Both the position numbers and the translations under genes were made by a program. A stretch of DNA of 57,753 nucleotides, from NCBI GenBank assembly GCA_046723845.1, contig JBKOVG010000028.1, positions 1 to 57,753 of the forward strand. Reading direction: 5' to 3'. The notes beneath the pieces are model-generated. The model saw only the letters and a list, made by a program, of their open reading frames with translations, was not told the origin of the DNA and did not search any database. This DNA comes from Candidatus Methylomirabilota bacterium. Its GTDB lineage: Bacteria > Methylomirabilota > Methylomirabilia > Rokubacteriales > CSP1-6. Every line of letters starts with the position of its first letter. The first letter of the stretch is position 1. Shown here in pieces: positions 1 through 57,753 of this stretch.

Positions 1-328
1 CCGAGACGACGAAGGCCACGGCGCAGGCCGCGTTGACGATCAGCGAGGGGGCAAAGTACCAGAGGGTGCGCGAGGACATCAGCCCCGCCACCGCCTGGAC
101 GAGGGCGATGCCCAAACCGATGGCGGGAGACAACCCAGAGCGAGACTGCCGGCCCTCCCAGAGATACGCCACGACGGCGAGGGCGGTCGGGCCGGCGATT
201 CCCGCCTCGAGCCCGACGAGCTTCCACCCTGCGTAGAAAACGAGCACGGGGCCGCCGGCATCCCGGATGAAGCGCGGCCCATGCCTCACTACGAGCTCGA
301 GCACCGAGCCACCCGCCGCCTGCCGCAT
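1..328 (-). CDS. Integral membrane protein, DUF3159/septation protein A-like (partial, runs off window start)
   Basis: Manually translated from ATG 328: MRQAAGGSVLELVVRHGPRFIRDAGGPVLVFYAGWKLVG...LWYFAPSLIVNAACAVAFVVS. Open to the window edge, several hydrophobic helices, GGGAG RBS upstream. Confidence 0.6.
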   Translation of the reverse strand, partial: MRQAAGGSVLELVVRHGPRFIRDAGGPVLVFYAGWKLVGLEAGIAGPTALAVVAYLWEGRQSRSGLSPAIGLGIALVQAVAGLMSSRTLWYFAPSLIVNAACAVAFVVS

Positions 329-448
329 GGGGGATCTCCCTGGGCCGATTGGCCGACAGGGTGAGCCGCCCGTATGAACGGGTGATGTGGCGGAGGTCAA
401 GAACCGTGAAGCACCCAGACGGGGATCGAGGCGCGGGACAGCCAGAGA

Positions 449-477
449 TTGACCCGGCTGCGCTGGTCCGCCACAAT
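449..477 (+). promoter_or_regulatory. sigma70-type promoter, probably the original tRNA-Val promoter
   Basis: TTGACC (449-454), 17 bp, CACAAT (472-477), ending 8 nt before the tRNA 5' fragment at 486. Confidence 0.7.
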
Positions 478-481
478 CAAG

Positions 482-524
482 GCACGGGCGGATAGCTCAG
501 GTGGAAGAGCACGGACCTTACAAG
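482..524 (+). repeat. Left attachment site: 5' half of tRNA-Val, direct repeat of 35757-35799
   Basis: GCACGGGCGGATAGCTCAGGTGGAAGAGCACGGaCCTTACAAG matches 35757-35799 at 42 of 43 positions (first 33 bp perfect). No T-arm or 3' acceptor strand follows. Confidence 0.93.
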
Positions 525-542
525 ACTTGAAGCGCGCGATCG

Positions 543-583
543 CCCCTCGGTAAGTTGCTGTCTTGGCGAGGGGTTTGTTTTTT
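543..583 (+). terminator. Intrinsic terminator just inside the left att site
   Basis: CCCCTCGgTAAG-loop-CTTGgCGAGGGG hairpin followed by TTTGTTTTTT. Confidence 0.65.
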
Positions 584-630
584 CCGCGCTACGCCGCCAT
601 AGCCTGAATCATCCCGTTTTAGCCCGCCAC

Positions 631-650
631 GGGCACCATTCTGGGCACCA
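631..650 (+). repeat. Putative integrase arm-type binding sites (left)
   Basis: GGGCACCA-ttct-GGGCACCA, 19/20 identical to 35689-35708. Confidence 0.7.
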
Positions 651-908
651 CGTCGTCGGGCCATCGTGTCTCCTCTCAGGGTTCGCTAGGGCTGTCCCAG
701 GACGCTTCGCCCCACGGTGGCCACAGCAGCGCCGCGCCCTCGGCGACGAGCACCAGGCGGACGAGGAGGGTCACGAGGCCGACGCGCGGCCGCGGGCGGC
801 GCCTGGCGCCATCGCGAGGCAGGCCGTCACCGTGTCGGGTCATCGATTCCCTCATCAGTTGCCCCCCTTCGGCCCACGCGGGTGCACGGCGTCGGGGAGG
901 CTCATCAC

Positions 909-1090
909 CTACTGGATGACCTCATCCGCCCGCAGCAGCAGCAATGACTGCGGGATCGTCAGCCCGAGAGCCTTCGCAGCCTTCAGGTTGATGACTAGCT
1001 CGAACTTGGTTGGCTGCTCGACGGGTAGGTCGCCGGGCTTGGCGCCCTTGAGAATCTTGTCCACGTAAGTGGCAGCGCGGCAGCCGACCT
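909..1090 (-). pseudogene. C-terminal remnant of an ABC transporter substrate-binding protein (ABC_sub_bind type)
   Basis: [55 protein letters not shown] is the typical C-terminus of this family; the N-terminal part is missing. Confidence 0.8.
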
Positions 1091-1099
1091 CGGACACGC

Positions 1100-1308
1100 A
1101 ATCCTCGGCATCGGCCATGCCGACGATGCTCTGCGCCAGGCGCACGGCGGGCGCGCGATGCACGATGACGAGCGCCAGGACCTGATCGATCGTCACGCGG
1201 TTGTACCGCGTGGTGAGCGCGAGTCGCCGGGTGCAGCGCGAACGGCGCCATGGGATCGGTGACCTTCATGAGGTTGAGGTCGCCGGTCAGCACCAGCGTC
1301 CGCTTCAT
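1100..1308 (-). pseudogene. N-terminal remnant, possibly CapA/metallophosphatase family
   Basis: [24 protein letters not shown] resembles the start of CapA-type proteins (xxxGDxNL), after which the frame degenerates. The left boundary is approximate. Confidence 0.4.
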
Positions 1309-1367
1309 GGCTCACCATGGTAGGGTCCGAGGGGACCATCGGTCGACGACGAAGCTGGAGGACGGCG

Positions 1368-1772
1368 ATGGGAATCAAGGGCATCGATCACTGGGTCATC
1401 GTCGCGGGTGATCTCGAGCGCACGCTCGACTTCTACCGGAGGCTCGGCTTCACGATCGCCTGGGAGAAGCGCCCGGGCCGTCCCGACATGGCGACGATCC
1501 GGATCAACGACGCGCAGAAGATCAACGTCCACGGGCCGGATGCGCCGGCGCACCCGGCCTACCTCGGCGCGTGCAGACCGACGATCGGGGGCGCCGACTT
1601 CTGCCTCGAATGGGAGGGGAGCGTCGACGAGGTACTCGCCCTGCTCGAGAAGAACGGTGTGAGGCTCGAGGCGGGCCCCGCGCCGCGCACGTGCGCACGC
1701 GGGACCTCGACCAGCGTCTACCTCCGCGACCCCGACGACAACCTGGTCGAGTTCACCGTCTACGGCAGGTGA
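1368..1772 (+). CDS. VOC/glyoxalase family protein
   Basis: IDHWVIVAGDLERTLDFY...GADFCL...SVYLRDPDDNLVE motifs; GGAGG RBS before ATG 1368. Confidence 0.9.
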   Translation: MGIKGIDHWVIVAGDLERTLDFYRRLGFTIAWEKRPGRPDMATIRINDAQKINVHGPDAPAHPAYLGACRPTIGGADFCLEWEGSVDEVLALLEKNGVRLEAGPAPRTCARGTSTSVYLRDPDDNLVEFTVYGR

Positions 1773-1784
1773 CCCGAGGCCGCC

Positions 1785-2471
1785 TCACTGGGCCAGCATC
1801 ACCGTGCGGCCCGTGGCCGACGATCGCTCGATCGCGTCGATGAGCTTGTGGCGCCGGACGGCGAGGTCGAAGTCGACGTCGAACGATCCACGGCTGCGCA
1901 GGGCGTCGGCCGCGCGCGCATAGGCCTGGGCGACGTTGTAGGGCTGACCGGCCGGGGGACCCTCGGGTGCGAAGGCGTACTTGGCGGGCGCCGGCATCGG
2001 CGCCATCGGCTCCTTGCCCCGGCCCGCGAGCAGCTGGCTCGATCCGGTGTTGAACGAGCCGTCCGCGCGCAGCACCAGCGCACCCTTGCGTCGATAGATC
2101 TCGATCCGGTTGCCGCCGGGATTCGAGGGGACGGCGGCCACGTTGACCGCCACCTCGGCGTCTCCCACCATACGACCGACGACTGTGATGCTATCCGGCG
2201 AGTCGACGGTGACCGGCGTGCCCTCGAGCGTGCGCCACTGGGGGATCCGCGTCGTCACGCGGGCCGAGACCTCGGCGAACTCGCCCAGGACCGCCCACAG
2301 GGCGTCGATCGCGTGGCCGCCGGTGATGGTGAGCACGTTGGCGCCGTTCGCCCGGACAGCCTGCCAGATGCGGCCGGGCCCGCGCTGCAGCTGAGCCTGC
2401 ACGACGCAGCTGAGATTCGCCGACAGCACCTCGCCGATGTAGCCCTCCCGGACGAGATCGCGTGCGTGCAT
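1785..2471 (-). pseudogene. Gfo/Idh/MocA oxidoreductase, N-terminally truncated
   Basis: ARDLVREGYIGEV...GGHAIDAL...LIDAIERSSATG is the C-terminal half. The Rossmann domain is absent and the fragment abuts an unrelated one. Confidence 0.75.
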
Positions 2472-2479
2472 GATCGCCG

Positions 2480-2782
2480 GCGCGCTACGCGCTGGTTGAC
2501 GATCGCCATCACGCGCTCGCCGAGGCGGAACGTCGCGCGCTCGCCGACGGCGTCGACCACGCCAGCCAGCTCCATGCCGGGGATGAAGGGCGGTCGGACG
2601 CCCATCTCGGCCAGCTGGTCGACTGTGAACTGCCGCCCGCTGCCGAAGCTGATGTCGATCGGGTTGACCGTCGCCGCCGCGACGGGAATCCGCACCTCGT
2701 CGGCGCCGGGGGTCGGCTCCGGCAGCTCCGACACCTCCAGCACCCCGGGGCCGCCCAGCCGGGAGAAGGTCACGGCGCGCAT
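2480..2782 (-). pseudogene. N-terminal fragment of an MDR-family (zinc ADH/quinone reductase-like) oxidoreductase
   Basis: MRAVTFSRLGGPGVLEVSELPEPTPGADEVRIPVAAATVNPID...PFIPGMELAGVVDAVG; similarity ends after ~100 aa. Confidence 0.75.
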
Positions 2783-2783
2783 G

Positions 2784-3242
2784 TCAGTACCGTCCGCCAA
2801 GCTTGCGGTGGTCCCAGCTCACGATCTTTTCGGGGACGATCTTGAGCACGACGCGCTTGGGCGCGCTGGCCACGGCCCCCTGATTGACTCGCGTCGGATT
2901 CGTCTGCGCGACCGCCCGTCCCTCGAACGCCGCCCGCACCGCGGCCTCGCCCTCGAGGATCTCGCAACGGCCGCGAATCATGACCCCCCGCAGCTCGGCG
3001 TACTCGTCGCCGGCCTCCACCATGAGCGCCACCTTGGGGTTACGCCGGATGTTGACGACCTTCTGGGCCTTACCGTACGAGGTCATGTAGAAGGCGCCGT
3101 CGCGGGCGAAGTAGTTCATGGCCACGACGTGGGGGAATCCGTCCCCGTCGATTGTCGCGAGGGCGGCCCTCTTGCGCTCTCGGAAGAACGCGGCCTGCTC
3201 GTCGGGGGTGAGCTGGATCTGCTGGCGCCGATTGATGGCCAT
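2784..3242 (-). CDS. Pyridoxamine 5'-phosphate oxidase-like (PPOX class) protein
   Basis: ALATIDGDGFPHVVAM...QKVVNIRRNPKVALMVEAG..Y.ELRGVMIRG...SWDHRKL; purine-rich RBS. Confidence 0.88.
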   Translation of the reverse strand: MAINRRQQIQLTPDEQAAFFRERKRAALATIDGDGFPHVVAMNYFARDGAFYMTSYGKAQKVVNIRRNPKVALMVEAGDEYAELRGVMIRGRCEILEGEAAVRAAFEGRAVAQTNPTRVNQGAVASAPKRVVLKIVPEKIVSWDHRKLGGRY

Positions 3243-3261
3243 CTATGGTCTTCTCCTCTCT

Positions 3262-3440
3262 CGCTCCGGGGACCAGCACGATCTTTCCGTAGGCGCGGGG
3301 ACCAGCACGGCCTCGGCCCACGCGGCGCGTTCTTGAGGGGAACCTCCTGTCCGACTTCCGTGCGCAGCGTCCCGTTGTCGAGTGCGGCCACGAGGGCGGC
3401 GTGAATGCTCGCCTTGTCAGCGTCGCTCGCGCTGCCGGCA
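3262..3440 (-). pseudogene. Frameshifted C-terminal remnant of an NADPH:quinone reductase
   Basis: ASIHAALVAALDNGTLRTEVGQEVPL and AYGKIVLVP occur in different frames. Boundaries are approximate. Confidence 0.5.
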
Positions 3441-3917
3441 CGGGCCGTCCCGGTGCACCTCGGCCCAAAGAACGCCGCTCGCAGCAGCCCTTCCTCCAGC
3501 ACGAGCCCGTTCATCGGCCCGAGAATTGTCTTGCGGGGGCAACAAGCCGTCAAGCGCCGCGCAGCGGGCAGACGGCCATTCGGGGCGTCAGCGAAGCGCG
3601 TCAAGACTACAGGCTGGTTGGTTCAGGTGGATGCTGACGGCCGTTGCGCGGCGAAAGGCTTCGCGGTCTCGCTACAGTCAGCCAACTGGCCGCCTTGTAC
3701 CGAATGGATCCTGCAATGCTATGGCCTCTCATCGATTCCGTACGACGAGTCCCATCAGTACGGACTGCCTGGACCGGCACCAGGGCGCCCACGATGGGGA
3801 TCAGGACGAGCAGGAGCTGAACGGCGCCTGCCGCCGGACCGGGCAGCCAGGCATCTTCAAAACGCTGGGCGGGGCACCGACCAGACAGGCGGGCACTGAG
3901 GCTCCGCGAGTATTGAC

Positions 3918-4094
3918 ATGGGGACCGATGCCCTCCCAGACTACTGCCGAGCGGGAGGTCCTATAGCACCTGAACCGCAGACGACGTGGCCCCTGGCCCG
4001 GACGCTGGCGTGGGTCGTCCTCGCCGTGATGGCGGTGGCGCTCTGCTACACGGGTTGGATCGCCATCTCGAACTTCAGCCGGATCGGCGTATGA
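3918..4094 (+). CDS. Small membrane protein upstream of norC (not in ORF track)
   Basis: Manual translation ends ...WPLARTLAWVVLAVMAVALCYTGWIAISNFSRIGV*. The stop overlaps the next ATG (ATGA). Start is uncertain: ATG 3918, or ATA 3963 after GGAGG. Confidence 0.5.
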   Translation: MGTDALPDYCRAGGPIAPEPQTTWPLARTLAWVVLAVMAVALCYTGWIAISNFSRIGV

Positions 4095-4291
4095 CGAGCG
4101 CCCTACTCGTCCTGCTGTCGCTGGCGGTGCTGGGCGCTAGTCTGGCACTCCTGGCGGCGAGCCTGGGCCTGAGCGTGCTAGCGGACGTGCTGGCTGCCGC
4201 ATCCGGTCTGAGCGGCCTCGCGGCCTTCGTGGTGGTCGCCGCCTTCACGGTGCGCCGCGCCCGGCAGCTCGGCAAGGCGGTGCGGCCATGA
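4091..4291 (+). CDS. Small two-helix membrane protein coupled to norC
   Basis: MTSALLVLLSLAVLGASL...FVVVAAFTVRRARQLGKAVRP; ATGA overlaps on both sides. Confidence 0.55.
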   Translation: MTSALLVLLSLAVLGASLALLAASLGLSVLADVLAAASGLSGLAAFVVVAAFTVRRARQLGKAVRP

Positions 4292-5101
4292 CCACGCGCT
4301 CCGCGCGCGCCTTTTTCGTGGTGAGCACGCTGCTCAGCGCGCTGGTCTTCCTCGCGCTCACCATCCAAAGCCACCGCAAGATCCCGGCGCTGACCAACGC
4401 CGCGTCCATCGATGCCATGGTGATCGCGGGCAAGAACGTGTGGCACCGGAACAACTGCATCAACTGCCACACCTTGCTCGGTGAGGGAGCCTACTACGCG
4501 CCCGATCTCACCCAGATCACCGCGCAGCGGGGCGCCGCCTACCTCCGCGAGTTCCTAAAAGACCCATCGCGCTTCTACTCCGAGGAGCGTGATCGCCGGC
4601 TCATGCCCACGCTCCCTCTCCGACAACGACATCACCGCCGTCATAGCGTTCCTCGGATGGGTCAGCAAGATCGATACACAGGGCTGGCCGCCGCGCCCCA
4701 TCCTGGTCAAGGGGAGCGCCGTGCCGGGCGCCAACCTCGGCGCGCCGCCGGCAACGGCCGCGTCCAATGATCCCGTCGAGCTCGGTCGCGTGGCGTTCAG
4801 CTCCACGCCCCCCGGATGCTCGGCCTGTCACTCGATCTCCCCCGGCGTCAACATCGTGGGCCCGACCCTCGCGAGCATCGGCACCACGGCCGCAGCTCGG
4901 ATACGTGCCGCGGACTATCACGGCCACGCGACGGACGCGGCCAGCTACATCCGCGAGTCGATCGTCGATCCGAACGCATACGTACTCGCCGGGCCGACCT
5001 TCTCGGCTGGGGGACGCTCCCTCATGCCGAGCGACTACGCTCACACTCTCAAGCCGGAGCAAGTGGACCACATCGTGGCCTACCTGCTCAGGCTCAAGTA
5101 G
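4288..5101 (+). pseudogene. norC: Nitric oxide reductase cytochrome c subunit with a second heme domain, frameshifted near 4620
   Basis: TM anchor + GKNVWHRNNCINCHTLLGEGAYYAPDLT. It continues in another frame as SDNDITAVIAFLGWVSKIDTQGWPPRP...CSACH...LMP. The shift lies in a CTCTC run. Confidence 0.8.
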
Positions 5102-5111
5102 GGGTGCCGAG

Positions 5112-5390
5112 ATGCGCTACTCGTCCCAGCGTGTCGCATATTCCTACTTCGTCGTGGCCATGCTGCTGTTCGGCCTGCAGGTCGCCTTCGGCCTGCTCGC
5201 GGTGGCCAAGTACCTCGGTCCCGATCCTCTGCTCCAGGTGCTGCCCTTCGACGTGGTCAAGGTCATCCACACCAACCTGCTTCTGGTCTGGGTCCTCACC
5301 GGGTTCATGGGCGCGGCCTACTACGTGGTGCCCGAAGAGTCACGGGTCGAGCTCCACAGCGTGCGGCTAGCCTACTGGCAGCTCGGCATA
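5112..5390 (+). pseudogene. norB: Nitric oxide reductase large subunit, N-terminal fragment
   Basis: MRYSSQRVAYSYF...HTNLLLVWVLTGFMGAAYYVVPEE matches the NorB N-terminus; cut after ~92 aa. Confidence 0.85.
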
Positions 5391-5402
5391 AGCGCCGCCA
5401 GG

Positions 5403-5805
5403 CGCATAGGAAAACATTAAGGGCACTGCGCCCACTTGCGGCGGCCTGCGGGGGGCCGCGAGAATCCCAGCGTTACCTTGGCGGAGCGCCGGACACCGCG
5501 CGATTTTGATCGCACTCCCAGGTGACGGCGTTCTTGCGAGAGGGACGTCGTCCAGAGGTGCGTGAGCGGGGCAGACGGCTGCCCTCGCGGCCGGCGCCGT
5601 CGTTGATCAGGAGACGCTCTGAGCGGCCCGCCGGGCCGCCGGGGGGGGTACCCGGTGGCCCCGGTGTGATCGGGCTGGGGCGGGGCCGGGAGTGTCAGGA
5701 CCCGGCGCCGACTTGAGGTGGGCGAGGATGGCGCGCACGACCGCCGGATCCTGGATGGTGGCGACGACGCGCAGCCGGCCGCCACACCGGGGCAGGCGAC
5801 CAATC
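5403..5805 (-). mobile_element. IS91/ISCR-like rolling-circle transposon remnant (transposase C-terminus plus oriIS-like end)
   Basis: (C)PRCGGRLRVVATIQDPAVVRAILAHL is typical of IS91-family transposase C-termini. The minus strand ends TTAATGTTTTCCTATGCG, which has the TTCCTAT core of oriIS. Confidence 0.6.
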
Positions 5806-5953
5806 AGCACGCGCAACGAATCCGTTGGGGCTAGAGCGTCAAGTCGTGCGACGGCAAGGTATGAGATCAGACAGGAGCGAGGCCACGAACCATGCCGAAG
5901 TGATCTTTGCTCATTCAGGGCGGGATGGAAAGACACCCAGCAGGAGGAGACCC

Positions 5954-6319
5954 ATGGACTCGAAGCCGTCACCGTTCCAGAAGCCACAGAAGCGGCCGCC
6001 CACGTCACAGCCGCCGCCCGAGGAGAAGCCATACGATGAGTTTGCGCGGGACTATGGAGTCTCAAAGCCGTCGTCGCTCCCGTTCGGCAGCCTGTGCCTC
6101 ACGTTGTCGGTCGTGGTCTTCCTTAGTTTGTCGTTCATCTCCTACCAGTTGACGCAGGGTCACGCGGCGAACTGCAGCGTCCTCGACAGCGTCCTGACCG
6201 TGCGGACGTATCGCGAGTGCCTCGCCGAGGGTCACGCCGCCGCACAGGGTGGCGACCTTTCCGTTCCGCTCGCCCTCGTCGGCGCGGTGCGGATGCTGAA
6301 GTGGTATTGGAAGTCCTGA
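5954..6319 (+). CDS. Hypothetical membrane protein
   Basis: Strong AGGAGG RBS before ATG 5954; Pro-rich N-terminus followed by hydrophobic helices. Confidence 0.5.
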   Translation: MDSKPSPFQKPQKRPPTSQPPPEEKPYDEFARDYGVSKPSSLPFGSLCLTLSVVVFLSLSFISYQLTQGHAANCSVLDSVLTVRTYRECLAEGHAAAQGGDLSVPLALVGAVRMLKWYWKS

Positions 6320-6601
6320 CCACGAACTAGGCGGACCGGAGGTCAGGCAGCCTGACCCCGAGCATTACGGGCCGCCAGTCGAGCCTGCCGAGCCCGAGCC
6401 GTAGCACTCCCCTCGACGGGCCTCCCGCGACCCCCAGAGGCCGTCCGGCCGGATCTACGGCTTCGAGCCCCAACTCATTGGCCAACAAGTTGAGCGAGCT
6501 ACGACGGACTCTCTCACTCGCGCAACTCCGACGAGAGCATGACATTCCCCGTCACCCGCAGTGTTCTTCTTCGCTAGGACCTCTCGAGTCAACGTTGGTA
6601 A

Positions 6602-6916
6602 GTGCCCGTTTCGCTTGCGACTGCACTAGTGGCCTCTTTCTTGCTCAACCTTGAGTTTGGTTTTCGTGTCTACCGCTTTAGCCGTATGGCGAGCGCCAAG
6701 TCGGGGAGGATCACAAATGAAGCTGCTAGCCCCTGCTCCGTCGAGGATGCTGCTATTTCTGTTTGGTGCGCTCGCCTTCAGCAAGAGTACGAGCAAGCGA
6801 AGGCCCAACTCACCGCCAAGCGGGAGTCGATTGCTCGCCTAATGTCAGAAGCAAACAGAATCGCGCGTGTGGAACGTGAGCCTCTCCGGCAAGCCAGTGA
6901 GAACGTACGGAATTAA
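6602..6916 (+). CDS. Hypothetical protein with a coiled-coil C-terminus
   Basis: 104-aa ORF in lower-GC DNA with heptad-like RLQQEYEQAKAQLTAKRESIARLMSEA. Confidence 0.3.
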   Translation: MPVSLATALVASFLLNLEFGFRVYRFSRMASAKSGRITNEAASPCSVEDAAISVWCARLQQEYEQAKAQLTAKRESIARLMSEANRIARVEREPLRQASENVRN

Positions 6917-7393
6917 GCCACCCGGATGTCCGGAGAGGACTTGCCCATGATCGTCCGTTGGCCTCCGATCGTGCTCGTCGCGCTTTACTGTCTGCTCGCT
7001 CTTGCCAAGTTGGCCTCCGCTGGGAGTGCATGGGTGCTTCGATTTCTGCTCGCGCCCGTCGTATCCCGTTGGGGCCCTCCTGCTCCACCTGAACCCTCCA
7101 GGGGGTCCGACGCAAGATCTGCAGCGCCTCGTCCGCTTCGTCAGCCCGTGGACACAGCCCTGAATGGTGTCGGGAGAGCTGACCCCTGGCCTGAATCGTC
7201 CTCGTCGTTCTCGCCGGGCCGGCCACTCAAGGCCTCCAGGAATGGCGTTTACGGCTCGTCGGTCACCGCGAAGCGGATCGAATCCCTGAAAAATGGTCGT
7301 GGAGGCCGCTCACCTGTCGTCGTCTCTTACGATTCTGAGCTTCGGGCGAAATTCCCACTCGGTAAGTCACTGAAGCTAGTGATGAGGACGTCT

Positions 7394-7409
7394 AGGTATG
7401 TGCATTGCA
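7394..7409 (+). promoter_or_regulatory. Candidate sigma54 promoter for the flp/tad operon
   Basis: aGGTATGTGCATTGCA has GG-N10-GC spacing, ~100 bp upstream of flp. Confidence 0.5.
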
Positions 7410-7511
7410 GTCCACACTGTACGAGCGGTTTCACAGAACGCCAAGAAATGCAGTTGGGTGCAGTGCATCACATACCTCCCGCACATGCGGTGAGCATAGG
7501 AGGAAGGTGGA

Positions 7512-7688
7512 ATGAAGAAGGTCCTCGGATACCTGAAGGACGAGCAGGGCATCGAGACGCTGGAGTGGATCGCGGTGGGCGCGCTGATCGTGGCGGTGGC
7601 GCTGGTGGTCTATCCCGGCACGCTGCAGGGTGGGCTTCAGACTGTCGTGCAGGCGATCACGGACAAACTCACGGGCATCATCACCTAG
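7512..7688 (+). CDS. flp: Flp family type IVb major pilin (58 aa, absent from ORF track)
   Basis: Manual translation MKKVLGYLKDEQG|IETLEWIAVGALIVAVALVVYPGTLQGGLQTVVQAITDKLTGIIT. DExG cleavage site, Glu at +5, hydrophobic helix, AGGAGG/AAGG RBS; first gene of the tad cluster. Confidence 0.9.
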   Translation: MKKVLGYLKDEQGIETLEWIAVGALIVAVALVVYPGTLQGGLQTVVQAITDKLTGIIT

Positions 7689-7771
7689 GCCGTCGCAGTC
7701 AGAGAACACACACCTCGTGCGCCCCGGGGGCTGGCCAGCCAGCCTCCGGGGTTACGGAGACACAACGAGCA

Positions 7772-8239
7772 GTGCGACACTTGCGATCGGGGAACCAGCG
7801 GGGTACGTCGACACTGGAGTTCGTCGTCGTCCTGCCCACGCTCCTGATCATCTTCCTCGGCGGGCTCGAGCTGAGTCGGGCGTGGCTCACCGCCAACATC
7901 GCCGCCAATGCGGCCCGGGAGGGTGCCCGCGTCGGAGTGGTCACGCCTGCGCTCGGCACGGATCCCAACGCTCCCGTGTTCGACGACACCGCCGCCGTCG
8001 CCCGGATCAACGACATTCTGACCGCCGCGAACCTGACCCCGGCTCCGAGCGGCGTCAGCGTCACCTGCACTCCCCCTCCGTCGCCCCCGCCCGGGCTGAG
8101 CGGGTGCATACCGGACTCGCGGGTCACGGCCTCAGTCACGATCGATTTCGTCACCGTCGCGCCGCTCTTCCTCCCAGTGCTGGGCACTCCGGGCGCCCCC
8201 CTGGTCCTGACCGAAACCACCATCATGCGGCGCGAATAG
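7772..8239 (+). CDS. tadE: TadE-like minor pilin
   Basis: NQRG|TSTLEFVVVLPTLLIIFLGGLE...AAREGAR motif. The real start is GTG 7772 inside track ORF 6926..8239. Confidence 0.9.
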   Translation: MRHLRSGNQRGTSTLEFVVVLPTLLIIFLGGLELSRAWLTANIAANAAREGARVGVVTPALGTDPNAPVFDDTAAVARINDILTAANLTPAPSGVSVTCTPPPSPPPGLSGCIPDSRVTASVTIDFVTVAPLFLPVLGTPGAPLVLTETTIMRRE

Positions 8240-8255
8240 GAAGGTAGGGACAAAC

Positions 8256-9140
8256 ATGCGTCGGCGATTCTTGCTGATTCTCCTCTGCGCCTCCGTTATC
8301 GGCCTCCTGGCAAGCCTGCTCGTGTACCGAGTCGTCAGCCAGGTGGCACGCGCCCGCAGCGACCAGTCAGAGCAGATCGTGGTCGCGGCGACCAACCTGG
8401 GCCTCGCGGATACGGTCACGAGCCAGCACATCAAGCTGGTCAACTGGCCCAAGGCATCCGTCCCGCCCGGCGCCCTCCGGACCACCACGGAAGCGGAGGG
8501 CCGGGTCGTCAGAAGCTCCGTCGTCGCCGGCGAGCCGCTCATCGAGGCCAAGCTCGCCCCCCAGCTCACGGGCAAGGGCGGCATCATGCCGATGCTGATC
8601 CCGGAAGGCCAGCGGGGGGTCACCATCAGGATGGACGAGGCCACCCGGGAGAGCGGCTTCGTCATGCCGAACAGCCGGGTCGACGTCCTCGTCAGCATGC
8701 CCAAGGCGCCGGGATCGAACGAGAAGATCGCCAAGGTGATCCTACAGGACGTCACCGTTCTCGCCGCCGGCCAGATCGTCGAGATGAAGGACAACAAGCC
8801 GGTGACGAACACGACCGTCACCCTCGCCCTCACGCCGCAGCAGGTGGAGCGGCTGGCGGTTGCGCAATCGGACGGCCGCCTGATGCTGGTTCAGCGCAAT
8901 CTCCGCGATACCGAGTTCGTCCGCACGCCAGGCGCTACTCCATCGTCGCTCCTGAGCGACGTCGCCCCGGCATCGAAGCCAGAGGCCAAGCCGACCGTTC
9001 TCACGCGCGGCGCTCCCCTGCCCGTTCCCACGCTGGAGAAGTTCCCGGTGGCAGTGATCCGTGGGACCAAGGTGAGCGAGCAGACGTTCGTACGTGACCG
9101 CGGCAATTCCTGGGCCGAGGAGCCGGGCCTGAAGCAATGA
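8256..9140 (+). CDS. cpaB: Flp pilus assembly protein CpaB/RcpC
   Basis: TM anchor, SAF domain (VVAATNLG...WP...VPPGA), SGFVMPNSRVDVL, ILQDVTVLAAGQ, TVTLALTP. Confidence 0.93.
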   Translation: MRRRFLLILLCASVIGLLASLLVYRVVSQVARARSDQSEQIVVAATNLGLADTVTSQHIKLVNWPKASVPPGALRTTTEAEGRVVRSSVVAGEPLIEAKLAPQLTGKGGIMPMLIPEGQRGVTIRMDEATRESGFVMPNSRVDVLVSMPKAPGSNEKIAKVILQDVTVLAAGQIVEMKDNKPVTNTTVTLALTPQQVERLAVAQSDGRLMLVQRNLRDTEFVRTPGATPSSLLSDVAPASKPEAKPTVLTRGAPLPVPTLEKFPVAVIRGTKVSEQTFVRDRGNSWAEEPGLKQ

Positions 9141-9625
9141 AGCGCACAGGAGGTTGGTCAATGCGTCTACCGATCCTTTTCAACCACTCCGGAGTTCTCG
9201 TCGTGCTGGCGGCAGCGGCCGCCCTCGTGGCGGGACCGGCCGCCGCCCAGACCCCGACGCCTGTCTACGTCGCGGTGGACGGGTCCATGCTCCTGACCTT
9301 GACCGAGCCCGCCCGCAAGGTCGCGGTGGCGAACCCCGCCATCGCGGACGTCCAGGTGATCAGCCCGGCGCAGCTCCTGGTCGTGGGCAAGTCCTCGGGT
9401 GTGACCTCGCTGATGATCTTCTCCGGAAAGGCGCTCCAGTCCTACAACCTCATCGTCCATCCCTCTTCCATCGCCGCGGCGAGCACCAGTACCACGCTGC
9501 CGCCCCCGCACGCGGTCCTCGTCCAGCGGGGAGACAAGATGGCCGAGCACCTCTTCACGCGCGGACCCGATCAGCGCTGGCTCGAGCTGGGTCAGGTCAA
9601 GCCGGAAACGGACGCCAAGAAGTGA
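9137..9625 (+). CDS. Exported stand-alone secretin N-terminal-domain protein
   Basis: Signal peptide (AAA|Q). VAVANPAIADVQVISPAQLLVVGKSSGVTSL is paralogous to the N-domain of the next gene. Confidence 0.8.
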   Translation: MKRTGGWSMRLPILFNHSGVLVVLAAAAALVAGPAAAQTPTPVYVAVDGSMLLTLTEPARKVAVANPAIADVQVISPAQLLVVGKSSGVTSLMIFSGKALQSYNLIVHPSSIAAASTSTTLPPPHAVLVQRGDKMAEHLFTRGPDQRWLELGQVKPETDAKK

Positions 9626-11037
9626 GCCTCGCTATGTATCGCGCATACCGCAGAGCAGGTGTCGTCTCACTTCTCCTGGCGCTCGGCCTCCTGCTGACGG
9701 GCCTTGGCAGTGCGGTGGTCCTCGCGGCGGATCCGGCGTTACTCCGGCTCGAGGTGACGATCGGGAAGTCGCAGGTCCTCAACCTCCAGGAGCCCTTCAC
9801 TCGCGTCTCGGTCACGAACCCGGCCATCGCCGATGTGTTCGTGGTTACGCCGAACCAGATCCTCATCAACGGAAAGGCGGTTGGCACCACCTCGATGGTG
9901 GTCTTCTACCCGAGCCGGACCGTGTTCTTCGATGTCCTGGTCCAGACCGACCTTGCGCTCCTCAGGGAGCGCCTCAAGCAGGTGGCCCCGCGCGACAACA
10001 TCCAGGTGCACGCCGCCCAGGACGCGATCATCCTGGAAGGCAACGTGTCCAGCGAGAGAACGACCGCAGGCGCCGTCGAGGTCGCGGGCGTGTTCGCGCC
10101 CAAGGGCAAGGTCATCAGTCTCCTGAGCCTCACCGACGTCAAGCCTCAGCAGGTCCTGCTGCAGGTGCACGTGGCCGAGATCGCCCGCGCGGCCTTGAAG
10201 GAATTGGGATTCAGCTTCCGCGCCCTCGGGCAAACATTCCAGGGGGCTGCATTCCCCGGCAACCCGTTTGCGGTGGCCATCGGCACCGTCGGCCCGGTGG
10301 TAGCCAACGGGCTCTTCGGACAGACCTCGCCGGACTTTGCCCTGGCCGGGAGCACGATCTTCCTCTCTTCCGGGAACCGGGACTATGCCGGCGTGATCCG
10401 GGCCATGAGCGACCGCAACGTGCTCCGCACGCTCGCTAAGCCCAACCTGGTCACGCAGAGCGGCAAGGAGGCCAAGTTCCTGTCGGGTGGTGAGTTCCCC
10501 TACCCGGTGGCCCAGCAGAACAACACGATCAGCATCGAGTTCAAGGAGTTCGGGGTCGGCCTGGTCTTCCTCCCGGTGGTGGTCGATGGCGAGACGATCA
10601 ATCTCCGGGTCAGGCCCGAGGTGTCGAGCCTCGACTTCAGCCAGGGTCTGCAGTCCAACGGCTTCAACATCCCGGTCATCCGGAAGAACGAGGCCGCGAC
10701 CACCATCAATCTGAAGGACGGCGAGTCCTTCGCGATCGCCGGCCTGATCAACAACGAGGTCCGTCAGGCGGTCGCGAAGATCCCGGTGCTCGGCGACATC
10801 CCGATCCTCGGGGCTCTCTTCCGCAGCACCAGGTTCCAGAACAACGAGACGGAGCTCCTCTTCCTGGTTACCGTGAAGCTCGTCGCCGCTGACTCGCCGG
10901 GCGCCGGACCGGACCCGCGACGCCTCATGGACCTGAGGCCGGAGGAAAAGAAGGACTTCACCCTGGTGCCGGGGATTCCGGGCGTCGGAGAGATCGTGAC
11001 GCAGCCCTTCGGCCAGAGCAACCTGCCAGCCAAGTGA
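9622..11037 (+). CDS. cpaC: Tad secretin CpaC/RcpA
   Basis: NPAIADV N-domain, QVLLQVHVAEI, LAKPNLVTQSGKEAKFLSGGEFP, KIPVLGDIPILGALFRS. Start is GTG 9622 or ATG 9634. Confidence 0.95.
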   Translation: MSLAMYRAYRRAGVVSLLLALGLLLTGLGSAVVLAADPALLRLEVTIGKSQVLNLQEPFTRVSVTNPAIADVFVVTPNQILINGKAVGTTSMVVFYPSRTVFFDVLVQTDLALLRERLKQVAPRDNIQVHAAQDAIILEGNVSSERTTAGAVEVAGVFAPKGKVISLLSLTDVKPQQVLLQVHVAEIARAALKELGFSFRALGQTFQGAAFPGNPFAVAIGTVGPVVANGLFGQTSPDFALAGSTIFLSSGNRDYAGVIRAMSDRNVLRTLAKPNLVTQSGKEAKFLSGGEFPYPVAQQNNTISIEFKEFGVGLVFLPVVVDGETINLRVRPEVSSLDFSQGLQSNGFNIPVIRKNEAATTINLKDGESFAIAGLINNEVRQAVAKIPVLGDIPILGALFRSTRFQNNETELLFLVTVKLVAADSPGAGPDPRRLMDLRPEEKKDFTLVPGIPGVGEIVTQPFGQSNLPAK

Positions 11038-11050
11038 GCCGGAGCGGCGA

Positions 11051-12268
11051 ATGACCGTGACCCTACGGACCCTGATCGTTGGCGAGTCGAGTCTGCCACT
11101 GAAGGGCTTGCTCACCGGTGGCTCGTCCACGGTCGTCGTCGGCGAGTTCCGGCGCCTCTCGCCGGCGATTCAGGACGGCCCCTCACGCCGCCCCGACCTG
11201 GTCATCGTCGACCTCCCCGAAGCCCACTCCGGCGGATCCGATAACCCTCCGGTCCACATGGTCGAGGCTCTCGTCCGGGCCTTTCCGGAAGCGGCCGTGT
11301 TCGCGGTCGGCCCGAGCGTCTCCGCGGACTTCGTCATCGAGGTGATCCGGGCCGGGGCCGTCGAATTCCTCCGGCGGCCGGTACAGGCCGAAGATCTCGC
11401 GGCGGCTGTCGAGAAGCTCATCAGGCTCCGGCGCCCTGGTCAATCAGCTCCACGAGCCGGTCGCATCACGTCGGTTTTCTCAACGAAGGGAGGGCTGGGC
11501 GTCACCACCATTGCCACGAATCTGGCCGTCTGCCTGGCCGAGCGGGCGCCCGGCCGGACCATTCTCATCGATCTCGACACGCGGCAGTCGGACGTCGCCA
11601 CCTTCCTGAACCTCCGGCCAACCTACTCGGTCATGGACGCTGTGGAGAATCCGGACCGCCTGGACGCCTCCTTGCTCCAGGGCCTGGTCGTCCGCCATGC
11701 CAGCGGCCTGGTGGTGCTTCCGGGCCCGACTCGCCTCGAGCGTGGCCAGATCCCGGCGGACCGGGTCGAGGGCCTGCTGACCGTCATCCGGTCTCAGTTC
11801 GATCACATCCTGCTCGATCTCCGGCATGATCTCGACCCCGGCACCATCGCGGCGCTCGAGGCCTCCGATACCATCCTCTTTCTCACCGGGCTCACCGTCT
11901 CGGCGCTGCGCTCCGCTGCCGCGGGTCTCGCCGCGTTCCGCCACCTCGGCCTCAACACCCAGCGCGTCAAGATCGTGATCATGCGCGAGGGAACCGGTGA
12001 CGACGTGACGATCAAGCACGCGCAGGACGCGCTCGGCGTCCCGATCCACTGGCGGACTCCGAGCGAATACCACACCGTCGTGTCCGCGATCAACAACGGG
12101 GAGCCGGTCGTCACCGCCTCGCCCCGATCGAAGATCGGCCGAAACATCCGGGAGCTGGCCGGCACTCTTTTCCCCAAGCCCGGCGTCGCGGCGCGCTCCG
12201 CCGCCGGGCGCTCGACGGCCCTGACTCGCTTGATTTTGAACACCAAGGGCATTCCAGGAGACGGATAG
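11051..12268 (+). CDS. cpaE: CpaE/TadZ receiver-like + MinD-type ATPase
   Basis: Degenerate receiver domain (RAGAVEFL), deviant Walker A KGGLGVTTIATNLA, SAINNGEP. Confidence 0.92.
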   Translation: MTVTLRTLIVGESSLPLKGLLTGGSSTVVVGEFRRLSPAIQDGPSRRPDLVIVDLPEAHSGGSDNPPVHMVEALVRAFPEAAVFAVGPSVSADFVIEVIRAGAVEFLRRPVQAEDLAAAVEKLIRLRRPGQSAPRAGRITSVFSTKGGLGVTTIATNLAVCLAERAPGRTILIDLDTRQSDVATFLNLRPTYSVMDAVENPDRLDASLLQGLVVRHASGLVVLPGPTRLERGQIPADRVEGLLTVIRSQFDHILLDLRHDLDPGTIAALEASDTILFLTGLTVSALRSAAAGLAAFRHLGLNTQRVKIVIMREGTGDDVTIKHAQDALGVPIHWRTPSEYHTVVSAINNGEPVVTASPRSKIGRNIRELAGTLFPKPGVAARSAAGRSTALTRLILNTKGIPGDG

Positions 12269-13641
<1,373 letters not shown>

Positions 13642-13645
<4 letters not shown>

Positions 13646-14583
13646 TGGTCCTCGTCGCCTCCCTTCTGGTCTTCCTGTTCTTCGTGGTCCTGGTCGTCGG
13701 GATCTGGTGGATCTCCAAGGCCGACCGGGCGGTGCGCGACCGCCTGCGGCAGGCCGGGCCGCGCGCCTCCAGCGTTGAGATCCTCCGCCCCGAGCGGGAT
13801 GCGAAGCGGGGAATGGCAGGAGTTTTCGGTGATGCCGGTCTTTCGCGGCGCTTGGCGCGCCTCGCCATGGAGGCCGGCTACAAGTCGACCGCGAGCGATC
13901 TCATGCTCGTGACGGTCGCCTGCGCGGCAGTCGGCGGGGCTGCCGCCTGGCTGCGGACCGGCGGGCTGTTCTGGGGCGTTGCCACTGCGGTGGGAACGGG
14001 CAGCCTCCCCGCCGTGTATCTGCTCTACAAGCGCGCGCGGCGCATCACCCGCTTCCAAACACAGTTCCCGGACACGCTCGACATGATCACCCGGGCCATC
14101 CGGGCCGGCAACGCGCTGAGCGGCGCGATCAACCTGGTCGGGCAGGAGATGCCGGATCCCATGGGTCAGGAGTTCAGGCAGGTGGACGACGAGATCCGGC
14201 TCGGGACGGAACCCGGGGAAGCGCTCGCCGGCCTCGAGACCCGGATGCCCACCGAGGACGTCCGCTTCTTCTGCACCGCTATCCGGATCCAGCGCAGCGC
14301 AGGCGGCAACCTGGCCGAGATCCTCGAGCGGCTGGCCGAAGTCATCCGGGAGCGCTTCAAGATCCTGAGCTATGCGCGGGTTCTCTCGTCGCAGCACAAA
14401 TGGTCGGCGGTCTGCGTGGGATTGAGCCCGGCCATCTTCGGAATCATGTTCCAACTCTTGCATCCGGGATACTTCGACGCCATGCTGAAAGATCCCATCG
14501 GTCCCTACCTGATCGCGATTGGCCTCGTTTTCGAGGTGATCGGCTTCTTCGTGATCTGGCGCATCGCCCAGATCAAGGTCTGA
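13642..14583 (+). CDS. tadB: TadB platform protein
   Basis: [19 protein letters not shown]...[16 protein letters not shown] (T2SSF domain). Confidence 0.93.
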
Positions 14584-14587
14584 TGCC

Positions 14588-15535
14588 GTGAGCACCTTGA
14601 CGGTGGCCATCCTCTCCTTCGTGATCGTGGCGGGTGTCACCCTGCTCGCCGGTATGATCTTGATGCGCTTCTGGCCCGCACTGCAGCGCGAGCGCTTCGA
14701 TCAGGCGGGCGCCGCGACCGCGGGGGGTCCCACCTCCGTCCTCCGGTGGAACGAGGAGCCCGGATCCGGCTGGGAGCGCACCATCGAGAAGATCGGGCGC
14801 GCCGTCGGCGGTTCGGAGGAGAGCGCGCCGAGCAAGTATCGCAGGCGTCTGATCTGGGCGGGCTACCACGAGCCGCGGGCCGTCCTGCTCTTCCTTGGCG
14901 CCAAGGTCGCCCTCGGGGCCGGTCTCGGCTCGTTCTACTTCCTGTACAGTCTCGCAGCCCTCAACGCGGTGCCGTTTCCCCGGATGCTGGCGGTCTCCCT
15001 GATCCTGGGCGTGATCGGTTTCTTCCTTCCGGACTACTGGCTCTACAACCGCATCAAGGTGCGCCGGCGGGAAATCATCCACGCCCTACCGGACGTGCTC
15101 GATCTCCTGATGGTCTGCGTGGAGGCAGGCCTGGGCTTTGACGCCGCGGTGGCCCGGGTCGCCGAGCAACCCACGAAGCGGAACAGCCCGCTCCACAGGG
15201 AGCTGCTCCGCATGCACCTGGAGGTGCGCGCGGGCCGGCCGCGGCAGGAAGCCTTGCGGGTCCTGGCCGAGCGGTCAGGGGTCGAGGAGCTGCGGTCGAT
15301 CGTGGGCGCGTTCATCCAGACGGAGAAGCTCGGCACCCCGTTGGGGAAGACGCTGCGCGTCCATGCCGATGCTGCCCGGGTCCAGCGTCGACACCGGGCG
15401 GAGGAGCAGGCCCACCTGGCGCCTCTGAAGATGCTGTTCCCGACCGTGTTCTTCCTGATGCCCGCGTTCTTCCTCGTCACCCTGGCCCCTTCATTGCTGG
15501 GCCTGATGAAGCTACTCAAAGCGATCAGCCATTGA
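14588..15535 (+). CDS. tadC: TadC platform protein
   Basis: LPDVLDLLMVCVEAGLGFDAA...QTEKLGTPL...KMLFP. Confidence 0.93.
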   Translation: MSTLTVAILSFVIVAGVTLLAGMILMRFWPALQRERFDQAGAATAGGPTSVLRWNEEPGSGWERTIEKIGRAVGGSEESAPSKYRRRLIWAGYHEPRAVLLFLGAKVALGAGLGSFYFLYSLAALNAVPFPRMLAVSLILGVIGFFLPDYWLYNRIKVRRREIIHALPDVLDLLMVCVEAGLGFDAAVARVAEQPTKRNSPLHRELLRMHLEVRAGRPRQEALRVLAERSGVEELRSIVGAFIQTEKLGTPLGKTLRVHADAARVQRRHRAEEQAHLAPLKMLFPTVFFLMPAFFLVTLAPSLLGLMKLLKAISH

Positions 15536-16170
15536 CCACGGAGGCAAGTCGAATGACGCGAATGACAGCCCTCTCGTTGCTCCTCGCCGCCACCCTCGCC
15601 GGCTCGGCGGGTAGCGCGGCCGCCCAGGACGTCACGGCCGCAGTGCGTACCTGGAGCGGACAGTCATGGCAGGTCAGCCAACCCTCGCTCGAGGTCTTCT
15701 ACACCATCGTATCGAAGACCCAGGAGAGCGCTGGGGGTGGCGGAGCCGGAACCTCGGTCGGGCAGTTCGGCAGCATGGCGACGCTCGGACTCGGCGGGCT
15801 TGGCCCCCAGTACGTCGACCCATCTCTCTTCACCCTCAACCGCCTCTTCGGGCGCCAGGCCCCAGACACCATCCAGGGCCACCGGCAGGCCCAGGAGATC
15901 ACGGTCTACCGGGGCGGCGTGGCCATCCAGATCGCCGTCTCCAGCATCGCGAGTTTCGCCTTCGCGCGCGAGCCGGTCCAGGACAGTTCGCTGCCCCCGT
16001 ACATCGCGCCTAAGCATGTCAGGTCGGCCGCAACCGTGCTCCTGACCGACGGAACCCGGGTGGACGCCGACTACGTGAACCTGGGCGGCATGCTCCTGCG
16101 GGGCGCGATACCGGGCGGGCGCGTCGACATTCCCTGGCAGGACATCGAGACACTCGAATTCCGCCGCTGA
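15532..16170 (+). CDS. Exported hypothetical protein in tad operon
   Basis: Signal peptide (AAA|QD), beta-rich, ends VDIPWQDIETLEF; overlaps the tadC stop. Confidence 0.7.
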   Translation: MTTEASRMTRMTALSLLLAATLAGSAGSAAAQDVTAAVRTWSGQSWQVSQPSLEVFYTIVSKTQESAGGGGAGTSVGQFGSMATLGLGGLGPQYVDPSLFTLNRLFGRQAPDTIQGHRQAQEITVYRGGVAIQIAVSSIASFAFAREPVQDSSLPPYIAPKHVRSAATVLLTDGTRVDADYVNLGGMLLRGAIPGGRVDIPWQDIETLEFRR

Positions 16171-16192
16171 CGACCGGTATGGGAGGCGCGCG

Positions 16193-17410
16193 ATGAGACT
16201 AAGTTGGCTCCGCGACCAGCGCGGCAGCATTCTGCTCTTCACCACCGTTCTGGTCGTCCCGCTGATGCTCATCATCAGCGGTCTGGCCCTCGATCTTTCG
16301 TACTACGGCACGGTGGACGACCAACTCCAACGGTCGATGGATGCCGCGGCCCTCGCGGGCGCCGGCAAGCTCGGGTTCGACGACTCCGTCTTCCCGACCG
16401 TGCGGTCGTTCGCCCAGACCTACGCGTCCATCAACCACTTCAAATCGGGCACGATCAGTCTCGACCTGAACACCGCCAACAACCCGAGCGGCAACATCGT
16501 GCTCGGGATCTGGAACGCCGGCACGTTCACCCCCTCGCTGGACGGCAGCAGGGTGAACGCCGTCCGCTGCCAGTACTCCACGACCGTACCCACGTCGTTC
16601 CTGAGGCTGATCGGCATCAACAGCCTCGTCACGGCCGCCGGCGCGGTGGCGATCGCCAATCCGCCGGTCACACCGGGGTGCGGCACGCCGATCCTTCCGA
16701 TCGCTGTTGTGCCCTGCTCCTTTCAGGATGCTGGTGGAGGCTTTAACAATAGCAACGGGTGTGGAGCCGCTCTCACGTGGATCTCCTCGGCAAAGTGTAC
16801 GTCCCAGAGTGGCTCACAGTTTTGCAACACTGCGGCCTGGGCAAGTTTGGATGGAAGCACTCCAAATGCGACGTACATTGAAAATGCAATTAACAACACC
16901 AAGAGCGAAAATCCGACCTGTAACGCGACGAAAGGAAGCGGCCAGACCACCCCGGTCAACAATGGGATGATCACGGGCAAGGCGTTCGAGACGCTCAAGG
17001 CAGCGTACGTGGCAGAGCGGACGTCGACACTTCCTAGTGGTGACGTGCTGGGGCCCGACGGTAGCGGCGGCATGAAAGTTATCTACACAGCCTCGAAGGG
17101 GGGGTGGGAGACCGGCGTGATGCTGATCAAGCCGAATTCCTGCCCGCCAGGGCCTATCACCGGCGAACAGTCAGTGGTGACCTATAGCAAGTTTGTCGTG
17201 ACCCAAGTCTATGACGGCAACGACAAGAAGGGTGGATACTGCATGACCATGCCGAATCCCGACCCGCAGGCCGATCCTTACTGCACGAATCCCAAGGCGG
17301 GCGAAACTGGGGTCTTCGGGTACTTCCGGTGCGACCAGCTCGGCCATGTGGCCACGCTGGATCCGGTGCCGCGGGCGGCTCTGGCCACGAGATTGAGACT
17401 CGTCCGGTGA
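16193..17410 (+). CDS. tadG: TadG-like Cys-rich minor pilin / putative tip adhesin
   Basis: DQRG|SILLF...LALDLSY...QLQRSMDAAALAGA Tad motif; many Cys; ends ..RLVR. Confidence 0.88.
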   Translation: MRLSWLRDQRGSILLFTTVLVVPLMLIISGLALDLSYYGTVDDQLQRSMDAAALAGAGKLGFDDSVFPTVRSFAQTYASINHFKSGTISLDLNTANNPSGNIVLGIWNAGTFTPSLDGSRVNAVRCQYSTTVPTSFLRLIGINSLVTAAGAVAIANPPVTPGCGTPILPIAVVPCSFQDAGGGFNNSNGCGAALTWISSAKCTSQSGSQFCNTAAWASLDGSTPNATYIENAINNTKSENPTCNATKGSGQTTPVNNGMITGKAFETLKAAYVAERTSTLPSGDVLGPDGSGGMKVIYTASKGGWETGVMLIKPNSCPPGPITGEQSVVTYSKFVVTQVYDGNDKKGGYCMTMPNPDPQADPYCTNPKAGETGVFGYFRCDQLGHVATLDPVPRAALATRLRLVR

Positions 17411-18201
17411 GCCATCGACGTCTCGGCTGGCTGCTGCTCCCGGTGTTGCTCGGGAGTGGCGGCTGCGTCACCGGCGGCCTCGCCGCGATGGGTCCGATCA
17501 TGGGCCCGCTCGCGGCCATCGGTGATCGGACGGTCGAGCGCACGATCCCCGCAGATCTGTCCACGACGTGGGGGGCAACGATCGACGCTCTGGCCCGGAT
17601 GGCGGTGCGCGTGGAGCAAACAGAGAAGTCGGGTGACCAGTGGCACCTGACCGGAACCTACGAAGCCATCACGGTGCACGGGACTCTCGAGCGCGTCACC
17701 GCCAGCATGACCAGAGTCTCGATACGGGTTGAGGCCGGGCGGCTCTACGCCGACAAGCGGACCGCCGACGAGCTGCTGAACCAGGTCGGCGCGTCGCTTG
17801 CGAATCTCACCAATCCCGGCTCTCGGGAAGCCAAAGCCGACGCCTCCGCGGGGCGCCTCGAGGCCTTGCGGCAGGCCATCGAGCGGCTGGAGGGGAAGGT
17901 CGACAAAGGCCAGGACGGGCGCGAGCTGGCGCAGCCTGGACGCCGTGATGATGGCCCAGCATCGCCGCCAGCTATCGTGACCAGCCCCATCATCACGGTG
18001 CCGGCCTCGGCGGGGGTGGCCACCATTCCTGGGCCGCTTCCAACCCTGGTGCAGGCGCCGGCCCCCCGACGTGACGAGCAGCACGTGGGCGTCAAGGAGG
18101 AGCGCCAGGATTCGATCCGCGACATCATGGCCAACCCTCTTCGCTCCGTCGACGTCCTGAGACCCGTAGAGGGCCTGACGATCCGGCCGGCCAGCCAGTA
18201 G
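17407..18201 (+). CDS. Lipoprotein, DUF3568-like N-domain + coiled coil + Pro-rich tail
   Basis: GTG 17407 overlaps the tadG stop; LLLPVLLGSGGC lipobox-like; TRVSIRV..G. Confidence 0.7.
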   Translation: MSHRRLGWLLLPVLLGSGGCVTGGLAAMGPIMGPLAAIGDRTVERTIPADLSTTWGATIDALARMAVRVEQTEKSGDQWHLTGTYEAITVHGTLERVTASMTRVSIRVEAGRLYADKRTADELLNQVGASLANLTNPGSREAKADASAGRLEALRQAIERLEGKVDKGQDGRELAQPGRRDDGPASPPAIVTSPIITVPASAGVATIPGPLPTLVQAPAPRRDEQHVGVKEERQDSIRDIMANPLRSVDVLRPVEGLTIRPASQ

Positions 18202-18228
18202 CGGGACTGCTTCACGTCCCGTCCTCCC

Positions 18229-20145
18229 ATGAGCATGCCGGAACACCTCGCCGAGTCAGGGGACGGATGGCTTCGCCGGCTTCGGCGATACTCGCCCTTC
18301 AACCGGAGCCACGGGCTCAGACGTCTTCCGGACGATGTGATTGGCGCCGCCGTAGTCTGCTCCGCGCTTTTCCATGCCGTCATGGTCCTCGGGCTCGTCC
18401 GGGCCACTCAGGCCCCGCGATGGTCCCCAGGGGCCGAGATTTCCCTCGTCAGCCTGGCCGACCTCGTCGCCTCCGTGCCTGAGCGGACTCGAGCCGCCGA
18501 GGCCCAGACCGATCGGCCTGGCGGACACGCGGCGCCAGCGCCCGTACCACCACCGGCGATTCGAACCGCTTTATCGTCCTCGCCGTCGCCTTTGCCGGCG
18601 CCCCGGTCACCAGAGGTCGCGAAACCCTTGGTCGAGAGTAGCCTTGGCACGTCGACCCCGAAGGCGACCATCGTGGGGACGCCAGCCGAGTCCCACGAGA
18701 GGCTGCCAGCCATGGCCGCACCGCCCGCTCCAGCCGAGCTCGGACCCGTGGCCATGGTCACACCTCCCATCGTGGACACTCCTCTCGACCCCGGTTGGCC
18801 CGAGCCGCCTCCACTGCCCGCCCCCGAACCTGCGAAGGCGACCCCATCGCCTTCGGTCCCCGTCGCGGCCCAGGTCGCCGCGGCCGCCCGCGAGCTGACG
18901 CCTGCATTGATGGTCCCGAGCGCGACGCGCGTGGAAACCCCTCCGACGCCCGCCCGACCACGGATCGAACCTGCACCCGCGCCGGCAGCCGTCGGGGCAC
19001 CCCCTGGGCCAGCCGGTTCGCCGGTCACCGTCCAGGAGCCGCTCAAACCCCCTCTTGCGACCGGACAGCCGGTCGCGGAGGCCGCAGACCGCGCTCGACC
19101 TGCATCACCGCTCGGTATGAGGTCCGGTCCGCTCCTGGTGCGCCTCGATGGGCCGAGGCAGCGCGTGACCGATCAGCCCAACCAGACGATCTCGGGACGG
19201 CTGCTGGGCGGCACTGCCGAGCGGGTCGTGCTCTACGTCAACGGGCAGGCCATCACGATGAGCCCGACCCTGCGCACCTTCGAGATCTCGGTGCCGCTGC
19301 AGCCCGGCTCCAACAGCGTTCGGGCCGTCGCCGTAGACTCCGCGGGGCTCGAAGCCGATGACCTGATCGCGGTCCAGTACGTGAGGCCGCCGTTGACAAA
19401 CCGCATCGTCCTGGCGACCCCGGATGATGGACTCACGCTCGGGCCCGAGGATCCGCCGGTCGTCGTGGTCGAGGGCGAGGTGGAAGACAAGACCATCGAT
19501 ACCGTGTGGGTCGTGGCGAACGATCGGCGTGTCCCGGTGACGACCCGGGACGGGCACTTCCGCCATGTGCTCGTGGTCTCCGAGCCGGTGCTGCGCCTGT
19601 GGGCCGAAGCTTCCGTGAATGGAAGCCCGCTTCAACGGAGCAAGACCGTGACGGTCCGCAGCAACGGCAGCGCCACCCCGACCGGGATCCTCGTCGTGCA
19701 GTGGCCGCGCGGAATGGATCCCGTCGACGTGGAAGTCAGCGCCACCTGGCGGTCCCACGCGGACCGCCTCGACATCCCCGCGCAGACGGTGAGCTTGCCG
19801 GCGCTCGCCGGGGCCGGCAAAAGCACGCTCTCGGATGTCTTCTACCTGAGGGGCGTGAAGCCGGGCGTCTACACGTTGGCCATGCGCGGGCGCGGCACGC
19901 TTCCGCCAAGCGACGTTCGCTCAACATTCTACTTTCCGGGGAAGGCCGGATTCAGCGAGTGTCCGCTCCGTCCCGCCCGCCTCGGCAGCGGACGGACGGT
20001 GCTCGCCAAGGTTCTGCTGCCCTACGGGGTCCTTTGGAGCCAGGACGACTGGTTCAGCGGCGTGAGCGAGAGCGTGGACACGGTGACGAAGTTCCGGGTA
20101 CCGGAAGGCATCAGCTGGGTCGAGCGACGGGCCGATCTGCCATGA
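18229..20145 (+). CDS. Membrane-anchored protein with long Pro/Ala linker and C-terminal Ig-like domains
   Basis: TonB-like anchor (SALFHA), Pro-rich spacer, repeated beta-sandwich pattern (VNG...F...VPLQPGSNSVRAVA). Confidence 0.72.
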   Translation: MSMPEHLAESGDGWLRRLRRYSPFNRSHGLRRLPDDVIGAAVVCSALFHAVMVLGLVRATQAPRWSPGAEISLVSLADLVASVPERTRAAEAQTDRPGGHAAPAPVPPPAIRTALSSSPSPLPAPRSPEVAKPLVESSLGTSTPKATIVGTPAESHERLPAMAAPPAPAELGPVAMVTPPIVDTPLDPGWPEPPPLPAPEPAKATPSPSVPVAAQVAAAARELTPALMVPSATRVETPPTPARPRIEPAPAPAAVGAPPGPAGSPVTVQEPLKPPLATGQPVAEAADRARPASPLGMRSGPLLVRLDGPRQRVTDQPNQTISGRLLGGTAERVVLYVNGQAITMSPTLRTFEISVPLQPGSNSVRAVAVDSAGLEADDLIAVQYVRPPLTNRIVLATPDDGLTLGPEDPPVVVVEGEVEDKTIDTVWVVANDRRVPVTTRDGHFRHVLVVSEPVLRLWAEASVNGSPLQRSKTVTVRSNGSATPTGILVVQWPRGMDPVDVEVSATWRSHADRLDIPAQTVSLPALAGAGKSTLSDVFYLRGVKPGVYTLAMRGRGTLPPSDVRSTFYFPGKAGFSECPLRPARLGSGRTVLAKVLLPYGVLWSQDDWFSGVSESVDTVTKFRVPEGISWVERRADLP

Positions 20146-20876
20146 GCCGACGGGGCGCGGTCCTCATCCCACTTCTGGGGCTGATGCTGCTGGGTGCCGG
20201 CGAGGCCACGGTGGCGGACCTCAACGAGGCAGGGAAGGCCGCCTATGCCCGGGGAGATTTCGCCACCGCCGAGCGCCTGTTCGGCCAGGCTCTCGTCAAG
20301 GCGCCGGATGAGCCGCTGCTCTACTACCATCGGGGTATCGCCCTGATGCGCCTGTCCCGCTGGCAAGAGGCCTCGACCGCGTTTCAGGCCGCGCTCCGGC
20401 TGAACCCCTCTCCCGAAGTCGCGCAGCCCGCGCGGGAGGGCCTCCGCTCGATCGCCCCGTTACTGCGCGAGGCCGCAGCCCAGAGGGCCACCCCGGACGA
20501 CACGGCCGTCACGCTCCGCCGGATCGGAGGCAACTGGTTCGCGCAGGTGCGCCTCAACAACGCTCGGACTGCGCAGTTCCTCGTGGATACCGGCGCCACG
20601 ACCTGTGTGATCTCACCCAATCTCGCCGGCGCCCTCGACATCCGCCCGGAGCGCCACTCCAGTCCGGTTCCGTTGCAGACGATCTCCGGCCTCACCAGTG
20701 GTCACGTGGTCACGATTCCGTCGCTGCGAGTGGGCGCGGTCGAAGCGCAGGACGTGGTCGCGGTGGTTCACGACGTGGGCCCATCCATGGACGGCATCCT
20801 CGGCAACACCTTCCTGTCACGCTTCACGGTGACCCTCGACCCGGAGCGCGGGCTCCTCCGGCTGAGCGCCCGATGA
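20142..20876 (+). CDS. Exported TPR + retropepsin-like (clan AA) aspartic protease
   Basis: Signal peptide, TPR repeats, FLVDTGA catalytic motif and DGILGN. Start ATG 20142 (ATGA overlap). Confidence 0.88.
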   Translation: MSRRGAVLIPLLGLMLLGAGEATVADLNEAGKAAYARGDFATAERLFGQALVKAPDEPLLYYHRGIALMRLSRWQEASTAFQAALRLNPSPEVAQPAREGLRSIAPLLREAAAQRATPDDTAVTLRRIGGNWFAQVRLNNARTAQFLVDTGATTCVISPNLAGALDIRPERHSSPVPLQTISGLTSGHVVTIPSLRVGAVEAQDVVAVVHDVGPSMDGILGNTFLSRFTVTLDPERGLLRLSAR

Positions 20877-22507
20877 GGCCGCGCGGGTCCCAGGCCGTGA
20901 ATTTGCTTCAGATTCAGGAGGGCTCAGCCGGCGGAGAGGCCCTTTCGCAGACCTGGCAGCCCGCGCGAGCGCGCCGAATACCGTGGCAATCGCTGACGAT
21001 GGTCGCCGTCGTGATGAGCGTCGCTCTCTACCGGTTTTCGTTCACGGTCGCCGACCCCGATCTGTGGGGCCACGTCAAGTTCGGCGAGACGATATGGAAT
21101 GCAGGCCGCGTGGCAATCCCGGATCCGTTCTCGTACCTGACGGCGGGACGGCTCTGGCTCGACCACGAGTGGCTCTCGGAGGTCATCTTCTACCTGGTGT
21201 TTGCCGCGGCGGGACCGGCCGGCCTGATCGTGATGAAAGCCCTCCTCGGCCTGGGTTTGATGGGCGTCCTCTACCGACATCTCGGCCGTCAGGGTCTCAG
21301 CGCCCTCCGGGCCGGTTTTCTCGTTCTCGCCGCGGTTCATTTCTTCCTCATGTCCCTTGTCACGGTTCGGACGCTCATCTTCTCGTATCCGCTTTTCCTC
21401 CTCGTCCTAGCGCTGCTTCACCGAATGGCCCACGGCAGGCCGCGATGGATGTGGATCGTTCCTCCCGTCTTCGCCCTCTGGGCGAACCTGCACCCCGCGT
21501 TCCTCGCCGGGCTCGGGATCATCGGAATATGGGCAGCCGTCGAGACGTGGGCGCGGCTGATCGACCGACGATCGGTTCCGATCGGCCGCCCGACGATGGG
21601 CGAGATCATTCTCTTGCCGATCGCGTGCGGATTGGCAACCCTGCTGAACCCGTTCGGTCTCACGCTGTGGAGTCTCCTCCGGGAAACGGCCTTCGGATCT
21701 CGGCCCGACATCACCGAATGGCAGCCCCTCGCGCTCATGACCCCCTTCGGGCTCGCCTACGCGGCTCTCGTGGCCCTCGCACTCTGGGGTCTCATCTATA
21801 GCCGACGACCGCGCCGCGCCTCCCTCATGGCCGTCCTCGTCGTCGCGGCTCTGCTCCCGTTGGTCGCTATCCGCCACACCCCGCTGGCGGTTCTCGCCAT
21901 CACAGTCCTCGCCGGCGAGCACATGGGCGACGCGTGGGATCGTTGGCTGCAGAGTCGATCCGCCTCCCGATCCGGAAGCCGGCTCTCCGAGGCAGGGCTG
22001 CCGGCAGCGGCTCTCGTCGCGGGACTCTTTCTCGGCGTCTCGGCGCTGCCGCACTTCACCTGCATCCGCATCGCGCCGGCCATCGGCGGAAGCTACCCCG
22101 CGCGCGCGGTGGGGCTCATCAAGGAGAGCGGGGTTGCCGGCAACCTGGCGATCGACTTCGACTGGGGTGAGTATGCCCTCTATCATCTGAGCCCAGCCGT
22201 GAAGGTATCCATGGACGGCCGTCGCGAGACAGCCTACGGTCAGCCGACCTATCTCGAGAGCCTGGCCTTCCGCTTCGGCCAGGGACAGTGGAACGCCGTC
22301 CTCGAGAATCCCGAGACGCACATGGCGCTGGTCAAGACCGGCTTTGCTCCGTACAACTTGATGAAGCTCGAGCCCGGCTGGCGATTGATCTACCGGGATT
22401 CGCTCGCGGCCCTGTTTGCCCGCGAGGGCCTGCCGGTCGTGGACGCCCTCGAGCGGACCGCCGCGCCAAGTCTTCCGCCCGACGGCGCCGGGCTGTGTTT
22501 CCCCTGA
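20873..22507 (+). CDS. Polytopic membrane protein, putative GT-C glycosyltransferase
   Basis: DPDLWGH..G, DPFSY, HEW, WANLH, NPFG, EW and DGR motifs; many TM helices; paralog of 42375..43955. Confidence 0.7.
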   Translation: MRPRGSQAVNLLQIQEGSAGGEALSQTWQPARARRIPWQSLTMVAVVMSVALYRFSFTVADPDLWGHVKFGETIWNAGRVAIPDPFSYLTAGRLWLDHEWLSEVIFYLVFAAAGPAGLIVMKALLGLGLMGVLYRHLGRQGLSALRAGFLVLAAVHFFLMSLVTVRTLIFSYPLFLLVLALLHRMAHGRPRWMWIVPPVFALWANLHPAFLAGLGIIGIWAAVETWARLIDRRSVPIGRPTMGEIILLPIACGLATLLNPFGLTLWSLLRETAFGSRPDITEWQPLALMTPFGLAYAALVALALWGLIYSRRPRRASLMAVLVVAALLPLVAIRHTPLAVLAITVLAGEHMGDAWDRWLQSRSASRSGSRLSEAGLPAAALVAGLFLGVSALPHFTCIRIAPAIGGSYPARAVGLIKESGVAGNLAIDFDWGEYALYHLSPAVKVSMDGRRETAYGQPTYLESLAFRFGQGQWNAVLENPETHMALVKTGFAPYNLMKLEPGWRLIYRDSLAALFAREGLPVVDALERTAAPSLPPDGAGLCFP

Positions 22508-22527
22508 CCGGCTCACGACGGAGTGGA

Positions 22528-23019
22528 TCAGCCACCGGTCGCGAGCAGACCGGCCCCGATAAGTGCGATCAGCGAGCCGATCGGCAGAGTCTTGCGCCGT
22601 TCAGCGCGTCCGGTGATCAGGAGGTACAGCAACACGACCCCGCCTCCGAGTTGCGAGAGCGCGAAGGCGATCAGGGCCGGCTTCCAGCCGACCGCGCTGC
22701 CCACCAAGGCTACCAGCTTGATATCCCCGCCGCCGATTCCTCCCCGGGTCACTAGCGCGAGCAGAAGCAGCAGTCCACCCCCCACCAGAATGCCCAGGCC
22801 CGCCTCTACGAGCCCGGCCTTGCCCCCGGAGACGGCAGCGAGAACCAGCGCATACATCATGGAAGGCAAAGTTACGACGTCGGGAATCGTCTTGGTCGTG
22901 AGATCAACGACGACGACCACGGCGAGCGCACCGAGCAGCGGCAGGAGCGCCAGCCACCGAGGCGTGAGACCGAGTCGCTGAAGAGCTACCAGGGCGAACA
23001 CCAGGCCCAGGGCCACCAC
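22528..23019 (-). CDS. cpaA: Prepilin peptidase (A24, TadV/CpaA type)
   Basis: D...IPD and GGGDIKL aspartate motifs, no Zn/methylase N-domain. Start is uncertain (GTG 23019; the track ORF extends to 23178). Confidence 0.88.
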   Translation of the reverse strand: MVALGLVFALVALQRLGLTPRWLALLPLLGALAVVVVVDLTTKTIPDVVTLPSMMYALVLAAVSGGKAGLVEAGLGILVGGGLLLLLALVTRGGIGGGDIKLVALVGSAVGWKPALIAFALSQLGGGVVLLYLLITGRAERRKTLPIGSLIALIGAGLLATGG

Positions 23020-23063
23020 CGCAGCCAGCGGCCCCGGACGGGTGAGCTGCGCCAGCGGGTTCC

Positions 23064-23807
23064 CTATCTGGTCGGGGATGGTGGTAGAGGCGAAGGTGAC
23101 CCGGGAGCCAGCCGAGGCCCGTGACGATACTCGCGGAGCTGCTCCTCGAACTGGGCGTCCCCGCGCCGGCCGATCCACTTCACGTAGAAGCGAACCTCCG
23201 GAGCATACCAGTATTCGTCGACATCTCGCCGATCGGTCTCGCGAACCACCTTCACGGCGTTGAACCGGCCAGCGGGAACTTCGACGACCTCGGTGGTCAC
23301 GACGGAGAACCGGTCGGTGACTTCGCTCCTGCCCTTTCCGTCTTCATACGTGGCGTGATGCGTCCACCGCTGCCCCTCCTCCAGCGGCCAGACGAACCAG
23401 GGCTCCGGTGGACTCATGCGCGACTCGACCTTCTGCTCGCGCATCGTACCCGCCCATTGAATGTCCCGGGTGTAGAAGTGCTCCAGATCCCCGACCCGGA
23501 CCAGATAGAACCTCACCTTGTTGATCTCCCGGATCTCGACCACTTCCACGGTCTTCGTGCCAGCCTCCGAACCGCTCGTCCATCCGTAGACCCAGCGGTC
23601 CCCAGGTCGCCACTCCGGGGGCGCGCTGACGACCATCGGCGGCGGCACCGCGGCCGCCGGGGCGGTGGGGGTGGTCGCCGTCGTCGTGCAGCCCCCGATA
23701 GCGATCCCGAGGGTAGCTAGACCCGCGGCACAGGCCGTACGTGGTGCCGAGAGGAGGTCGCGCACCATGGACGCTATAGTCTCATGGTCGCTTCTCGCGC
23801 TCGCCAT
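23064..23807 (-). CDS. Lipoprotein with Thr/Pro linker and beta-rich domain
   Basis: LGIAIGG-C lipobox-like, TTTATTPTAP linker, EVVEVPAGRFNAVKV...WYAPEV motif. Confidence 0.75.
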   Translation of the reverse strand: MASARSDHETIASMVRDLLSAPRTACAAGLATLGIAIGGCTTTATTPTAPAAAVPPPMVVSAPPEWRPGDRWVYGWTSGSEAGTKTVEVVEIREINKVRFYLVRVGDLEHFYTRDIQWAGTMREQKVESRMSPPEPWFVWPLEEGQRWTHHATYEDGKGRSEVTDRFSVVTTEVVEVPAGRFNAVKVVRETDRRDVDEYWYAPEVRFYVKWIGRRGDAQFEEQLREYRHGPRLAPGSPSPLPPSPTR

Positions 23808-23918
23808 ACTTTAGGACGTCGACTGACCGAGAAAATCCGGCGCTCGACGGCGGCGTTGTGGTAGAAGGGTCGCCGAGGGCAGAGGAGAGCACGACAGCCA
23901 CGTCGATCGGAGGTCGCC

Positions 23919-24085
23919 ATGAAGGCTCTGGGAATCGTCGCCATCTTCGCCGGGTCCTGGTCATCATCCTGTCGCTCACTGGTGTGATCGGGCAAGGCGC
24001 GGGTCGGGCGGTGATCATCGCGAAGATCATTCTCCTTGCCGCCGGCTACTTCCTCTACAAGCGGAGCCTGCGCCCGCCCGCGTAG
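23919..24085 (+). pseudogene. Small two-helix membrane protein with a 1-nt frameshift
   Basis: GGAGG RBS, then MKALGIVAIFAG. It continues VLVIILSLTG...AGYFLYKRSLRPPA if one G is added to the G run near 23953. Confidence 0.5.
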
Positions 24086-24205
24086 CGGCATCGTGACGGT
24101 TCGCGGTCATCACCGACTGCGGGATCGACTCCCACTCCGTTCTCGAACGCCATGATCGCGAGTCCCGGAAACGCACGCACGGGGACGCGCAGAGGAATGC
24201 GAGCC

Positions 24206-24523
24206 ATGTCTGAACACGGGTCCGGGACCCCGCGGTCGCCGCGCGCCACGAAACCGACTCCGAGGACGCGGCGCGCCGATCTGCCAGTCGTGGAGGTATT
24301 TTTCATCCTCGGGGCGATCCTGGTCCTGGTGGGCTTTCTCTACTCTCTTGCCCGGTCGTGGCCATCGTTCGATCCCCTGGCCCTGGCGACGCTGGTAGGC
24401 ATCGGCCTACTTCTGGTGGTCGTCTGCGAGCGCATGCGTCTGGTGCTTCATGAGCTCCGGGTCCTGAATTCGCTCATGCGGACCCTGATCGCCGACACGC
24501 AGCAGGAGCCCCCGGGGACGTAG
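24206..24523 (+). CDS. Small two-TM membrane protein
   Basis: Two hydrophobic helices and host-like codon use; start uncertain (24152 to 24206). Confidence 0.65.
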
Positions 24524-24603
24524 CCGGCAACATCCGAGACCGCGGAGATCGCGGTCAGTGTAAGGCGCTCGAGCAGTCGCCGGAGGGGTCTCTGCCAGCC
24601 TGG

Positions 24604-26307
24604 ATGGTCGAGCTTGTCTTGCTTGCGCTCGCCTTGGCGCTCGCGCTCATCCGACCCGGAATCGGCTCGAGATGGCTCGAGAAGGTGGAGCGCGGGCTGA
24701 ACCGGCTTGCGCGGCGTCGTGCGCTCGCCGTGGTGACGGTGGGCGCCACCGCTCTGATCGCCCGGCTCGCACTGTTGCCCCTCGTGCCGATCCCGGAGCC
24801 TGACGTCCACGACGAGTTCAGCCATCTGCTCGCCGCCGACACATTCGCCAGCGGCCGGCTTACGAACCCCACGCCGCCGATGTGGACGCATTTCGAGAGC
24901 TTCCACATCATGTTGCGACCGACCTACGCGTCCATGTATCCACCCGCGCAAGCTCTCGTGCTTGCCGGCGGCATCTTGCTCGGACACCCCTGGTTCGGAG
25001 TCTGGCTTTCCATCGGCGCGCTGTGCGCGGCGGTTTGCTGGATGCTACAGGGCTGGTTTCCGCCGGGCTGGGCACTCTACGGCGGGATGCTCGCCATCCT
25101 GCGTTTCGGGCTGTCGGGGTACTGGGTGAACAGCTACATGGGCGGCGCGGTGGCCGGCGTCGGGGGCGCGCTGATCCTGGGAGCGCTGCCCCGCCTCAAG
25201 AAGGAGGCCCGGATCCGGGACGCGCTGCTCATGGGTGCGGGCCTGGTCCTCCTCGCCAACAGCCGGGCATACGAGGGACTCGTCCTCAGCCTGCCGGTCG
25301 GTGTGGCGCTCGTCGCATGGTTGCTCACGAGTCGTCGCCCCGCCCTCAAGGATCGAGCGCTCCGGGTGGCCTTGCCCATCGTTCTCGTTCTGGCCCTGGC
25401 CGGGACCGCGATGGGATACTACTTCTGGCGCGTGACCGGTCATCCCTTCCGCATGCCGTACGAGGTGGCCCGTGCGACGTATGCCACCGCACCGATATTT
25501 CTCTGGCAGTCTTCACGACCGGAGCCGACCTATCGTCATGCAGTGATGCGGGAGTTCTACAAGCGCTACGAGCAGGATTTCTACGAAGCCGAGATCGGGA
25601 GCCTCCGGGAATTGATCATCACGAAGCTGGCCTTCACGACGGCCTTTGTCGCCTTCTATTTCGGCCCCGCGCTGCTCCTGGTCCTCTTGATGTTCCCGCA
25701 GACATTCAGCGATCGGCGAGTGCGGTTCCTGGTCATCGCCGGAGCGGTCGTGATCGCCGGACTCGCGGTGGAGGTCTTCTTCATTCCCCACTACGCCGCT
25801 CCGCTAACCAGCCTCGGTCTCGCGCTGGTGGTCCAAGCCCTCCGTCACCTGGGGCGATGGCGATGGCGGGCGCAGCCAGCCGGCGCGCTGCTCGTCCGCC
25901 TCCTCCCGATCGTGAGCGCAGCAGCGCTGGCACTCCGTTTGGCCGCGCCGGGGCTGGGATGGCCTCTCGCGGAGACGAACCTCTGGTGGGCACGGCTCAC
26001 GCCGAGCCCTCGCCCGCTCGAGCGCGCGCACCTGCTCGCCGATCTCCAGCGACTCGACGGCGACCACCTCGTCATCGTTCGCTATGGCCCGGCGCACGAC
26101 CCCGGCCGCCAACTCGAATGGGTGTACAACGCGGCGGACATCCCGGGAGCCAAGGTGATCTGGGCGCGTGACATGGGCGAGCACGAGAACGCCAAACTGA
26201 TCGACCACTATCGTCATCGGCGCGTCTGGCTGGTCGAGCCCGACCTGCCGCCGGTTCGCCTGGAGCCCTACCGGCTCCCGCGTGGGGCTCAACGCCCCGC
26301 CGGTTGA
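24604..26307 (+). CDS. Polytopic membrane protein, putative GT-C glycosyltransferase
   Basis: [13 protein letters not shown] acidic DE motif in the first external loop, YPP, many TM helices, soluble C-terminal domain. Confidence 0.72.
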
Positions 26308-26416
26308 AGGCGACGCGGTCGGCTCGGCCGATCGTCGTCGTACCTTGAAGATTCGGGGGCGTTCCGGTTTAGACTGAGCCATTGACGGCGAAGACGCGCC
26401 CCGGGCTCCGGGCCTG

Positions 26417-27817
26417 ATGCGTCTATACCGAGAGTCCAACGATCTCAGCGAAGAGGACACCATGTCGCCAGGACACGACGATCCGCGCTGGCCAACCCGT
26501 CGCGACGTACGAGACAGTGAGGTCCCGGCGGGCCCGTCTCCTTCCTCCGATCTACTTGAAGGGCCACCGGCCGATCCGTTTCTTCCTCCCCTACTGACGA
26601 CGGCCGAAGACTCTGGCCTGGACCTCGGTTTCCTGGCCGACCTCGCGCTCAAGACGGCCTATGCGGACACGAACTGCACCACCCAGAGGGCGGCCCAGCA
26701 GCTCGCCCTGCCGGTCGGCATCGTCGACGTTCTGCTTCAGCATCTCTACCGCGAGCACTTCATCGAGATCCGGGAGACACTCTCGCAGCAGAATCGCCGG
26801 TATGCGATGCTCGATCGCGGTTGGGAGCGCGTGCGCCGCCTCCTGGACCTGAACGCCTACATCGGCGCCGCGCCGGTCTCCCTCAGCGCGTACAGCGCCA
26901 TGGTGAGGCGCCAGGAAGAGCGCCGACCCCCGGTCGATGACGGGGCCATCCGGTCCGCTCTTGCCGACCTCGTCCTGCCCGAGTCCACGCTTCAGGTGCT
27001 CGGGGTGGTGGCCAACTCCCGACGGAGCCTGTTCATCACGGGCGCGCCAGGCAACGGCAAGACCTCGATTGCCCGAGCCCTCCACGCGGCTCTTCGGGGC
27101 GACATCTGGATACCGCGGGCCATCGAGGTGGACGGCCACGTCATCAACGTATTCGATTCGCACAATCATGCGCCGGTCGACCCACCGCCCACCGCTCCTC
27201 ACGATCAGCGCTGGATCAAGATTCGGCGGCCGCTCGTGGTCGTGGGAGGAGAGCTCACCATCGAGAGCATGGACCTGACCTACGACCAGACCGTGAAGTT
27301 CTACGAGGCTCCGTTTCAGATCAAGTCCAATGGCGGCAGCCTGCTGATCGATGATTTCGGACGCCAGAGAATACAGCCACGGGATCTCTTCAATCGCTGG
27401 ATCATACCCCTGGAGAATCGCGTCGACTACCTGACGCTGCATACCGGCAAGAAGATCCAGGTGCCGTTCGAGCAGCAGCTGATCTTCGCGAGCAACCTGA
27501 GCTCCTCTGGCTTCGGCGAGGAGGCCTTCCTCCGGAGGCTCGGCTACCGTCTCGCCGTAGACCCCCCCAGCCCCCAGATCTACGCGCGGATATTCCAGAA
27601 ATACGTCGAGGCACAGCGGCTCCGTTGCGATCCTCGACTCGTCGAGGCGCTCCTCGCCCGCTACCAGCAGGAGGAGCGAGAGATGAGGTCCTGCCAGCCG
27701 CGCGATCTCGTCGACCGCTGCCGCGACATCTGCCGCTACGAGGACCGTCCTTTTGCCTTGACCAGGGAGCTCCTCGACCGCGCGTGGCTGTACTACTTCG
27801 GCGCGCAGGCCTCCTGA
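26417..27817 (+). CDS. AAA+ ATPase with N-terminal winged-helix-like segment
   Basis: Walker A GAPGNGKT, Walker B LLIDDFGRQ, FASNL sensor, AFLRR. Confidence 0.85.
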   Translation: MRLYRESNDLSEEDTMSPGHDDPRWPTRRDVRDSEVPAGPSPSSDLLEGPPADPFLPPLLTTAEDSGLDLGFLADLALKTAYADTNCTTQRAAQQLALPVGIVDVLLQHLYREHFIEIRETLSQQNRRYAMLDRGWERVRRLLDLNAYIGAAPVSLSAYSAMVRRQEERRPPVDDGAIRSALADLVLPESTLQVLGVVANSRRSLFITGAPGNGKTSIARALHAALRGDIWIPRAIEVDGHVINVFDSHNHAPVDPPPTAPHDQRWIKIRRPLVVVGGELTIESMDLTYDQTVKFYEAPFQIKSNGGSLLIDDFGRQRIQPRDLFNRWIIPLENRVDYLTLHTGKKIQVPFEQQLIFASNLSSSGFGEEAFLRRLGYRLAVDPPSPQIYARIFQKYVEAQRLRCDPRLVEALLARYQQEEREMRSCQPRDLVDRCRDICRYEDRPFALTRELLDRAWLYYFGAQAS

Positions 27818-27821
27818 GCGC

Positions 27822-29084
27822 TCAGGCGCTCTCGGCCGGCACTGCCCGCCCCGGAGCGGTCATCGCCGCCCAGATCTGGTACACACCGAGTCCAACCAGC
27901 ACCAGTGTATACAGCTGCAGGGTCCTGTTGACCCCGATAGGTACCGGCGGGATCCACGGCACGACGTAAAGCAGAACGAAGAGGATTCGGACCGCCCGCG
28001 GCATCGCGTCCCACCTCGAGTAGAGCGCACCGGCCGCGAGCGCCATCCCGAGCACGACGATCGTCGTATCGTACGGGGCCACGTAGACATTCAGGACCAT
28101 CGTCCACGTGAGGGTGGCGGCCCACGTGAGGCCCGACTCCACCGAGCCCTCGCGTCGTCGGGCTCGCCACAGCTTGACCAGCCACGGCAGCACGCCCGCC
28201 GTCACCACCGCCATGACGCCCAACGCCCAGTGCCCACGGCCCCCGACGGCTAAGCGAACGAACGAGTTGAGGTCGACATAGTCCGAGAGCAGGAAGGAGT
28301 TGCGCGGGCCCGTCGCCATCGTTCCGAAGCGGAGCAGCATCGCCACGTAGTCGGCGCATCCCTGCCACCCCACCACCAGCACTGACACCGCGCCGAGCAC
28401 CGCGGTGCCTGCGCCGAACCCGACCAGGATGCGGCGGCGGCATCCGACGACGAGCATCGGGAGCAGGAGCCCGAGCAGCGTCGGCTTCGAGAGGCACAGG
28501 GACAACGCGATCCCGGCCCAGTAGTCTTGCCGCCGGCGCTGACACCACAGTGCGGCGGCCATCCAGAAGAACGTCAGGGCGGCCACCTGCCCGCGAGCGA
28601 TGCTGTCCACCGCCACCGGCCGGAACGACAGCATCAGGAGCAACGCGAGCGGCAGCTGGCCCCATGTCAGCGAGTCGCTCGCCCGCCACACGAGGGTGAA
28701 TCCCAGGCCGAACAGAACTAGGGAGAACAGCTGCCATGCCACGAGCGCCGACTCGAATGGCAGCAGCGCAAAAGGTCGAAACGCGATCGCCTCGAAGGGC
28801 GCGTGAGCGTAGAGCTGTTTCACCTCCGCGGGCAACGCCGGGAACAGCGAGTGGTACGTGCCATTGAAGGACTCCGGGGCGTAGAGAATTTCGGGTGAGT
28901 GGTTGAGGGCATACCCGACCGTGTAGAACGCCATGAACTCCCGCATCAGAGGTCTTCCCGATCGCAGCGCGTCGGTCTGGCTCTGAGCAAGTACCCAAAG
29001 GATTGCGATCGAGAGCGTCGCGGCTGCGACCTGCCACGGTCTCACTCGGAACGTCTCAGGGCCCGCCCGGACCACTGGGCTCAC
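27822..29084 (-). CDS. GT87/DUF2029-like membrane glycosyltransferase
   Basis: EFMAFY, YAHAPF..F.PFALLP, RGQ, KP, YD motifs; polytopic. Confidence 0.78.
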   Translation of the reverse strand: MSPVVRAGPETFRVRPWQVAAATLSIAILWVLAQSQTDALRSGRPLMREFMAFYTVGYALNHSPEILYAPESFNGTYHSLFPALPAEVKQLYAHAPFEAIAFRPFALLPFESALVAWQLFSLVLFGLGFTLVWRASDSLTWGQLPLALLLMLSFRPVAVDSIARGQVAALTFFWMAAALWCQRRRQDYWAGIALSLCLSKPTLLGLLLPMLVVGCRRRILVGFGAGTAVLGAVSVLVVGWQGCADYVAMLLRFGTMATGPRNSFLLSDYVDLNSFVRLAVGGRGHWALGVMAVVTAGVLPWLVKLWRARRREGSVESGLTWAATLTWTMVLNVYVAPYDTTIVVLGMALAAGALYSRWDAMPRAVRILFVLLYVVPWIPPVPIGVNRTLQLYTLVLVGLGVYQIWAAMTAPGRAVPAESA

Positions 29085-30615
29085 TGGTCCTTTCGAAGAT
29101 CACGACCGATACCGTACCGAAGCGTCCGATCGGACGAGACGAAAACCCCATGGGCCCGAGCGTATGCTCGAGCAATTCCCGAAACGGAACAGACCGCCCG
29201 TGAAAGAAGTCGTGTGTGTTGACCACGAGAACGAAGGACCCTCGTTCCCTGGCCAGCATCATCGAGACTTGCCGGAGGTAGCCGGTGCCCTCGTCGCCCA
29301 GGTCGTACGGCAGTGGAATCGCCGGGCCAGGCACGCGATAGAACGCGACCGGCGCGACGAGGTAGCCTGCCTCCTCCGGGTCCAGGGGCCATCGGAGACG
29401 AGCCGATTCGATGAATGTCGCGCCAACGAGCACCGGCACCGGCCTCCCGTTGGTCGCGTCGGCCGCGGCATGCAGTGCCATCCGCCAATCTTCCATCCGC
29501 TCGACACCGACCCCCATCCCGAGCACGGACAGGCCGGCCACAATCGTCACCAGCACCAGCCGGATACGGGAGCTTCGGACGCCCCTGATCGTCCACGCCA
29601 TGATCAGAGCGATGGCGGGTGCCGCGCACAGAAAGTACCTGGACACGAGCACCGTCGGGCTCATCCATCGTGCCGCGGCCACGACCATGATGACCGGCAT
29701 CGCGGCCCAGCACGACAGGAGTACCAGTGGCGCCGGCACACGCAGGTAGTGGGCTGGCAGGCGCCGCTCGAGCAGGGCGCTGCCGGCGACGATCGCCAGC
29801 GGCGCGACAGCGAATCGTATGTCTCCCCAGCCGCGGAATGGTGCGCCGCTCACGGCGGACATCCACATCCGTCGCTGCCACACCGGGGGTAATGCCACGG
29901 CCAGGGGCACCAGCAGCAGTCCGATGGCACCGGCCGTGACCACGGCGCTTGACCAGCCGATGGGCGCAGTGCCGCGCCGCGCGCGGTCGACCGCGTGGAC
30001 GACATGGACGACGAACATGACGGCGAACAGTGGCTGAATGTAGACGGTCAGCACGCTCAGCATCACATACGCGGCCCAGTCCACCGGATGCCGGCGGCCG
30101 AGCCAGCGATCCAGGGCCACGACCGCGGCGATGAGCACCAGGAGCCCGATCGCGTAGCCGCGCGCCGTGATGGCCGCGTCGGCCACGAGCCAGTAGCTCG
30201 CGAAGCACACGGCCGCGAGCGCCCCCATCTCCCGGTCCACGAATCGGAGACCCAGTCGGTAGACCAGCGCCGTAGATGCCGCGGCCGCGAGAATCGACGG
30301 AATCCGAAGCATCCATTCCGTCGCCCCGCCCGCCGCGACCGCCGCCCACGCGACCACGAAATAGGCGGGGGACTGCGCGTTGAAGTGCAGCGACCGTCTG
30401 AACAGCGCCGGCAAGCCGTCCTTCACCACCCAGTAGGTGATCGTCTCGTCGAGCCAGAGGCTCGACCAAAGGGGCAAGATCCAGAGCACCACCACCGACA
30501 CCGTCAACACACCGGCGAGATACACCATCCGCTTCGGGTCCGACGGGAACCCAGATTGGTGCATGCGTTCCGCGCCATCATCGCCACCTACGCTGCTAGC
30601 GGTCAGGCCTGACAT
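29056..30615 (-). CDS. GT39/GT83 (PMT/ArnT-like) membrane glycosyltransferase
   Basis: SLWLDE, SPAYF, LRIPS, ARGYA, RY motifs; polytopic. Confidence 0.82.
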   Translation of the reverse strand: MSGLTASSVGGDDGAERMHQSGFPSDPKRMVYLAGVLTVSVVVLWILPLWSSLWLDETITYWVVKDGLPALFRRSLHFNAQSPAYFVVAWAAVAAGGATEWMLRIPSILAAAASTALVYRLGLRFVDREMGALAAVCFASYWLVADAAITARGYAIGLLVLIAAVVALDRWLGRRHPVDWAAYVMLSVLTVYIQPLFAVMFVVHVVHAVDRARRGTAPIGWSSAVVTAGAIGLLLVPLAVALPPVWQRRMWMSAVSGAPFRGWGDIRFAVAPLAIVAGSALLERRLPAHYLRVPAPLVLLSCWAAMPVIMVVAAARWMSPTVLVSRYFLCAAPAIALIMAWTIRGVRSSRIRLVLVTIVAGLSVLGMGVGVERMEDWRMALHAAADATNGRPVPVLVGATFIESARLRWPLDPEEAGYLVAPVAFYRVPGPAIPLPYDLGDEGTGYLRQVSMMLARERGSFVLVVNTHDFFHGRSVPFRELLEHTLGPMGFSSRPIGRFGTVSVVIFERTSEPSGPGGP

Positions 30616-30980
30616 CTCGATCGAAACTCCAGGGTGGCGCCGACGCCTTCACTCATCCGGTCATCGTCTCCGGGGTGCGCGGGGTAGGTGCGACGACACT
30701 CCGGGGATCCGGTCGCTTCTCCGATCCAGACCGGATCGGCGCACCCCTACGACTGACCCGCCGAGGGCGGAGACGACTGGGCCCGCGCGACGATTCGGTA
30801 GCCCTCCGTGAGACCGCGCAGACGTGCGAGCTCGGGAAGCTCGGCACAAAGGTGTCCCGCTTCGTCAATCGCTTGAGCCAGAACCGCACCTCCGACTCTG
30901 CGTCACGCTGGCGCTCGTCCAGGACGTGAAGGCGAAACATCCCCACGAAGGCCGCCAGGGCGGTCGAGGATTCCGCAACG

Positions 30981-31757
30981 CTAGGACCTGGAGAACGGCC
31001 CGCTCCGCTTTGTTCGTCCTGAATCTATATGGTCGACGCGAATGTGGTCAGCCGACGAGCCAATCAATTCGAGCCGAAGCACTGACGATGAGGCGCTAGG
31101 TCTGCGCCCGAGCACTTGCGATACGACGCCGGTGAGGGCCAGGACGGCGAAAGGTTTATGGAGAAACGGCCACCCGCACTCCTTGATCCCGGCCACCTTA
31201 TAGCCTGACATGAGTACGACCTTCATCTCTGGCTGAGATTCTAAAAGCCGACGGGCCAATTCGCGCCCGCTCATGACCGGCATGACCACATCAACGAGCA
31301 GGAGATCCGGAATGCACGATCGGTCATGCAGCATTCGAATAGCTTCCAACGGATCGGTAGTGCTGAGTACGGTATAGCCGTCGGGAACAAGGATATCTTG
31401 GGCGAGCGGGCCGATCTCGGGTTCGTCATCCACGACGAGGATCGTGCCCTTGGACGACAGCTCGGGCGTTGGGTCTGGCGGAGCCGATACCTCTCCGTTG
31501 GCATCCGCTATCCACCGGTCGATCTCCCGGCAAGCCAGGGTCAGCGCGGCCCGTTCGATCTCGAAGACCAACGCCGCTCCTTCGAACGTGATCCGGCGGC
31601 CCGCAAACAGCCCGTCGATATGGGCGACAAGCACGAATCGGCGGCACCATGCCGCGTCGGGCTCGCCGCTCAGGGGAACGCGCCACACCGGCAAGAGATC
31701 GGTCCCGCCCACACGCTCTGGCTGGCCAGCGCGCCGCACAACTCCAGTCAACCACAC
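30981..31757 (-). CDS. Response regulator receiver protein with N-terminal extension
   Basis: ILVVDDE...DLLLVDVVMPVMSG...MSGY...FLHKPF. Confidence 0.8.
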   Translation of the reverse strand: MWLTGVVRRAGQPERVGGTDLLPVWRVPLSGEPDAAWCRRFVLVAHIDGLFAGRRITFEGAALVFEIERAALTLACREIDRWIADANGEVSAPPDPTPELSSKGTILVVDDEPEIGPLAQDILVPDGYTVLSTTDPLEAIRMLHDRSCIPDLLLVDVVMPVMSGRELARRLLESQPEMKVVLMSGYKVAGIKECGWPFLHKPFAVLALTGVVSQVLGRRPSASSSVLRLELIGSSADHIRVDHIDSGRTKRSGPFSRS

Positions 31758-32273
31758 GCATCACGAAACGGTGAAAAAGAGCGTGCTATGGCCCCTGTCA
31801 GCGACTCGACCGGGATCACCCCGGCCAAGCGTCCTGGGTCCGGGAGGGCGCACGGGAGGCGGTTGCGGCCTACGCCTCCCGTGGCTCTCTGAGAGTTGTC
31901 TCATGGCCCTCTCTCTTATCAGGGCCGAGCCTCGTGAGACGACCCGGCCAGTACGGGTTCAAACAGTTGATTCGATTGCGGTCTTGGTCTCACGGGAAAT
32001 GTCGCGATCCGGCCGCCTCACTTACTCCGCCAATCCAACAGCCGGGAGAGATTGCTCCATCGCGCCTGTGCTAGCTCACCGGTCAAGAGCCTGGATTCAT
32101 TGATCTTGCTCCTTCGCCCCGGTTGGCCGTTTTGCGCTGATGCAGGTGTAAGGTGCTTCGCAGGCCCTTCGCGTGCCGCTCGTGGATGCCGGCATAGGGG
32201 AACGCGGCGGTCAGCGTCGGATAGAACACCACGCCGCTGCCCTGGGCATCTAGGGAGCAGAGCATCTTCCTGA

Positions 32274-34181
32274 TCATGCTGGGGACTCCGGAGTCAGGAG
32301 CCACTCCCACCGGACCCCCTTCTTGACGCTGTCGCAGACGCGCTCGCGGGCCCGTCGGAGGGTGATCTTCGTGAACCCCGCCGCCGCGGCGTCCTTCATG
32401 ACGTCTTCGGAGTGGCGGGGGCCGGCGACCAGGTATTCGCGGAGCCAGGCCTCGCATTGGCGTCGGCTGCCGCGGTCCTCCGGGGATTCTTGGGGCGGGG
32501 TGAAGATGTCCGTGAGGTTGACCGTGACGGGTTGGGCTTCCCACGTGATCCACGGGACGGCGGCGTCGTCAGCGGCCACGATACGGTAGGCGAGGGTCGG
32601 GACGCGACCGTAGAGGTTGCCCTTGAGCTTGACCAGAAAGCGCCGCGGGTTCGCGCTGTCATCGTCGGGATCCTGCGCGACACCGAGGACGACGCGTGGC
32701 ACGGCCGTGAAGGCCACGGAGCCGCCGGCGTAGTAGTGCAGGTTCGTGGTGACCTTGGGCGGATGCATGAGGCCGATGCCGGCGGCGCCCGTGCGGGCCA
32801 GGAGCGTTGCGAAGGGAGTGAGGACGCGGCGGACGTCGGCGTCGTTGTGTGATTTCACGTTCCCGAGATAGCCGATGATGCCGTCGACAACCACGAGGGC
32901 GGGATGCTCCGTCTCGATGGCATGCTCGAGGGCGTCAATGTCCCGCTCCAGCGTCAAGAGCGAGAGCGCCCCATCGGCGTCACGAACCATCTGCACGAAG
33001 CTGATCTTGGTGAGGTCGGCGCCCGCCTGGCTCAGGCGGGGCACGATGGTGCTGGCGAGCGTGTCCTCGTTCGTGAGCATCAGCGAGCGCCGAGACGCCC
33101 CACGGCCGGCGACCGCGGCCGCGGGGGGCAGCGGCGAGCCCACGGACAACCGGGCCATGTAGTCGCATGCGACGAGCGTCTTGCCTTGGTCGGGGAGCCC
33201 GACACCCATCGTGAGCGCGCCGACGGCCAGCCGGCCCGGGTCCACCCAGGTGATCGGTTTGGGCGTCACGCTGCTCGCGGGCACGAGGATGGCCGCCCGC
33301 CCGCCGGGCCGCAGGGGCACGCCAGGCTTTGCCCGCTCGCCGGGCGGCTTCCGCGCATCCTTCGCGGCCAGGTCGCGGACGATCTCCCGCACTTCGCCCT
33401 CGGGGAAGGGGGGAACGCAACGGGCCGCGTACCCCAGGAGGATAGCCTCGACCTCCGTGGTCACAATATGGAGGCCGAGATAATGGCCCGCGATTTCCAG
33501 CGCCACCGCGCGGCGCCGCCCCTCGGGAGCTCCGCGGAGCCGCTCGGCCCACGCATCGGGCGTGGCCCGCGGCCCAGTTCCATTGCTCAAGCTCGACGAC
33601 GTGGCCAGCGCGAGGTCGACCAGCCAGCTCGGCATCGGGGCCAGATCGGTCTCGAAGAGCGGGCGATCGGGGTCGTCGTGATAGACGCCTCCGCTGACAT
33701 GCCCGGAGGGCGGGACCAGGACGTAGCCTCCCTGTGCCCGAATGTCGAGCCCGGCCCCGACGACGCCGCTGCTACACCGGAGGTGGGGCACCGGCTGGAA
33801 GTAGTGGTGAGCACCGCCACCGCCCGTCCACACTTGGGGCGTCACCGGTAGCGCACCGTGGTGGCGCTCGAGCGCCGCGAGGGCACCGTTGCCTCCGTGG
33901 CGCGGGTCCACATCCAGCACGGCGCACCAGGTCGTGGGCGTCGCAATATGGGCGTGTGGATGGCGCCGCCACCACGCTGTGATCCGCGCGATCTCCGTCG
34001 CCGCGTCCTTGAGCCCGTTCGGCGCGACGTCGCCCAGAGGGTGCTTGCCTGAGTCTTTGCAGTTGGGGCCGCGGCCACACGCACAGTGACGATCCGCGAT
34101 CCACCAGCACGGGAAGATAGGCACGTCCCGCTCGGCATAGGCGAGCGCCGCGTCCAGCATCGTCCTCGCAATGGTCTTCAT
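32274..34181 (-). CDS. Bifunctional DNA primase/polymerase fused to AAA_25-type helicase
   Basis: AALAYA, C.C...C...GKHP, VLDVDPRHGG, TGGGGAHHYF, DIRAQGGYVLVPPS (Prim-Pol); P-loop GLPDQGKT, LVVVD, H..K, GS.AF. Confidence 0.9.
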   Translation of the reverse strand: MKTIARTMLDAALAYAERDVPIFPCWWIADRHCACGRGPNCKDSGKHPLGDVAPNGLKDAATEIARITAWWRRHPHAHIATPTTWCAVLDVDPRHGGNGALAALERHHGALPVTPQVWTGGGGAHHYFQPVPHLRCSSGVVGAGLDIRAQGGYVLVPPSGHVSGGVYHDDPDRPLFETDLAPMPSWLVDLALATSSSLSNGTGPRATPDAWAERLRGAPEGRRRAVALEIAGHYLGLHIVTTEVEAILLGYAARCVPPFPEGEVREIVRDLAAKDARKPPGERAKPGVPLRPGGRAAILVPASSVTPKPITWVDPGRLAVGALTMGVGLPDQGKTLVACDYMARLSVGSPLPPAAAVAGRGASRRSLMLTNEDTLASTIVPRLSQAGADLTKISFVQMVRDADGALSLLTLERDIDALEHAIETEHPALVVVDGIIGYLGNVKSHNDADVRRVLTPFATLLARTGAAGIGLMHPPKVTTNLHYYAGGSVAFTAVPRVVLGVAQDPDDDSANPRRFLVKLKGNLYGRVPTLAYRIVAADDAAVPWITWEAQPVTVNLTDIFTPPQESPEDRGSRRQCEAWLREYLVAGPRHSEDVMKDAAAAGFTKITLRRARERVCDSVKKGVRWEWLLTPESPA

Positions 34182-34624
34182 GCGTCGGGCGTGTCAAATC
34201 GCATGCACAGCTCCAACGCCGCCACTTCGACGACCGCCGCGGCGGACAGAATCTCCCAACCCAGGAAGTCTCCCTCGCCTAACCCCGTCGCGAACGCTCG
34301 CGCGATGGTCGCGGTGCGAAACGCTCGCCGGATGGCGACGGCCGCCCTCGAGCGCAAGCCGTCGGCGGTCATCGCCGTCCCTCACTCGCTGGGGACGCTA
34401 TTCGCTGCTGTCGGCCTCTGGGCACGTCCCACGCGACCGGCACCCAATGCGGCGAGCGGGCGCGGGATCTCGTGCACGAATCGCGCGTGCGAGGGCTCTT
34501 GGCTCGTGTGCCGGTCAGCGGAGTAGCGGGGGGCTCGTTGACCCCCGAGGCGGCGGCGATGCTCAAGGCGAGGACGAAGCCGAAGAGCCCGAGACGTTCA
34601 CCCCGAACAAAACGGAGACGCTAA

Positions 34625-35770
34625 GTGGGTAGCCTCTACCGAAAAAGGCGAAAGCAGCGCGACGGCACCACGGTCGAGGAGCAGATTTGGTGGGTGAAGT
34701 ACTACAAGGATGGCCGGCCGGTCCGCGAATCGACGGGCACGACGAAGGAGAAGGAAGCCGCCAACTTTCTCAAGCGACGAGAGGGCGACGTCGCGAAGGG
34801 CCACCCGATTCTCCCGCGGGCCGAGAAGGTGCGGTGGGAGGAAGCGGCGGCCGATCTGCGCCAGCACTACGAGGCGACGGGCGCTCGGGATCTCGTCGAG
34901 TATGATCGCCGGGTCGCGCACCTCACGCGGGTGTTCGCCGGCCGGCGCATCGCCGGGATCGATCAGGTCGGCGTCAACACCTACACCCTGAAGCGGCGCG
35001 AGGATGGCGTCGTGGACTCCACGATCCGCCGGGAGCTGGGGACGCTGATCACGCTGCTCCGGCGCGCCTATCGGAACGGAAAACTGCTCCAGCTTCCGCT
35101 GTTCGATCGGCCGAAGGGCGGGAAGCCGCGGGAAGGCTTCTTTGAGCGGGCGCCGTTCGATGCCGTGCGGCGCAAGCTCACCAACGAGGATCTCCGGGTC
35201 GCGGTCACGGTCGCCTATACGTTCGGCTGGCGGATGCAGAGCGAAGTGCTCACGCTCGAGCGCCGCCAGCTGGACCTTGACGCGGGAACGCTGCGCCTCG
35301 GTGCCGATACGAAGACCGACGACGGTCGGGTGATCTACCTGACGCCAGAGTGCGCGCGGCTCCTGGCCGCCCAGGTCGCGCGCGTCGAGGCCCTCCAGCG
35401 GCGGCTCGGTCGCGTGATCCCGTTCCTGTTCCCGCACCACGGGAAGGGCCCGCGGGCAGGGACGCGGCGGAAGGACTTTCGGAAGGCGTGGACGACGGCG
35501 TGCACGGCGGCCGGCGTGCCGAGGATGATCCGCCACGACTTCCGGCGGACGGCCGTCCGCAATATGGTCAACGCCGGGGTGCCGGAGCGGGTGGCCATGA
35601 CGATCACCGGCCACAAGACGCGCTACATCTTCGACGCCTACCACATCGTCAGCCCCGGCGACCTGCAGGACGCGGCGCGGAAGCTGGCGGGCACCATTCC
35701 GGGCACCATCGCTGTTTCAGTGATTGACGCCGGGCCGCAAGTACGCGAGACTCCACGCACGGGCGGATAG
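34625..35770 (+). CDS. int: Tyrosine recombinase / phage-type integrase
   Basis: N-terminal arm-binding-like WWVKYY..GRPVRESTGT; catalytic GWR..E, TK, HDFRR, GHK, Y; abuts the tRNA. Confidence 0.95.
   Translation: MGSLYRKRRKQRDGTTVEEQIWWVKYYKDGRPVRESTGTTKEKEAANFLKRREGDVAKGHPILPRAEKVRWEEAAADLRQHYEATGARDLVEYDRRVAHLTRVFAGRRIAGIDQVGVNTYTLKRREDGVVDSTIRRELGTLITLLRRAYRNGKLLQLPLFDRPKGGKPREGFFERAPFDAVRRKLTNEDLRVAVTVAYTFGWRMQSEVLTLERRQLDLDAGTLRLGADTKTDDGRVIYLTPECARLLAAQVARVEALQRRLGRVIPFLFPHHGKGPRAGTRRKDFRKAWTTACTAAGVPRMIRHDFRRTAVRNMVNAGVPERVAMTITGHKTRYIFDAYHIVSPGDLQDAARKLAGTIPGTIAVSVIDAGPQVRETPRTGG
35689..35708 (+). repeat. Putative integrase arm-type binding sites (right, inside int)
   Basis: GGGCACCA-ttcc-GGGCACCA, 19/20 identical to 631-650. 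Confidence 0.7.
35724..35752 (+). promoter_or_regulatory. Element-supplied sigma70-like promoter for tRNA-Val, inside int
   Basis: TTGACG-17 bp-GAGACT ending 8 nt before the tRNA, the same geometry as 449-477. Confidence 0.55.
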
Positions 35771-35836
35771 CTCAGGTGGAAGAGCACGGCCCTTACAAGG
35801 CCGGGGTCGCAGGTTCGAGCCCTGCTCCGCCCACCA
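35761..35836 (+). tRNA. tRNA-Val (anticodon TAC)
   Basis: GGGCGGA/TCCGCCC acceptor stem, CGGCC-CTTACAA-GGCCG anticodon arm, GGTTCGAGCC T-arm, encoded CCA; 76 nt. Confidence 0.98.
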
Positions 35837-36012
35837 CCATCTTTCCCCACGTTCGCCTCTTCGAGTCACCCGTCCGCTCGATCCTGTGGACGTCCACTCC
35901 TCAATTTGGCGGTCGAGAAACCAACGAAAACTGAAGCCACAGGCCACGGGGTCTAGTGGAGGGCGCGAACCGCCGTCGCCTTCGGTGAGTCGACCGGTAA
36001 ATTCTTCACGCT

Positions 36013-36107
36013 TGTAAGCCGCTGCTTACAGTTCCAGGCACACGGACGAAATGGTCGCCTACAACTAGCAAGTAAATTTGGCTTTGCCTCGATGGCACTT
36101 ATCTTGC
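36013..36107 (+). promoter_or_regulatory. sigma54 promoter with palindromic upstream activator site
   Basis: TGGCACTTATCTTGC (36093-36107) and the palindrome TGTAAGC-cgct-GCTTACA (36013-36030). Confidence 0.7.
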
Positions 36108-36208
36108 GATCAACCTGCGCTGAGCTTGCATAGCGTCTCATTTGTAAACGGGATCGTCGGAAGCGGTGTGCTCACCTCGAGGGCGGCGCACGCATGAGGA
36201 GGTTCACA

Positions 36209-36811
36209 ATGAGGCTCATCGCCCAGGTCGCTCTGTCGGCGGCGGCTCTGTCTCTGTCGGCCTCGGCTACCTACGCTACGCCACTCGAGTTCGTCGCGGT
36301 TCTCAGTCCTTCAAATGAGATTCCTCCCGCCACCGGCTCGTCAGGCACCGGTCTCGCGAAAATCTTTCTCGATCCAGCCGCCCACACGATCCAGATCAAC
36401 GTGACGTTCAGCGGCTTGACTACGCCGGATATGGCCGCGCACATTCATTGCTGCTTGCCCTCTCCGTTCTTTCCCATGAACGTCGGAGTCGCCACCACGG
36501 TCCCTGCGTTCCCTGGATTCCCTCTCGGAGTGACTTCAGGGACTTACAGCTCTGCGCTGCTCAGTCTGACCGACCCGGGGACCTACAATCCAATGTTCGT
36601 CAGCGCACAGGGTGGGATCGGGAACGCGGAAGCAGCGCTGGTGGCGGGAATCGAGAACAGAGAAACGTATCTGAACATCCACACGGCGATGTTTGGCGGT
36701 GGGGAGATTCGCGGATTCCTTGTGGCACCTGAGCCTGGCACTCTCCTCCTCCTCGGCGCGGGCCTTGTTGCTTTGGCGGGGATCGGATGGAGACGCCACC
36801 GCCGTAAATAG
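36209..36811 (+). CDS. CHRD-domain PEP-CTERM protein
   Basis: Signal peptide, AAHIH, YLNIHT..F.GGEIRG (CHRD); C-terminal APEPGTLLLLGAGL...RRHRRK. Confidence 0.92.
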   Translation: MRLIAQVALSAAALSLSASATYATPLEFVAVLSPSNEIPPATGSSGTGLAKIFLDPAAHTIQINVTFSGLTTPDMAAHIHCCLPSPFFPMNVGVATTVPAFPGFPLGVTSGTYSSALLSLTDPGTYNPMFVSAQGGIGNAEAALVAGIENRETYLNIHTAMFGGGEIRGFLVAPEPGTLLLLGAGLVALAGIGWRRHRRK

Positions 36812-37035
36812 AGTAGGCATCGACAGGGTGACTCCTCGGGGGTGTCGGATTCTCGAGGATTCGTCCGCGCCTTCGGCGAGAAGCCTCCGGCAATACCGGC
36901 ATGTAACCACGAGCTAATTGGGTGACCTGGCTGGCACCCTGGCCGGGCAGGAGAGAGACTCCTACCGTTGCGAGAGAGGTGGAAGCGGGGCTCAGGTCCA
37001 GAGCGTGAAGCGCACTCGAGCGATCGCCGGGCACG

Positions 37036-37470
37036 TCACGTAATGGGCCGCAGGAGCAGCGCGACGGCCCGCGGCACGTCGGCGGGCTGAAGACCTCGGC
37101 CGGGGTGGGTGAGGACGAGGCGCCCGCGCAGCTCGCCCATGTCGACGTGATCGTCGATGATCACGTAGCCGTCCACGGTGTTCTCGGCGAGCCAACTCGC
37201 GATCTCCTCGCCCCGGCCGACGCCGAGCTCGCCCGCCGGTGTCTTGTCTACCACCGAGCCGGTGAACCCCGCCGCCTCCAGCATCGCCTGTAGCTCGGCC
37301 ACGGTCTTGCCGTACCGCCAGGTCGAGGACACCACGACGTCGGCTCCGCCCTGCGTGACGATCTCGTTCAACACCTGAATGCACGTCAGCTCCAAATCGC
37401 CGTAGCGGTCCCACCGGCGGATGGGCGCCAGTACGCCGTCGATGTCGAGGAAGATCACCCGTCGCGCCAC
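37036..37470 (-). CDS. HAD-superfamily protein (Swiss-army-knife HAD type)
   Basis: VIFLDIDGVL, VVSSTWR, RGEEI..WL, YVIIDD; start probably GTG 37470. Confidence 0.85.
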   Translation of the reverse strand: MARRVIFLDIDGVLAPIRRWDRYGDLELTCIQVLNEIVTQGGADVVVSSTWRYGKTVAELQAMLEAAGFTGSVVDKTPAGELGVGRGEEIASWLAENTVDGYVIIDDHVDMGELRGRLVLTHPGRGLQPADVPRAVALLLRPIT

Positions 37471-37576
37471 GTCGTCCGAGCTCACCCGAGAAGCATATCC
37501 CGGCGCCTCCTCGCAGCCTCCATGGCAAAGCAGGTGTTCTTGACAGCGTCGTCGGGGCCAGCGCACGATCCCCGGC

Positions 37577-39028
37577 ATGGGCGCACGCTCCGGCGAGCGG
37601 TTTCTCGAAGGGCTTCGCAAGACCCGGCGGGTCGTCTGGGTCGGCGACGAGCGCGTCGACGATGTCACCACTCATCCCGCCTTGGCCCAGGCCGCACGCA
37701 CCCTGGCCGGGGTCTACGACCGCCAGCACCGCTATCCGGATGAATGTCTGATCGCCGATCCCACCACGGGCGAGCCCGTCAACGTGAGCCACATGATTCC
37801 CCGCTCGATGGCGGATCTCCAGCGGCGAAACCGAGGCCTCTCGCGCATCTCGGAAGCCACCGTGGGCCTGATGGGCCGCACCCCCGACTACATGAACGTC
37901 AAGTTCGCGTGCTTCGCCGCGCGCCACGCCCGATGGGCCGGCGCCGATGGAGGCAACGCCGAGGGGGCGGAGCGCCTCGTGCGCTTCCAGCAGCGGCTGG
38001 CCCGCGAGGACATCTCGCTCACTCACACCATCATCCAGCCCACCGTCGACAAGGCAACCGACTCCCGCGTGGTGGGCAATCGGGTCACCCTCCAGAAGGT
38101 GGGGGAGACGGCGGGAGGCATCGTGGTGCGCGGGGCCCGCATCCTCGCCACCCTCGCGCCCTTCGCCGACGAGATCGCCGTCTATCCTGGGCTGCCCATC
38201 CCCGCCGGAGCCGAGGCCCACGCCCTGGCCTTCGCCATTTCCGTCGACACGCCAGGCCTCATCTTCGTGTGCCGCGACAGCGCCTCCGCTCCCGGCGCTC
38301 ACCGCTTCAATCGGCCGCTGTCCTCCCGCTTCGACGAGCAGGACGCCTTCGTGATCTTCGACGACGTGGAGATCCCGCGTGAGCGCATCTTCATCGACGG
38401 GCGGGTGGACATCTACAACGACATCCGCTTCACGGGGATCGTGGAGAACCTGACCAACCAGACCACGATCCGCGCCCTGAACAAGCTGGAGTTCGCCTAC
38501 GGCCTGGCCGCGCGCATGGCCGAGACCATCAACGACCAGAGTCCCGGCACCCTCGAGATGCTGGGCGAGCTGTTGAGCTATGTCGAGGTGACGCGAAGCG
38601 CGGTCGAGCTGTCAGCTCTCCAGGGCCGCCATGTGGGCGACGGGGTGTGGTTTCCCGACCCGCGGCCCCTGATCCCCATGCGCTCGCTCCTGGCCACGTG
38701 GTTTCCCCGGGTCGCCGAGATCATCACCCTCATCGGAAGCCACAACCTGTTGGCCACTCCGAGCCGGGGCCAGCTTGACGACGCCGAGCTGCGCCCGCTT
38801 CTCGACGAGTTCCTCCACGGAGCGGGCGGGGTCGACGCGGAGTCGCGGGCCGCGCTCTTCCGTCTGGCCTGGGACTTCGTGGGCTCGGGTCTGGCCGGGC
38901 GCAACCTGCTCTATGAGCGCTTCTACCTCACCTCGGCTGCCCGCAACCGCATCACCGCCCATCAGAACGCGGACCGCGGGCGCGCCTATGCCCTGGTCGA
39001 CAGCATTCTCGGTGCGGTAGACGACTGA
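37577..39028 (+). CDS. 4-hydroxyphenylacetate 3-hydroxylase family flavin monooxygenase (HpaB-like)
   Basis: G.RVDDVTTHP, MGRTPDYMN, GIVVRGARILAT, PLSSRFDEQDA.VIFDDV, LYERFY. Confidence 0.92.
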   Translation: MGARSGERFLEGLRKTRRVVWVGDERVDDVTTHPALAQAARTLAGVYDRQHRYPDECLIADPTTGEPVNVSHMIPRSMADLQRRNRGLSRISEATVGLMGRTPDYMNVKFACFAARHARWAGADGGNAEGAERLVRFQQRLAREDISLTHTIIQPTVDKATDSRVVGNRVTLQKVGETAGGIVVRGARILATLAPFADEIAVYPGLPIPAGAEAHALAFAISVDTPGLIFVCRDSASAPGAHRFNRPLSSRFDEQDAFVIFDDVEIPRERIFIDGRVDIYNDIRFTGIVENLTNQTTIRALNKLEFAYGLAARMAETINDQSPGTLEMLGELLSYVEVTRSAVELSALQGRHVGDGVWFPDPRPLIPMRSLLATWFPRVAEIITLIGSHNLLATPSRGQLDDAELRPLLDEFLHGAGGVDAESRAALFRLAWDFVGSGLAGRNLLYERFYLTSAARNRITAHQNADRGRAYALVDSILGAVDD

Positions 39029-39065
39029 GTCTCGCGCCGATCGCGAGTACTCGGCGGCAGATCGA

Positions 39066-40550
39066 TCAGGAGCCGCCGGCCGCCTGAGCTCCCGCGATCC
39101 GGCCGAACACCGCGCCCGACATCAGCCCCGTGCCACCGGGGTAGTTGCCGTGGAAGAGCCCGCCCACCATCTCACCGCAGGCGTAGAGACCCGGAATGGG
39201 CGTCCAGGACGCGCCGAGGACCTGCGCGCGCTCGTTCACGCGCACGCCGCCGAAGGTGAAAGTGATGCCTCCCGTCGTCGGATAGGCGACGAAGGGCGGC
39301 GTGTCGAGCCGCTGGGCCCAGTTCGACTTCGGCAACGAGAGGCCGTGGGTGGCGAGCCCGTCGCGGATGGTGGGGTCGAAGCGCCCCTCGGCCACGGCGT
39401 GATTGTAGGCCTCGAGGGTGCGCCGGCAGGCCGCGCGGTCGAGCGGGAGCTTGTCCACGAGCGCGTCGAGAGAGTCCGCCGTCTCCGGCGTGCCCGTCTT
39501 GTACCGGCCCTCGAGCAAGTGGAGGACCTTGGCGTCGAAGATCTGCCAGCCGATCCCCCTGGGCTCGTTGAGGGTGATGCCGCCCAGCTTGGCGTAAGTA
39601 TAGAACTGGAAGTCCTCGCCCTCGTCGAAGAAACGCGCGCCGCGGGCGTTGACGAGCACGCCGTACGGGTAGGAGAGGCGGTTCGTCTTGTCGGTGAGCT
39701 TGCGGTCGCCGTGCGGCGGCGCACTGGCGTCGATGGGTGTCGAGTGGCAGCCGGTCCACTGTCCGTGGGGTAGCGCGCCGAGCTCCATGGCCATGCGAAG
39801 CCCATCGCCCGTGTTGTACCGAGTCCCCCGCACCTTCGCGGAGTCCCAGGGTCGGCCGAGGTAGCGCGCGCGCCATTCGGGATTGGCCTCGAAGCCGCCG
39901 CAGCCCAGGATCACCGCCTTTGCAGAGAGCTCCTCGAAGCCTTCGGCCCCGCGCACGAGGACGCCGGCCACTCTGGCTCGCTTGTCCTGGGAGAGGCGCA
40001 CCGCCGAGGTGTCGTATCGGATCTCGACGCCCCGGCGCTCGGCCGTCTTGAACCACATGGCGGAGAGTCCCACGCCCTCGTGCCGGGCGCGGACGACCGC
40101 CCCCGGGGACCACTTGATGGTGTCCCCCACCTTGACGGCGGACAGGGACACCGCGGGCTCCATCTCGATGCCCTGCCTGGCCATCCAGCACGCGGTGTCA
40201 TATGACCGGCCGATCAAGAGCTCGGCCAGCTCGGGATCGGTGCGGCCGTCGGTGACGCGCAGGAGATCGGCCATGAAAAGCTTGTGGGGATAGGGCTCGA
40301 CCCCCGCGAAGAAGCCGGGCACCTCCTTCTCGGCGTGGGGGACGAGGACGCGCAGGTCCTCCGCGCGGTCGAAGGCGATACGAAGGAGGCCGCCGCTGTA
40401 GTGGGTGTTGCCGCCCCGCAGGGTGCGCGGAGCCTTCTCGAGGGCCAGCACCCGCCCGGCGCCCTGCTCGCGGGCGGAGACGGCGGCGGCCAGAGCCGCG
40501 TTGCCGGCCCCCACCACGATCACGTCCCAGTCGCTCACGGCAGGGAGCAT
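39066..40550 (-). CDS. tcuA: FAD-dependent tricarballylate dehydrogenase TcuA family
   Basis: DVIVVGAGNAA, GGFEAN, RGTRYNTGDG, GITFTFGG, GLYACGE..GG.F..NYPGGTGL. Confidence 0.88.
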   Translation of the reverse strand: MLPAVSDWDVIVVGAGNAALAAAVSAREQGAGRVLALEKAPRTLRGGNTHYSGGLLRIAFDRAEDLRVLVPHAEKEVPGFFAGVEPYPHKLFMADLLRVTDGRTDPELAELLIGRSYDTACWMARQGIEMEPAVSLSAVKVGDTIKWSPGAVVRARHEGVGLSAMWFKTAERRGVEIRYDTSAVRLSQDKRARVAGVLVRGAEGFEELSAKAVILGCGGFEANPEWRARYLGRPWDSAKVRGTRYNTGDGLRMAMELGALPHGQWTGCHSTPIDASAPPHGDRKLTDKTNRLSYPYGVLVNARGARFFDEGEDFQFYTYAKLGGITLNEPRGIGWQIFDAKVLHLLEGRYKTGTPETADSLDALVDKLPLDRAACRRTLEAYNHAVAEGRFDPTIRDGLATHGLSLPKSNWAQRLDTPPFVAYPTTGGITFTFGGVRVNERAQVLGASWTPIPGLYACGEMVGGLFHGNYPGGTGLMSGAVFGRIAGAQAAGGS

Positions 40551-40748
40551 ACACGAAGGCGCGCCGGCCCGTGCCCCGCCGGAATCCAAGAGCACGGAAG
40601 GCCCGGATTCGGATTGACCTCGTCAGGGAGCGCGATCAGCGGGGGTCCCGACGGCGCGCGGCGGCGGAGTCGCAGCGCGAGGGGAATCGACAAAGGTGGC
40701 TCGATGCTGGGCGGGGCGCCGGTGGATGTCACCGGACCGGCGCGGGGG

Positions 40749-40940
40749 CTAGTCGACCTGCGCGTGCACCTCTCGCACCGCCGTCATCACCTGGATGCGC
40801 AGCTCGGGGGTGGGATTCGTCACGCGATGGATCTCGCGAACGTGCGACATGAAGAGCGCGATGATCGTGCGAATGTCCTCGCCGTGCTCCACGTGGGCGC
40901 ATCCCTTGAAGATGTCGGCGCATCGGAGTTCTCTCGACAT
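40749..40940 (-). CDS. DUF1059-like small metal-binding protein
   Basis: C.D...GC...G...H...H pattern, 63 aa. Confidence 0.7.
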   Translation of the reverse strand: MSRELRCADIFKGCAHVEHGEDIRTIIALFMSHVREIHRVTNPTPELRIQVMTAVREVHAQVD

Positions 40941-41081
40941 ACTGACGTACTGGACAGCAAGAGGCGAGCCACCACGAGTTGACGCAGGAATTCAGTGAGT
41001 TGCGCCTTCTGGCGCGCGGCGGCGTCACAAAATCTGTCCAGCGACCGCCGTGGATTGTCGGGTGGAGGAGCCGTGGAGCGT

Positions 41082-41744
41082 CTAGGGGTGGTCGGTCTGC
41101 ACGACCCGATTGCCGCCCGAACGCACCGCCTCCTGGAGCCGGGCGCGGGCGCGCGAGAGAAGCGAGATCTCGCTGTGCCCGTCGCTGGGGAAGGAAACCT
41201 CGCCTACGCTGAGCGTGATGGGGCGCCCGGGTCCGGCCGGCTCGCCGGGGAATCGCACGTTGGCGATCTCCGCGCGGAGACGCTCGGTCACCCGCAACGC
41301 GTCACTCGTTCCCGTCTGCAGCAGGAGCACGCCGATGCCATCGCCGAGGCGTCCTACCACGTCCGACGAGCGCACGAACTCCACGATCTTGCTGGCCACT
41401 CTCTGTCCCATCTCGGCTGTCTGGTCCTTCGGGCCGATCTGGTCGGGCTGGAGCACGCAGAGCACGAAGAAGTCCCGATAGCGGGTGGCCCGGTTGGCCT
41501 CGAGCGAGAGAAGGCGCCGGAAGGTTTCCTCGTCCAGGACCTCTCCCGGCATGATTCCCCGCTTGGGCTCGGGCGGCTGGGCGCTCACGACCCGCTCTCC
41601 AGGCTTGGGCGAGGGCGCCAGGGCGCCGGCGGGGCGACGCCGACCGGAACGTCGCGTCCCACCGTTCGGGTCCGCCAACACCATGAAGGGATCGCTATCG
41701 GGACGTGCAGAGGGCATGGTCTCACCTCGTTCCCCGGCCGGCAA
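41082..41744 (-). CDS. Degenerate GGDEF-domain protein
   Basis: E..RA.RY...F, VRSSDVVGRLGDGIGVLL, ERLR, TLSVG..SFP.DG, GGNRV; no GG(D/E)EF. Confidence 0.8.
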   Translation of the reverse strand: MPAGERGETMPSARPDSDPFMVLADPNGGTRRSGRRRPAGALAPSPKPGERVVSAQPPEPKRGIMPGEVLDEETFRRLLSLEANRATRYRDFFVLCVLQPDQIGPKDQTAEMGQRVASKIVEFVRSSDVVGRLGDGIGVLLLQTGTSDALRVTERLRAEIANVRFPGEPAGPGRPITLSVGEVSFPSDGHSEISLLSRARARLQEAVRSGGNRVVQTDHP

Positions 41745-42019
41745 AGGACCGGAACGTGCCCGGGGGAGCGGGCGTGCCTGCCACGCGAAGTGTAGGTCTC
41801 ATCGAGCGAATCCCATCGTCGGTCCGGCGAGACGACTTTCCCCTCCCACACGCGCTCCTGCCTCATGCGTGGGTGTACCCAGCACTGTCCTCGAGTTGCC
41901 TCGCACGTCGCCCACCGACGATCACCGACCCGGCCTCCCGAAAGACACCACAGCGCCAGGAAACGGCCCCGGCGCTCGTGGAAGAGTTGGCTGTGAAGTC
42001 TCGGCTATTCCATCTCCCC

Positions 42020-42218
42020 TCAGTCTGGGCGCGAGCCCGTTCCCTGTATTCGGCTGATGCTTCCGCCAGCCTGACGTCCACGCCTCCACATCGCGAGCCG
42101 TCCGAGCCCGAGTCCGAGCAGCGTGAGGGTGAAACGGGGCGGGCGCCGCCGAGCCGATCGAAGGAAGGAACAGGAAAAGCAGCAGCGAGCTTGCCGCGAT
42201 GATCCGAAGCCGAGCCAT
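42020..42218 (-). pseudogene. Remnant PEP-CTERM-like gene (signal peptide joined to sorting tail, frameshifted)
   Basis: MARLRIIAASSLLLFLFLPSIGSA, then after removing one T near 42133, APAPFTLTLLGLGLGRLAMWRRGR. Confidence 0.45.
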
Positions 42219-42277
42219 TACAATCCTGTCCCCTTCACGTCCATACCGGTCCGCATAAGTCAACCGAATTGCCCGGG

Positions 42278-42360
42278 TGCAAGAATGTCGCCGGGGCGCC
42301 TTCTCCCAATCTTCAAGGACTTACCAGCCAGACTACGCCACCTTGTAAGCCAAACTGACA
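42278..42360 (-). promoter_or_regulatory. Candidate sigma54 promoter plus activator site
   Basis: Minus strand CGGCGACATTCTTGCA (42293-42278) and TGTCAGTTTGGCTTACA (42360-42344). Confidence 0.45.
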
Positions 42361-42374
42361 GGATCGACCGAGCC

Positions 42375-43955
42375 TCAGCTGCCGGGCTTCCTCCGCACGC
42401 CGTAGAGCACCTTGTTGTCGCGGTAGCCGACCACCCAGATCTTCGAGAGGCCCGTGCCCGGACCTTCGGAGTCGATCAGGTTTTTCACGAAGGGAGAGCC
42501 CGCCGGCACCAGGAACCAGTCGAAGTTGTGCCGCCGGAAGGCGTCCATGTCGTTGTCGACGTAGATCGCCCGATAGTCGGCCATCGGCTGATAGTCGCGC
42601 CGCTCCCAGAGGTGCATGCGCCCGTCGATGAAGAGCTTGGTCTGGATGCCCCGACCGATCAGGAAGCCGCCCCAGTCATAGAAGTTGAACCCCTTCCCGA
42701 CCGGGGGGTTCTTGAGGAGGAACTGGGCCATCCCATCGGAGCAGGATGGACCATAGACGCAGTAGGTGACCATGGAGCTGTGGGCGAAATCCGTCAGTTC
42801 GACCCGCCTGGCCCATACGGACCAGCCGATCACCGCCACCACCACGGTGGCGGCCGCGGCCGTGCGGGCGAACCCCTCGATCCGGAGGCGCACCTCCCGG
42901 ATGGCCAGGGCGGCGTAGGGGAGGGTGAGGACCACGAAGACCGCCACGTGCCGGCGGGAGCTCACACCCATGTAGAAGGTGCCCGCGGCGATGACCAGCT
43001 GGGGCACGTCGTCGAGGCGCCGGCGGGCCACGCCACCATAGGCGACCACGAGGGTGTAGGCGAGGAAGATCATGCCGAGGAGCTCGGAGAAATTGGGCGG
43101 CAGCCACTCGACGACGTACGTCAGGTGCGGATTGGAGAAGTGCCGCCGCGCCTCCAGGTACACGCCGTACGTGAACGGATTGATCAGAGTGGCCGCGAAG
43201 GAGGCGGTGAGCGAGCCGGCGAAGTAGAACCAGCGGCGCGGGAGCGGCGCACCCCGGAGCCCGGCACTGATCACCTCCCAGCCGAGGAAGACTCCGACGA
43301 CGACGAGCCCGAGCAGGAACGAGCCGTGCAGGTTCGCCCAGAGGCAGAAAAGCACGGGCAGCACCAGGTAGGGCCAGTTGCGGCGGTCCCGCTGACGGAC
43401 GAGGAGGTCGCCCAGGATGGCGAGCAGGAGCAGCCCCACGACCTGCGTGCGGATGCCCTGGAGCATGATGTCCTTGGTCAGCATCCCGAAGAACACGGCG
43501 AGGACGGCCGTCTGCCAGAACGCGAGACGTGTCCGGTAGATGCAGAGGTGGAAGGTGACCAGGCCGATGAGGGCTCCCGCTACCGAGAGGCCGATGAAAC
43601 CGGTCTTCGTGTAGAGCACGTAGAGCACGAGGTCGTAGAGCCAGGAGTGATTGACCCACTCGTAGCCTGGCATGGTCCACGAGAAGATGTCGTGGCGAAG
43701 TACCTGATGGTGAGTGAAGAAGTACTCGCCGTAGCGGTAGTGCCAGCCCCAGTCGAAGTCCGAGTAGGGATAGATGAAGAACACGAAGAGCGCGGCGTAG
43801 ATGAGGGCGGTGAGCCCTCGGTCGAGGAGGGTTGTCGTCCGGGTAGTGGCGGCCGACGACGTGCCACGGCTGCGCGCGCTCACCCGGCTCGCCTTGGCCG
43901 GCGAGGACGCGGACTCCAGCACCTGACGGGCCGCGGGTCTCGACGCCACGTTCAC
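42375..43955 (-). CDS. Polytopic membrane protein, putative GT-C glycosyltransferase
   Basis: DFDWGWH..G, NHSW, WANLHGSF, NPF, EW, FIDGR; paralog of 20873..22507. Confidence 0.72.
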   Translation of the reverse strand: MNVASRPAARQVLESASSPAKASRVSARSRGTSSAATTRTTTLLDRGLTALIYAALFVFFIYPYSDFDWGWHYRYGEYFFTHHQVLRHDIFSWTMPGYEWVNHSWLYDLVLYVLYTKTGFIGLSVAGALIGLVTFHLCIYRTRLAFWQTAVLAVFFGMLTKDIMLQGIRTQVVGLLLLAILGDLLVRQRDRRNWPYLVLPVLFCLWANLHGSFLLGLVVVGVFLGWEVISAGLRGAPLPRRWFYFAGSLTASFAATLINPFTYGVYLEARRHFSNPHLTYVVEWLPPNFSELLGMIFLAYTLVVAYGGVARRRLDDVPQLVIAAGTFYMGVSSRRHVAVFVVLTLPYAALAIREVRLRIEGFARTAAAATVVVAVIGWSVWARRVELTDFAHSSMVTYCVYGPSCSDGMAQFLLKNPPVGKGFNFYDWGGFLIGRGIQTKLFIDGRMHLWERRDYQPMADYRAIYVDNDMDAFRRHNFDWFLVPAGSPFVKNLIDSEGPGTGLSKIWVVGYRDNKVLYGVRRKPGS

Positions 43956-45496
43956 GCTCTACGGAACTTGAAGTTGAAGCGCCGGATCTCGAACTGCTGG
44001 TTGGGGTTCGGCGTCCACTCCACGAATTTCTGGAGCCCGTAGTCCTCGTAGGGCTGGATCACGGGCAGCCACGGAAAGTTCTCGAGGAAGATCCGCGTCA
44101 TCTGGGCGTAGGCCTCCCCGCGGAACTTCTCGTCGACGGAGAAACGGGCCGCGTTGCCCAGCTCATCGAACTTGGCGTCACGCCAATAGTCCTGCGGCCC
44201 GCCCGGACCGAGCAGGCGCCACATCATGCCGTCGGGGTCGCCAAGGGTCGAGGTGGGGTCGGACCAGAACACGCCCTTGAAGCTCTTCTCGCGGTTCTTC
44301 TGGGCGCGCACGGAGAACTCGATCACTTCCACCTTCACGTTGACGCCCACGTCCTTCCACATGGCCGCGATGGCCTCGGCCATCGGCTTGTCCTGGGCCA
44401 CGTAGGCCACGGTCGTCTCGATGAAGACCTCCTCGCCCTTGTAGCCCGCCTTCTTCAGCCGCTCCTTGGCCTCGGCCGGATTGTAGACGAGAGCGGGCAG
44501 GCGCTGGTCGTAGTGGTTGTCCCCCTTGGCGATGGGCCCGTTGGGCACGATGCCACGGCCCTTCCACAGCTCCTTGACGATCAGCTCGCGGTCGATGGCC
44601 AGCGACAGGGCCTGCTTCACGAGCGGATTGTCCAGCGGCGGCCGCTTGCTGTTGACGCACAGCACGTAGAGGCCCGCGTAGAGCGCGCCGGCCACCTTGG
44701 TGGAGGCGTTGCCGGTGATGCGGCTCGACTGGTCGGGGGGGAGCTGCGTGATCATGTCCGTCTCGCCCTTGAGGAGGGCGGCGATGCGGGGCGCCGTCTC
44801 GGGGATGGAGCGGACGATCATCTTGTCGAAGTCAGGTTTGCCGCCCCAGTACTCGGCGTTGGCCTCGACCGTGAGCTTGTCGTCCTTCACCCAGGAGACG
44901 AAGCGGATCGGCCCCGTGCCCACCGGCTTGGCGTTGAAGCCGTCATTGCCCACGGACTCCAGATACTTCTTCGGCACGATCTGGCCGCCGTAGAAGGCGA
45001 GGCGCGCGGCCAGGAGGGGATCGGGCTTCTTGGTGTGGATGATCAGGCTGTAGGGATCGGGCGCCTCGATCTTGTCGATGGTGGTGAAGACGGTGGCCAC
45101 CATCGTCTTGGCGTTGGGGTCGTAGGTCCGCTCGAGGCTGAACTTGGCGTCCGCCGAGGTGAACGGATCCCCGTGGTGGAACTTGACCCCCTGACGGAGC
45201 TTGAAGGTCCACGTGGTCTGGCTCTGGAGCTTCACCTCCGAAGCGAGACCCGGATAGAGCATGCCGTCCGCGTGGCGCGCCGTGAGGTTGTCGAAGATGT
45301 TGAAGCTCCAGCGGATGTCGTTGGACGACGTGCTGAAGTGCGGGTCGAACTTGGAGATGTCCCCGCCCTGGGCCACGATGAGCTCTCGCTTCTGGGTGGT
45401 CTGGGCCTGAGCCGCATGCGGCGCGACCTGTGGCAACGAGCCGGCGACGCCTAACGCCGCCGCTCCCTTCAGCAGCCCTCTTCGGCTGATTTTCAT
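43952..45496 (-). CDS. ABC transporter substrate-binding protein family 5, Tat-exported
   Basis: SRRGLLK Tat motif, WTFKLRQGVKFH.G.PFT..D, PVGTGP, ALSLAIDR. Confidence 0.93.
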   Translation of the reverse strand: MKISRRGLLKGAAALGVAGSLPQVAPHAAQAQTTQKRELIVAQGGDISKFDPHFSTSSNDIRWSFNIFDNLTARHADGMLYPGLASEVKLQSQTTWTFKLRQGVKFHHGDPFTSADAKFSLERTYDPNAKTMVATVFTTIDKIEAPDPYSLIIHTKKPDPLLAARLAFYGGQIVPKKYLESVGNDGFNAKPVGTGPIRFVSWVKDDKLTVEANAEYWGGKPDFDKMIVRSIPETAPRIAALLKGETDMITQLPPDQSSRITGNASTKVAGALYAGLYVLCVNSKRPPLDNPLVKQALSLAIDRELIVKELWKGRGIVPNGPIAKGDNHYDQRLPALVYNPAEAKERLKKAGYKGEEVFIETTVAYVAQDKPMAEAIAAMWKDVGVNVKVEVIEFSVRAQKNREKSFKGVFWSDPTSTLGDPDGMMWRLLGPGGPQDYWRDAKFDELGNAARFSVDEKFRGEAYAQMTRIFLENFPWLPVIQPYEDYGLQKFVEWTPNPNQQFEIRRFNFKFRRA

Positions 45497-45527
45497 GAGT
45501 TGTACCTCCCCGAAGATCCTATCTCAT

Positions 45528-45563
45528 AAAAAACAAACGGGGCGACCGTTTGGCCGCCCCCGT
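45528..45563 (-). terminator. Intrinsic terminator of the PEP-CTERM gene
   Basis: AACGGGGCG/CGCCCCGTT hairpin followed on the minus strand by a T tract. Confidence 0.75.
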
Positions 45564-45582
45564 TGAATGTTCAGTGCTGGCC

Positions 45583-46350
45583 CTACTTCGTGGGCCGGCG
45601 GGTCCTCCAGCCGAGCCCCGAGAGAGCCACGACTCCCGCCCCGAGCAGAAGGAGACTCGACGGCTCGGGGACGTGCCGATTGGGCAGGCAGCTCAGAATG
45701 CACGTTCCGGTGACGTTGTCACCTTCTTCGGTCCCGAAGGAAAAGAAAGCGGAGTCGACGTAGATGTCCGACGAGAGACCCGCGATCTGAATGGTAAACG
45801 TCGTGGGTCCAAAGAGGTACGGACTGTGCGAACCGTTGGTGATCGAGGGGTTGCCCGTGTAGTGGAACCCGTCATTCGACGGGCCGCCGATGATAGTGTG
45901 CGCCGGCGAATCGCCGCCCGGGCAGAGATCACAAAGCCTGTAGCTCCCCTTGCCACTGTTGATCTCGAGATTCCATAGGGCCAGAACGGGGGCACCAGGA
46001 ATATTGAAGGTGCCATCGCTGGCGATGGTCCGTTCAATCCCCTGGCTCGAGGAGATCGACCCTCCACTGACGAAAAACGGCTGGCCCGTCGTGTTGTTCG
46101 CCAGCGTGAACCCGAAATCGCTCAAGAGCTGGCCAGCCGCGTGGGGATTGTCGAGGAGATTGGTCAGGGTGATCGTCAGCACGCCCGCGGTTGTCGATAC
46201 GTCAGCCCTCGCTGAAACTGGGTCCCCATCTTTGTCTGTGGCCCCGGAAGGGGTTTGGTAGGAGAGGATCAGCGCATCGGCGGCGGGAGCGAAGAGCAAG
46301 AGGACCGACAACGCCAGCAGCGCGATTCGCGCATCTCGCCACATTCTCAT
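45583..46350 (-). CDS. PEP-CTERM sorting-domain protein
   Basis: Signal peptide (ADA|L); C-terminal VPEPSSLLLLGAGVVALSGLGWRTRR. Confidence 0.92.
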   Translation of the reverse strand: MRMWRDARIALLALSVLLLFAPAADALILSYQTPSGATDKDGDPVSARADVSTTAGVLTITLTNLLDNPHAAGQLLSDFGFTLANNTTGQPFFVSGGSISSSQGIERTIASDGTFNIPGAPVLALWNLEINSGKGSYRLCDLCPGGDSPAHTIIGGPSNDGFHYTGNPSITNGSHSPYLFGPTTFTIQIAGLSSDIYVDSAFFSFGTEEGDNVTGTCILSCLPNRHVPEPSSLLLLGAGVVALSGLGWRTRRPTK

Positions 46351-46423
46351 CGACCCCGCACCTCCGGCGTGATCACCAGTTCTTACAAGCGACCCGAAAA
46401 ACGCCAGGCCAGCCGGCCATAGA

Positions 46424-46438
46424 GCAAAGGTGAGGCCA
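46424..46438 (-). promoter_or_regulatory. sigma54 promoter for the PEP-CTERM gene
   Basis: Minus strand TGGCCTCACCTTTGC (GG-N10-GC). Confidence 0.55.
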
Positions 46439-46570
46439 AAATTCCAGACGCAAGCGAGAATGCCAGGTTACAGAAGATCACTTGGGCGCCATAACAGCGA
46501 TCCGTCAAGTGCTTCGACAGGCGCCTCGGAAATTCGAGGTGTGGCCGCCCTCCGGCGAGATCGGCTCGCG

Positions 46571-47137
46571 TTACGGAGCCTTCCAGACCAATCTTCCGGA
46601 GGCGTCCAGGATCGTTGCCTGCGAGGCTCCGTCGTCCGAATCTGCACCAAACCTGGCCCTGGTTTGGCCGTTTCTGTCGTAAAGAGCGAAGCCGCCCGGG
46701 CCTTGGTTCAGAACCTCGAAGACTACCCGAGGCGCCTTTGGCGGACCGGTGGCGTCGACGGGGGACAGGTACAGACCGACCGTCTCTGGGTTCAGGAGCA
46801 GGAGCCCCTTGATCTTCCCGGCGGCATCCGAAATCGCGAGATGCGCCCCCTGGCCGCGCCCACCCGACGCAACGAGACTGACGCGACCGCCGTCATGAAA
46901 GAGGCTCAGGCTCGCGGCGGCTGGGGAGGTGCCCAGGCGAGCGCGCACCGCGCCCCCGGCGTCCTTGACCACGAACTCCTGGGCTTCCACGGTCTGCAGT
47001 TGCGGCCTGGCCTGTCCCATCACGCCAATTGCGGCGAGGCTCACGAGCAGTACGAGGCCGCCCAGCTTGAGCCGGCGATTGCTCCGCTCGAGCTTCTCGA
47101 GACGCTCGAGCAGGATCGGGATCATCGGTGTGTCCAT
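46571..47137 (-). CDS. Membrane-anchored beta-repeat hypothetical protein
   Basis: AAGGAGG RBS; RLEKLERSNRRLK then TM helix, then repeats such as VKDAGGAVRARL / LYDRNGQTRARF / ILDASGRL. Confidence 0.75.
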   Translation of the reverse strand: MDTPMIPILLERLEKLERSNRRLKLGGLVLLVSLAAIGVMGQARPQLQTVEAQEFVVKDAGGAVRARLGTSPAAASLSLFHDGGRVSLVASGGRGQGAHLAISDAAGKIKGLLLLNPETVGLYLSPVDATGPPKAPRVVFEVLNQGPGGFALYDRNGQTRARFGADSDDGASQATILDASGRLVWKAP

Positions 47138-47233
47138 CAGAATTTCCTCCTTACTCGGCATGCGAACAGTCGGTGCCGCCGCGAAGCTCCCGCGGCGGAA
47201 GCGCACGGAGGCTAGCACCCGGCCTCCGGGGGG

Positions 47234-47767
47234 TCAAGGATGGGCGGCGGTGAACACCCAGGTGCGATACAGCACGAAGTTCCACGCCATGCTGGCCATC
47301 GTGGCGAGGCCGAAGGCCGCTGTCTTGATGGCCGCGGGCTCCGTCACCACGCCGGGCGCGACGGCGGGGATGCCCAGACGGGACAGCACGGCGAACGCAC
47401 CAAGCCCTGGGGCGGGCCAGACGCTCGAGAAGAACTGCGTCAGGCCAAGCTGGATGCCCCACGACGCCGAGACGGTGGTGATAAGGAAGCGGGCAACCTG
47501 GCCGGTCGGCCGAGCCTGTCGCGAGGCGAACACCCAGCCGCGATTGAGGAGGAAGCTCACGGTCATGGCGAGCCCGCCCGACACGAGCTTGGCGACCCAG
47601 ACGCGCTCCAGCGGCACCGAGAAGATCTTCGTGAGGAGCATGAAGACCACGTAGTCGGTGAGCGTGTTGACCACCCCGCTGGCGGCGAAGCGGCGGAGCT
47701 GCGAGCGAAGGCGTTGGGCCAGCGGCTACGACCGGGAGGACTCGGGAGTGGTTACCGGAAAGGACAT
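47234..47767 (-). CDS. GtrA-family flippase; an in-frame TAG at 47726-47728 interrupts the likely N-terminus
   Basis: QLRRFAASGVVNTLTDY...SFLLNRGWVF...WNFVLYRTWVF. The track ORF starts at 47674; upstream ATG 47767 is in frame but followed by a TAG. Confidence 0.75.
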
Positions 47768-47858
47768 GGCCTCTGATACCGTGGAGATCAAAGGCTGTCA
47801 AGTCGCCGACTGGCGTATTCGCGACGCGCAAAACTCGTGGCTCAGCCAATGGGCGCAA

Positions 47859-47887
47859 TTGACACGTGATGGTGGCTGTGTCATGAT
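47859..47887 (+). promoter_or_regulatory. sigma70 promoter for the TAXI gene
   Basis: TTGACA-17 bp-CATGAT with an extended TG. Confidence 0.55.
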
Positions 47888-47947
47888 CCAGCCCTTTCAA
47901 AAATGGTCTATACGAGGCCACTGGTCTCGACAGAGGAGGATAAAGCC

Positions 47948-48958
47948 GTGAAGAGGATCAGCAGGTGTGCACTGACGCTGTTGCTGTTGCTGGCCTGGAC
48001 GGGAGTCGGCTCCGCCGCCGACCCCAAGGCCGACAACAAGATGGGCATCATCACCGGCGGGGAGAAGGGGACGTACTACCAGTTCGGTCTCGACTTGCAG
48101 AAGCTCATGCGACTGTCCGAGATCACCCTGAACGTGTACAACTCCAAGGGCTCCATCGAAAACGTCTTCGCCGTCTACCAGCGTCCCGGCGTGCAGCTCG
48201 GCATCGTGCAGTCCGACGTGCTCGCCTTCATCTCGCGGCTACAGACGGATCAGAACCTGGTCAAGATCGCCAAGAAGACGCGCATGGTCTTCCCGCTCTA
48301 CAACGAGGAGATCCACCTTCTCGGCCGGCGCGGGCTCGCGGACTTCGAAGATCTCAACGGCAAGCGAGTGGCGGTGGGACGCGACGGCAGCGGCACCTAC
48401 CTCACCGCCCGCGTGCTCCTGCAGCTCTCCGACGTGAAGCCGAGCGCCATGGTGCCCATCGACACCGACGAGGCCCTCGCCGAGCTCAAGGCCGGGCGTA
48501 TCGACGCCATGTTCTATGTGGCGGGCTATCCCGTGAAGCTGTTCAAGGAAGGCGTCACCGAGGCCGACCAACTCGCCCTCGTGCCCATCACGAGCAAGAG
48601 CATCCTCGAGCTCTATCCCGCGGCGGAGATCCCACCGAACACGTATCCCTGGCAGCCCGCCAAGGTCAACACGGTGGCGGCCAAGGCCGTGCTCATCTCG
48701 TTCGACTATCGCTTCCGGGACTGTGACAACGTGGGTCGCTTCGCTCAGATCATGGCGCGCCGGATGGACTGGCTCGTGCAGAACGGCCATCCGAAGTGGA
48801 AGCAGGTCGACCTGAACTACCAGCTCAAGGGTTGGGAGCAGTACAGCTGCGTCAAGAAGTACCTCGGGCTGCCCACCACGACCACGCAGGCTCCCGCGCC
48901 GGCCGACGACAATCCGGTGATGCGGGCCATTCGCGCCATCCTCGACCAGAACCAGTAG
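47948..48958 (+). CDS. TAXI-family TRAP solute-binding protein
   Basis: TGGEKGTYY, GSIEN, LGIVQSD, PLYNEEIHL, G..GSGT; GGAGG RBS. Confidence 0.9.
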   Translation: MKRISRCALTLLLLLAWTGVGSAADPKADNKMGIITGGEKGTYYQFGLDLQKLMRLSEITLNVYNSKGSIENVFAVYQRPGVQLGIVQSDVLAFISRLQTDQNLVKIAKKTRMVFPLYNEEIHLLGRRGLADFEDLNGKRVAVGRDGSGTYLTARVLLQLSDVKPSAMVPIDTDEALAELKAGRIDAMFYVAGYPVKLFKEGVTEADQLALVPITSKSILELYPAAEIPPNTYPWQPAKVNTVAAKAVLISFDYRFRDCDNVGRFAQIMARRMDWLVQNGHPKWKQVDLNYQLKGWEQYSCVKKYLGLPTTTTQAPAPADDNPVMRAIRAILDQNQ

Positions 48959-49017
48959 CGCCTGAGGGCGCCCGCGAGCCGCCGACCGGACGGCCGCGGG
49001 CGCCCACCTCGACCCGC

Positions 49018-49569
49018 CTAGAACAGTCCTCCGCGAGGGTGGTGGTCTATCCCGCGGTAGGCCTGGATGAACCGTACGATCCGCTTTTCGTCGAACTGAT
49101 CGAGCTTGTCTATGCGAGACCACGCGGTGAGAGCGATCAGACTGTCCATCCCGGGGTAGGGGGCCAGGATGACCTGGGTGTCGTAGCGGAGGACGACGGC
49201 TCGGAGCTTCGTCACCAGATCCGGGCATCCCTTCGGGCAGTTGTACTGGACGAGCACCCCGCCTTCCTCGAGGTTGTGGACCTGGAGCTCGTCGGGGACC
49301 GGCTCGGCATGGACGCCCCACCGAGCGATCACCGGCATGTGCGGGCCGGAGGTCGGCGGGACGGAGTTGTAGGGCACGTGCTTGTCCTCGGCCGACTTGA
49401 GGTGGTCGTTCCCGAGGCTCTTGACGAATTGGCCCGGGCGTGTGCTCGCCCAGAGGTAGAAGGCCAGGAACACAATGATGCCGGCAGCTACGGCGCCTCC
49501 CCAGACGAGTTTGCGCCTCGTCCGGCGGCGGAGCCTGGGCTTTGCGTCTCTCGATTTCGTAGTAGGCAT
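49018..49569 (-). CDS. DUF3105-like membrane-anchored protein
   Basis: YNSVPPTSGPH, VHNLEEGGV.VQY, IALTAW. Confidence 0.85.
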   Translation of the reverse strand: MPTTKSRDAKPRLRRRTRRKLVWGGAVAAGIIVFLAFYLWASTRPGQFVKSLGNDHLKSAEDKHVPYNSVPPTSGPHMPVIARWGVHAEPVPDELQVHNLEEGGVLVQYNCPKGCPDLVTKLRAVVLRYDTQVILAPYPGMDSLIALTAWSRIDKLDQFDEKRIVRFIQAYRGIDHHPRGGLF

Positions 49570-49920
49570 GATCTCCGGTTGTCCGCGTCGCTTCGCGCCC
49601 CTCCCGTACTTTCTGGCGGGCATGCGCGGCGAAACCAGTAGGCCATACGGTCCGCTCCATGGTCAAACAATCCGCGTCTCGCAGAACCGTCGCACTCAAT
49701 CGCATGGTGAGTCCAGAGTGGCCGCGTCGACGACCTCGGATCTGCCGTCCGATCCTCTCGCCGATAGCGAACTCGGTCGTGAGACAAGCAGTTAAGCGGG
49801 AGAGGAAACATTTTCCTTTTCTGTCGGAAGCCATACGCAATTCAAAAGGGCGCAGAAATAGCATGCTGAACGCAACTCGACGCGATCAAAGGCGGAAGCA
49901 TCCGTGTCGCAGGGCAGATG

Positions 49921-50066
49921 TGTTTTACAGCGTGTGAAATTTCCACGAACATAGATTCTCAGAGCCCTTCCTCTTCGGAAAACCTTACAGTTCGCGGGCG
50001 CCGAGCTCTGTGATGCGACCGAAACTGCGGAGAAAAAAGCAATCCGCGGGCTGGCCTAAGCTTTGC
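49921..50066 (+). promoter_or_regulatory. sigma54 promoter with upstream (T/C)TTACA boxes for the Gly-rich gene
   Basis: TGGCCTAAGCTTTGC (50052-50066); TTTTACAG near 49923 and CCTTACAG near 49983. Confidence 0.6.
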
Positions 50067-50338
50067 TCATGGTGCGCCGTGCGTGGCGACTGAAGGGTTC
50101 TATGCCTTCACGAACCGCTTTCCCATGACGAAGACGGGATCTACCTGGATTCGTTGCGCAACGCCGGCCGCGGAAGTCGATCCGTGCGTCGTGCGCGGGC
50201 GCGCGCCGCCCTAGGTCCTGGCCCGTGAACTGGGAATGAGGTTCGGCGTCCCTGCTCACCGACTGCCCCCAGCGGTTCCAGCGTGAGCGCGTCGACACAG
50301 CGAAACCCCAACCGACCAAACCATAGAGGACGAATCGA

Positions 50339-53128
50339 ATGAAAAGATGGATGGCACTGTTCACTATCGCGATGTGGGTCGCCGGCGTTGCGACCCCGCC
50401 GATGGTGGACGCAGCGGGGGGTTGCAGTCCTAGCATCGCGAACTCGTCGAACCGGACGGTGAGCGGGACGAGTGGGAACATCACCGTCGCCGCGGCGGCG
50501 AGTCTTGCGGCGCCCACCAACGCCACCCAGACGACTGGGAACGGCGGTAACGCAGCCGCGAGCACGATCGGGAACACGGGCGCTGCCCAGGGTGGTAACG
50601 GTGGTTCTGCCACCGGCGCCGCGGGGGGCGCGGGCGCAGTCGGAGCCGCGGGCGCGGTCGGCGGAGCTGGTGGCGCCGGCGGAGCGAGCGGAACCGGCGG
50701 TGCTGGTGGCGTGGGCGGTACGGGTGGTGCGGCTACCAACACCCAGTCCGGTACGTTCGGTGCTGCCACGGGCGGCGGGTCTGCAGCGCAGGGTGGCAAC
50801 AGCGGTGCCGCGACGAGCGGTGCCACGACGGGTGGTGCCACGAGTAGCGGTACCCAGGTTGGGAACGCCGCCGGCGGCGCTGGTTCGTCGGCGGGCGGAG
50901 CTAGTGGGGCTGGCACCGGGGGCGGCTCTGGCGCGACCGGTGGTCTGAGCGGCGGTGTGACCGGCGGCAACGGTGGAAACGCCACGGGCGGTCAGGGTGG
51001 CGTCGCCACTGGCGGCCAGAGCGGCACGGTCGACACGGGCAACGGCGGTAACGGCGGTGCGGGGACCACCGGTGCAGCCTCCGGCGGGTCTGGGGCGCAA
51101 GGTACCGGCGGTAACGGCGGCAACGCCAACGGTGGCTTCACTGTCACCGCGGCCGTCCCCGTGAGCATTGGCAACGGCGGTAATAGCGGCGCCACTGGCA
51201 ACAACACTGGTGGCGGAGCCACCGGTGGCAACAGCGGCGCGGCCAACGGTGGCACTTCTGGCGCAACGTCTCAGACGAGCACCAGCACCGGAACCGGCGG
51301 TGACGGTACGGGCGGCAGTGGCGGTAACTCCGGGAGCGCCGATGGCGGGACCGGTGGTAACGCCAACGGTGGTTCGACCGGTGCCTCGAACGGTGGTTCC
51401 AGCGGGTCTGCGTCCGGGTCTGGTGGGTCCGGCGGCAGCTCGGGTACCAGCGCTGGCGGCTCCGGGGTCGGTGGGTCAGGTGCTACGGGGACCAACACGA
51501 CGGGCAACTCGGCTGGTGGCAACACGAACTCTGGCAGCGGTACGGGCGGTGACGGGACTGGCGGCAACACCACCTCTAACGGCGGCGCTGGTGGTACTGC
51601 CTCTGGCGGAGCGGGCGCTTCTACTATTGGTAATGTCCCCACCGGCAATTCCGGTAACTCCGCCAACGCAAGTGGTAACGGTGGCGCCGGCGGCAATGCT
51701 GGGGCGGGGAGCGGCGGCAACGCAGGCGCTGGTGGCGCTGGTAATGGCGCTGCCGGCACCGCGACTGGCGGGGCTGGTGGTAACTCGACCGGTGGTACGG
51801 GCGCTGCCAACGGCGGCTCGGGTGCCGCTGCAAACGGTGGTGCGGGTGGCTCGGTCGCCGGTGGTAACGGTGGCACAGGCTCTGCCAACGGCGCCGCCGG
51901 TGGTACGGGCTCGAGCGGCGGTGCTGGTGGTGGGAACGCCGGCTCGGCCGGTGCCGGTACGAGCGGTTCCGGTACCGGTGGCGCTGGCAACGGCGCTTCT
52001 GGTGCAGGCAACGCGGCGGGTAACGCCGGTAGCGGTGCAGCTAGTGCCGGGAACAGCGGCGCTGGCGGAAACGCCACGGGTGCCGCAGGTACGGGTGGTG
52101 CCTCGACGGGTGGCACCGGGCCCGGTGGCACCGCGAACAGCGGGGCTGGCGGTGCTGGCGGTGCTGCCAATGCCGGTGCTGGTGCGACCGGTACGGGTGG
52201 CGCAGGTGCGGCCGCTACGAGCGGTGCTGCCAATGGTGGCGCCGGAGCGGCCGGAGGTGCTGGTAACAGCGGTGCCGGCGGTAACGCGACCGGTGGCGCC
52301 GGAGCAGCAGGTACGGGCGGTGCCGGTGGTGGTGGTACGACCGGTGCCGGTGGTAACGCCAACTCTGCCGGCGGTGCCGGTACGAGCGGGCTGGGCGGTA
52401 ACAGCACTGGTACAGGCGGCAACGCTACCACGGGCGCGCAGTCGGTCGCCGGTGGCGCCACCACGGGTGGCGGTGCGACCAGTGGCGCTGGCGGTAACTC
52501 CACGTCTCAGGGCGGAAATGCTTCTGGGACGACCGGCGCAACGACCAACACGGCCGGCAACGGTGCGGTTGGTGGGCAGGGTGGTAATTCCGGTACGGGT
52601 GGTGCTGGTGCCGTCGGCGGTAACGGTGGTGCCGGTGGTGCCGGCGGTTCCGGCGGTGCCTCGACCACCGGTAGCGGTGGCGCGGGTGCGCCCAACAACT
52701 CCAGCATCAACTCCGGTGCAGCGGCTGCGGCGCCGGGTGGAGCTGGCGGCAGCAACGCGCAGACCACGACGTCCGGGCCTGCGGAGAACCACGGTAACGC
52801 GACCGGGACCAGCTCGGCCAACTCCGGCGATCAGGCGACCGGTATCACCGCGAACGGGCAGTGCGCCGATGGCGGTATCAACATCGGCGGCCAGAATCTC
52901 GGTGTGGCGAACATCGGGAACGGCAACAAGAGCCTTATCAACAACGGTGACGTTCTCGGCGTGCTGATTCAGAAGCTCGGCGGCAGCAAGCCCGCCGGCG
53001 GCTCGTCGAAGGAGATCACGACCACCATCAACAACCAAGGCAACGTTGGTAACGCTGCCGGGCAGGCGGCGGTGGGGAAGAGTTCGAAGCCGAACCAGAA
53101 CAACAACCAGACGTTCATCTCGCAGTAG
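50339..53128 (+). CDS. Secreted 929-aa Gly/Ala/Thr/Ser/Asn-rich repeat protein
   Basis: Sec signal peptide (VDA|A), ~800 aa of GGxGGxG-type repeats, N/Q-rich C-terminus; GAGG RBS. Confidence 0.85.
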   Translation: MKRWMALFTIAMWVAGVATPPMVDAAGGCSPSIANSSNRTVSGTSGNITVAAAASLAAPTNATQTTGNGGNAAASTIGNTGAAQGGNGGSATGAAGGAGAVGAAGAVGGAGGAGGASGTGGAGGVGGTGGAATNTQSGTFGAATGGGSAAQGGNSGAATSGATTGGATSSGTQVGNAAGGAGSSAGGASGAGTGGGSGATGGLSGGVTGGNGGNATGGQGGVATGGQSGTVDTGNGGNGGAGTTGAASGGSGAQGTGGNGGNANGGFTVTAAVPVSIGNGGNSGATGNNTGGGATGGNSGAANGGTSGATSQTSTSTGTGGDGTGGSGGNSGSADGGTGGNANGGSTGASNGGSSGSASGSGGSGGSSGTSAGGSGVGGSGATGTNTTGNSAGGNTNSGSGTGGDGTGGNTTSNGGAGGTASGGAGASTIGNVPTGNSGNSANASGNGGAGGNAGAGSGGNAGAGGAGNGAAGTATGGAGGNSTGGTGAANGGSGAAANGGAGGSVAGGNGGTGSANGAAGGTGSSGGAGGGNAGSAGAGTSGSGTGGAGNGASGAGNAAGNAGSGAASAGNSGAGGNATGAAGTGGASTGGTGPGGTANSGAGGAGGAANAGAGATGTGGAGAAATSGAANGGAGAAGGAGNSGAGGNATGGAGAAGTGGAGGGGTTGAGGNANSAGGAGTSGLGGNSTGTGGNATTGAQSVAGGATTGGGATSGAGGNSTSQGGNASGTTGATTNTAGNGAVGGQGGNSGTGGAGAVGGNGGAGGAGGSGGASTTGSGGAGAPNNSSINSGAAAAAPGGAGGSNAQTTTSGPAENHGNATGTSSANSGDQATGITANGQCADGGINIGGQNLGVANIGNGNKSLINNGDVLGVLIQKLGGSKPAGGSSKEITTTINNQGNVGNAAGQAAVGKSSKPNQNNNQTFISQ

Positions 53129-53149
53129 CCGTAGTGGAGTAGTGTCCAA

Positions 53150-53187
53150 GATCCTGGCGGTGAGCCGCGAGGCTCACCGCCAGGGTC
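53150..53187 (+). other. Strong intergenic hairpin without a U tract
   Basis: GATCCTGGCGGTGAGCC-GCGA-GGCTCACCGCCAGGGTC: 17-bp stem with one G-U pair and a GNRA loop. Confidence 0.8.
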
Positions 53188-53227
53188 ACCACTCCGTGGC
53201 ACTCGCCACTTCGGAGACCCGGAACAC

Positions 53228-54811
53228 ATGAAGCGTGTGCTGTCAGCGATGACCTTGGCGACCATGCTGCTCGTGGTGCGTCCGGTGGCTGCCGACAGTC
53301 CTACCACCGTCCTCAACGCCGTCCAGAACCAGGGCAACACGAGCGGCCAGGCGGCGATCGGGACCTCGGGCAATACCAACCAGAACAACAACCAGAACTC
53401 GCTGGGTACCTCGAGTGCGACTTCCGTCAACATCGGTGGCATCAGCATCACCCCGGGAACGGCGGGTGGCGGCGTCTCCGGCCTCAATGCCGCTGAGTCA
53501 GGGACGGGCACGGGTGAGGGGTACGTCGGCTATTCCGGCTCGACCACCTTCGCCTCTCCCTCGATCACCTTCGGCAGCAGCAACGTGAAGAACATCAACG
53601 TCAATCTGCCCGGTCTCCCCGGCATCCTCGGCGCCCCCGGTAACTTCTCTCAGCCCTACAAGCCTGACGTATTCATCAACGGAGCAGGACCGGTGCGGCC
53701 GGCGCGCATGACGTACGAGCAGGCGGAGGAGTGCCGCGGCGGCTATGGCTACAAGGACACCTACGTCGGCGCCTCTCGTGAGAGAACCAAGGAAATCCAG
53801 CTCGTCTACGCGGCGTGGGACAAGATCGACGTCTCCAACGACATCTCGAACTACGTCGGGATCTCCTCGGTCGAGGGATCGGACAAGCCCTGGCTCCCCG
53901 CAGTCTGCGAGGCGGCGTATCACGCGATGGACAAGGGCGCCAACTACGGCGTCGTGGAGTTCATCATCCGCCCGAAGAACACCATGAAGGGCTTCGGCTT
54001 CGGCAGCTCGGGCGGCGGTTCCGTGGTGCCGAACGTGGCCACCGCGACGTCTCCGTACGGACTGGCTGCTTCCCTCGGCTTCGGCATGGGCTGGTCGTCC
54101 CAGAGGGTCGAGGGTGAAGTGATGATCCAGCTCACCGGGTTGCGCGTGCCGACGCAGACAGCGGCGGTCAAGCCTCCCGTTCCCGCGCCGACGGCCCCGC
54201 AGGTTCCCGCAGCGCCCGCGGCTCCCGCGCCGCCGGCTCCGGCTGCAGCGGCTCCGCCCGCGCCGACGCCTCCGCCCGCGCCGCAGGCGACGATCACTCC
54301 CGCGCCCACGGCGCCCGTGATTCCGCCGCGGCCGGCTGACGACGGTCGAGTGATCAAGCCGGACGGGCAGACGCTGAAGCTCCAGCCGGAGGCGCGGCCG
54401 CAGAGTGGCCCGGATCAGGCCGACCCGCAGCCGCTGAGCGTGCCGGGCCAGCCGCAGAGCGCCCAGCCGACCTCCGTGCCCGATCCGTCGCAGAGCGTGG
54501 CCCCCTCGCCGCTCAACGTGCCCGGGCAGCCCGGAGCGTCCGCCCCGCCAGATTCCGCTCCGATCCCGAACCCGACGCCGCTGAACGTCCCGGGTCAGCC
54601 CTCGGCAACCGCCCCGGCCCCGAGCCAGGCACCAGCGCCCACGCCGGCTCCAACCCCCGCTCCGCTGACGGTGCCCGGCCAGCCGGCGGCTTTCGCGCCG
54701 CAAACGCAGCAAAGCGGCGCCGCGGCCATCCCCGCGAGCTTTTCGGGCACGACGGCGACACAGCAGGCTTCGGGTATTCAGGGCAAGCTGAACGGCGCTG
54801 GAGGCCGTTGA
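53228..54811 (+). CDS. Secreted protein: N/Q-rich N-terminus, globular core, Pro-rich tail
   Basis: Signal peptide (VAA|D), host-like codon use, four PLxVPGQP repeats. Confidence 0.85.
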   Translation: MKRVLSAMTLATMLLVVRPVAADSPTTVLNAVQNQGNTSGQAAIGTSGNTNQNNNQNSLGTSSATSVNIGGISITPGTAGGGVSGLNAAESGTGTGEGYVGYSGSTTFASPSITFGSSNVKNINVNLPGLPGILGAPGNFSQPYKPDVFINGAGPVRPARMTYEQAEECRGGYGYKDTYVGASRERTKEIQLVYAAWDKIDVSNDISNYVGISSVEGSDKPWLPAVCEAAYHAMDKGANYGVVEFIIRPKNTMKGFGFGSSGGGSVVPNVATATSPYGLAASLGFGMGWSSQRVEGEVMIQLTGLRVPTQTAAVKPPVPAPTAPQVPAAPAAPAPPAPAAAAPPAPTPPPAPQATITPAPTAPVIPPRPADDGRVIKPDGQTLKLQPEARPQSGPDQADPQPLSVPGQPQSAQPTSVPDPSQSVAPSPLNVPGQPGASAPPDSAPIPNPTPLNVPGQPSATAPAPSQAPAPTPAPTPAPLTVPGQPAAFAPQTQQSGAAAIPASFSGTTATQQASGIQGKLNGAGGR

Positions 54812-54821
54812 TCGAGGCGAG

Positions 54822-55811
54822 CTAGTTCAGTACCCGATCGGCCTGGGAGAGCACCGGCTCTGGAATGGCCAGCTGGAGGCTCTTGGCGACCCGCCCATCC
54901 ACGATCACCTCGAACTTGACCGGTGCTCCGGTCGCGAGCACTGAAGGAGGTGTTCCCTTCAGGAGCTCGGCCACGAAATCCGCAGCGCGACGCCCGAGGC
55001 TGGCCCAATCGTAGTCGACAGCGATCACCACCCCGTCGGCGAGGTAGGAGCCGACGGAGGGTATGCCCCGAGCGGTGGCGAAGCCCACGATGTGGCGTCG
55101 CCAGTCGGGACGGGGCAGGAATCGAGGGCCGACGAGGAGCACGTCAGGGACCTCGCGAGTGATGGCCGCGGCGAGATTTGCGAGGTCGGGCTCGCTGCTC
55201 ACGTCGAGGACGCTGATCGCGACTCCCGCGGAGGCGGCGGCCGCCTCGAGTCCCTTGACGTACTCGGCGAGGTACGGCCGGTCCGAGCTGGTGAGGACGG
55301 CGAAGCGTGCGGCGGACGGGACGAGCGCGCGTGCCAGTCTGAAGTGGGCGGCGCTGATCTCGCGCGCGGAGGCGGCCTCCGACAGGCGCGCCACCGGATA
55401 GGTCCGGCACGGACCGTACGGCTCCGCCACGGCGATGGCGAGGATGGGGACACACTGCGCCGGCTCGATGCGCGTGTCGGCGGCGATCATCGAGGAGGTC
55501 ACGATCACGTCGGGATTGGCGCGGAGGAGATCGGCCAAAAGCCTGGGCAGGCGATCTTCGTAGCCGCTCGACCATCGGCGCTCGATGGTGAGGTTGCGGC
55601 CCTCCACGTAGCCCAGCTCGCGGAGACGACGCTGAAAGACGTCCCAGACCTGCGTCGGGTCGGCGCCCAGGGTCGCCACGCGGTAGGGAGCCGAGGGCTG
55701 CGCCGTGACCCGGACCGACGTGACGAGGAGCGAGACGATGCAGAGGACGGCGGGTATCGATCGGCGCGCGGCGAGCCGTCGCGGCGAGGACGGCTCAGGG
55801 GGAGCGGCCAT
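54822..55811 (-). CDS. ABC transporter substrate-binding protein (ABC_sub_bind type, divergent)
   Basis: LRELGYVEGRNLTIE.R, RRAADFVAELLKG, KFEV, L.IPE.VLSQADRV. Confidence 0.85.
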   Translation of the reverse strand: MAAPPEPSSPRRLAARRSIPAVLCIVSLLVTSVRVTAQPSAPYRVATLGADPTQVWDVFQRRLRELGYVEGRNLTIERRWSSGYEDRLPRLLADLLRANPDVIVTSSMIAADTRIEPAQCVPILAIAVAEPYGPCRTYPVARLSEAASAREISAAHFRLARALVPSAARFAVLTSSDRPYLAEYVKGLEAAAASAGVAISVLDVSSEPDLANLAAAITREVPDVLLVGPRFLPRPDWRRHIVGFATARGIPSVGSYLADGVVIAVDYDWASLGRRAADFVAELLKGTPPSVLATGAPVKFEVIVDGRVAKSLQLAIPEPVLSQADRVLN

Positions 55812-55821
55812 GGTGGGCGAG

Positions 55822-56769
55822 CTACTGCTGGGCCAGACGCTTGAGCTCCCCCTGCGCGCTCGCGTACTCGAAGAGGCTGGTGACGTTGGTCTCCACCGCC
55901 GCGCGGAACATCCGGATCGCCTCGGCCTTCTGCTCGGAGTTCTGCCCGTCGATGAGCAGGTACTCGCCGATGTAGAAGTAGGCCTCGCAGAGCCGCTCCC
56001 GTTGCACGCGCGGATCGGGGTCCTGCGCGGCGTTGATGACGGCCTGGGGCGTGGCCTGGCCGAGGAAAAGCTTCACGACGGGCCCGGGCCACTGCGCGAG
56101 GTTGAGCTGGGAGGCGGAGGCCTTGAGCATCTCCTTGTCCGGATCGCCGCCCCGCGCCTTGGCGAGATAGAGCGCGATGACACGATAGGGTTTGGCGGGA
56201 TCGAGCTGGACGGCCCGGACGAAGTCGGGCACGGCGGCGATGAAGAGCCCCTGGTCGAAGCGGGCGAGGCCGCGGTTGTAGAAGGCCAGCGGATAGTCCG
56301 GATCGAGATCGATCGCCGCGGCGTAGTCCTTGATGGCGAGCTCGTAGTCGCCCTTCAGGTGCTGCGTGCGCCCGCGATTGTTGTAGGCGAGGGCGGAGTT
56401 GGGGTCGAGCCGGATGGCCTGGTCGTAGTCCTGGATCGCCCGATCGTAGTTGCCCATGTGCTGGAAGGCGCTGGCGCGGTTGTTGAAGGCCAGGGCTGAG
56501 TTCGGATCGATGCGGAGGGCTTCGTCATAGTCCTGAATGGCTCGCTGGTACTCGCCCTTGCTCTGATAGGCATTGCCGCGGTTGTTGAAGGTGACCGCGA
56601 GACCCGCGCCTGAGAGGGCCCCGGACTGGATGGCGCGTGTACAGAGCTCGAAGGCGATGTTGGGATCCGGTGTCTCGGCGCACTTCTGCGCCTCATCGGT
56701 CCACTGTGCCCAGGCAGGGGCGACCAGCTGGCCTAGGAGAAGAGAGATCGCTATCGCTACCCTGCGCAT
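55822..56769 (-). CDS. Exported TPR protein, NlpI-like
   Basis: Signal peptide, tandem NNRG..Y...G.Y.RAIQDY..A TPRs, C-terminal WP...LFLG...CEAYFYIGE...EY. Confidence 0.88.
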   Translation of the reverse strand: MRRVAIAISLLLGQLVAPAWAQWTDEAQKCAETPDPNIAFELCTRAIQSGALSGAGLAVTFNNRGNAYQSKGEYQRAIQDYDEALRIDPNSALAFNNRASAFQHMGNYDRAIQDYDQAIRLDPNSALAYNNRGRTQHLKGDYELAIKDYAAAIDLDPDYPLAFYNRGLARFDQGLFIAAVPDFVRAVQLDPAKPYRVIALYLAKARGGDPDKEMLKASASQLNLAQWPGPVVKLFLGQATPQAVINAAQDPDPRVQRERLCEAYFYIGEYLLIDGQNSEQKAEAIRMFRAAVETNVTSLFEYASAQGELKRLAQQ

Positions 56770-56898
56770 GGGGGGTGCCTCGAATTACCCAGTCCCTAAC
56801 CTAAGGCCTCGGTCAGGTGGGCGTCAAGAATCATGGCCTCGGCGCCTTGTGGGCTTCTCCCAGGCTTCGGGTTAGACTCGCCCGGAGAGATAGGGCCC

Positions 56899-57753
56899 AT
56901 GGATTCGAGACGTTGTCGCTTCGCTCCGGGCCTGGTGGCGATCCTCGCCTTGTTGGCCTGCCCGGCCGGGGCGGCCGAAAAGCCGGTCTCCCAGGAATGG
57001 CGGACGTGCGCCGGCGAGATCAGGTCTTCTCCCTCGGCGCTGGTCATCAAGAGTTGCACCGACGTGATCCAGTCCGGCCGGGAGAGCAAGGCCAGGCTCG
57101 CCGTCGCCTACTACTACCGCGCCACCGCCTACCGGGTCGAAGGCCGGACGGAGCGTGCCATCCAGGACTATGACCAGGCCATAGAGCTCGACCCGAAGTA
57201 CGCCACGGCCTACAACGACCGCGGCACCATCTATACCCAGAAGGCCCAGCCCAATCGGGCCATCCAGAGCTTCGATCAGGCCATCAAGCTCGACCCCAAG
57301 CTCGCCTCCGCGTTCAACAACCGGGCGAACGCGTACGTCCTCAAGGGGGAGCTCCAGCGCGCCATCCAGGACTACGACGAGGCGACCCGGCTCGATCCGA
57401 AGTACGCCTTCGCCTACAACAACCGCGGTCACGCCTACTGGACGCTCGGCGAGGTGGACCGGGCGATCCAGGACTACGATCACGCCATCAAGCTCGAGCC
57501 GCGCTACGTGCTCGCCTACAACAACCGGGGTAGCGCCTACAGCAGCAAGGGCGACCTCGAGCACGCGGTCCAGGACTACGACCGGGCCATCCGGCTGGCA
57601 CCCTCGGACGCTGCCGCCTACAACAACCGCGGCCTCATCTTCGCTCGCCGCGGCGAGATCGACCGGGCCATGCAGGACTACGACCAGGCGATCCGCCTCG
57701 ATCCCGACCTGGCGCTCGCCTACAACAACCGCGGCAACGCCCACAGCAGCAAG
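56899..57753 (+). CDS. Exported TPR-repeat protein (partial, runs off window end; not in ORF track)
   Basis: Manual translation MDSRRCRFAPGLVAILALLACPAGAAEK..., then tandem 34-aa AYNNRG...AIQDYDQAI.LDP repeats. Confidence 0.88.
   Translation, partial: MDSRRCRFAPGLVAILALLACPAGAAEKPVSQEWRTCAGEIRSSPSALVIKSCTDVIQSGRESKARLAVAYYYRATAYRVEGRTERAIQDYDQAIELDPKYATAYNDRGTIYTQKAQPNRAIQSFDQAIKLDPKLASAFNNRANAYVLKGELQRAIQDYDEATRLDPKYAFAYNNRGHAYWTLGEVDRAIQDYDHAIKLEPRYVLAYNNRGSAYSSKGDLEHAVQDYDRAIRLAPSDAAAYNNRGLIFARRGEIDRAMQDYDQAIRLDPDLALAYNNRGNAHSSK

Follow-up and report, generated by a model that had tools for sequence, protein, structure and literature searches.

The window analysed here, the whole stretch of 57,753 nucleotides, is a single metagenome-assembled contig from a member of the Rokubacteria order (assembly of 6.3 Mb, 86% complete). 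It contains an island of 35.3 kb in which an integrase, a primase-helicase, a Tad pilus locus, glycosyltransferase genes, and decayed cargo lie between two copies of a tRNA-derived repeat (Table 1). We compared it with 183 genomes of the order (species representatives, the window's own included) and, for other strains, with contigs of four sequencing runs, including X1 and X3 (one study) and X5 and X6 (two studies).

TABLE 1 Features of the island and its ends, in positions of the window
Position	Strand	Feature	Remarks
449..477	+	Sigma-70-like promoter, host side of left end (orphaned tRNA promoter)	Promoter scan
482..524	+	Left att repeat, displaced 5' half of tRNA-Val(TAC)	A at 515 unlike the tRNA
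542..590	+	Terminator-like hairpin and T-run directly after displaced tRNA half	Kept in sister elements
631..650	+	Arm-type direct repeat pair, left	
909..3258	.	Decayed cargo	ABC substrate-binding tail, glyoxalase, ADH and GFO oxidoreductase fragments, PPOX gene
3864..5389	+	Nitric-oxide-reductase-like copy (cytochrome c and heme-copper subunit)	Frameshifted, truncated
5401..5800	-	ISCR/IS91-family remnant	NF052416, E 2.6e-5
7079..7446	+	PEP-CTERM-type upstream region	17-nt box 7315-7331, 61-nt spacer, sigma-54 site 7393-7409
7512..7688	+	flp pilin	G|IETLEW motif; Flp_Fap E 1.3e-3, under curated cut-off; orthologues in relatives
7772..8239	+	tadE pseudopilin	PF07811
8256..9140	+	cpaB/rcpC	TIGR03177, above cut-off
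9161..11037	+	Pilus N-domain protein (9161-9625), rcpA/cpaC secretin (9634-11037)	PF13629, PF00263
11051..15535	+	tadZ, tadA/cpaF, tadB, tadC	TadA Walker motifs intact
15553..20876	+	Conserved unknown gene, tadG (16193-17410), three accessory genes	Last is a TPR-aspartyl protease
20873..27817	.	Remainder of block common with sister genus g31	Two multi-pass membrane proteins, probable lipoprotein, small membrane protein
22528-23178	-	tadV prepilin peptidase	
26417-27817		AAA ATPase	Part of 20873..27817 block
27822..30615	-	Two GT-C-type glycosyltransferase genes (GT87, PMT_2)	PMT_2 under curated cut-off
30981..31757	-	Response-regulator-domain gene	59% paralogue beside another integrase remnant, C268
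32274..34181	-	Prim-Pol/AAA_25 primase-helicase, intact	Pfam
34625..35770	+	Tyrosine integrase	Outward-reading into tRNA; stop codon inside tRNA
35689..35752	+	Right arm repeats (35689-35708), element-borne promoter-like site (35724-35752)	Within integrase tail
35757..35836	+	Right att repeat (35757-35799), rebuilt tRNA-Val(TAC) (35761-35836)	

The terminal repeat is 43 bp long with one mismatch, the A at 515, and has no further copies at up to 8 mismatches in the assembly. It is the 5' half of tRNA-Val(TAC), ending just past the anticodon loop, and the element therefore replaces the front of the tRNA together with its promoter; the loop (517-523) is the likely crossover point. The rebuilt tRNA-Val(TAC) is the sole copy in the assembly. 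Runs X3, X5, and X6 have C at 515, so that the repeat is perfect there. The paired 8-bp arm repeats have only two matches in the assembly, and the left arm words equal the right arm words within sister elements G169, G095, and G175. The tRNA-derived repeats, the paired arm sites, and the intact boundaries of the original prediction are thus real. It had named an artefactual left repeat as one finding that would overturn it; the repeat is no artefact, as contigs of X5 and X6 run from it into the left arm, and the left flank is the usual upstream neighbourhood of tRNA-Val(TAC). The empty sites that it suggested looking for exist in G002, G013, and G151, where tRNA-Val(TAC) comes after an AOR gene and no element of the 5' type is present, while the closest congener, G004, has the flank and no tRNA at that place. 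The listed rows for contigs of the four runs, at low depth, included no attP or attB joint or loose end.

The promoter outside the left end (1 site versus 0.1 expected in shuffles) resembles native promoters of arm-free sites in G093, G049, and G151, and for that reason we dropped the idea that it is a relic of an older element. The hairpin behind the displaced tRNA half has a fold z of -1.8 (-6.4 for the copy in G008), and the consensus scanner made no call. At the right end, the promoter-like site is sub-threshold in the promoter scanner, and its -35 box is kept in most of the sister elements displayed.

Integrase and Prim-Pol/AAA helicase are both intact, as predicted, the former being a single open frame with R201, K230, H304-x-x-R307, H330, and Y339. 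Tested strain differences are synonymous in 7 of 8 cases for these two genes and in 15 of 17 for the intact island genes, and integrase and primase are under purifying selection. Relatives of the integrase occur in 74 of the 183 genomes and those of Prim-Pol in 23, the window's own counted. The 5' polarity is common in this integrase family, across many tRNAs: a tRNA on the same strand follows the integrase at 17 of 29 loci in other genomes (opposite strand at 4, no tRNA at 8) and at 37 of 80 loci in metagenomes (opposite strand at 16, no tRNA at 7, locus too short at 20). The eight sister elements of the 5' type that are complete span 1.2 to 34 kb; none holds tad and one holds a Prim-Pol homologue, and the largest (G038, 34 kb) is cargo-rich. 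Runs X1 and X3 contain both tad and primase-integrase pieces with few or no differences. Near-identical left-arm and primase-integrase pieces occur in X5 and X6, where thin coverage of the tad cargo was not scored as absence; extra DNA at 34458 in these two runs suggests a deletion in the present strain.

Searches of the island (71 ORFs against Pfam, 52 against NCBIfam, 31 against PHROGs, and 117 intergenic frames against Pfam) gave no match to a relaxase, coupling protein, VirB4, FtsK, capsid, terminase, or excisionase, and family searches of the whole assembly gave no match on the island contig, in agreement with the earlier observation that relaxase, coupling-protein, FtsK, and capsid genes are missing. 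A coupling-protein match lies off-island, on contig C431. No packaging gene was matched by PHROGs or Pfam in the 35.3 kb, PF12728, sought genome-wide, does not occur in the island, and Pfam scans of island frames gave no AlpA. Viral contigs held no relative of the integrase, primase, or RcpA and no exact attL match. Of the satellite-like or mobilisable element originally proposed, an att-bounded unit with integrase and primase-helicase and no self-transfer genes stands; the AlpA/Xis, packaging gene, and relaxase that would place it more closely are absent.

The Tad locus was described as intact, and all ten genes (flp, tadE, cpaB, rcpA, tadZ, tadA, tadB, tadC, tadG, and tadV) are indeed present and open, predicting a complete single-locus set of Flp, TadV, RcpC, RcpA, TadZ, TadA, TadB, TadC, TadE, and TadG. 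TadA and Flp score just below curated cut-offs, and TadD was not identified. The 24604 membrane protein has no Pfam or PDB match and is therefore not called a glycosyltransferase. The tad region lies at the 82nd to 94th percentile of tetranucleotide distance, with a GC content of 65-68% versus 68.3%, an anomaly so weak that we set composition aside as a sign of foreign origin.

The island is a mosaic of decayed congeneric fragments, an ISCR end, and a tad/glycosyltransferase block of ~23 kb. The leftmost cargo is 92-93% identical to G004:C591, where the genes are intact; here, the ADH and GFO fragments are joined through a ~1.07-kb deletion. The nitric-oxide-reductase-like pair is 90% identical to G000:C167 (60 synonymous versus 20 non-synonymous codons, 2-bp deletion at 4616). 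The ISCR remnant abuts this truncated oxidase gene with its end at 5401, and the tad block lies on the opposite side, 1.7 kb away at flp; a matching right-hand end was not identified. Matches to the remnant in three other genomes begin at 5401/5402, two of them confirmed base by base. The original prediction did not mention that the polarity is 5', that the left cargo is decayed, that an ISCR end is present, or that the tad activator is absent.

TadA has matches at 66-84% in 24 of the 182 other genomes of the order and at 53-65% among 80 listed loci from other taxa; a genome-contig scan with TadA had no order members among the matches listed. In the RpoB tree, g31 is the sister of the host genus (97/94); trees of TadA (SH-aLRT 96) and of six Tad proteins together (100/100) both group the window locus with g31. 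In the proposed comparison of CpaF and species trees, the Tad trees thus mirror the host relation, which counts against an element type that delivers Tad. The Tad tree departs from vertical descent in places: two g36 genomes are separated and a G001 fragment falls with g15, which means that tad does move within the order. Among nine congeners, eight have no TadA match, and the ninth, G001, has only this g15-type fragment on a 2.4-kb contig, which may reflect transfer or misbinning and is left out of the orthologue counts.

Far more near-identical relatives exist for the tad proteins than for the integrase or primase. Clusters at 90% have 222 members for TadA, 69 for TadG, 49 for the 24604 protein, 37 for the AAA protein, 28 for RcpA, 18 for Flp, and 17 for PMT, versus 3 for the integrase and 1 for Prim-Pol. 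A contig of 37,176 bp, matched by size, is common to the Flp, RcpA, 24604, AAA, and PMT members at 97-98%, and the integrase, Prim-Pol, and glyoxalase clusters, all listed in full, have no member of that size; by this size match, the glycosyltransferase genes accompany the tad block. Integrases are often under-assembled. No integrase match was found near any of 22 related tad loci examined (13 spanning 33-60 kb; control included), a screen that left out G028 and G069, 2 of the 24 tad-positive genomes; in G045 and G151, tRNAs occur close to tad without enclosing it. With no tad in the eight sister elements either, the earlier idea of an element type that delivers Tad pili is not supported. The other finding named as fatal, the same tad cluster at this locus without att repeats or integrase, did not occur among the 183 species representatives, which do not include the relatives with a 97%-identical block.

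Upstream of flp lies a region that is 86% identical to the upstream region of a PEP-CTERM gene in congener G005, with the sigma-54 site 102 nt before flp. Its 61-nt spacing fits the 62.8 +/- 10.6 nt between PEP-CTERM motif and sigma-54 site given in the available part of Haft et al. 2006. The same layout precedes 3 of 7 PEP-CTERM genes in G000 and is absent in the other 4. A composite promoter pattern, composed after the sites were seen and hence partly circular, has six genome matches, two of them before neither PEP-CTERM nor flp genes. The host genome encodes PrsR (585 bits versus a cut-off of 502.6). Most relatives have a sigma-54 activator beside flp (full length in 10 of 15 loci with at least 4 kb upstream), and the window cluster has none; the assembly's best matches to it are partial and at most 48%, although in an assembly that is 86% complete the activator could be unassembled. 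Because the usual activator is missing, we predict that host PrsR drives the pilus operon via the PEP-CTERM box in its place. Our search of the open literature on PrsR or sigma-54 control of Flp pili surfaced only a genome paper. A sequencing-run search found no run containing half of the query words and listed no RNA run, and has no bearing on expression.

As a putative mobile element, the island is of a known kind. A 5' tDNA fragment is rare but known, in 159 of 3919 islands in Islander (PMC4383910). With those islands the present one shares a tyrosine integrase within its bounds, a same-strand 5' fragment displaced upstream of the full tRNA, and an anticodon-loop boundary; it differs in its Rokubacteria-order integrase family, Prim-Pol, and full Tad cluster. 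The comparisons that follow are limited to the available parts of their sources. Cargo-carrying tycheposons (bioRxiv 10.1101/2020.12.28.424599), compared by layout, likewise have a tRNA-site tyrosine integrase, an adjoining primase/helicase, adaptive cargo, and no conjugation or capsid genes, but here the replication module and cargo are accompanied by an outward rather than inward integrase, no excisionase, and a soil host. Gram-negative PICIs and PICMIs (PMC10111431, PMC10803314) share integrase and primase and the lack of a full phage or conjugation set; they are about 6-18 kb versus 35 kb, whereas this island uses a tRNA site, not fis, has divergent integrase and primase, and lacks AlpA/excisionase and packaging or capsid-interference genes. 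No relaxase, coupling protein, or VirB4 places it among ICEs or IMEs. It shares a tyrosine integrase and PF09250 Prim-Pol with actinomycete ICEs (PMC3218068) but has no FtsK/SpoIIIE Tra protein and thus no self-transfer by that route. The pilus genes resemble other transfer-prone Tad (type IVc) loci (PMC6668835) in uniting flp, tadE/G, rcpC, rcpA, tadZ/A/B/C, and tadV in one locus, and differ in their order-specific clade, extra conserved genes, glycosyltransferase neighbours, and absent cognate sigma-54 activator. The PEP-CTERM element with PrsK/PrsR (PMC1569441) shares the 17-nt motif, a spacer of about 62 nt, the sigma-54 site, and a PrsR in the host; here the element stands before a pilus operon instead of a PEP-CTERM gene, and motif 1 ends CTTACG, not TTTACA.

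We conclude, with a probability of roughly 60%, that an island built on an integrase and a primase has inserted into the 5' half of tRNA-Val(TAC) and that its Tad cluster is likely a lineage-native block that was captured secondarily, not the standard cargo of the family, as related genomes carry tad without an integrase nearby. Some points weigh against this reading. Absence of tad in 8 of 9 congeners fits acquisition as well as loss, the 37,176-bp contig rests on size matching in a setting where integrases are easily missed, the ISCR remnant stands off from flp without a partner end, and the promoter pattern is post hoc, with a third of its matches off target and 4 of 7 PEP-CTERM genes lacking it. 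As X1 and X3 hold both tad and primase-integrase pieces, the loaded form may also be stable and could move whole. That all 35 kb form a single active element of a satellite-like or mobilisable type, which excises, replicates, and delivers the pilus between Rokubacteria hosts, would accord with its intact ends, integrase, and Prim-Pol, the predominance of synonymous differences, the perfect repeat in three other runs, the lack of G000-type tad in nine congeners, the size and cargo of G038, and the frequent transfer of Tad loci (PMC6668835, available part). We nevertheless consider it unlikely, given the sister elements without tad and tad loci without integrase, the disparity in cluster sizes, the missing Xis/AlpA and packaging genes, and the silence of the viral contigs.

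It is doubtful that an ancestral element brought tad long ago and that the block is now resident in the host species complex, the island being locked and only its integrase/primase core swapped or lost. Such a history would explain why protein collections contain many more copies of the block than of the core, why the left cargo is decayed and no excisionase is encoded, and the apparent deletion at 34458; on excision, moreover, the A at 515 would mismatch the anticodon stem of the only tRNA-Val(TAC). However, purifying selection acts on integrase and primase, the repeat is perfect in other runs, and the size-matched contig fits one 7-kb flank yet is without the left glyoxalase and primase/integrase. 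An assembly chimera formed at the tRNA repeat is very improbable, even for one metagenome-assembled contig with no long read or spanning contig: the repeat copies differ by one base, independent contigs cross the left junction, the arm repeats, hairpin, and promoter match sister elements, and the flank is syntenic. We also give little credence to the boldest picture, in which a Rokubacteria element family without capsid or relaxase carries the entire Tad apparatus and its glycosyltransferases from species to species as a ready-made module. In that picture the pilus, once arrived, would be run by the host PrsK/PrsR surface-protein regulon and not by its own activator, a rewiring with two instances, here and in G136, and the element would control the promoter of tRNA-Val(UAC), of which the cell has a single copy.

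For the island with a captured Tad block, we infer that the integrase recombined at the anticodon loop, that the element supplies the tRNA promoter and 5' half, and that transcription from the orphaned host promoter ends at the left hairpin. The tad block would have entered from a close relative, likely by ISCR one-ended transposition or by recombination. An excised circle would be replicated by Prim-Pol and could leave the cell only by way of a helper phage, a vesicle, or the machinery of another element; as no excisionase is encoded, excision is probably rare.

Vehicles of Tad loci are seldom mapped to the base, and here the bounds are precise and the lineage an abundant, uncultured one of soil. 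In the open literature searched, we found no paper on Tad pili in Rokubacteria and no title matching Tad on att-bounded elements. The island also brings to light a large family of integrases whose insertion often restores the 5' end and promoter of a tRNA. The apparent swap in the pilus operon from the cognate sigma-54 activator to a PEP-CTERM regulator is predicted to tie pilus adhesion to an exopolysaccharide-linked surface programme, and it is the part that a specialist would notice.

We conclude, with a probability of about 0.6, that the tad block was captured as lineage-native cargo by an integrase-plus-primase island. The island's boundaries, its family membership, its intact core, its mosaic cargo, its tad-free sister elements and the homology of its flp promoter are all demonstrated. 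The assembly that holds the window (an entire contig) comprises 6.3 Mb and is 86% complete, and the source records name the proteins of same-genus relatives Methylomirabilota or Candidatus Rokubacteria. Gene names of the kind nitric-oxide-reductase-like, AOR, GT-C or lipoprotein follow Pfam hits or source names where these are cited; elsewhere they are putative.

Positions of island features and neighboring genes in the window
Feature	Position	Description
43-bp repeat pair	482-524 and 35757-35799	5' half of tRNA-Val(TAC), through anticodon loop; one mismatch
G004-like segment	1252-3258	92-93% identity to relative G004; 1.07 kb lost in island copy
Nitric-oxide-reductase-like segment	3864-5389	90% identity to a second locus of the assembly
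ISCR remnant, start	5401	
flp promoter region	7079-7446	17-nt box, 61-nt spacer, sigma-54 site
Membrane protein gene	24604-26307	567 aa, multi-pass
prim (Prim-Pol/AAA_25)	32274-34181 (-)	
int (tyrosine integrase)	34625-35770 (+)	
CHRD-domain PEP-CTERM gene	36194-36811	Box and sigma-54 site; lower-GC DNA just beyond the tRNA
Second PEP-CTERM gene	45583-46350	Box and sigma-54 site
Low-complexity protein genes	50339-54811	
TPR-repeat genes	55822-57753	

The original prediction of tRNA-derived direct repeats with paired arm sites is borne out, the arms being repeated at both ends. Because the repeat is the 5' half of the tRNA, the element is located upstream of this gene, the only tRNA-Val(TAC) in the assembly, which stands at the right repeat. 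The integrase gene points outward with its stop codon inside the start of the tRNA, and its tail, besides the tRNA start, contains arm repeats and a promoter-like site. At the left end, the displaced tRNA half stands behind a sigma-70-like promoter, and next come a hairpin plus T-run and a copy of the arm repeats, a layout also found in G003, G008, G082, G095, G122 and G175. Of 8 complete sister elements scanned, 3 have arm words that agree between left and right. The integrase crossover would fall in the anticodon loop, and the tRNA promoter would be supplied by the element. Such 5' polarity is rare but known, since islands with a 5' fragment make up 159 of 3919 in Islander (PMC4383910). At position 515 the displaced half has A and the tRNA has C; runs X3, X5 and X6 have C, giving a perfect repeat. 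Excision from the A-515 allele would leave an anticodon-stem mismatch in the only tRNA-Val(TAC). The displaced fragment of G008 bears a different change. Tandem arrays of 5'-type elements with attP-like junctions occupy tRNA-Val(TAC) in G008 (L059), G122 (L457) and G095 (L458), and 3'-type islands occupy it in G003 and G006.

The concern that the left repeat is an assembly artifact was examined and is not upheld, and an artifactual island is very improbable: contigs of X5 and of X6 run across the left junction, and the left flank, judged by sequence comparison, is native host DNA. In G004 the AOR gene cluster is followed by a copy of window positions 1-412 at 85% identity. The same cluster lies on C228, a contig of the window's own assembly, and AOR stands upstream of tRNA-Val(TAC) in G002, G003, G006, G013, G049, G070 and G151.

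Relatives of the integrase are present in 74 of the 183 genomes of the order. Downstream of the gene, a tRNA on the same strand (for Val, Asp, Arg, Met, Ser, Lys or Leu) is present at 17 of the 29 other loci from genomes and at 37 of the 80 from metagenomes. The original prediction of a mobile element delivering the Tad pilus as a whole unit holds for the boundaries and the intact core. Against it, none of the eight complete 5'-type sister elements (1.2-34 kb, one with a Prim-Pol homologue) matched tad proteins, and a screen with a control found an integrase near none of 22 related tad loci (13 spanned 33-60 kb); we consider such delivery unlikely. Less likely still is an island locked in place as a resident. 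Of 17 strain differences tested in intact island genes, 15 proved synonymous; within int and prim the figure is 7 of 8. In several relatives, int adjoins an HTH- or Xis-like gene (labels assigned by eye); none was found in the window. Contigs from X5 and X6 break at 34458 and carry extra DNA, which suggests that a stretch of DNA between prim and int is missing from this strain through loss. As predicted, profile searches of the island genes found no transfer or virion genes, capsid genes included, and transfer of the element would be helper dependent. The window's assembly holds three further family integrases (C268, 29.7-30.0 kb; C47, 11.6-12.6 kb; and C443), one of which, upstream of tRNA-Val(CAC), is a remnant and has a paralogue of the island's response-regulator gene close by.

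Capture of lineage-native cargo is consistent with the relationships of the tad block. Its Tad core components are present and open, with only TadD not identifiable in an otherwise full set. TadA matches at 66-84% occur in 24 of 182 other genomes of the order, and the sister genus g31 has the greater part of the block, beginning with flp (in G110, as far as the AAA ATPase), where its context is core genes. The host genus is sister to g31 in the RpoB tree (97/94), and the island locus groups with g31 in both a quick TadA tree (SH-aLRT 96) and a six-protein Tad tree (100/100). The Tad tree also splits genus g36 and groups a fragment from the congener G001 with genus g15, and no congener has the island's tad type; these patterns count against a purely vertical Tad history. 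The G001 fragment (L056, contig C215) is nearly identical to that of g15 and may be either a recent transfer or binning contamination. In protein collections, clusters at 90% identity have 17-222 members for block proteins, against 3 members in the int cluster and 1 in that of Prim-Pol. One contig size, 37,176 bp, is common to five block proteins at 97-98% identity, a link made through matching sizes and not DNA sequence; it is absent from the int, Prim-Pol and glyoxalase clusters, all members of each compared. That contig would leave 14 kb of flank around the block, so that one of int, Prim-Pol or glyoxalase would be within reach if the context were the same. The multi-pass membrane protein of the block has at least 3757 relatives, and an invariant D70-E71 pair, and it matched nothing in Pfam or the PDB; that it acts as a glycosyltransferase is speculative.

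Cargo to the left of tad is mosaic. The nitric-oxide-reductase-like segment diverges from its counterpart elsewhere in the assembly mostly by synonymous changes, with a later frameshift, and this pattern suggests that it may have come from a congeneric donor. The copy is cut where the ISCR remnant starts. If IS91 geometry is as we presume, the tad side of the remnant is the side that such an element captures. One-ended transposition by ISCRs mobilizes neighboring DNA (PMC3575428). The tad block may have been taken in via ISCR or recombination.

The regulation of flp also appears to have been altered. Among the relatives, 15 loci extend 4 kb or more upstream, and 10 of these have a full-length sigma-54 activator near flp; 3 further loci were too short to count. 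This cognate activator is absent from the island and has no orthologue in the 86%-complete assembly. The flp promoter region is 86% identical to the DNA that precedes a PEP-CTERM gene in G005, its sole match among 182 other genomes. Its layout is that described by Haft et al. (PMC1569441); of the host's 7 PEP-CTERM genes, 3 are preceded by it as well. A composite promoter pattern, composed after the sites were seen, has 6 matches in the assembly versus 0-1 in four shuffles. The PEP-CTERM regulator PrsR is encoded in the host assembly and may control the flp operon. In G136, which encodes PrsR, the tad locus (L097, about 14050-14750) has a truncated activator and, ahead of flp, a PEP-CTERM-like box, a possible case of parallel rewiring; G137 encodes PrsR, keeps its activator intact and lacks the box. 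PrsR was not matched in G110, G119 or G005 (71% complete).

Elsewhere in the window, the two low-complexity protein genes have the most deviant composition. They encode a 929-aa Gly/Ala-rich protein and then one of 527 aa that includes a similar stretch rich in Asn/Gln, neither with a Pfam match. The two TPR-repeat genes are divergent, with long inverted similarities between them.

Follow-up and report, generated by a model that had tools for sequence, protein, structure and literature searches.

The window, by which we mean the whole 57,753-nt stretch of DNA analysed, carries a tyrosine integrase gene (int) that runs into a tRNA gene. The int gene is the sole long GC3-rich ORF at its place and ends at position 35770, and the only tRNA that ARAGORN finds in the whole window, a tRNA-Val(tac), starts at 35761, so that 10 nt are common to int and the tRNA. 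The sequence at 35756-35770 reads CGC ACG GGC GGA TAG. The coordinates of the ORF, of ARAGORN and of Rfam agree, and the preliminary description was right that the last 10 nt of int, stop codon included, are nt 1-10 of the mature tRNA. The elements considered here are, from left to right:

449 to 477, forward strand: native promoter of the displaced tRNA 5' half, TTGACC-17-CACAAT (promoter scan, 9/12 consensus positions; 1 site against 0.0 expected).
482 to 524, forward strand: attL identity block; within it, 486-524 is nt 1-39 of the displaced native tRNA-Val, a dead 5' half (direct repeat, own-genome search, ARAGORN).
525 to 35756, no strand: island body, bounded by attL and attR (Pfam matches on 24 ORFs).
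542 to 583, forward strand: terminator-like hairpin of the P' arm (542-574) and its T-run (574-583) (RNA fold).
631 to 650, forward strand: tandem arm-like repeats of the P' arm, GGGCACCA twice (pattern and 8-mer positions).
32274 to 34181, reverse strand: PrimPol and AAA_25 primase/helicase-like gene, divergent from int (PF09250, E 5.8e-35; PF13481, E 8.7e-22).
34625 to 35770, forward strand: tyrosine integrase gene int, 381 aa, stop included (ORF list, PF00589, model).
35689 to 35708, forward strand: tandem arm-like repeats of the P arm, GGGCACCA twice, read as Gly-Thr...Gly-Thr in the int tail (pattern search, locus alignment).
35724 to 35752, forward strand: island-borne tRNA promoter-like element TTGACG-17-GAGACT, inside the int tail (register with the -35/-10 blocks of homologous loci).
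35757 to 35799, forward strand: attR identity block, GCAC plus tRNA nt 1-39 (direct repeat, own-genome search).
35761 to 35836, forward strand: chimeric, functional tRNA-Val(TAC) (ARAGORN; Rfam tRNA, 67.1 bits at 35761-35833).
35768 to 35770, forward strand: int stop codon TAG, which is tRNA nt 8-10 (sequence, ARAGORN, ORF list).

Residues 187-339 of Int match the Phage_integrase profile (PF00589, E 2.9e-14, 53.7 bits against a cut-off of 27.1). R203, H304, R307, H330 and Y339 are invariant among 32 aligned homologs and, from their position and the usual pattern, are presumably the catalytic R, H-x-x-R, H and Y. The structural model is three-domain, with an N-terminal unit of three strands and a helix (pLDDT about 86-95), and Foldseek aligns the whole model with full-length lambda Int (1z1b_A, E 7.7e-07, 368 columns). 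Int thus shares with lambda-type integrases the PF00589 residues, the modelled N-terminal fold and the tandem direct repeats in both arms. It differs from them in that residues 1-122 match no Pfam family, and therefore no arm-domain, even at E <= 10, that the target is a tRNA 5' half and that the repeats are only putative sites. Soil Methylomirabilota, Nitrospirota, Acidobacteriota and others hold very many members of this family: 3362 of the 8000 candidate proteins examined belong to it at E <= 1e-10. No promoter of int itself was found in 34100-34700.

The blocks 482-524 and 35757-35799 form a direct repeat of 43 nt with one mismatch (A at 515, C at 35790), which confirms that a second tRNA 5' half exists here and supports the earlier suggestion of an integrated element. 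The att identity comprises GCAC and tRNA nt 1-39, ends in the anticodon loop and occurs at these two places only in the genome of origin (an assembly of 450 contigs, 86 % complete). Among the junction forms, ARAGORN calls a tRNA in attR and in the computed attB, where the tRNA-Val is complete, and none in attL or in the computed attP; this excised form would keep only tRNA nt 1-39 and the terminator-like hairpin. The tRNA fragment duplicated at the far end is the 5' and not the 3' one, and the complete tRNA adjoins int, as in reverse-orientation elements. These features indicate that a 35.3-kb genomic island has inserted itself at the 5' side of tRNA-Val(TAC), with reversed polarity. The attL, attR and junction pattern places the element upstream of the working tRNA, with the native promoter and 5' half replaced. 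Since tRNA-Val(TAC) was found once among the 37 tRNAs of the 450-contig, 86 %-complete assembly, the chimeric tRNA must be expressed. Integration can be pictured as follows. The attP of the island would carry a promoter and tRNA nt 1-39; recombination, with a crossover probably located within the 43-bp identity, would join the island 5' copy to the chromosomal 3' part to give a working tRNA, and the native promoter and 5' half would remain at attL, directly before the terminator-like hairpin of the island.

The island cargo includes a Tad/Flp pilus locus, glycosyltransferases, a STAND-like NTPase, gene fragments, the PrimPol-AAA_25 gene and int (Pfam). An ABC_sub_bind fragment lies at 909-1196, and similar sequences are found downstream of tRNA-Val(TAC) in two relatives.

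The hairpin of the P' arm folds with -30.1 kcal/mol as an interrupted 12-pair stem followed by UUUGUUUUUU; the T-run after the 542-574 stem reads TTTGTTTTTT, and a GC-rich hairpin with a T-run, the form of an intrinsic terminator, is thus present. Its energy is unremarkable when compared with shuffled sequences (z = -1.30; 19 of 200 shuffles fold as well), and a simple terminator scan makes no call at 542-583 because the loop and the stem are interrupted. Equivalent hairpins follow tRNA 5' halves at five other loci (L010, L125, L143, L041 and L168). The preliminary description had proposed that on the excised circle only a tRNA half and a terminator at 543-583 come after the int stop. The computed attP junction has this half and the terminator-like hairpin with its T-run (542-574 for the stem).

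One could argue from the flanks that 482-524 is no att site but a tRNA fragment copied by chance or by segmental duplication, and that nothing has integrated. A search with the left flank (1-524) in 40 relatives recovered no syntenic empty attB: G004 alone shares this flank, at 85 % over 1-412, and diverges before the tRNA half. The ABC_sub_bind-like sequences downstream of tRNA-Val(TAC) in two relatives point the same way. However, such a duplicate would not be expected to stop exactly in the anticodon loop, to have its complete copy abutted by an int gene, to be accompanied by identical double arm repeats beside both copies, to give a complete tRNA-Val in the computed attB junction and to recur in the same int, half-tRNA and hairpin layout at other loci. 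We consider this explanation highly improbable.

Reverse-orientation elements, integrating on the 5' side of tRNA genes, were reportedly treated by Zhao & Williams 2002 (J Bacteriol 184:859), and archaeal and viral cases are said to exist too. The present island resembles them in that its attP holds the 5' part of the tRNA, that it is located ahead of the working tRNA and that it would have to supply a promoter. Unlike them, it has its P arm, with the arm-like repeats and the promoter-like element, as well as tRNA nt 1-10 inside the int frame. A passage in PMC6563490 calls integration on the 5' side 'considerably less frequent' than on the 3' side, citing Zhao & Williams 2002 among others. The reversed orientation is therefore rare but already published.

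The end of int consists, in order, of tandem GGGCACCA arm-like repeats, the promoter-like TTGACG-17-GAGACT and tRNA nt 1-10; over its last ~26 codons the int frame is that of the P arm of attP. Exactly two places in the window carry the 19-nt pattern GGCACCATTCNGGGCACCA (0 expected): at 35690-35708, within the int tail and 49 nt ahead of the att identity, and at 632-650, 108 nt past it. Across loci with many different tRNA targets the tandem pair is kept and both copies co-vary, as in GGGCACCAT, GGGTACCA, GGGCACAAT and GGGCACGT, and the locus-specific variant recurs about 107-119 nt past the tRNA half in the window, in L125 and in L168. We interpret the repeats as putative arm-type Int-binding sites.

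When forward loci are aligned at tRNA +1, the same blocks fall in register in front of Arg, Asp, Lys, Met, Pro, SeC, Thr and Val targets; these blocks comprise a tandem GGGCAC(A/G)-type repeat at ~-72 to -50, TTGAC at ~-39, yAAGT at ~-24 and a -10-like hexamer at ~-15 to -9. The element at 35724-35752 agrees with the consensus at no more than 8 of 12 positions, and the promoter scan does not call it; its register suggests that it acts as the replacement promoter of the island for the tRNA. This role would fit the sole tRNA-Val(TAC), the unoccupied tRNA-Val(TAC) genes of relatives L166, L167 and L171, which have their own TTGACA promoters at the same distance, and a relic on contig C268 of the same genome, where a related int is reduced to its last ~55 codons, which include the repeats, TTGACG and TAGATT and directly precede tRNA-Val(CAC).

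The tail shows little that is expected of protein-coding sequence. Among the 16 Val(TAC) sequences with the stop at +10 (10 distinct tails, including that of the window), pairwise differences fall on codon positions 1, 2 and 3 in nearly even proportions of 36/24/40 % in the 78-nt tail, against 19/21/60 % in the preceding 150 nt of the core. The invariant blocks of the 10 distinct tails coincide with the DNA motifs, and Int residues 361-381 are predicted to be disordered (pLDDT below 50, no secondary structure). By sequence comparison and modelling the tail bears no sign of protein-type constraint, and the codon-position pattern together with the disorder makes it look like translated attachment-site and promoter DNA.

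We surveyed 160 homologous loci, 80 from species-representative genomes (queried with a 32-sequence alignment) and 80 from metagenomes, a set queried with a single protein, a query that favours near relatives. The unpublished genome G018 underlies none of the statements made here. A forward tRNA lies within 300 nt of the int stop in 61 of the 160. The stop is upstream of the tRNA in 41 of these 61, with gaps of 3-179 nt (mode 11-13); it falls at tRNA nt 8-10 in 17 and in the anticodon loop (+39) of tRNA-Arg(CCT) in 3. At 48 of the 160 loci the tRNA is on the opposite strand, the classical polarity, with an overlap in 7; 34 have no tRNA within 300 nt, and at 17 the contig ends before the stop. 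The 34 include attP-like junctions (L010, L125, L143 and L041), in which a hairpin and a T-run come after a tRNA 5' half. They also include contig-end truncations such as L008, by eye another case with the stop at +10. The 17 stops at nt 8-10 lie in 15 Val(TAC) genes (the clade of the window itself), one Arg(CCG) and one Arg(TCT). The earlier suggestion that homologs be surveyed for stops inside tRNA 5' ends thus meets a divided answer: the stop is in the tRNA at 20 of the 61 forward loci, with the whole near clade (15 other loci) among them, and upstream of it at 41.

The position of the upstream stops is instructive. At 8 of the 15 distinct loci with a stop 10-16 nt upstream of the tRNA, the stop and the next 3 nt read TAnnnT (e.g. 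TAGAAT or TAATAT), and the in-frame -10 hexamer appears itself to supply the stop (TAR). In the clade of the window the hexamer starts with G (GAGACT, GAGAAT, GACAAT or GATATT), so translation stays open over another 7 codons, up to the conserved U8-A9-G10 in the D-arm region of the tRNA. That the G is kept in order to avoid a stop was considered and rejected: in members with GACAAT or GATATT, a T at this position would give Tyr and not a stop. The overlap is evidently no random coincidence, as the first in-frame stop lies within a conserved tRNA motif and the arrangement recurs in 17 of the 61 forward loci. The protein endings [T/I/A]GG (23 of the 120 best homologs) and TRL/TRP (6 of the 120) are consistent with the +10 arrangement. 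Five Val(TAC) loci, from two collections, have upstream stops; their int genes are truncated or frameshifted, which makes them weak counter-examples. In the Val(TAC) island of a genome of the same genus (G008, locus L170) int ends in TAATTT, a -10-like box, 12 nt upstream of the tRNA; the contig starts inside int.

A quick IQ-TREE phylogeny was built from 116 distinct rows, each entered as a single stop-free tblastn segment of at least 290 aa; 45 of 161 rows, including L006, L113, L130, L140, L147 and L095, were left out by this rule. The window falls within a 19-row clade (SH-aLRT 99) with 14 Val(TAC) members at +10, four uninformative ends and one member (L132) with the same tRNA on the opposite strand. 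Among the four, three contigs end before the stop and L091 has a stop with no tRNA within 300 nt. All 14 clade rows with a readable forward end keep +10 at 57-82 % identity, and none has an upstream stop. This uniformity could reflect selection rather than descent. On the whole tree a stop inside the tRNA requires 8 changes, and well-supported branches force at least 5 of them, that is at least 5 origins. The overlap has therefore been inherited within one clade and has also arisen repeatedly. These observations establish the anatomy of the arrangement, its conservation and a tail free of protein-type constraint.

We think that the overlap is probably a structural by-product, the next available in-frame stop, and not a proven regulatory switch. 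The int gene would abut attP so closely that the P arm is read as its last ~26 codons: the frame would cross in turn the two arm-like repeats, presumed to bind Int, then the -35 box, the yAAGT block and the -10 box, and so enter the tRNA. Whichever in-frame stop comes first would close the ORF; in many relatives this is the TAR within the -10 hexamer. A stop location set in this way makes the overlap a consequence of compact design. RNase P cuts at tRNA +1, and as a side effect a read-through int transcript would lose its stop on such a cut. Some points speak against this reading: selection could underlie the +10 kept in 14 of 14 readable clade rows, and the island promoter, with 8 of 12 consensus positions, is not called by the scan. 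In addition, the hairpin folds no better than 19 of 200 shuffles (z = -1.30). The five truncated or frameshifted Val(TAC) loci with upstream stops and L170, cut by its contig start, are weak counter-examples.

The side effect has been proposed as the function itself: when integrated, int mRNA would enter the tRNA, RNase P would cut at 35760/35761 and remove the stop, ribosomes would stall and tmRNA would tag Int, while the circle would make Int, in a state-dependent switch under selection. The geometry of stop and tRNA is exactly what this needs, the tRNA is present in attR and undetectable in the computed attP with its retained hairpin, and the genome has an RNase P RNA (294.9 bits). The +10 position is kept across the near clade and recurs with tRNA-Arg(CCG) and tRNA-Arg(TCT), the [T/I/A]GG and TRL/TRP endings (23 and 6 of the 120 best homologs) agree with it, and the logic resembles the state-dependent control of int that the ICEKp1 report (PMC13023037) describes. 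However, the stop is outside the tRNA in 41 of the 61 forward loci, and the switch is therefore not a mechanism of the family; the place of the stop is accounted for by the next available stop, the tail is unconstrained as a protein, and excision too requires that Int be made while the island is integrated. In the 86 %-complete assembly, neither ARAGORN nor RF00023 detected a tmRNA gene (best 27.8 bits against a cut-off of 47), a search that does not show absence from the genome. Three public contig runs with the ambiguous label 'GENOMIC RNA-Seq', from one soil sample, gave short fragments that had neither joints nor usable ends. The loose ends that they show at 35757/35758 and 35789/35790 came from tRNA contexts of other organisms and were set aside. 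Given that most stops lie outside the tRNA and that the first in-frame stop explains their position, a selected switch is in our view unlikely. The idea of a designed switch, put forward in the preliminary description, is not supported; against it stand the 41 upstream stops, the unconstrained and probably disordered tail, the first-stop explanation and the stop of L170 in a -10-like box. In its narrower form, for the Val(TAC) clade and, independently, the two Arg-tRNA lineages, the stop would have moved into the tRNA so that RNase P makes each read-through int transcript of the integrated island a non-stop mRNA. This would uncouple transcription across int, which may help to supply the one tRNA-Val(UAC) of the cell despite a weak GAGACT promoter, from Int synthesis, with full-length Int from the circle only; we regard this form as equally unlikely. 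A broader effect of the 3' context, in which RNase P strips the tRNA from read-through int mRNA in every forward member and leaves an unprotected 3' end, would make the overlap unnecessary, and it too seems unlikely. In most relatives this end would lie 3-54 nt past the stop, in the window ahead of it, and the excised form would end in a protective terminator hairpin. With an unprotected 3' end in one state and a hairpin in the other, int mRNA would be less stable when integrated. A hairpin and T-run directly after the tRNA 5' half in the window and at five other attP-like junctions, and the presence in all 61 forward loci of a complete tRNA no more than 179 nt from the stop, agree with it. 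Yet a simpler role of the P' hairpin would be to block transcripts of the strong native attL tRNA promoter from the island, and no int promoter was identified in 34100-34700. The by-product reading remains the one that we favour.

Other elements couple int expression or the Int C-terminus to integration. The sib site of lambda is cut by RNase III, which leads to the destruction of int mRNA while the phage is not integrated. As there, a 3' RNA element would be linked to int in one topological state only and would govern the fate of its mRNA; unlike there, the proposed nuclease is RNase P, acting in the integrated state by removal of the stop codon. In Mx8 of Myxococcus, attP lies within the 3' coding end of intP, and integration changes the Int C-terminus. 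The present attP lies in the integrase coding 3' end as well, but here the stop is inside the att identity, so that the same Int protein is made in both states. For ICEKp1, PMC13023037 describes an experimentally shown, state-dependent switch of the int promoter between the tRNA-Asn promoter and a promoter at the 3' end. Integration and excision there alter what is fused to int across the att site, so int expression can differ by state, as it might here. The switch of ICEKp1 is on the 5' side of int, whereas the one proposed here would lie at its 3' end, via RNase P. Within the collection of papers searched, we found no report of an RNase P or non-stop mechanism for an integrase, or of an integrase stop inside a tRNA.

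In this island a single 75-nt stretch serves as int frame, as probable Int-binding sites, as the probable replacement promoter of an essential host tRNA and as tRNA 5' end, a case of the tight packing of overlapping codes by a mobile element. Since close relatives use either polarity at tRNA genes, the family is a good system for the study of how target polarity evolves. An RNase P switch, if true, would be a new 3'-end counterpart of the known state-dependent integrase controls.

Polarity at the tRNA target switches inside one closely related integrase group. The island of the window lies in reversed polarity on the 5' side of tRNA-Val(TAC). Near relatives from the same integrase clade (the metagenome loci L132 and L095, together with L098-L101, L108 and L117) exhibit the classical, opposite polarity, and the tRNA adjoining them is either tRNA-Val(TAC), as in the window, or tRNA-Arg(TCT). 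At L095, the end of the int ORF falls within the tRNA, which is carried by the other strand.

The following features accompany the island and its right flank:

909-3242, island left end: metabolic gene fragments (ABC_sub_bind C-terminus, GFO/IDH/MocA C-terminal part, ADH_N part)
8256-18201, island cargo: Tad/Flp pilus assembly locus
50600-52700: long stretch of degenerate Gly-rich repeats (families D2-D6, GGN-rich)
57105-57753: 102-nt tandem repeats, at least 5 copies with a period of 34 aa, reaching the window end

Within the fragmented left end, positions 910-1079 have counterparts of 80-83 % identity downstream of tRNA-Val(TAC) in two relatives (L166 and L171). The pilus locus includes genes for RcpC/CpaB, a secretin, a ParA-like ATPase with a receiver domain, a CpaF-type ATPase, two TadB/C-like proteins and a TadE/G-like protein. 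The first gene 3' of the tRNA (36194-36811) encodes, judging from its translation alone, a secreted protein whose C-terminus carries a PEP-CTERM-like anchor (PEPGTLLLLGAG...RRHRRK).

Several soil contigs (runs X1 and X2) match the window only from tRNA nt 29-30 onwards (35789-35790) and differ from it before that point. The same soil may thus harbour other elements or remnants that bear a tRNA-Val 3' half.

Chromosome-internal attP-like junctions were observed at L168 (in G003, a genome of the same genus) and L010 (on a 2.75-Mb contig). Both are composed of arm repeats, promoter, tRNA 5' half and terminator, and no integrase was detectable upstream of the L168 junction. These junctions may represent arrays of islands that stand in tandem or have decayed.

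Outside the window, the same genome also holds the remains of a related island (contig C268, 29679-30012). Its int is reduced to the last ~55 codons, with the arm-like repeats, TTGACG and TAGATT, located directly 5' of tRNA-Val(CAC). This points to retention of the promoter-bearing int tail once the remainder of int is gone.

Follow-up and report, generated by a model that had tools for sequence, protein, structure and literature searches.

A two-gene cassette in the window, the whole 57,753-nucleotide stretch analyzed here, encodes two predicted secreted proteins that carry a shared motif at opposite ends. The P0001 gene (50339–53128, on the forward strand like all features below) specifies a 929-aa predicted secreted Gly-rich protein and the P0002 gene (53228–54811) its 527-aa predicted secreted partner. 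Judging from sequence, we put at roughly 45% the probability that the gene 1 product is the subunit making up the bulk of an extracellular polymer or surface coat, that gene 2 supplies an envelope-bound anchor or nucleator, and that the shared terminal motif couples the two. The cassette would be read in the order promoter, gene 1, stem-loop, gene 2. A putative sigma54-type promoter would drive both genes, and the stable stem-loop probably raises the abundance of gene 1 mRNA over that of gene 2. The gene 1 product, nearly uncharged, about 900 aa long and rich in Gly, Ala, Thr, Ser and Asn, would be exported by Sec and present an N/Q/G-rich tail. The gene 2 product, also a predicted Sec substrate, would combine a head that copies the P0001 tail with a core, an amphipathic hairpin and a Pro-rich tail. 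Coupling could take two forms: tail and head strands may pair directly, in a nucleator-like fashion, or the head may fill a subunit site that normally takes the tail of another subunit, as in donor-strand mimicry. The sequence-only reading had proposed an undescribed subunit and nucleator/anchor pair that polymerizes. With a conserved, co-varying motif and no described family, such a pair is the best reading, whereas polymerization is something that we infer, as are export, binding, stoichiometry and the location of P0001 and P0002.

The motif links the C-terminus of P0001 to the mature N-terminus of P0002. The P0001 tail, EITTTINNQGNVGNAAGQAAVGKSSKPNQNNNQTFIS (aa 892–928; 53012–53122), and the P0002 head, SPTTVLNAVQNQGNTSGQAAIGTSGNTNQNNNQNSLG (aa 24–60; 53297–53407), share 15/36 identities in BLASTP (E 0.041 with composition adjustment), and a whole-genome search with P0002 matched the P0001 tail at E 7.5e-4 and 47% identity. 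Their Smith–Waterman score of 93 was reached by 0 of 1000 composition-keeping shuffles (37.9 ± 6.5; z 8.4). Profile–profile comparison aligned 37 columns at 49% identity, with 78% probability and E 1.8e-5, and a profile made from 29 P0001-type C-termini picked out, across the 6.3-Mb genome, the P0001 tail itself and the P0002 head only (E 1.4e-4). These scores bear out the terminal match that had been read from the sequence. The same reading was right about the INIGG/VNIGG element, located at aa 847–851 of P0001 and, following the head motif, at aa 67–71 of P0002, and about the N-termini, both Sec-like by inspection, with MKR and a hydrophobic core followed by VDA|A and VAA|D.

The likeness holds at most of the loci compared. 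At 16 of 19, no more than 5 of 1000 shuffles attained the tail/head score; the other three, with 7, 21 and 42 per 1000, all belong to clade D, where the likeness scarcely exceeds composition. The tail-by-head score matrix over clades A–D is block-diagonal, a co-variation that rests on four clades, and so on few independent events, and that kinship tends to inflate. The window tail scores 89–96 against clade A heads, 36–65 against those of clade B, 38–48 against clade C and 21–28 against clade D. Within clade A, LT(V/I)QNAV heads pair with L(V/T)QNA tails at 5 loci, and TTV(L/I)NAV heads with TTTINA tails in the majority of the 38 further loci listed, two rows being misread or incomplete tails. 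Leaving aside the NQNNNQ stretch, where codons are forced, the DNA encoding tail and head is ~55% identical and thus shows no trace of recent gene conversion.

These data could also be read without mutual binding, with the motif serving as a common address tag for a further factor, which could be a chaperone, protease or modifying enzyme or a machine for secretion or sorting. Its terminal position in both proteins and its co-variation would fit one common receptor equally well. PEP-CTERM sorting substrates lie near the pair, so dedicated sorting systems exist in the organism, and the cassette shows no export component of its own, a Pfam scan of the 38 window ORFs having revealed no dedicated outer-membrane component beside it. 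However, one copy is C-terminal (P0001) and the other N-terminal (P0002), whereas the sorting tags known to us occupy the same end in all substrates. The tail profile matches just these two proteins genome-wide, which means that a tag would serve the pair only, and we saw no third gene kept beside the pair from clade to clade. We regard a common tag as rather unlikely.

The two genes are consistently found together; this pairing, like the similarity and co-variation of the motif and the conserved regulatory elements, is a direct observation. Close loci were defined as metagenomic loci with a P0002 core at least 80% identical (n = 66). Where the upstream DNA extends to 250 nt or more (47 loci), the tail of the Gly-rich gene is always present, ending 79–130 nt before the core gene. 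Overall, the tail is present in 57/66, the remaining nine having either no upstream DNA (8) or just 174 nt (1). The distant loci examined (clade B, 5; clade C, 5; clade D, 4) adjoin a predicted secreted low-complexity protein in 14/14 cases, although in 4 of the 5 clade C loci it lies downstream, reversing the gene order. The sequence-only reading had been staked on conservation of pairing and motif; both are conserved and the motif co-varies between clades. The cassette is self-contained: its distribution is patchy (7/131 genomes of the family and 0/9 other genomes of the genus), and one member sits on a 68.7-kb viral contig.

The regulatory elements are conserved as well. As already noted from the sequence, a sigma54-type −24/−12 motif precedes the pair: TGGC-N7-TTGC, at 50052–50066, lies 287 nt before the first ATG, that of gene 1. 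Among 13 sources, the window included, 12 have the strict motif between −221 and −290, and the upstream DNA of the one source without it (L072) spans just 241 nt. For comparison, the whole 57.7-kb window, counting both strands, contains the strict pattern 8 times, or ~0.03 per 400 nt. Similar TGGCAC-type sites are present at two clade B loci, and at one clade C locus two sigma54 activators and a histidine kinase flank the cassette. Between the genes, a stem-loop (53153–53184) with a 14-bp stem, CCTGGCGGTGAGCC and GGCTCACCGCCAGG around the loop GCGA, is kept in 15/15 aligned loci, with a consensus energy of −30.1 kcal/mol and compensatory double changes in 5 of 15 predicted pairs between clade A and clade B. 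No U-tract follows it, a simple terminator scan does not list it, and a search of Rfam returned no family match. A Shine-Dalgarno-like GGAGA (53213–53217) stands 10 nt before the P0002 start, and a GGAG-type word occupies the equivalent position in clade A intergenic regions. One metatranscriptome sample contained nine contig pieces at least 88% alike, eight of them within gene 1 and the ninth within gene 2, a weak hint of expression given that such contigs may stem from DNA carry-over and yield no expression levels.

P0002 is built from a signal peptide, the N/Q-rich head, a Gly-rich linker, a conserved core and a Pro-rich tail. It matches no sequence family in Pfam (up to E 1), NCBIfam or PDB, and its 95 relatives are all without Pfam domains and named only as hypothetical. 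The core (aa 120–311; 53585–54160), conserved in an alignment, begins with LPGLPG..NFSQPYKP and continues as an alpha/beta domain with two invariant cysteines, C169 and C227. The AlphaFold2 monomer is confident at aa 155–250 and 295–305, with pLDDT below 50 at aa 11–153, including head and linker, and at aa 252–294. The C-terminal Pro-rich tail (54161–54808) carries PL(S/N/T)VPGQP four times and closes with the conserved KLNG..GGR.

In the model, the core looks like a small alpha/beta domain of the FvfA/RcsF type. Its best structural match is FvfA (5evg_A; rmsd 3.1, 89/101 residues, 14% identity), whose Z of 9.6 is modestly above the values near 7–8 that, according to the tool's notes, are common among unrelated small folds. 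RcsF (2y1b) scores Z 7.0, and Foldseek gave E 4.9e-3 for FvfA 5evf. FvfA of Francisella (5evf/5evg) and RcsF, an E. coli outer-membrane lipoprotein, are small alpha/beta proteins of the outer membrane or periplasm, on which the confidently modeled part of the P0002 core (aa ~174–308) superposes; there is no sequence similarity, and the Gly-rich insertion, N/Q-rich head and Pro-rich tail are found in P0002 only. Together with the signal peptides recognized by inspection and a secretin gene in the window, which indicates an outer membrane, this modeled core suggests an envelope setting for the pair.

The Gly-rich insertion within the core alignment (aa 252–294, 43 residues; 53981–54109) may form an amphipathic hairpin. 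In its second strand, Y277, L279, A281, L283, F285, M287 and W289 alternate with Gly, Ala or Ser, and in its first, F256 and F258 alternate with Gly. These features raise the alternative that P0002 is chiefly an oligomeric outer-membrane pore exporting P0001, in which the alpha/beta domains would assemble into a ring and the hairpins would form a beta-barrel, following the logic of CsgG with an unrelated sequence, and the head would act as a primer or plug. The strict alternation of aromatic and aliphatic residues with Gly, Ser and Ala on one strand is conserved across clades, the insertion is unmodeled in the monomer, which would fit folding in the oligomer alone, and an L/P-ring entry, 7bgl, is among the fold matches (Z 4.4). 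A pore would also account for two genes being sufficient by themselves, including when carried on a phage contig. Yet the first strand is weakly hydrophobic, and P0002 has neither a CsgG-family sequence match nor a lipobox and is not a lipoprotein. The structural matches listed include neither CsgG nor secretins, apart from the InvG secretin at Foldseek E 1.5. We consider a pore unlikely.

P0001 is extreme in composition (G 36%, A 19%, T 12%, S 11%, N 10%), with charged residues almost absent. Conservation is limited to a short module at the N-terminus and one of ~130 aa at the C-terminus, and the body is a Gly-rich region of 750 aa. The signal peptide (aa 1–25) and N-terminal module (aa 26–60; together 50339–50518) were delimited by comparing homologue N-termini. 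Among full-length homologues, the module reads CSPSI...NRTVSG.SG.ITVAAAAS, with Cys29 conserved, and the low-complexity proteins of clade B also have a Cys right after the signal peptide. The C-terminal module (aa 801–929; 52739–53125), defined by an alignment of 29 sequences, comprises in order an invariant Cys842, INIGG, VLGVLIQ, a linker and the tail motif. AlphaFold2 models it with low confidence (mean pLDDT 41.5), and no globular acceptor domain is evident in P0001. The body has no regular repeat (Gly autocorrelation at most 0.16, at lag 3) and therefore no evident fibre fold, and it may be disordered; the DNA repeats in the gene are short and degenerate. Searches of Pfam (up to E 1), NCBIfam and PDB sequence families gave no match to P0001.

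A protein of this kind might form a non-fibrous envelope material, a disordered, uncharged Gly-rich brush or gel held by P0002 and serving, for example, hydration or desiccation protection in soil, with the motif likeness arising largely from duplication. The composition, the absence of regular repeats and the lack of a confident fold are all compatible with this, and the sources, all soil-type metagenomes by their record names, give a weak indication in its favor. However, a purely inherited likeness would decay independently in each gene; instead, the likeness tracks the clades, with no sign of gene conversion at the DNA level, and we find such a material quite improbable. That the 929-aa frame is no gene at all, merely left open by GC-rich repetitive DNA, is barely credible: long ORFs are open here in alternative frames and on the other strand too, and no protein of 510–1626 aa in a 5.8-billion-protein collection matched the P0001 C-terminus, but 12 divergent full-length homologues run from signal peptide through N-terminal module to conserved tail in a single frame (802–999 aa), the C-terminal module is conserved as protein and matched by 49 short database proteins, and RNA-library contigs map inside the gene. 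The missing long matches thus indicate that gene callers rarely call P0001 whole, and because the full-length protein was not found whole in that collection, giant low-complexity secreted proteins may be largely invisible in current catalogues.

Read as a subunit and its anchor, the pair invites comparison with curli. Curli of Enterobacteria consist of the CsgA subunit and the CsgB nucleator, exported by CsgG/E/F. Common to both would be a secreted N/Q/G-rich subunit, presumably produced in excess, and a cell-associated protein with matching sequence able to template or anchor it. In contrast to the stack of repeats in curli, the shared element here is a single terminal motif, the P0001 body is a 750-aa Gly-rich region, and control is apparently through sigma54. 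As the sequence-only reading had it, no csg or fap genes were recognized in the window; in the Fap system, FapC/FapB repeat proteins share an operon with a FapF outer-membrane barrel. The Pfam scan of the 38 window ORFs revealed no CsgG/CsgE/CsgF genes beside the pair and no Fap-named families, and the curlin repeat PF07012 has 0 matches in the whole genome (86% complete; E. coli control positive). Genome-wide, the CsgG family has a single match, a marginal one on another contig (C313; 22.4 bits, profile positions 49–119). The long GGA/GGN/GGT-type runs of the secreted or surface-located mycobacterial PE_PGRS proteins recall P0001 in composition only; P0001 and P0002 have no PE domain or family match and come from a different phylum.

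If the subunit-and-anchor reading is true, abundant uncultured soil bacteria (Rokubacteria/Methylomirabilota by source names) build a surface polymer unrelated to described fibre systems, and two genes suffice for it. A further step, which we hold to be doubtful, would make the cassette a third independent nucleator-dependent bacterial fibre system after curli and Fap. It would be portable, with an anchor that copies the subunit's terminal strand and inserts itself into the envelope through its Gly-rich hairpin, and would move between uncultured soil lineages, even phage-borne. The co-varying head/tail pair would amount to a compact specificity code, directly open to swaps, and might find further use as an orthogonal module for docking or displaying proteins.

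A second set of parallels comes from donor-strand systems, which include TasA/TapA of Bacillus subtilis, chaperone–usher and type V pili, and Ena spore appendages. In these, a globular subunit is completed by the terminal strand of its neighbor, and the terminal segment of an accessory or anchor protein mimics the terminal strand of the subunit, much as the P0002 head appears, by its sequence, to mimic the terminal segment of P0001. No sequence or fold relation to TasA/TapA or the other donor-strand systems was found, and the host here is diderm. The resemblance to both curli and TasA/TapA is one of logic only and not of membership. As in Ena fibres, the conserved cysteines near both ends of P0001 could cross-link neighbors.

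The gene pair, P0001 (a 929-aa Gly-rich ORF, 50339–53128, + strand) followed by P0002 (a 527-aa ORF, 53228–54811, + strand), is real, conserved and so far undescribed, and the relationship between the C-terminal tail of P0001 (aa 892–928) and the mature N-terminal head of P0002 (aa 24–60) is unusual, specific and co-varying. The resemblance of these ~37 residues, proposed in the sequence-only reading, was confirmed by alignment, profile and shuffle comparisons, and the INIGG of P0001 and VNIGG of P0002 noted there are both present. BLASTP aligned tail and head with 15/36 identities (E 0.041), and profile–profile comparison gave 78% probability, E 1.8e-5 and 49% identity over 37 columns. Searched against the whole 6.3-Mb genome, P0002 found the P0001 tail (E 7.5e-4), and a profile of 29 partner C-termini found only itself and the P0002 head (E 1.4e-4). 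Local alignment of tail and head scores 93, which is 8.4 s.d. over the mean for 1000 composition-keeping tail shuffles; 0/1000 shuffles reach it. The motif-coding DNA of the two genes is alike only at places forced by codon bias; recent gene conversion as the origin of the likeness was ruled out because the two stretches differ so widely at the DNA level.

The best-supported reading, to which we give a probability of about 0.45, is a portable cassette of subunit and anchor/nucleator coupled via the shared terminal motif. Coupling could take the form of direct strand pairing, or the head could mimic the subunit's own tail. A fibre or amyloid nature of the pair is plausible but unproven. In a possible but unlikely alternative, the shared motif would be a tag on both proteins that some third factor recognises. 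In working logic the pair is like curli and TasA/TapA, but it is a member of neither; curlin repeats were absent from both proteins and from the genome searched, and no csgEFG genes adjoin the pair. Among the window ORFs, a general Pfam scan listed no Fap-named family. The sole CsgG-family match in the genome is marginal and lies on another contig (C313, 9545–9757; 22.4 bits, cut-off 20.8), covering profile positions 49–119 inside a 378-aa frame and unlinked to the pair. By inspection, both proteins appear to carry Sec signals, in which MKR is followed by hydrophobic residues and then by a cleavage-type site rich in Ala. Searches of Pfam and NCBIfam matched neither protein, even with E allowed up to 1, and PHROGs gave no match for P0001, P0002 or a phage-borne pair.

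P0002 has 95 relatives in a collection of 5.8 billion proteins, all unnamed or 'hypothetical' and none with a Pfam domain; a few of the source names point to Rokubacteria, Methylomirabilota, Acidimicrobiales or Gemmatimonadetes MAGs. Among 1.84 billion cluster representatives, no more than 47 matched a profile of its conserved core (aa 120–311) at E ≤ 0.001, 31 of them at ≤1e-30. Pfam scans gave no credible domain for 34 core-family representatives and no real family for nine distant partners. Two MBG-domain giants in these scans were probably matched spuriously through the Gly-rich hairpin, and one Dyp_perox_N match sits exactly at the cut-off. The core-family proteins examined share a common plan of signal peptide, low-complexity N/Q/G/S/K-rich head, NF(S/T)QPYKP and core.

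AlphaFold2 modeling of P0002 from a 45-row alignment was confident for aa 155–250 and 295–305 only, a small alpha/beta domain that holds both invariant cysteines. Its top Foldseek match was Francisella FvfA (E 4.9e-3), and an exhaustive structural aligner ranked FvfA first (Z 9.6, rmsd 3.1, 89 residues), with RcsF at Z 7.0 and several small proteins of the periplasm at Z 5–6 below it. These scores are modestly above the aligner's stated background. They suggest a 'small envelope alpha/beta domain' and nothing further. By sequence, two profiles (A1, A3) found nothing meaningful in the PDB, the viral structure library gave no match at E ≤ 0.001, and a homologue looked up in Protein Atlas has no model there and gave no usable match. 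A literature search on FvfA in Francisella gave no papers, and among titles and abstract openings on amyloid in Rokubacteria nothing concerned the pair.

A 43-residue Gly-rich segment (aa 252–294) is inserted in this domain and was unmodelled in the monomer. On its second strand, Gly/Ala/Ser residues are interleaved with Y277, L279, A281, L283, F285, M287 and W289, and all clades keep this alternation. Such a hairpin could insert into the membrane or join an oligomeric sheet, and it is on this basis that P0002 might be mainly an export pore, which we consider quite unlikely. Among the window genes, nothing resembling a dedicated exporter adjoins the pair. The C-terminal 216 residues of P0002 are Pro-rich, with four PL(S/N/T)VPGQP repeats, and would suit an extended spacer.

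Conservation of the pairing was assessed over 80 loci (79 from the metagenome scan and one from the genome scan), in 66 of which the core shares at least 80% identity with that of the window. The partner tail is present in 47/47 of these close loci with at least 250 nt upstream, ending 79–130 nt before the core gene, and in 57/66 overall; of the nine without it, eight lack any upstream DNA and the ninth has 174 nt only. On contigs of sufficient length, the frame upstream of the core gene spans 800–1000 aa with 30–38% Gly. The loci fall into four clades, A (with the window) to D, and each of the 14 distant loci examined likewise has a low-complexity secreted neighbour. In clade B (L004–6, L081, L090; core identity ~45%) this is an upstream 370–430-aa secreted G/A/N/D-rich protein ending ...LGNAANTSVNLG...NVNPNTNQNTNII, and the core head reads ...LGNAANTAA.GL.GQNVNANLNTNQNT. 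Clade D (L079, L080, L082, L084) has an upstream 100–190-aa Q/G-rich secreted protein and a core head that is likewise Q/G-rich. The neighbour in clade C (L007, L008, L010, L085, L087) is small and N/K-rich, and lies upstream in one locus and downstream in four. The C-terminal ~110 aa of clade C core proteins form a conserved globular-looking module in place of the Pro-rich end (..GQ.K..VF.LFG..F....G.....G.RL........YWFLF...RLLAWG..), with no Pfam match.

Tails and heads vary together. In a 19 × 19 matrix of tail-versus-head scores, the tails of each clade score highest with heads of their own clade. The window tail scores 89–96 on heads of its own clade A, 36–65 on B, 38–48 on C and 21–28 on D, and clade B tails from L005, L006 and L090 score 64–85 on B heads versus 41–56 on A heads. 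In 16/19 loci, no more than 5 of 1000 shuffles equal the score between tail and head from that locus; the weakest (7, 21 and 42 of 1000) are three loci, all of clade D. Within clade A, LT(V/I)QNAV heads accompany L(V/T)QNA tails in a sub-lineage of five loci, and among the 38 remaining loci listed, two of which are misread or truncated tails, TTV(L/I)NAV heads for the most part accompany TTTINA tails. The number of independent events behind this co-variation is small, and patterns of the kind are inflated by relatedness; it is nonetheless what functional coupling would predict. That the product is a non-fibrous coat whose tail/head likeness is largely inherited is distinctly improbable, since independent decay does not predict clade-wise co-variation.

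P0001 itself is 36% Gly, 19% Ala, 12% Thr, 11% Ser and 10% Asn, with charged residues nearly absent. Its only two cysteines are C29 and C842, and Cys near both subunit ends is conserved in clades A and B. These residues might bridge the two ends of a single chain, or join neighbouring subunits head to tail. The Gly-rich body lacks a strict period (Gly autocorrelation 0.16 at lag 3; DNA repeats short and degenerate only), so collagen-like or other strict periodicity was rejected. Long artefactual ORFs open on the opposite strand of this stretch. For the C-terminal 130 aa, modeled alone, AlphaFold2 did not reach a confident fold (mean pLDDT 41.5). These 130 residues matched 49 called proteins of 55–481 aa and none of 510–1626 aa; public gene calls seem to have missed the full-length Gly-rich ORF. 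That the 929-aa ORF is an artefact is hardly credible, since in 12 full-length copies a single frame runs from the signal peptide through a conserved N-module (CSPSI...NRTVSG..ITVAAAAS) to the tail, despite lengths of 802–999 aa.

A strict sigma54-type motif, TGGC-N7-TTGC, was read at 50052–50066, upstream of P0001. It recurs 221–290 nt before the partner start in 12/13 sources, the miss having just 241 nt upstream, and TGGCAC-type sites lie at comparable distance in two clade B loci. In the clade C locus L085, the pair comes after genes for two sigma54 activators and a histidine kinase, and an OmpA-family gene follows it. The strict motif occurs eight times in the window, both strands counted. 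One occurrence, at 6630, lies just upstream of a complete-looking Tad/Flp pilus cluster (6926–18198), and another, at 36093, ~100 nt before the first of two genes for PEP-CTERM sorting-signal proteins (36194–36808 and 45586–46350; one with a CHRD domain). Given these positions near surface-protein genes, several such genes here may be sigma54-dependent. The sigma-70 promoter scan found none, and terminator-like sites were at chance level.

A 14-bp GC-rich stem-loop (53153–53184) separates the two genes, ahead of a GGAGA ribosome site before the P0002 start. It is kept in 15/15 loci aligned, and in 5/15 predicted pairs both bases differ between clades A and B. It has no U-tract 3′, and it matches no family in an Rfam scan of 49600–55000, which found nothing credible. 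The element might act as a partial terminator or mRNA-stabilising end, raising the subunit:partner ratio.

The Tad/Flp cluster encodes TadE-like, RcpC/CpaB, secretin, ParA-like ATPase, T2SSE, two T2SSF and TadG-like proteins, and the secretin implies an outer membrane in this cell. About 9 kb upstream of the pair lies a gene for a GGDEF diguanylate-cyclase domain protein (41085–41744). A Prim-Pol/AAA_25 protein beside a phage-type integrase (32277–35767), ~15 kb from the pair, probably marks a mobile element that has integrated there.

The cassette is patchy, occurring in 7/201 phylum genomes sampled in a strict first look, in 7/131 genomes of the family (both tallies including the unpublished G100) and in 0/9 other genomes of the same genus. 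One metatranscriptome sample contains nine contig pieces of at least 88% likeness, eight in the first gene and one in the second. These contigs, all from that single sample (shares 0.05–0.06), give no levels, ends or strand and are no more than a weak hint that the cassette is expressed. A clade D pair, a small Q/G-rich secreted protein and a core protein, lies on a 68.7-kb IMG/VR viral contig, predicted to be phage (UViG; L079/L091, pair at L079 7183–8714), among RecA-like, SbcCD-like, dCTP-deaminase and SLT transglycosylase genes.
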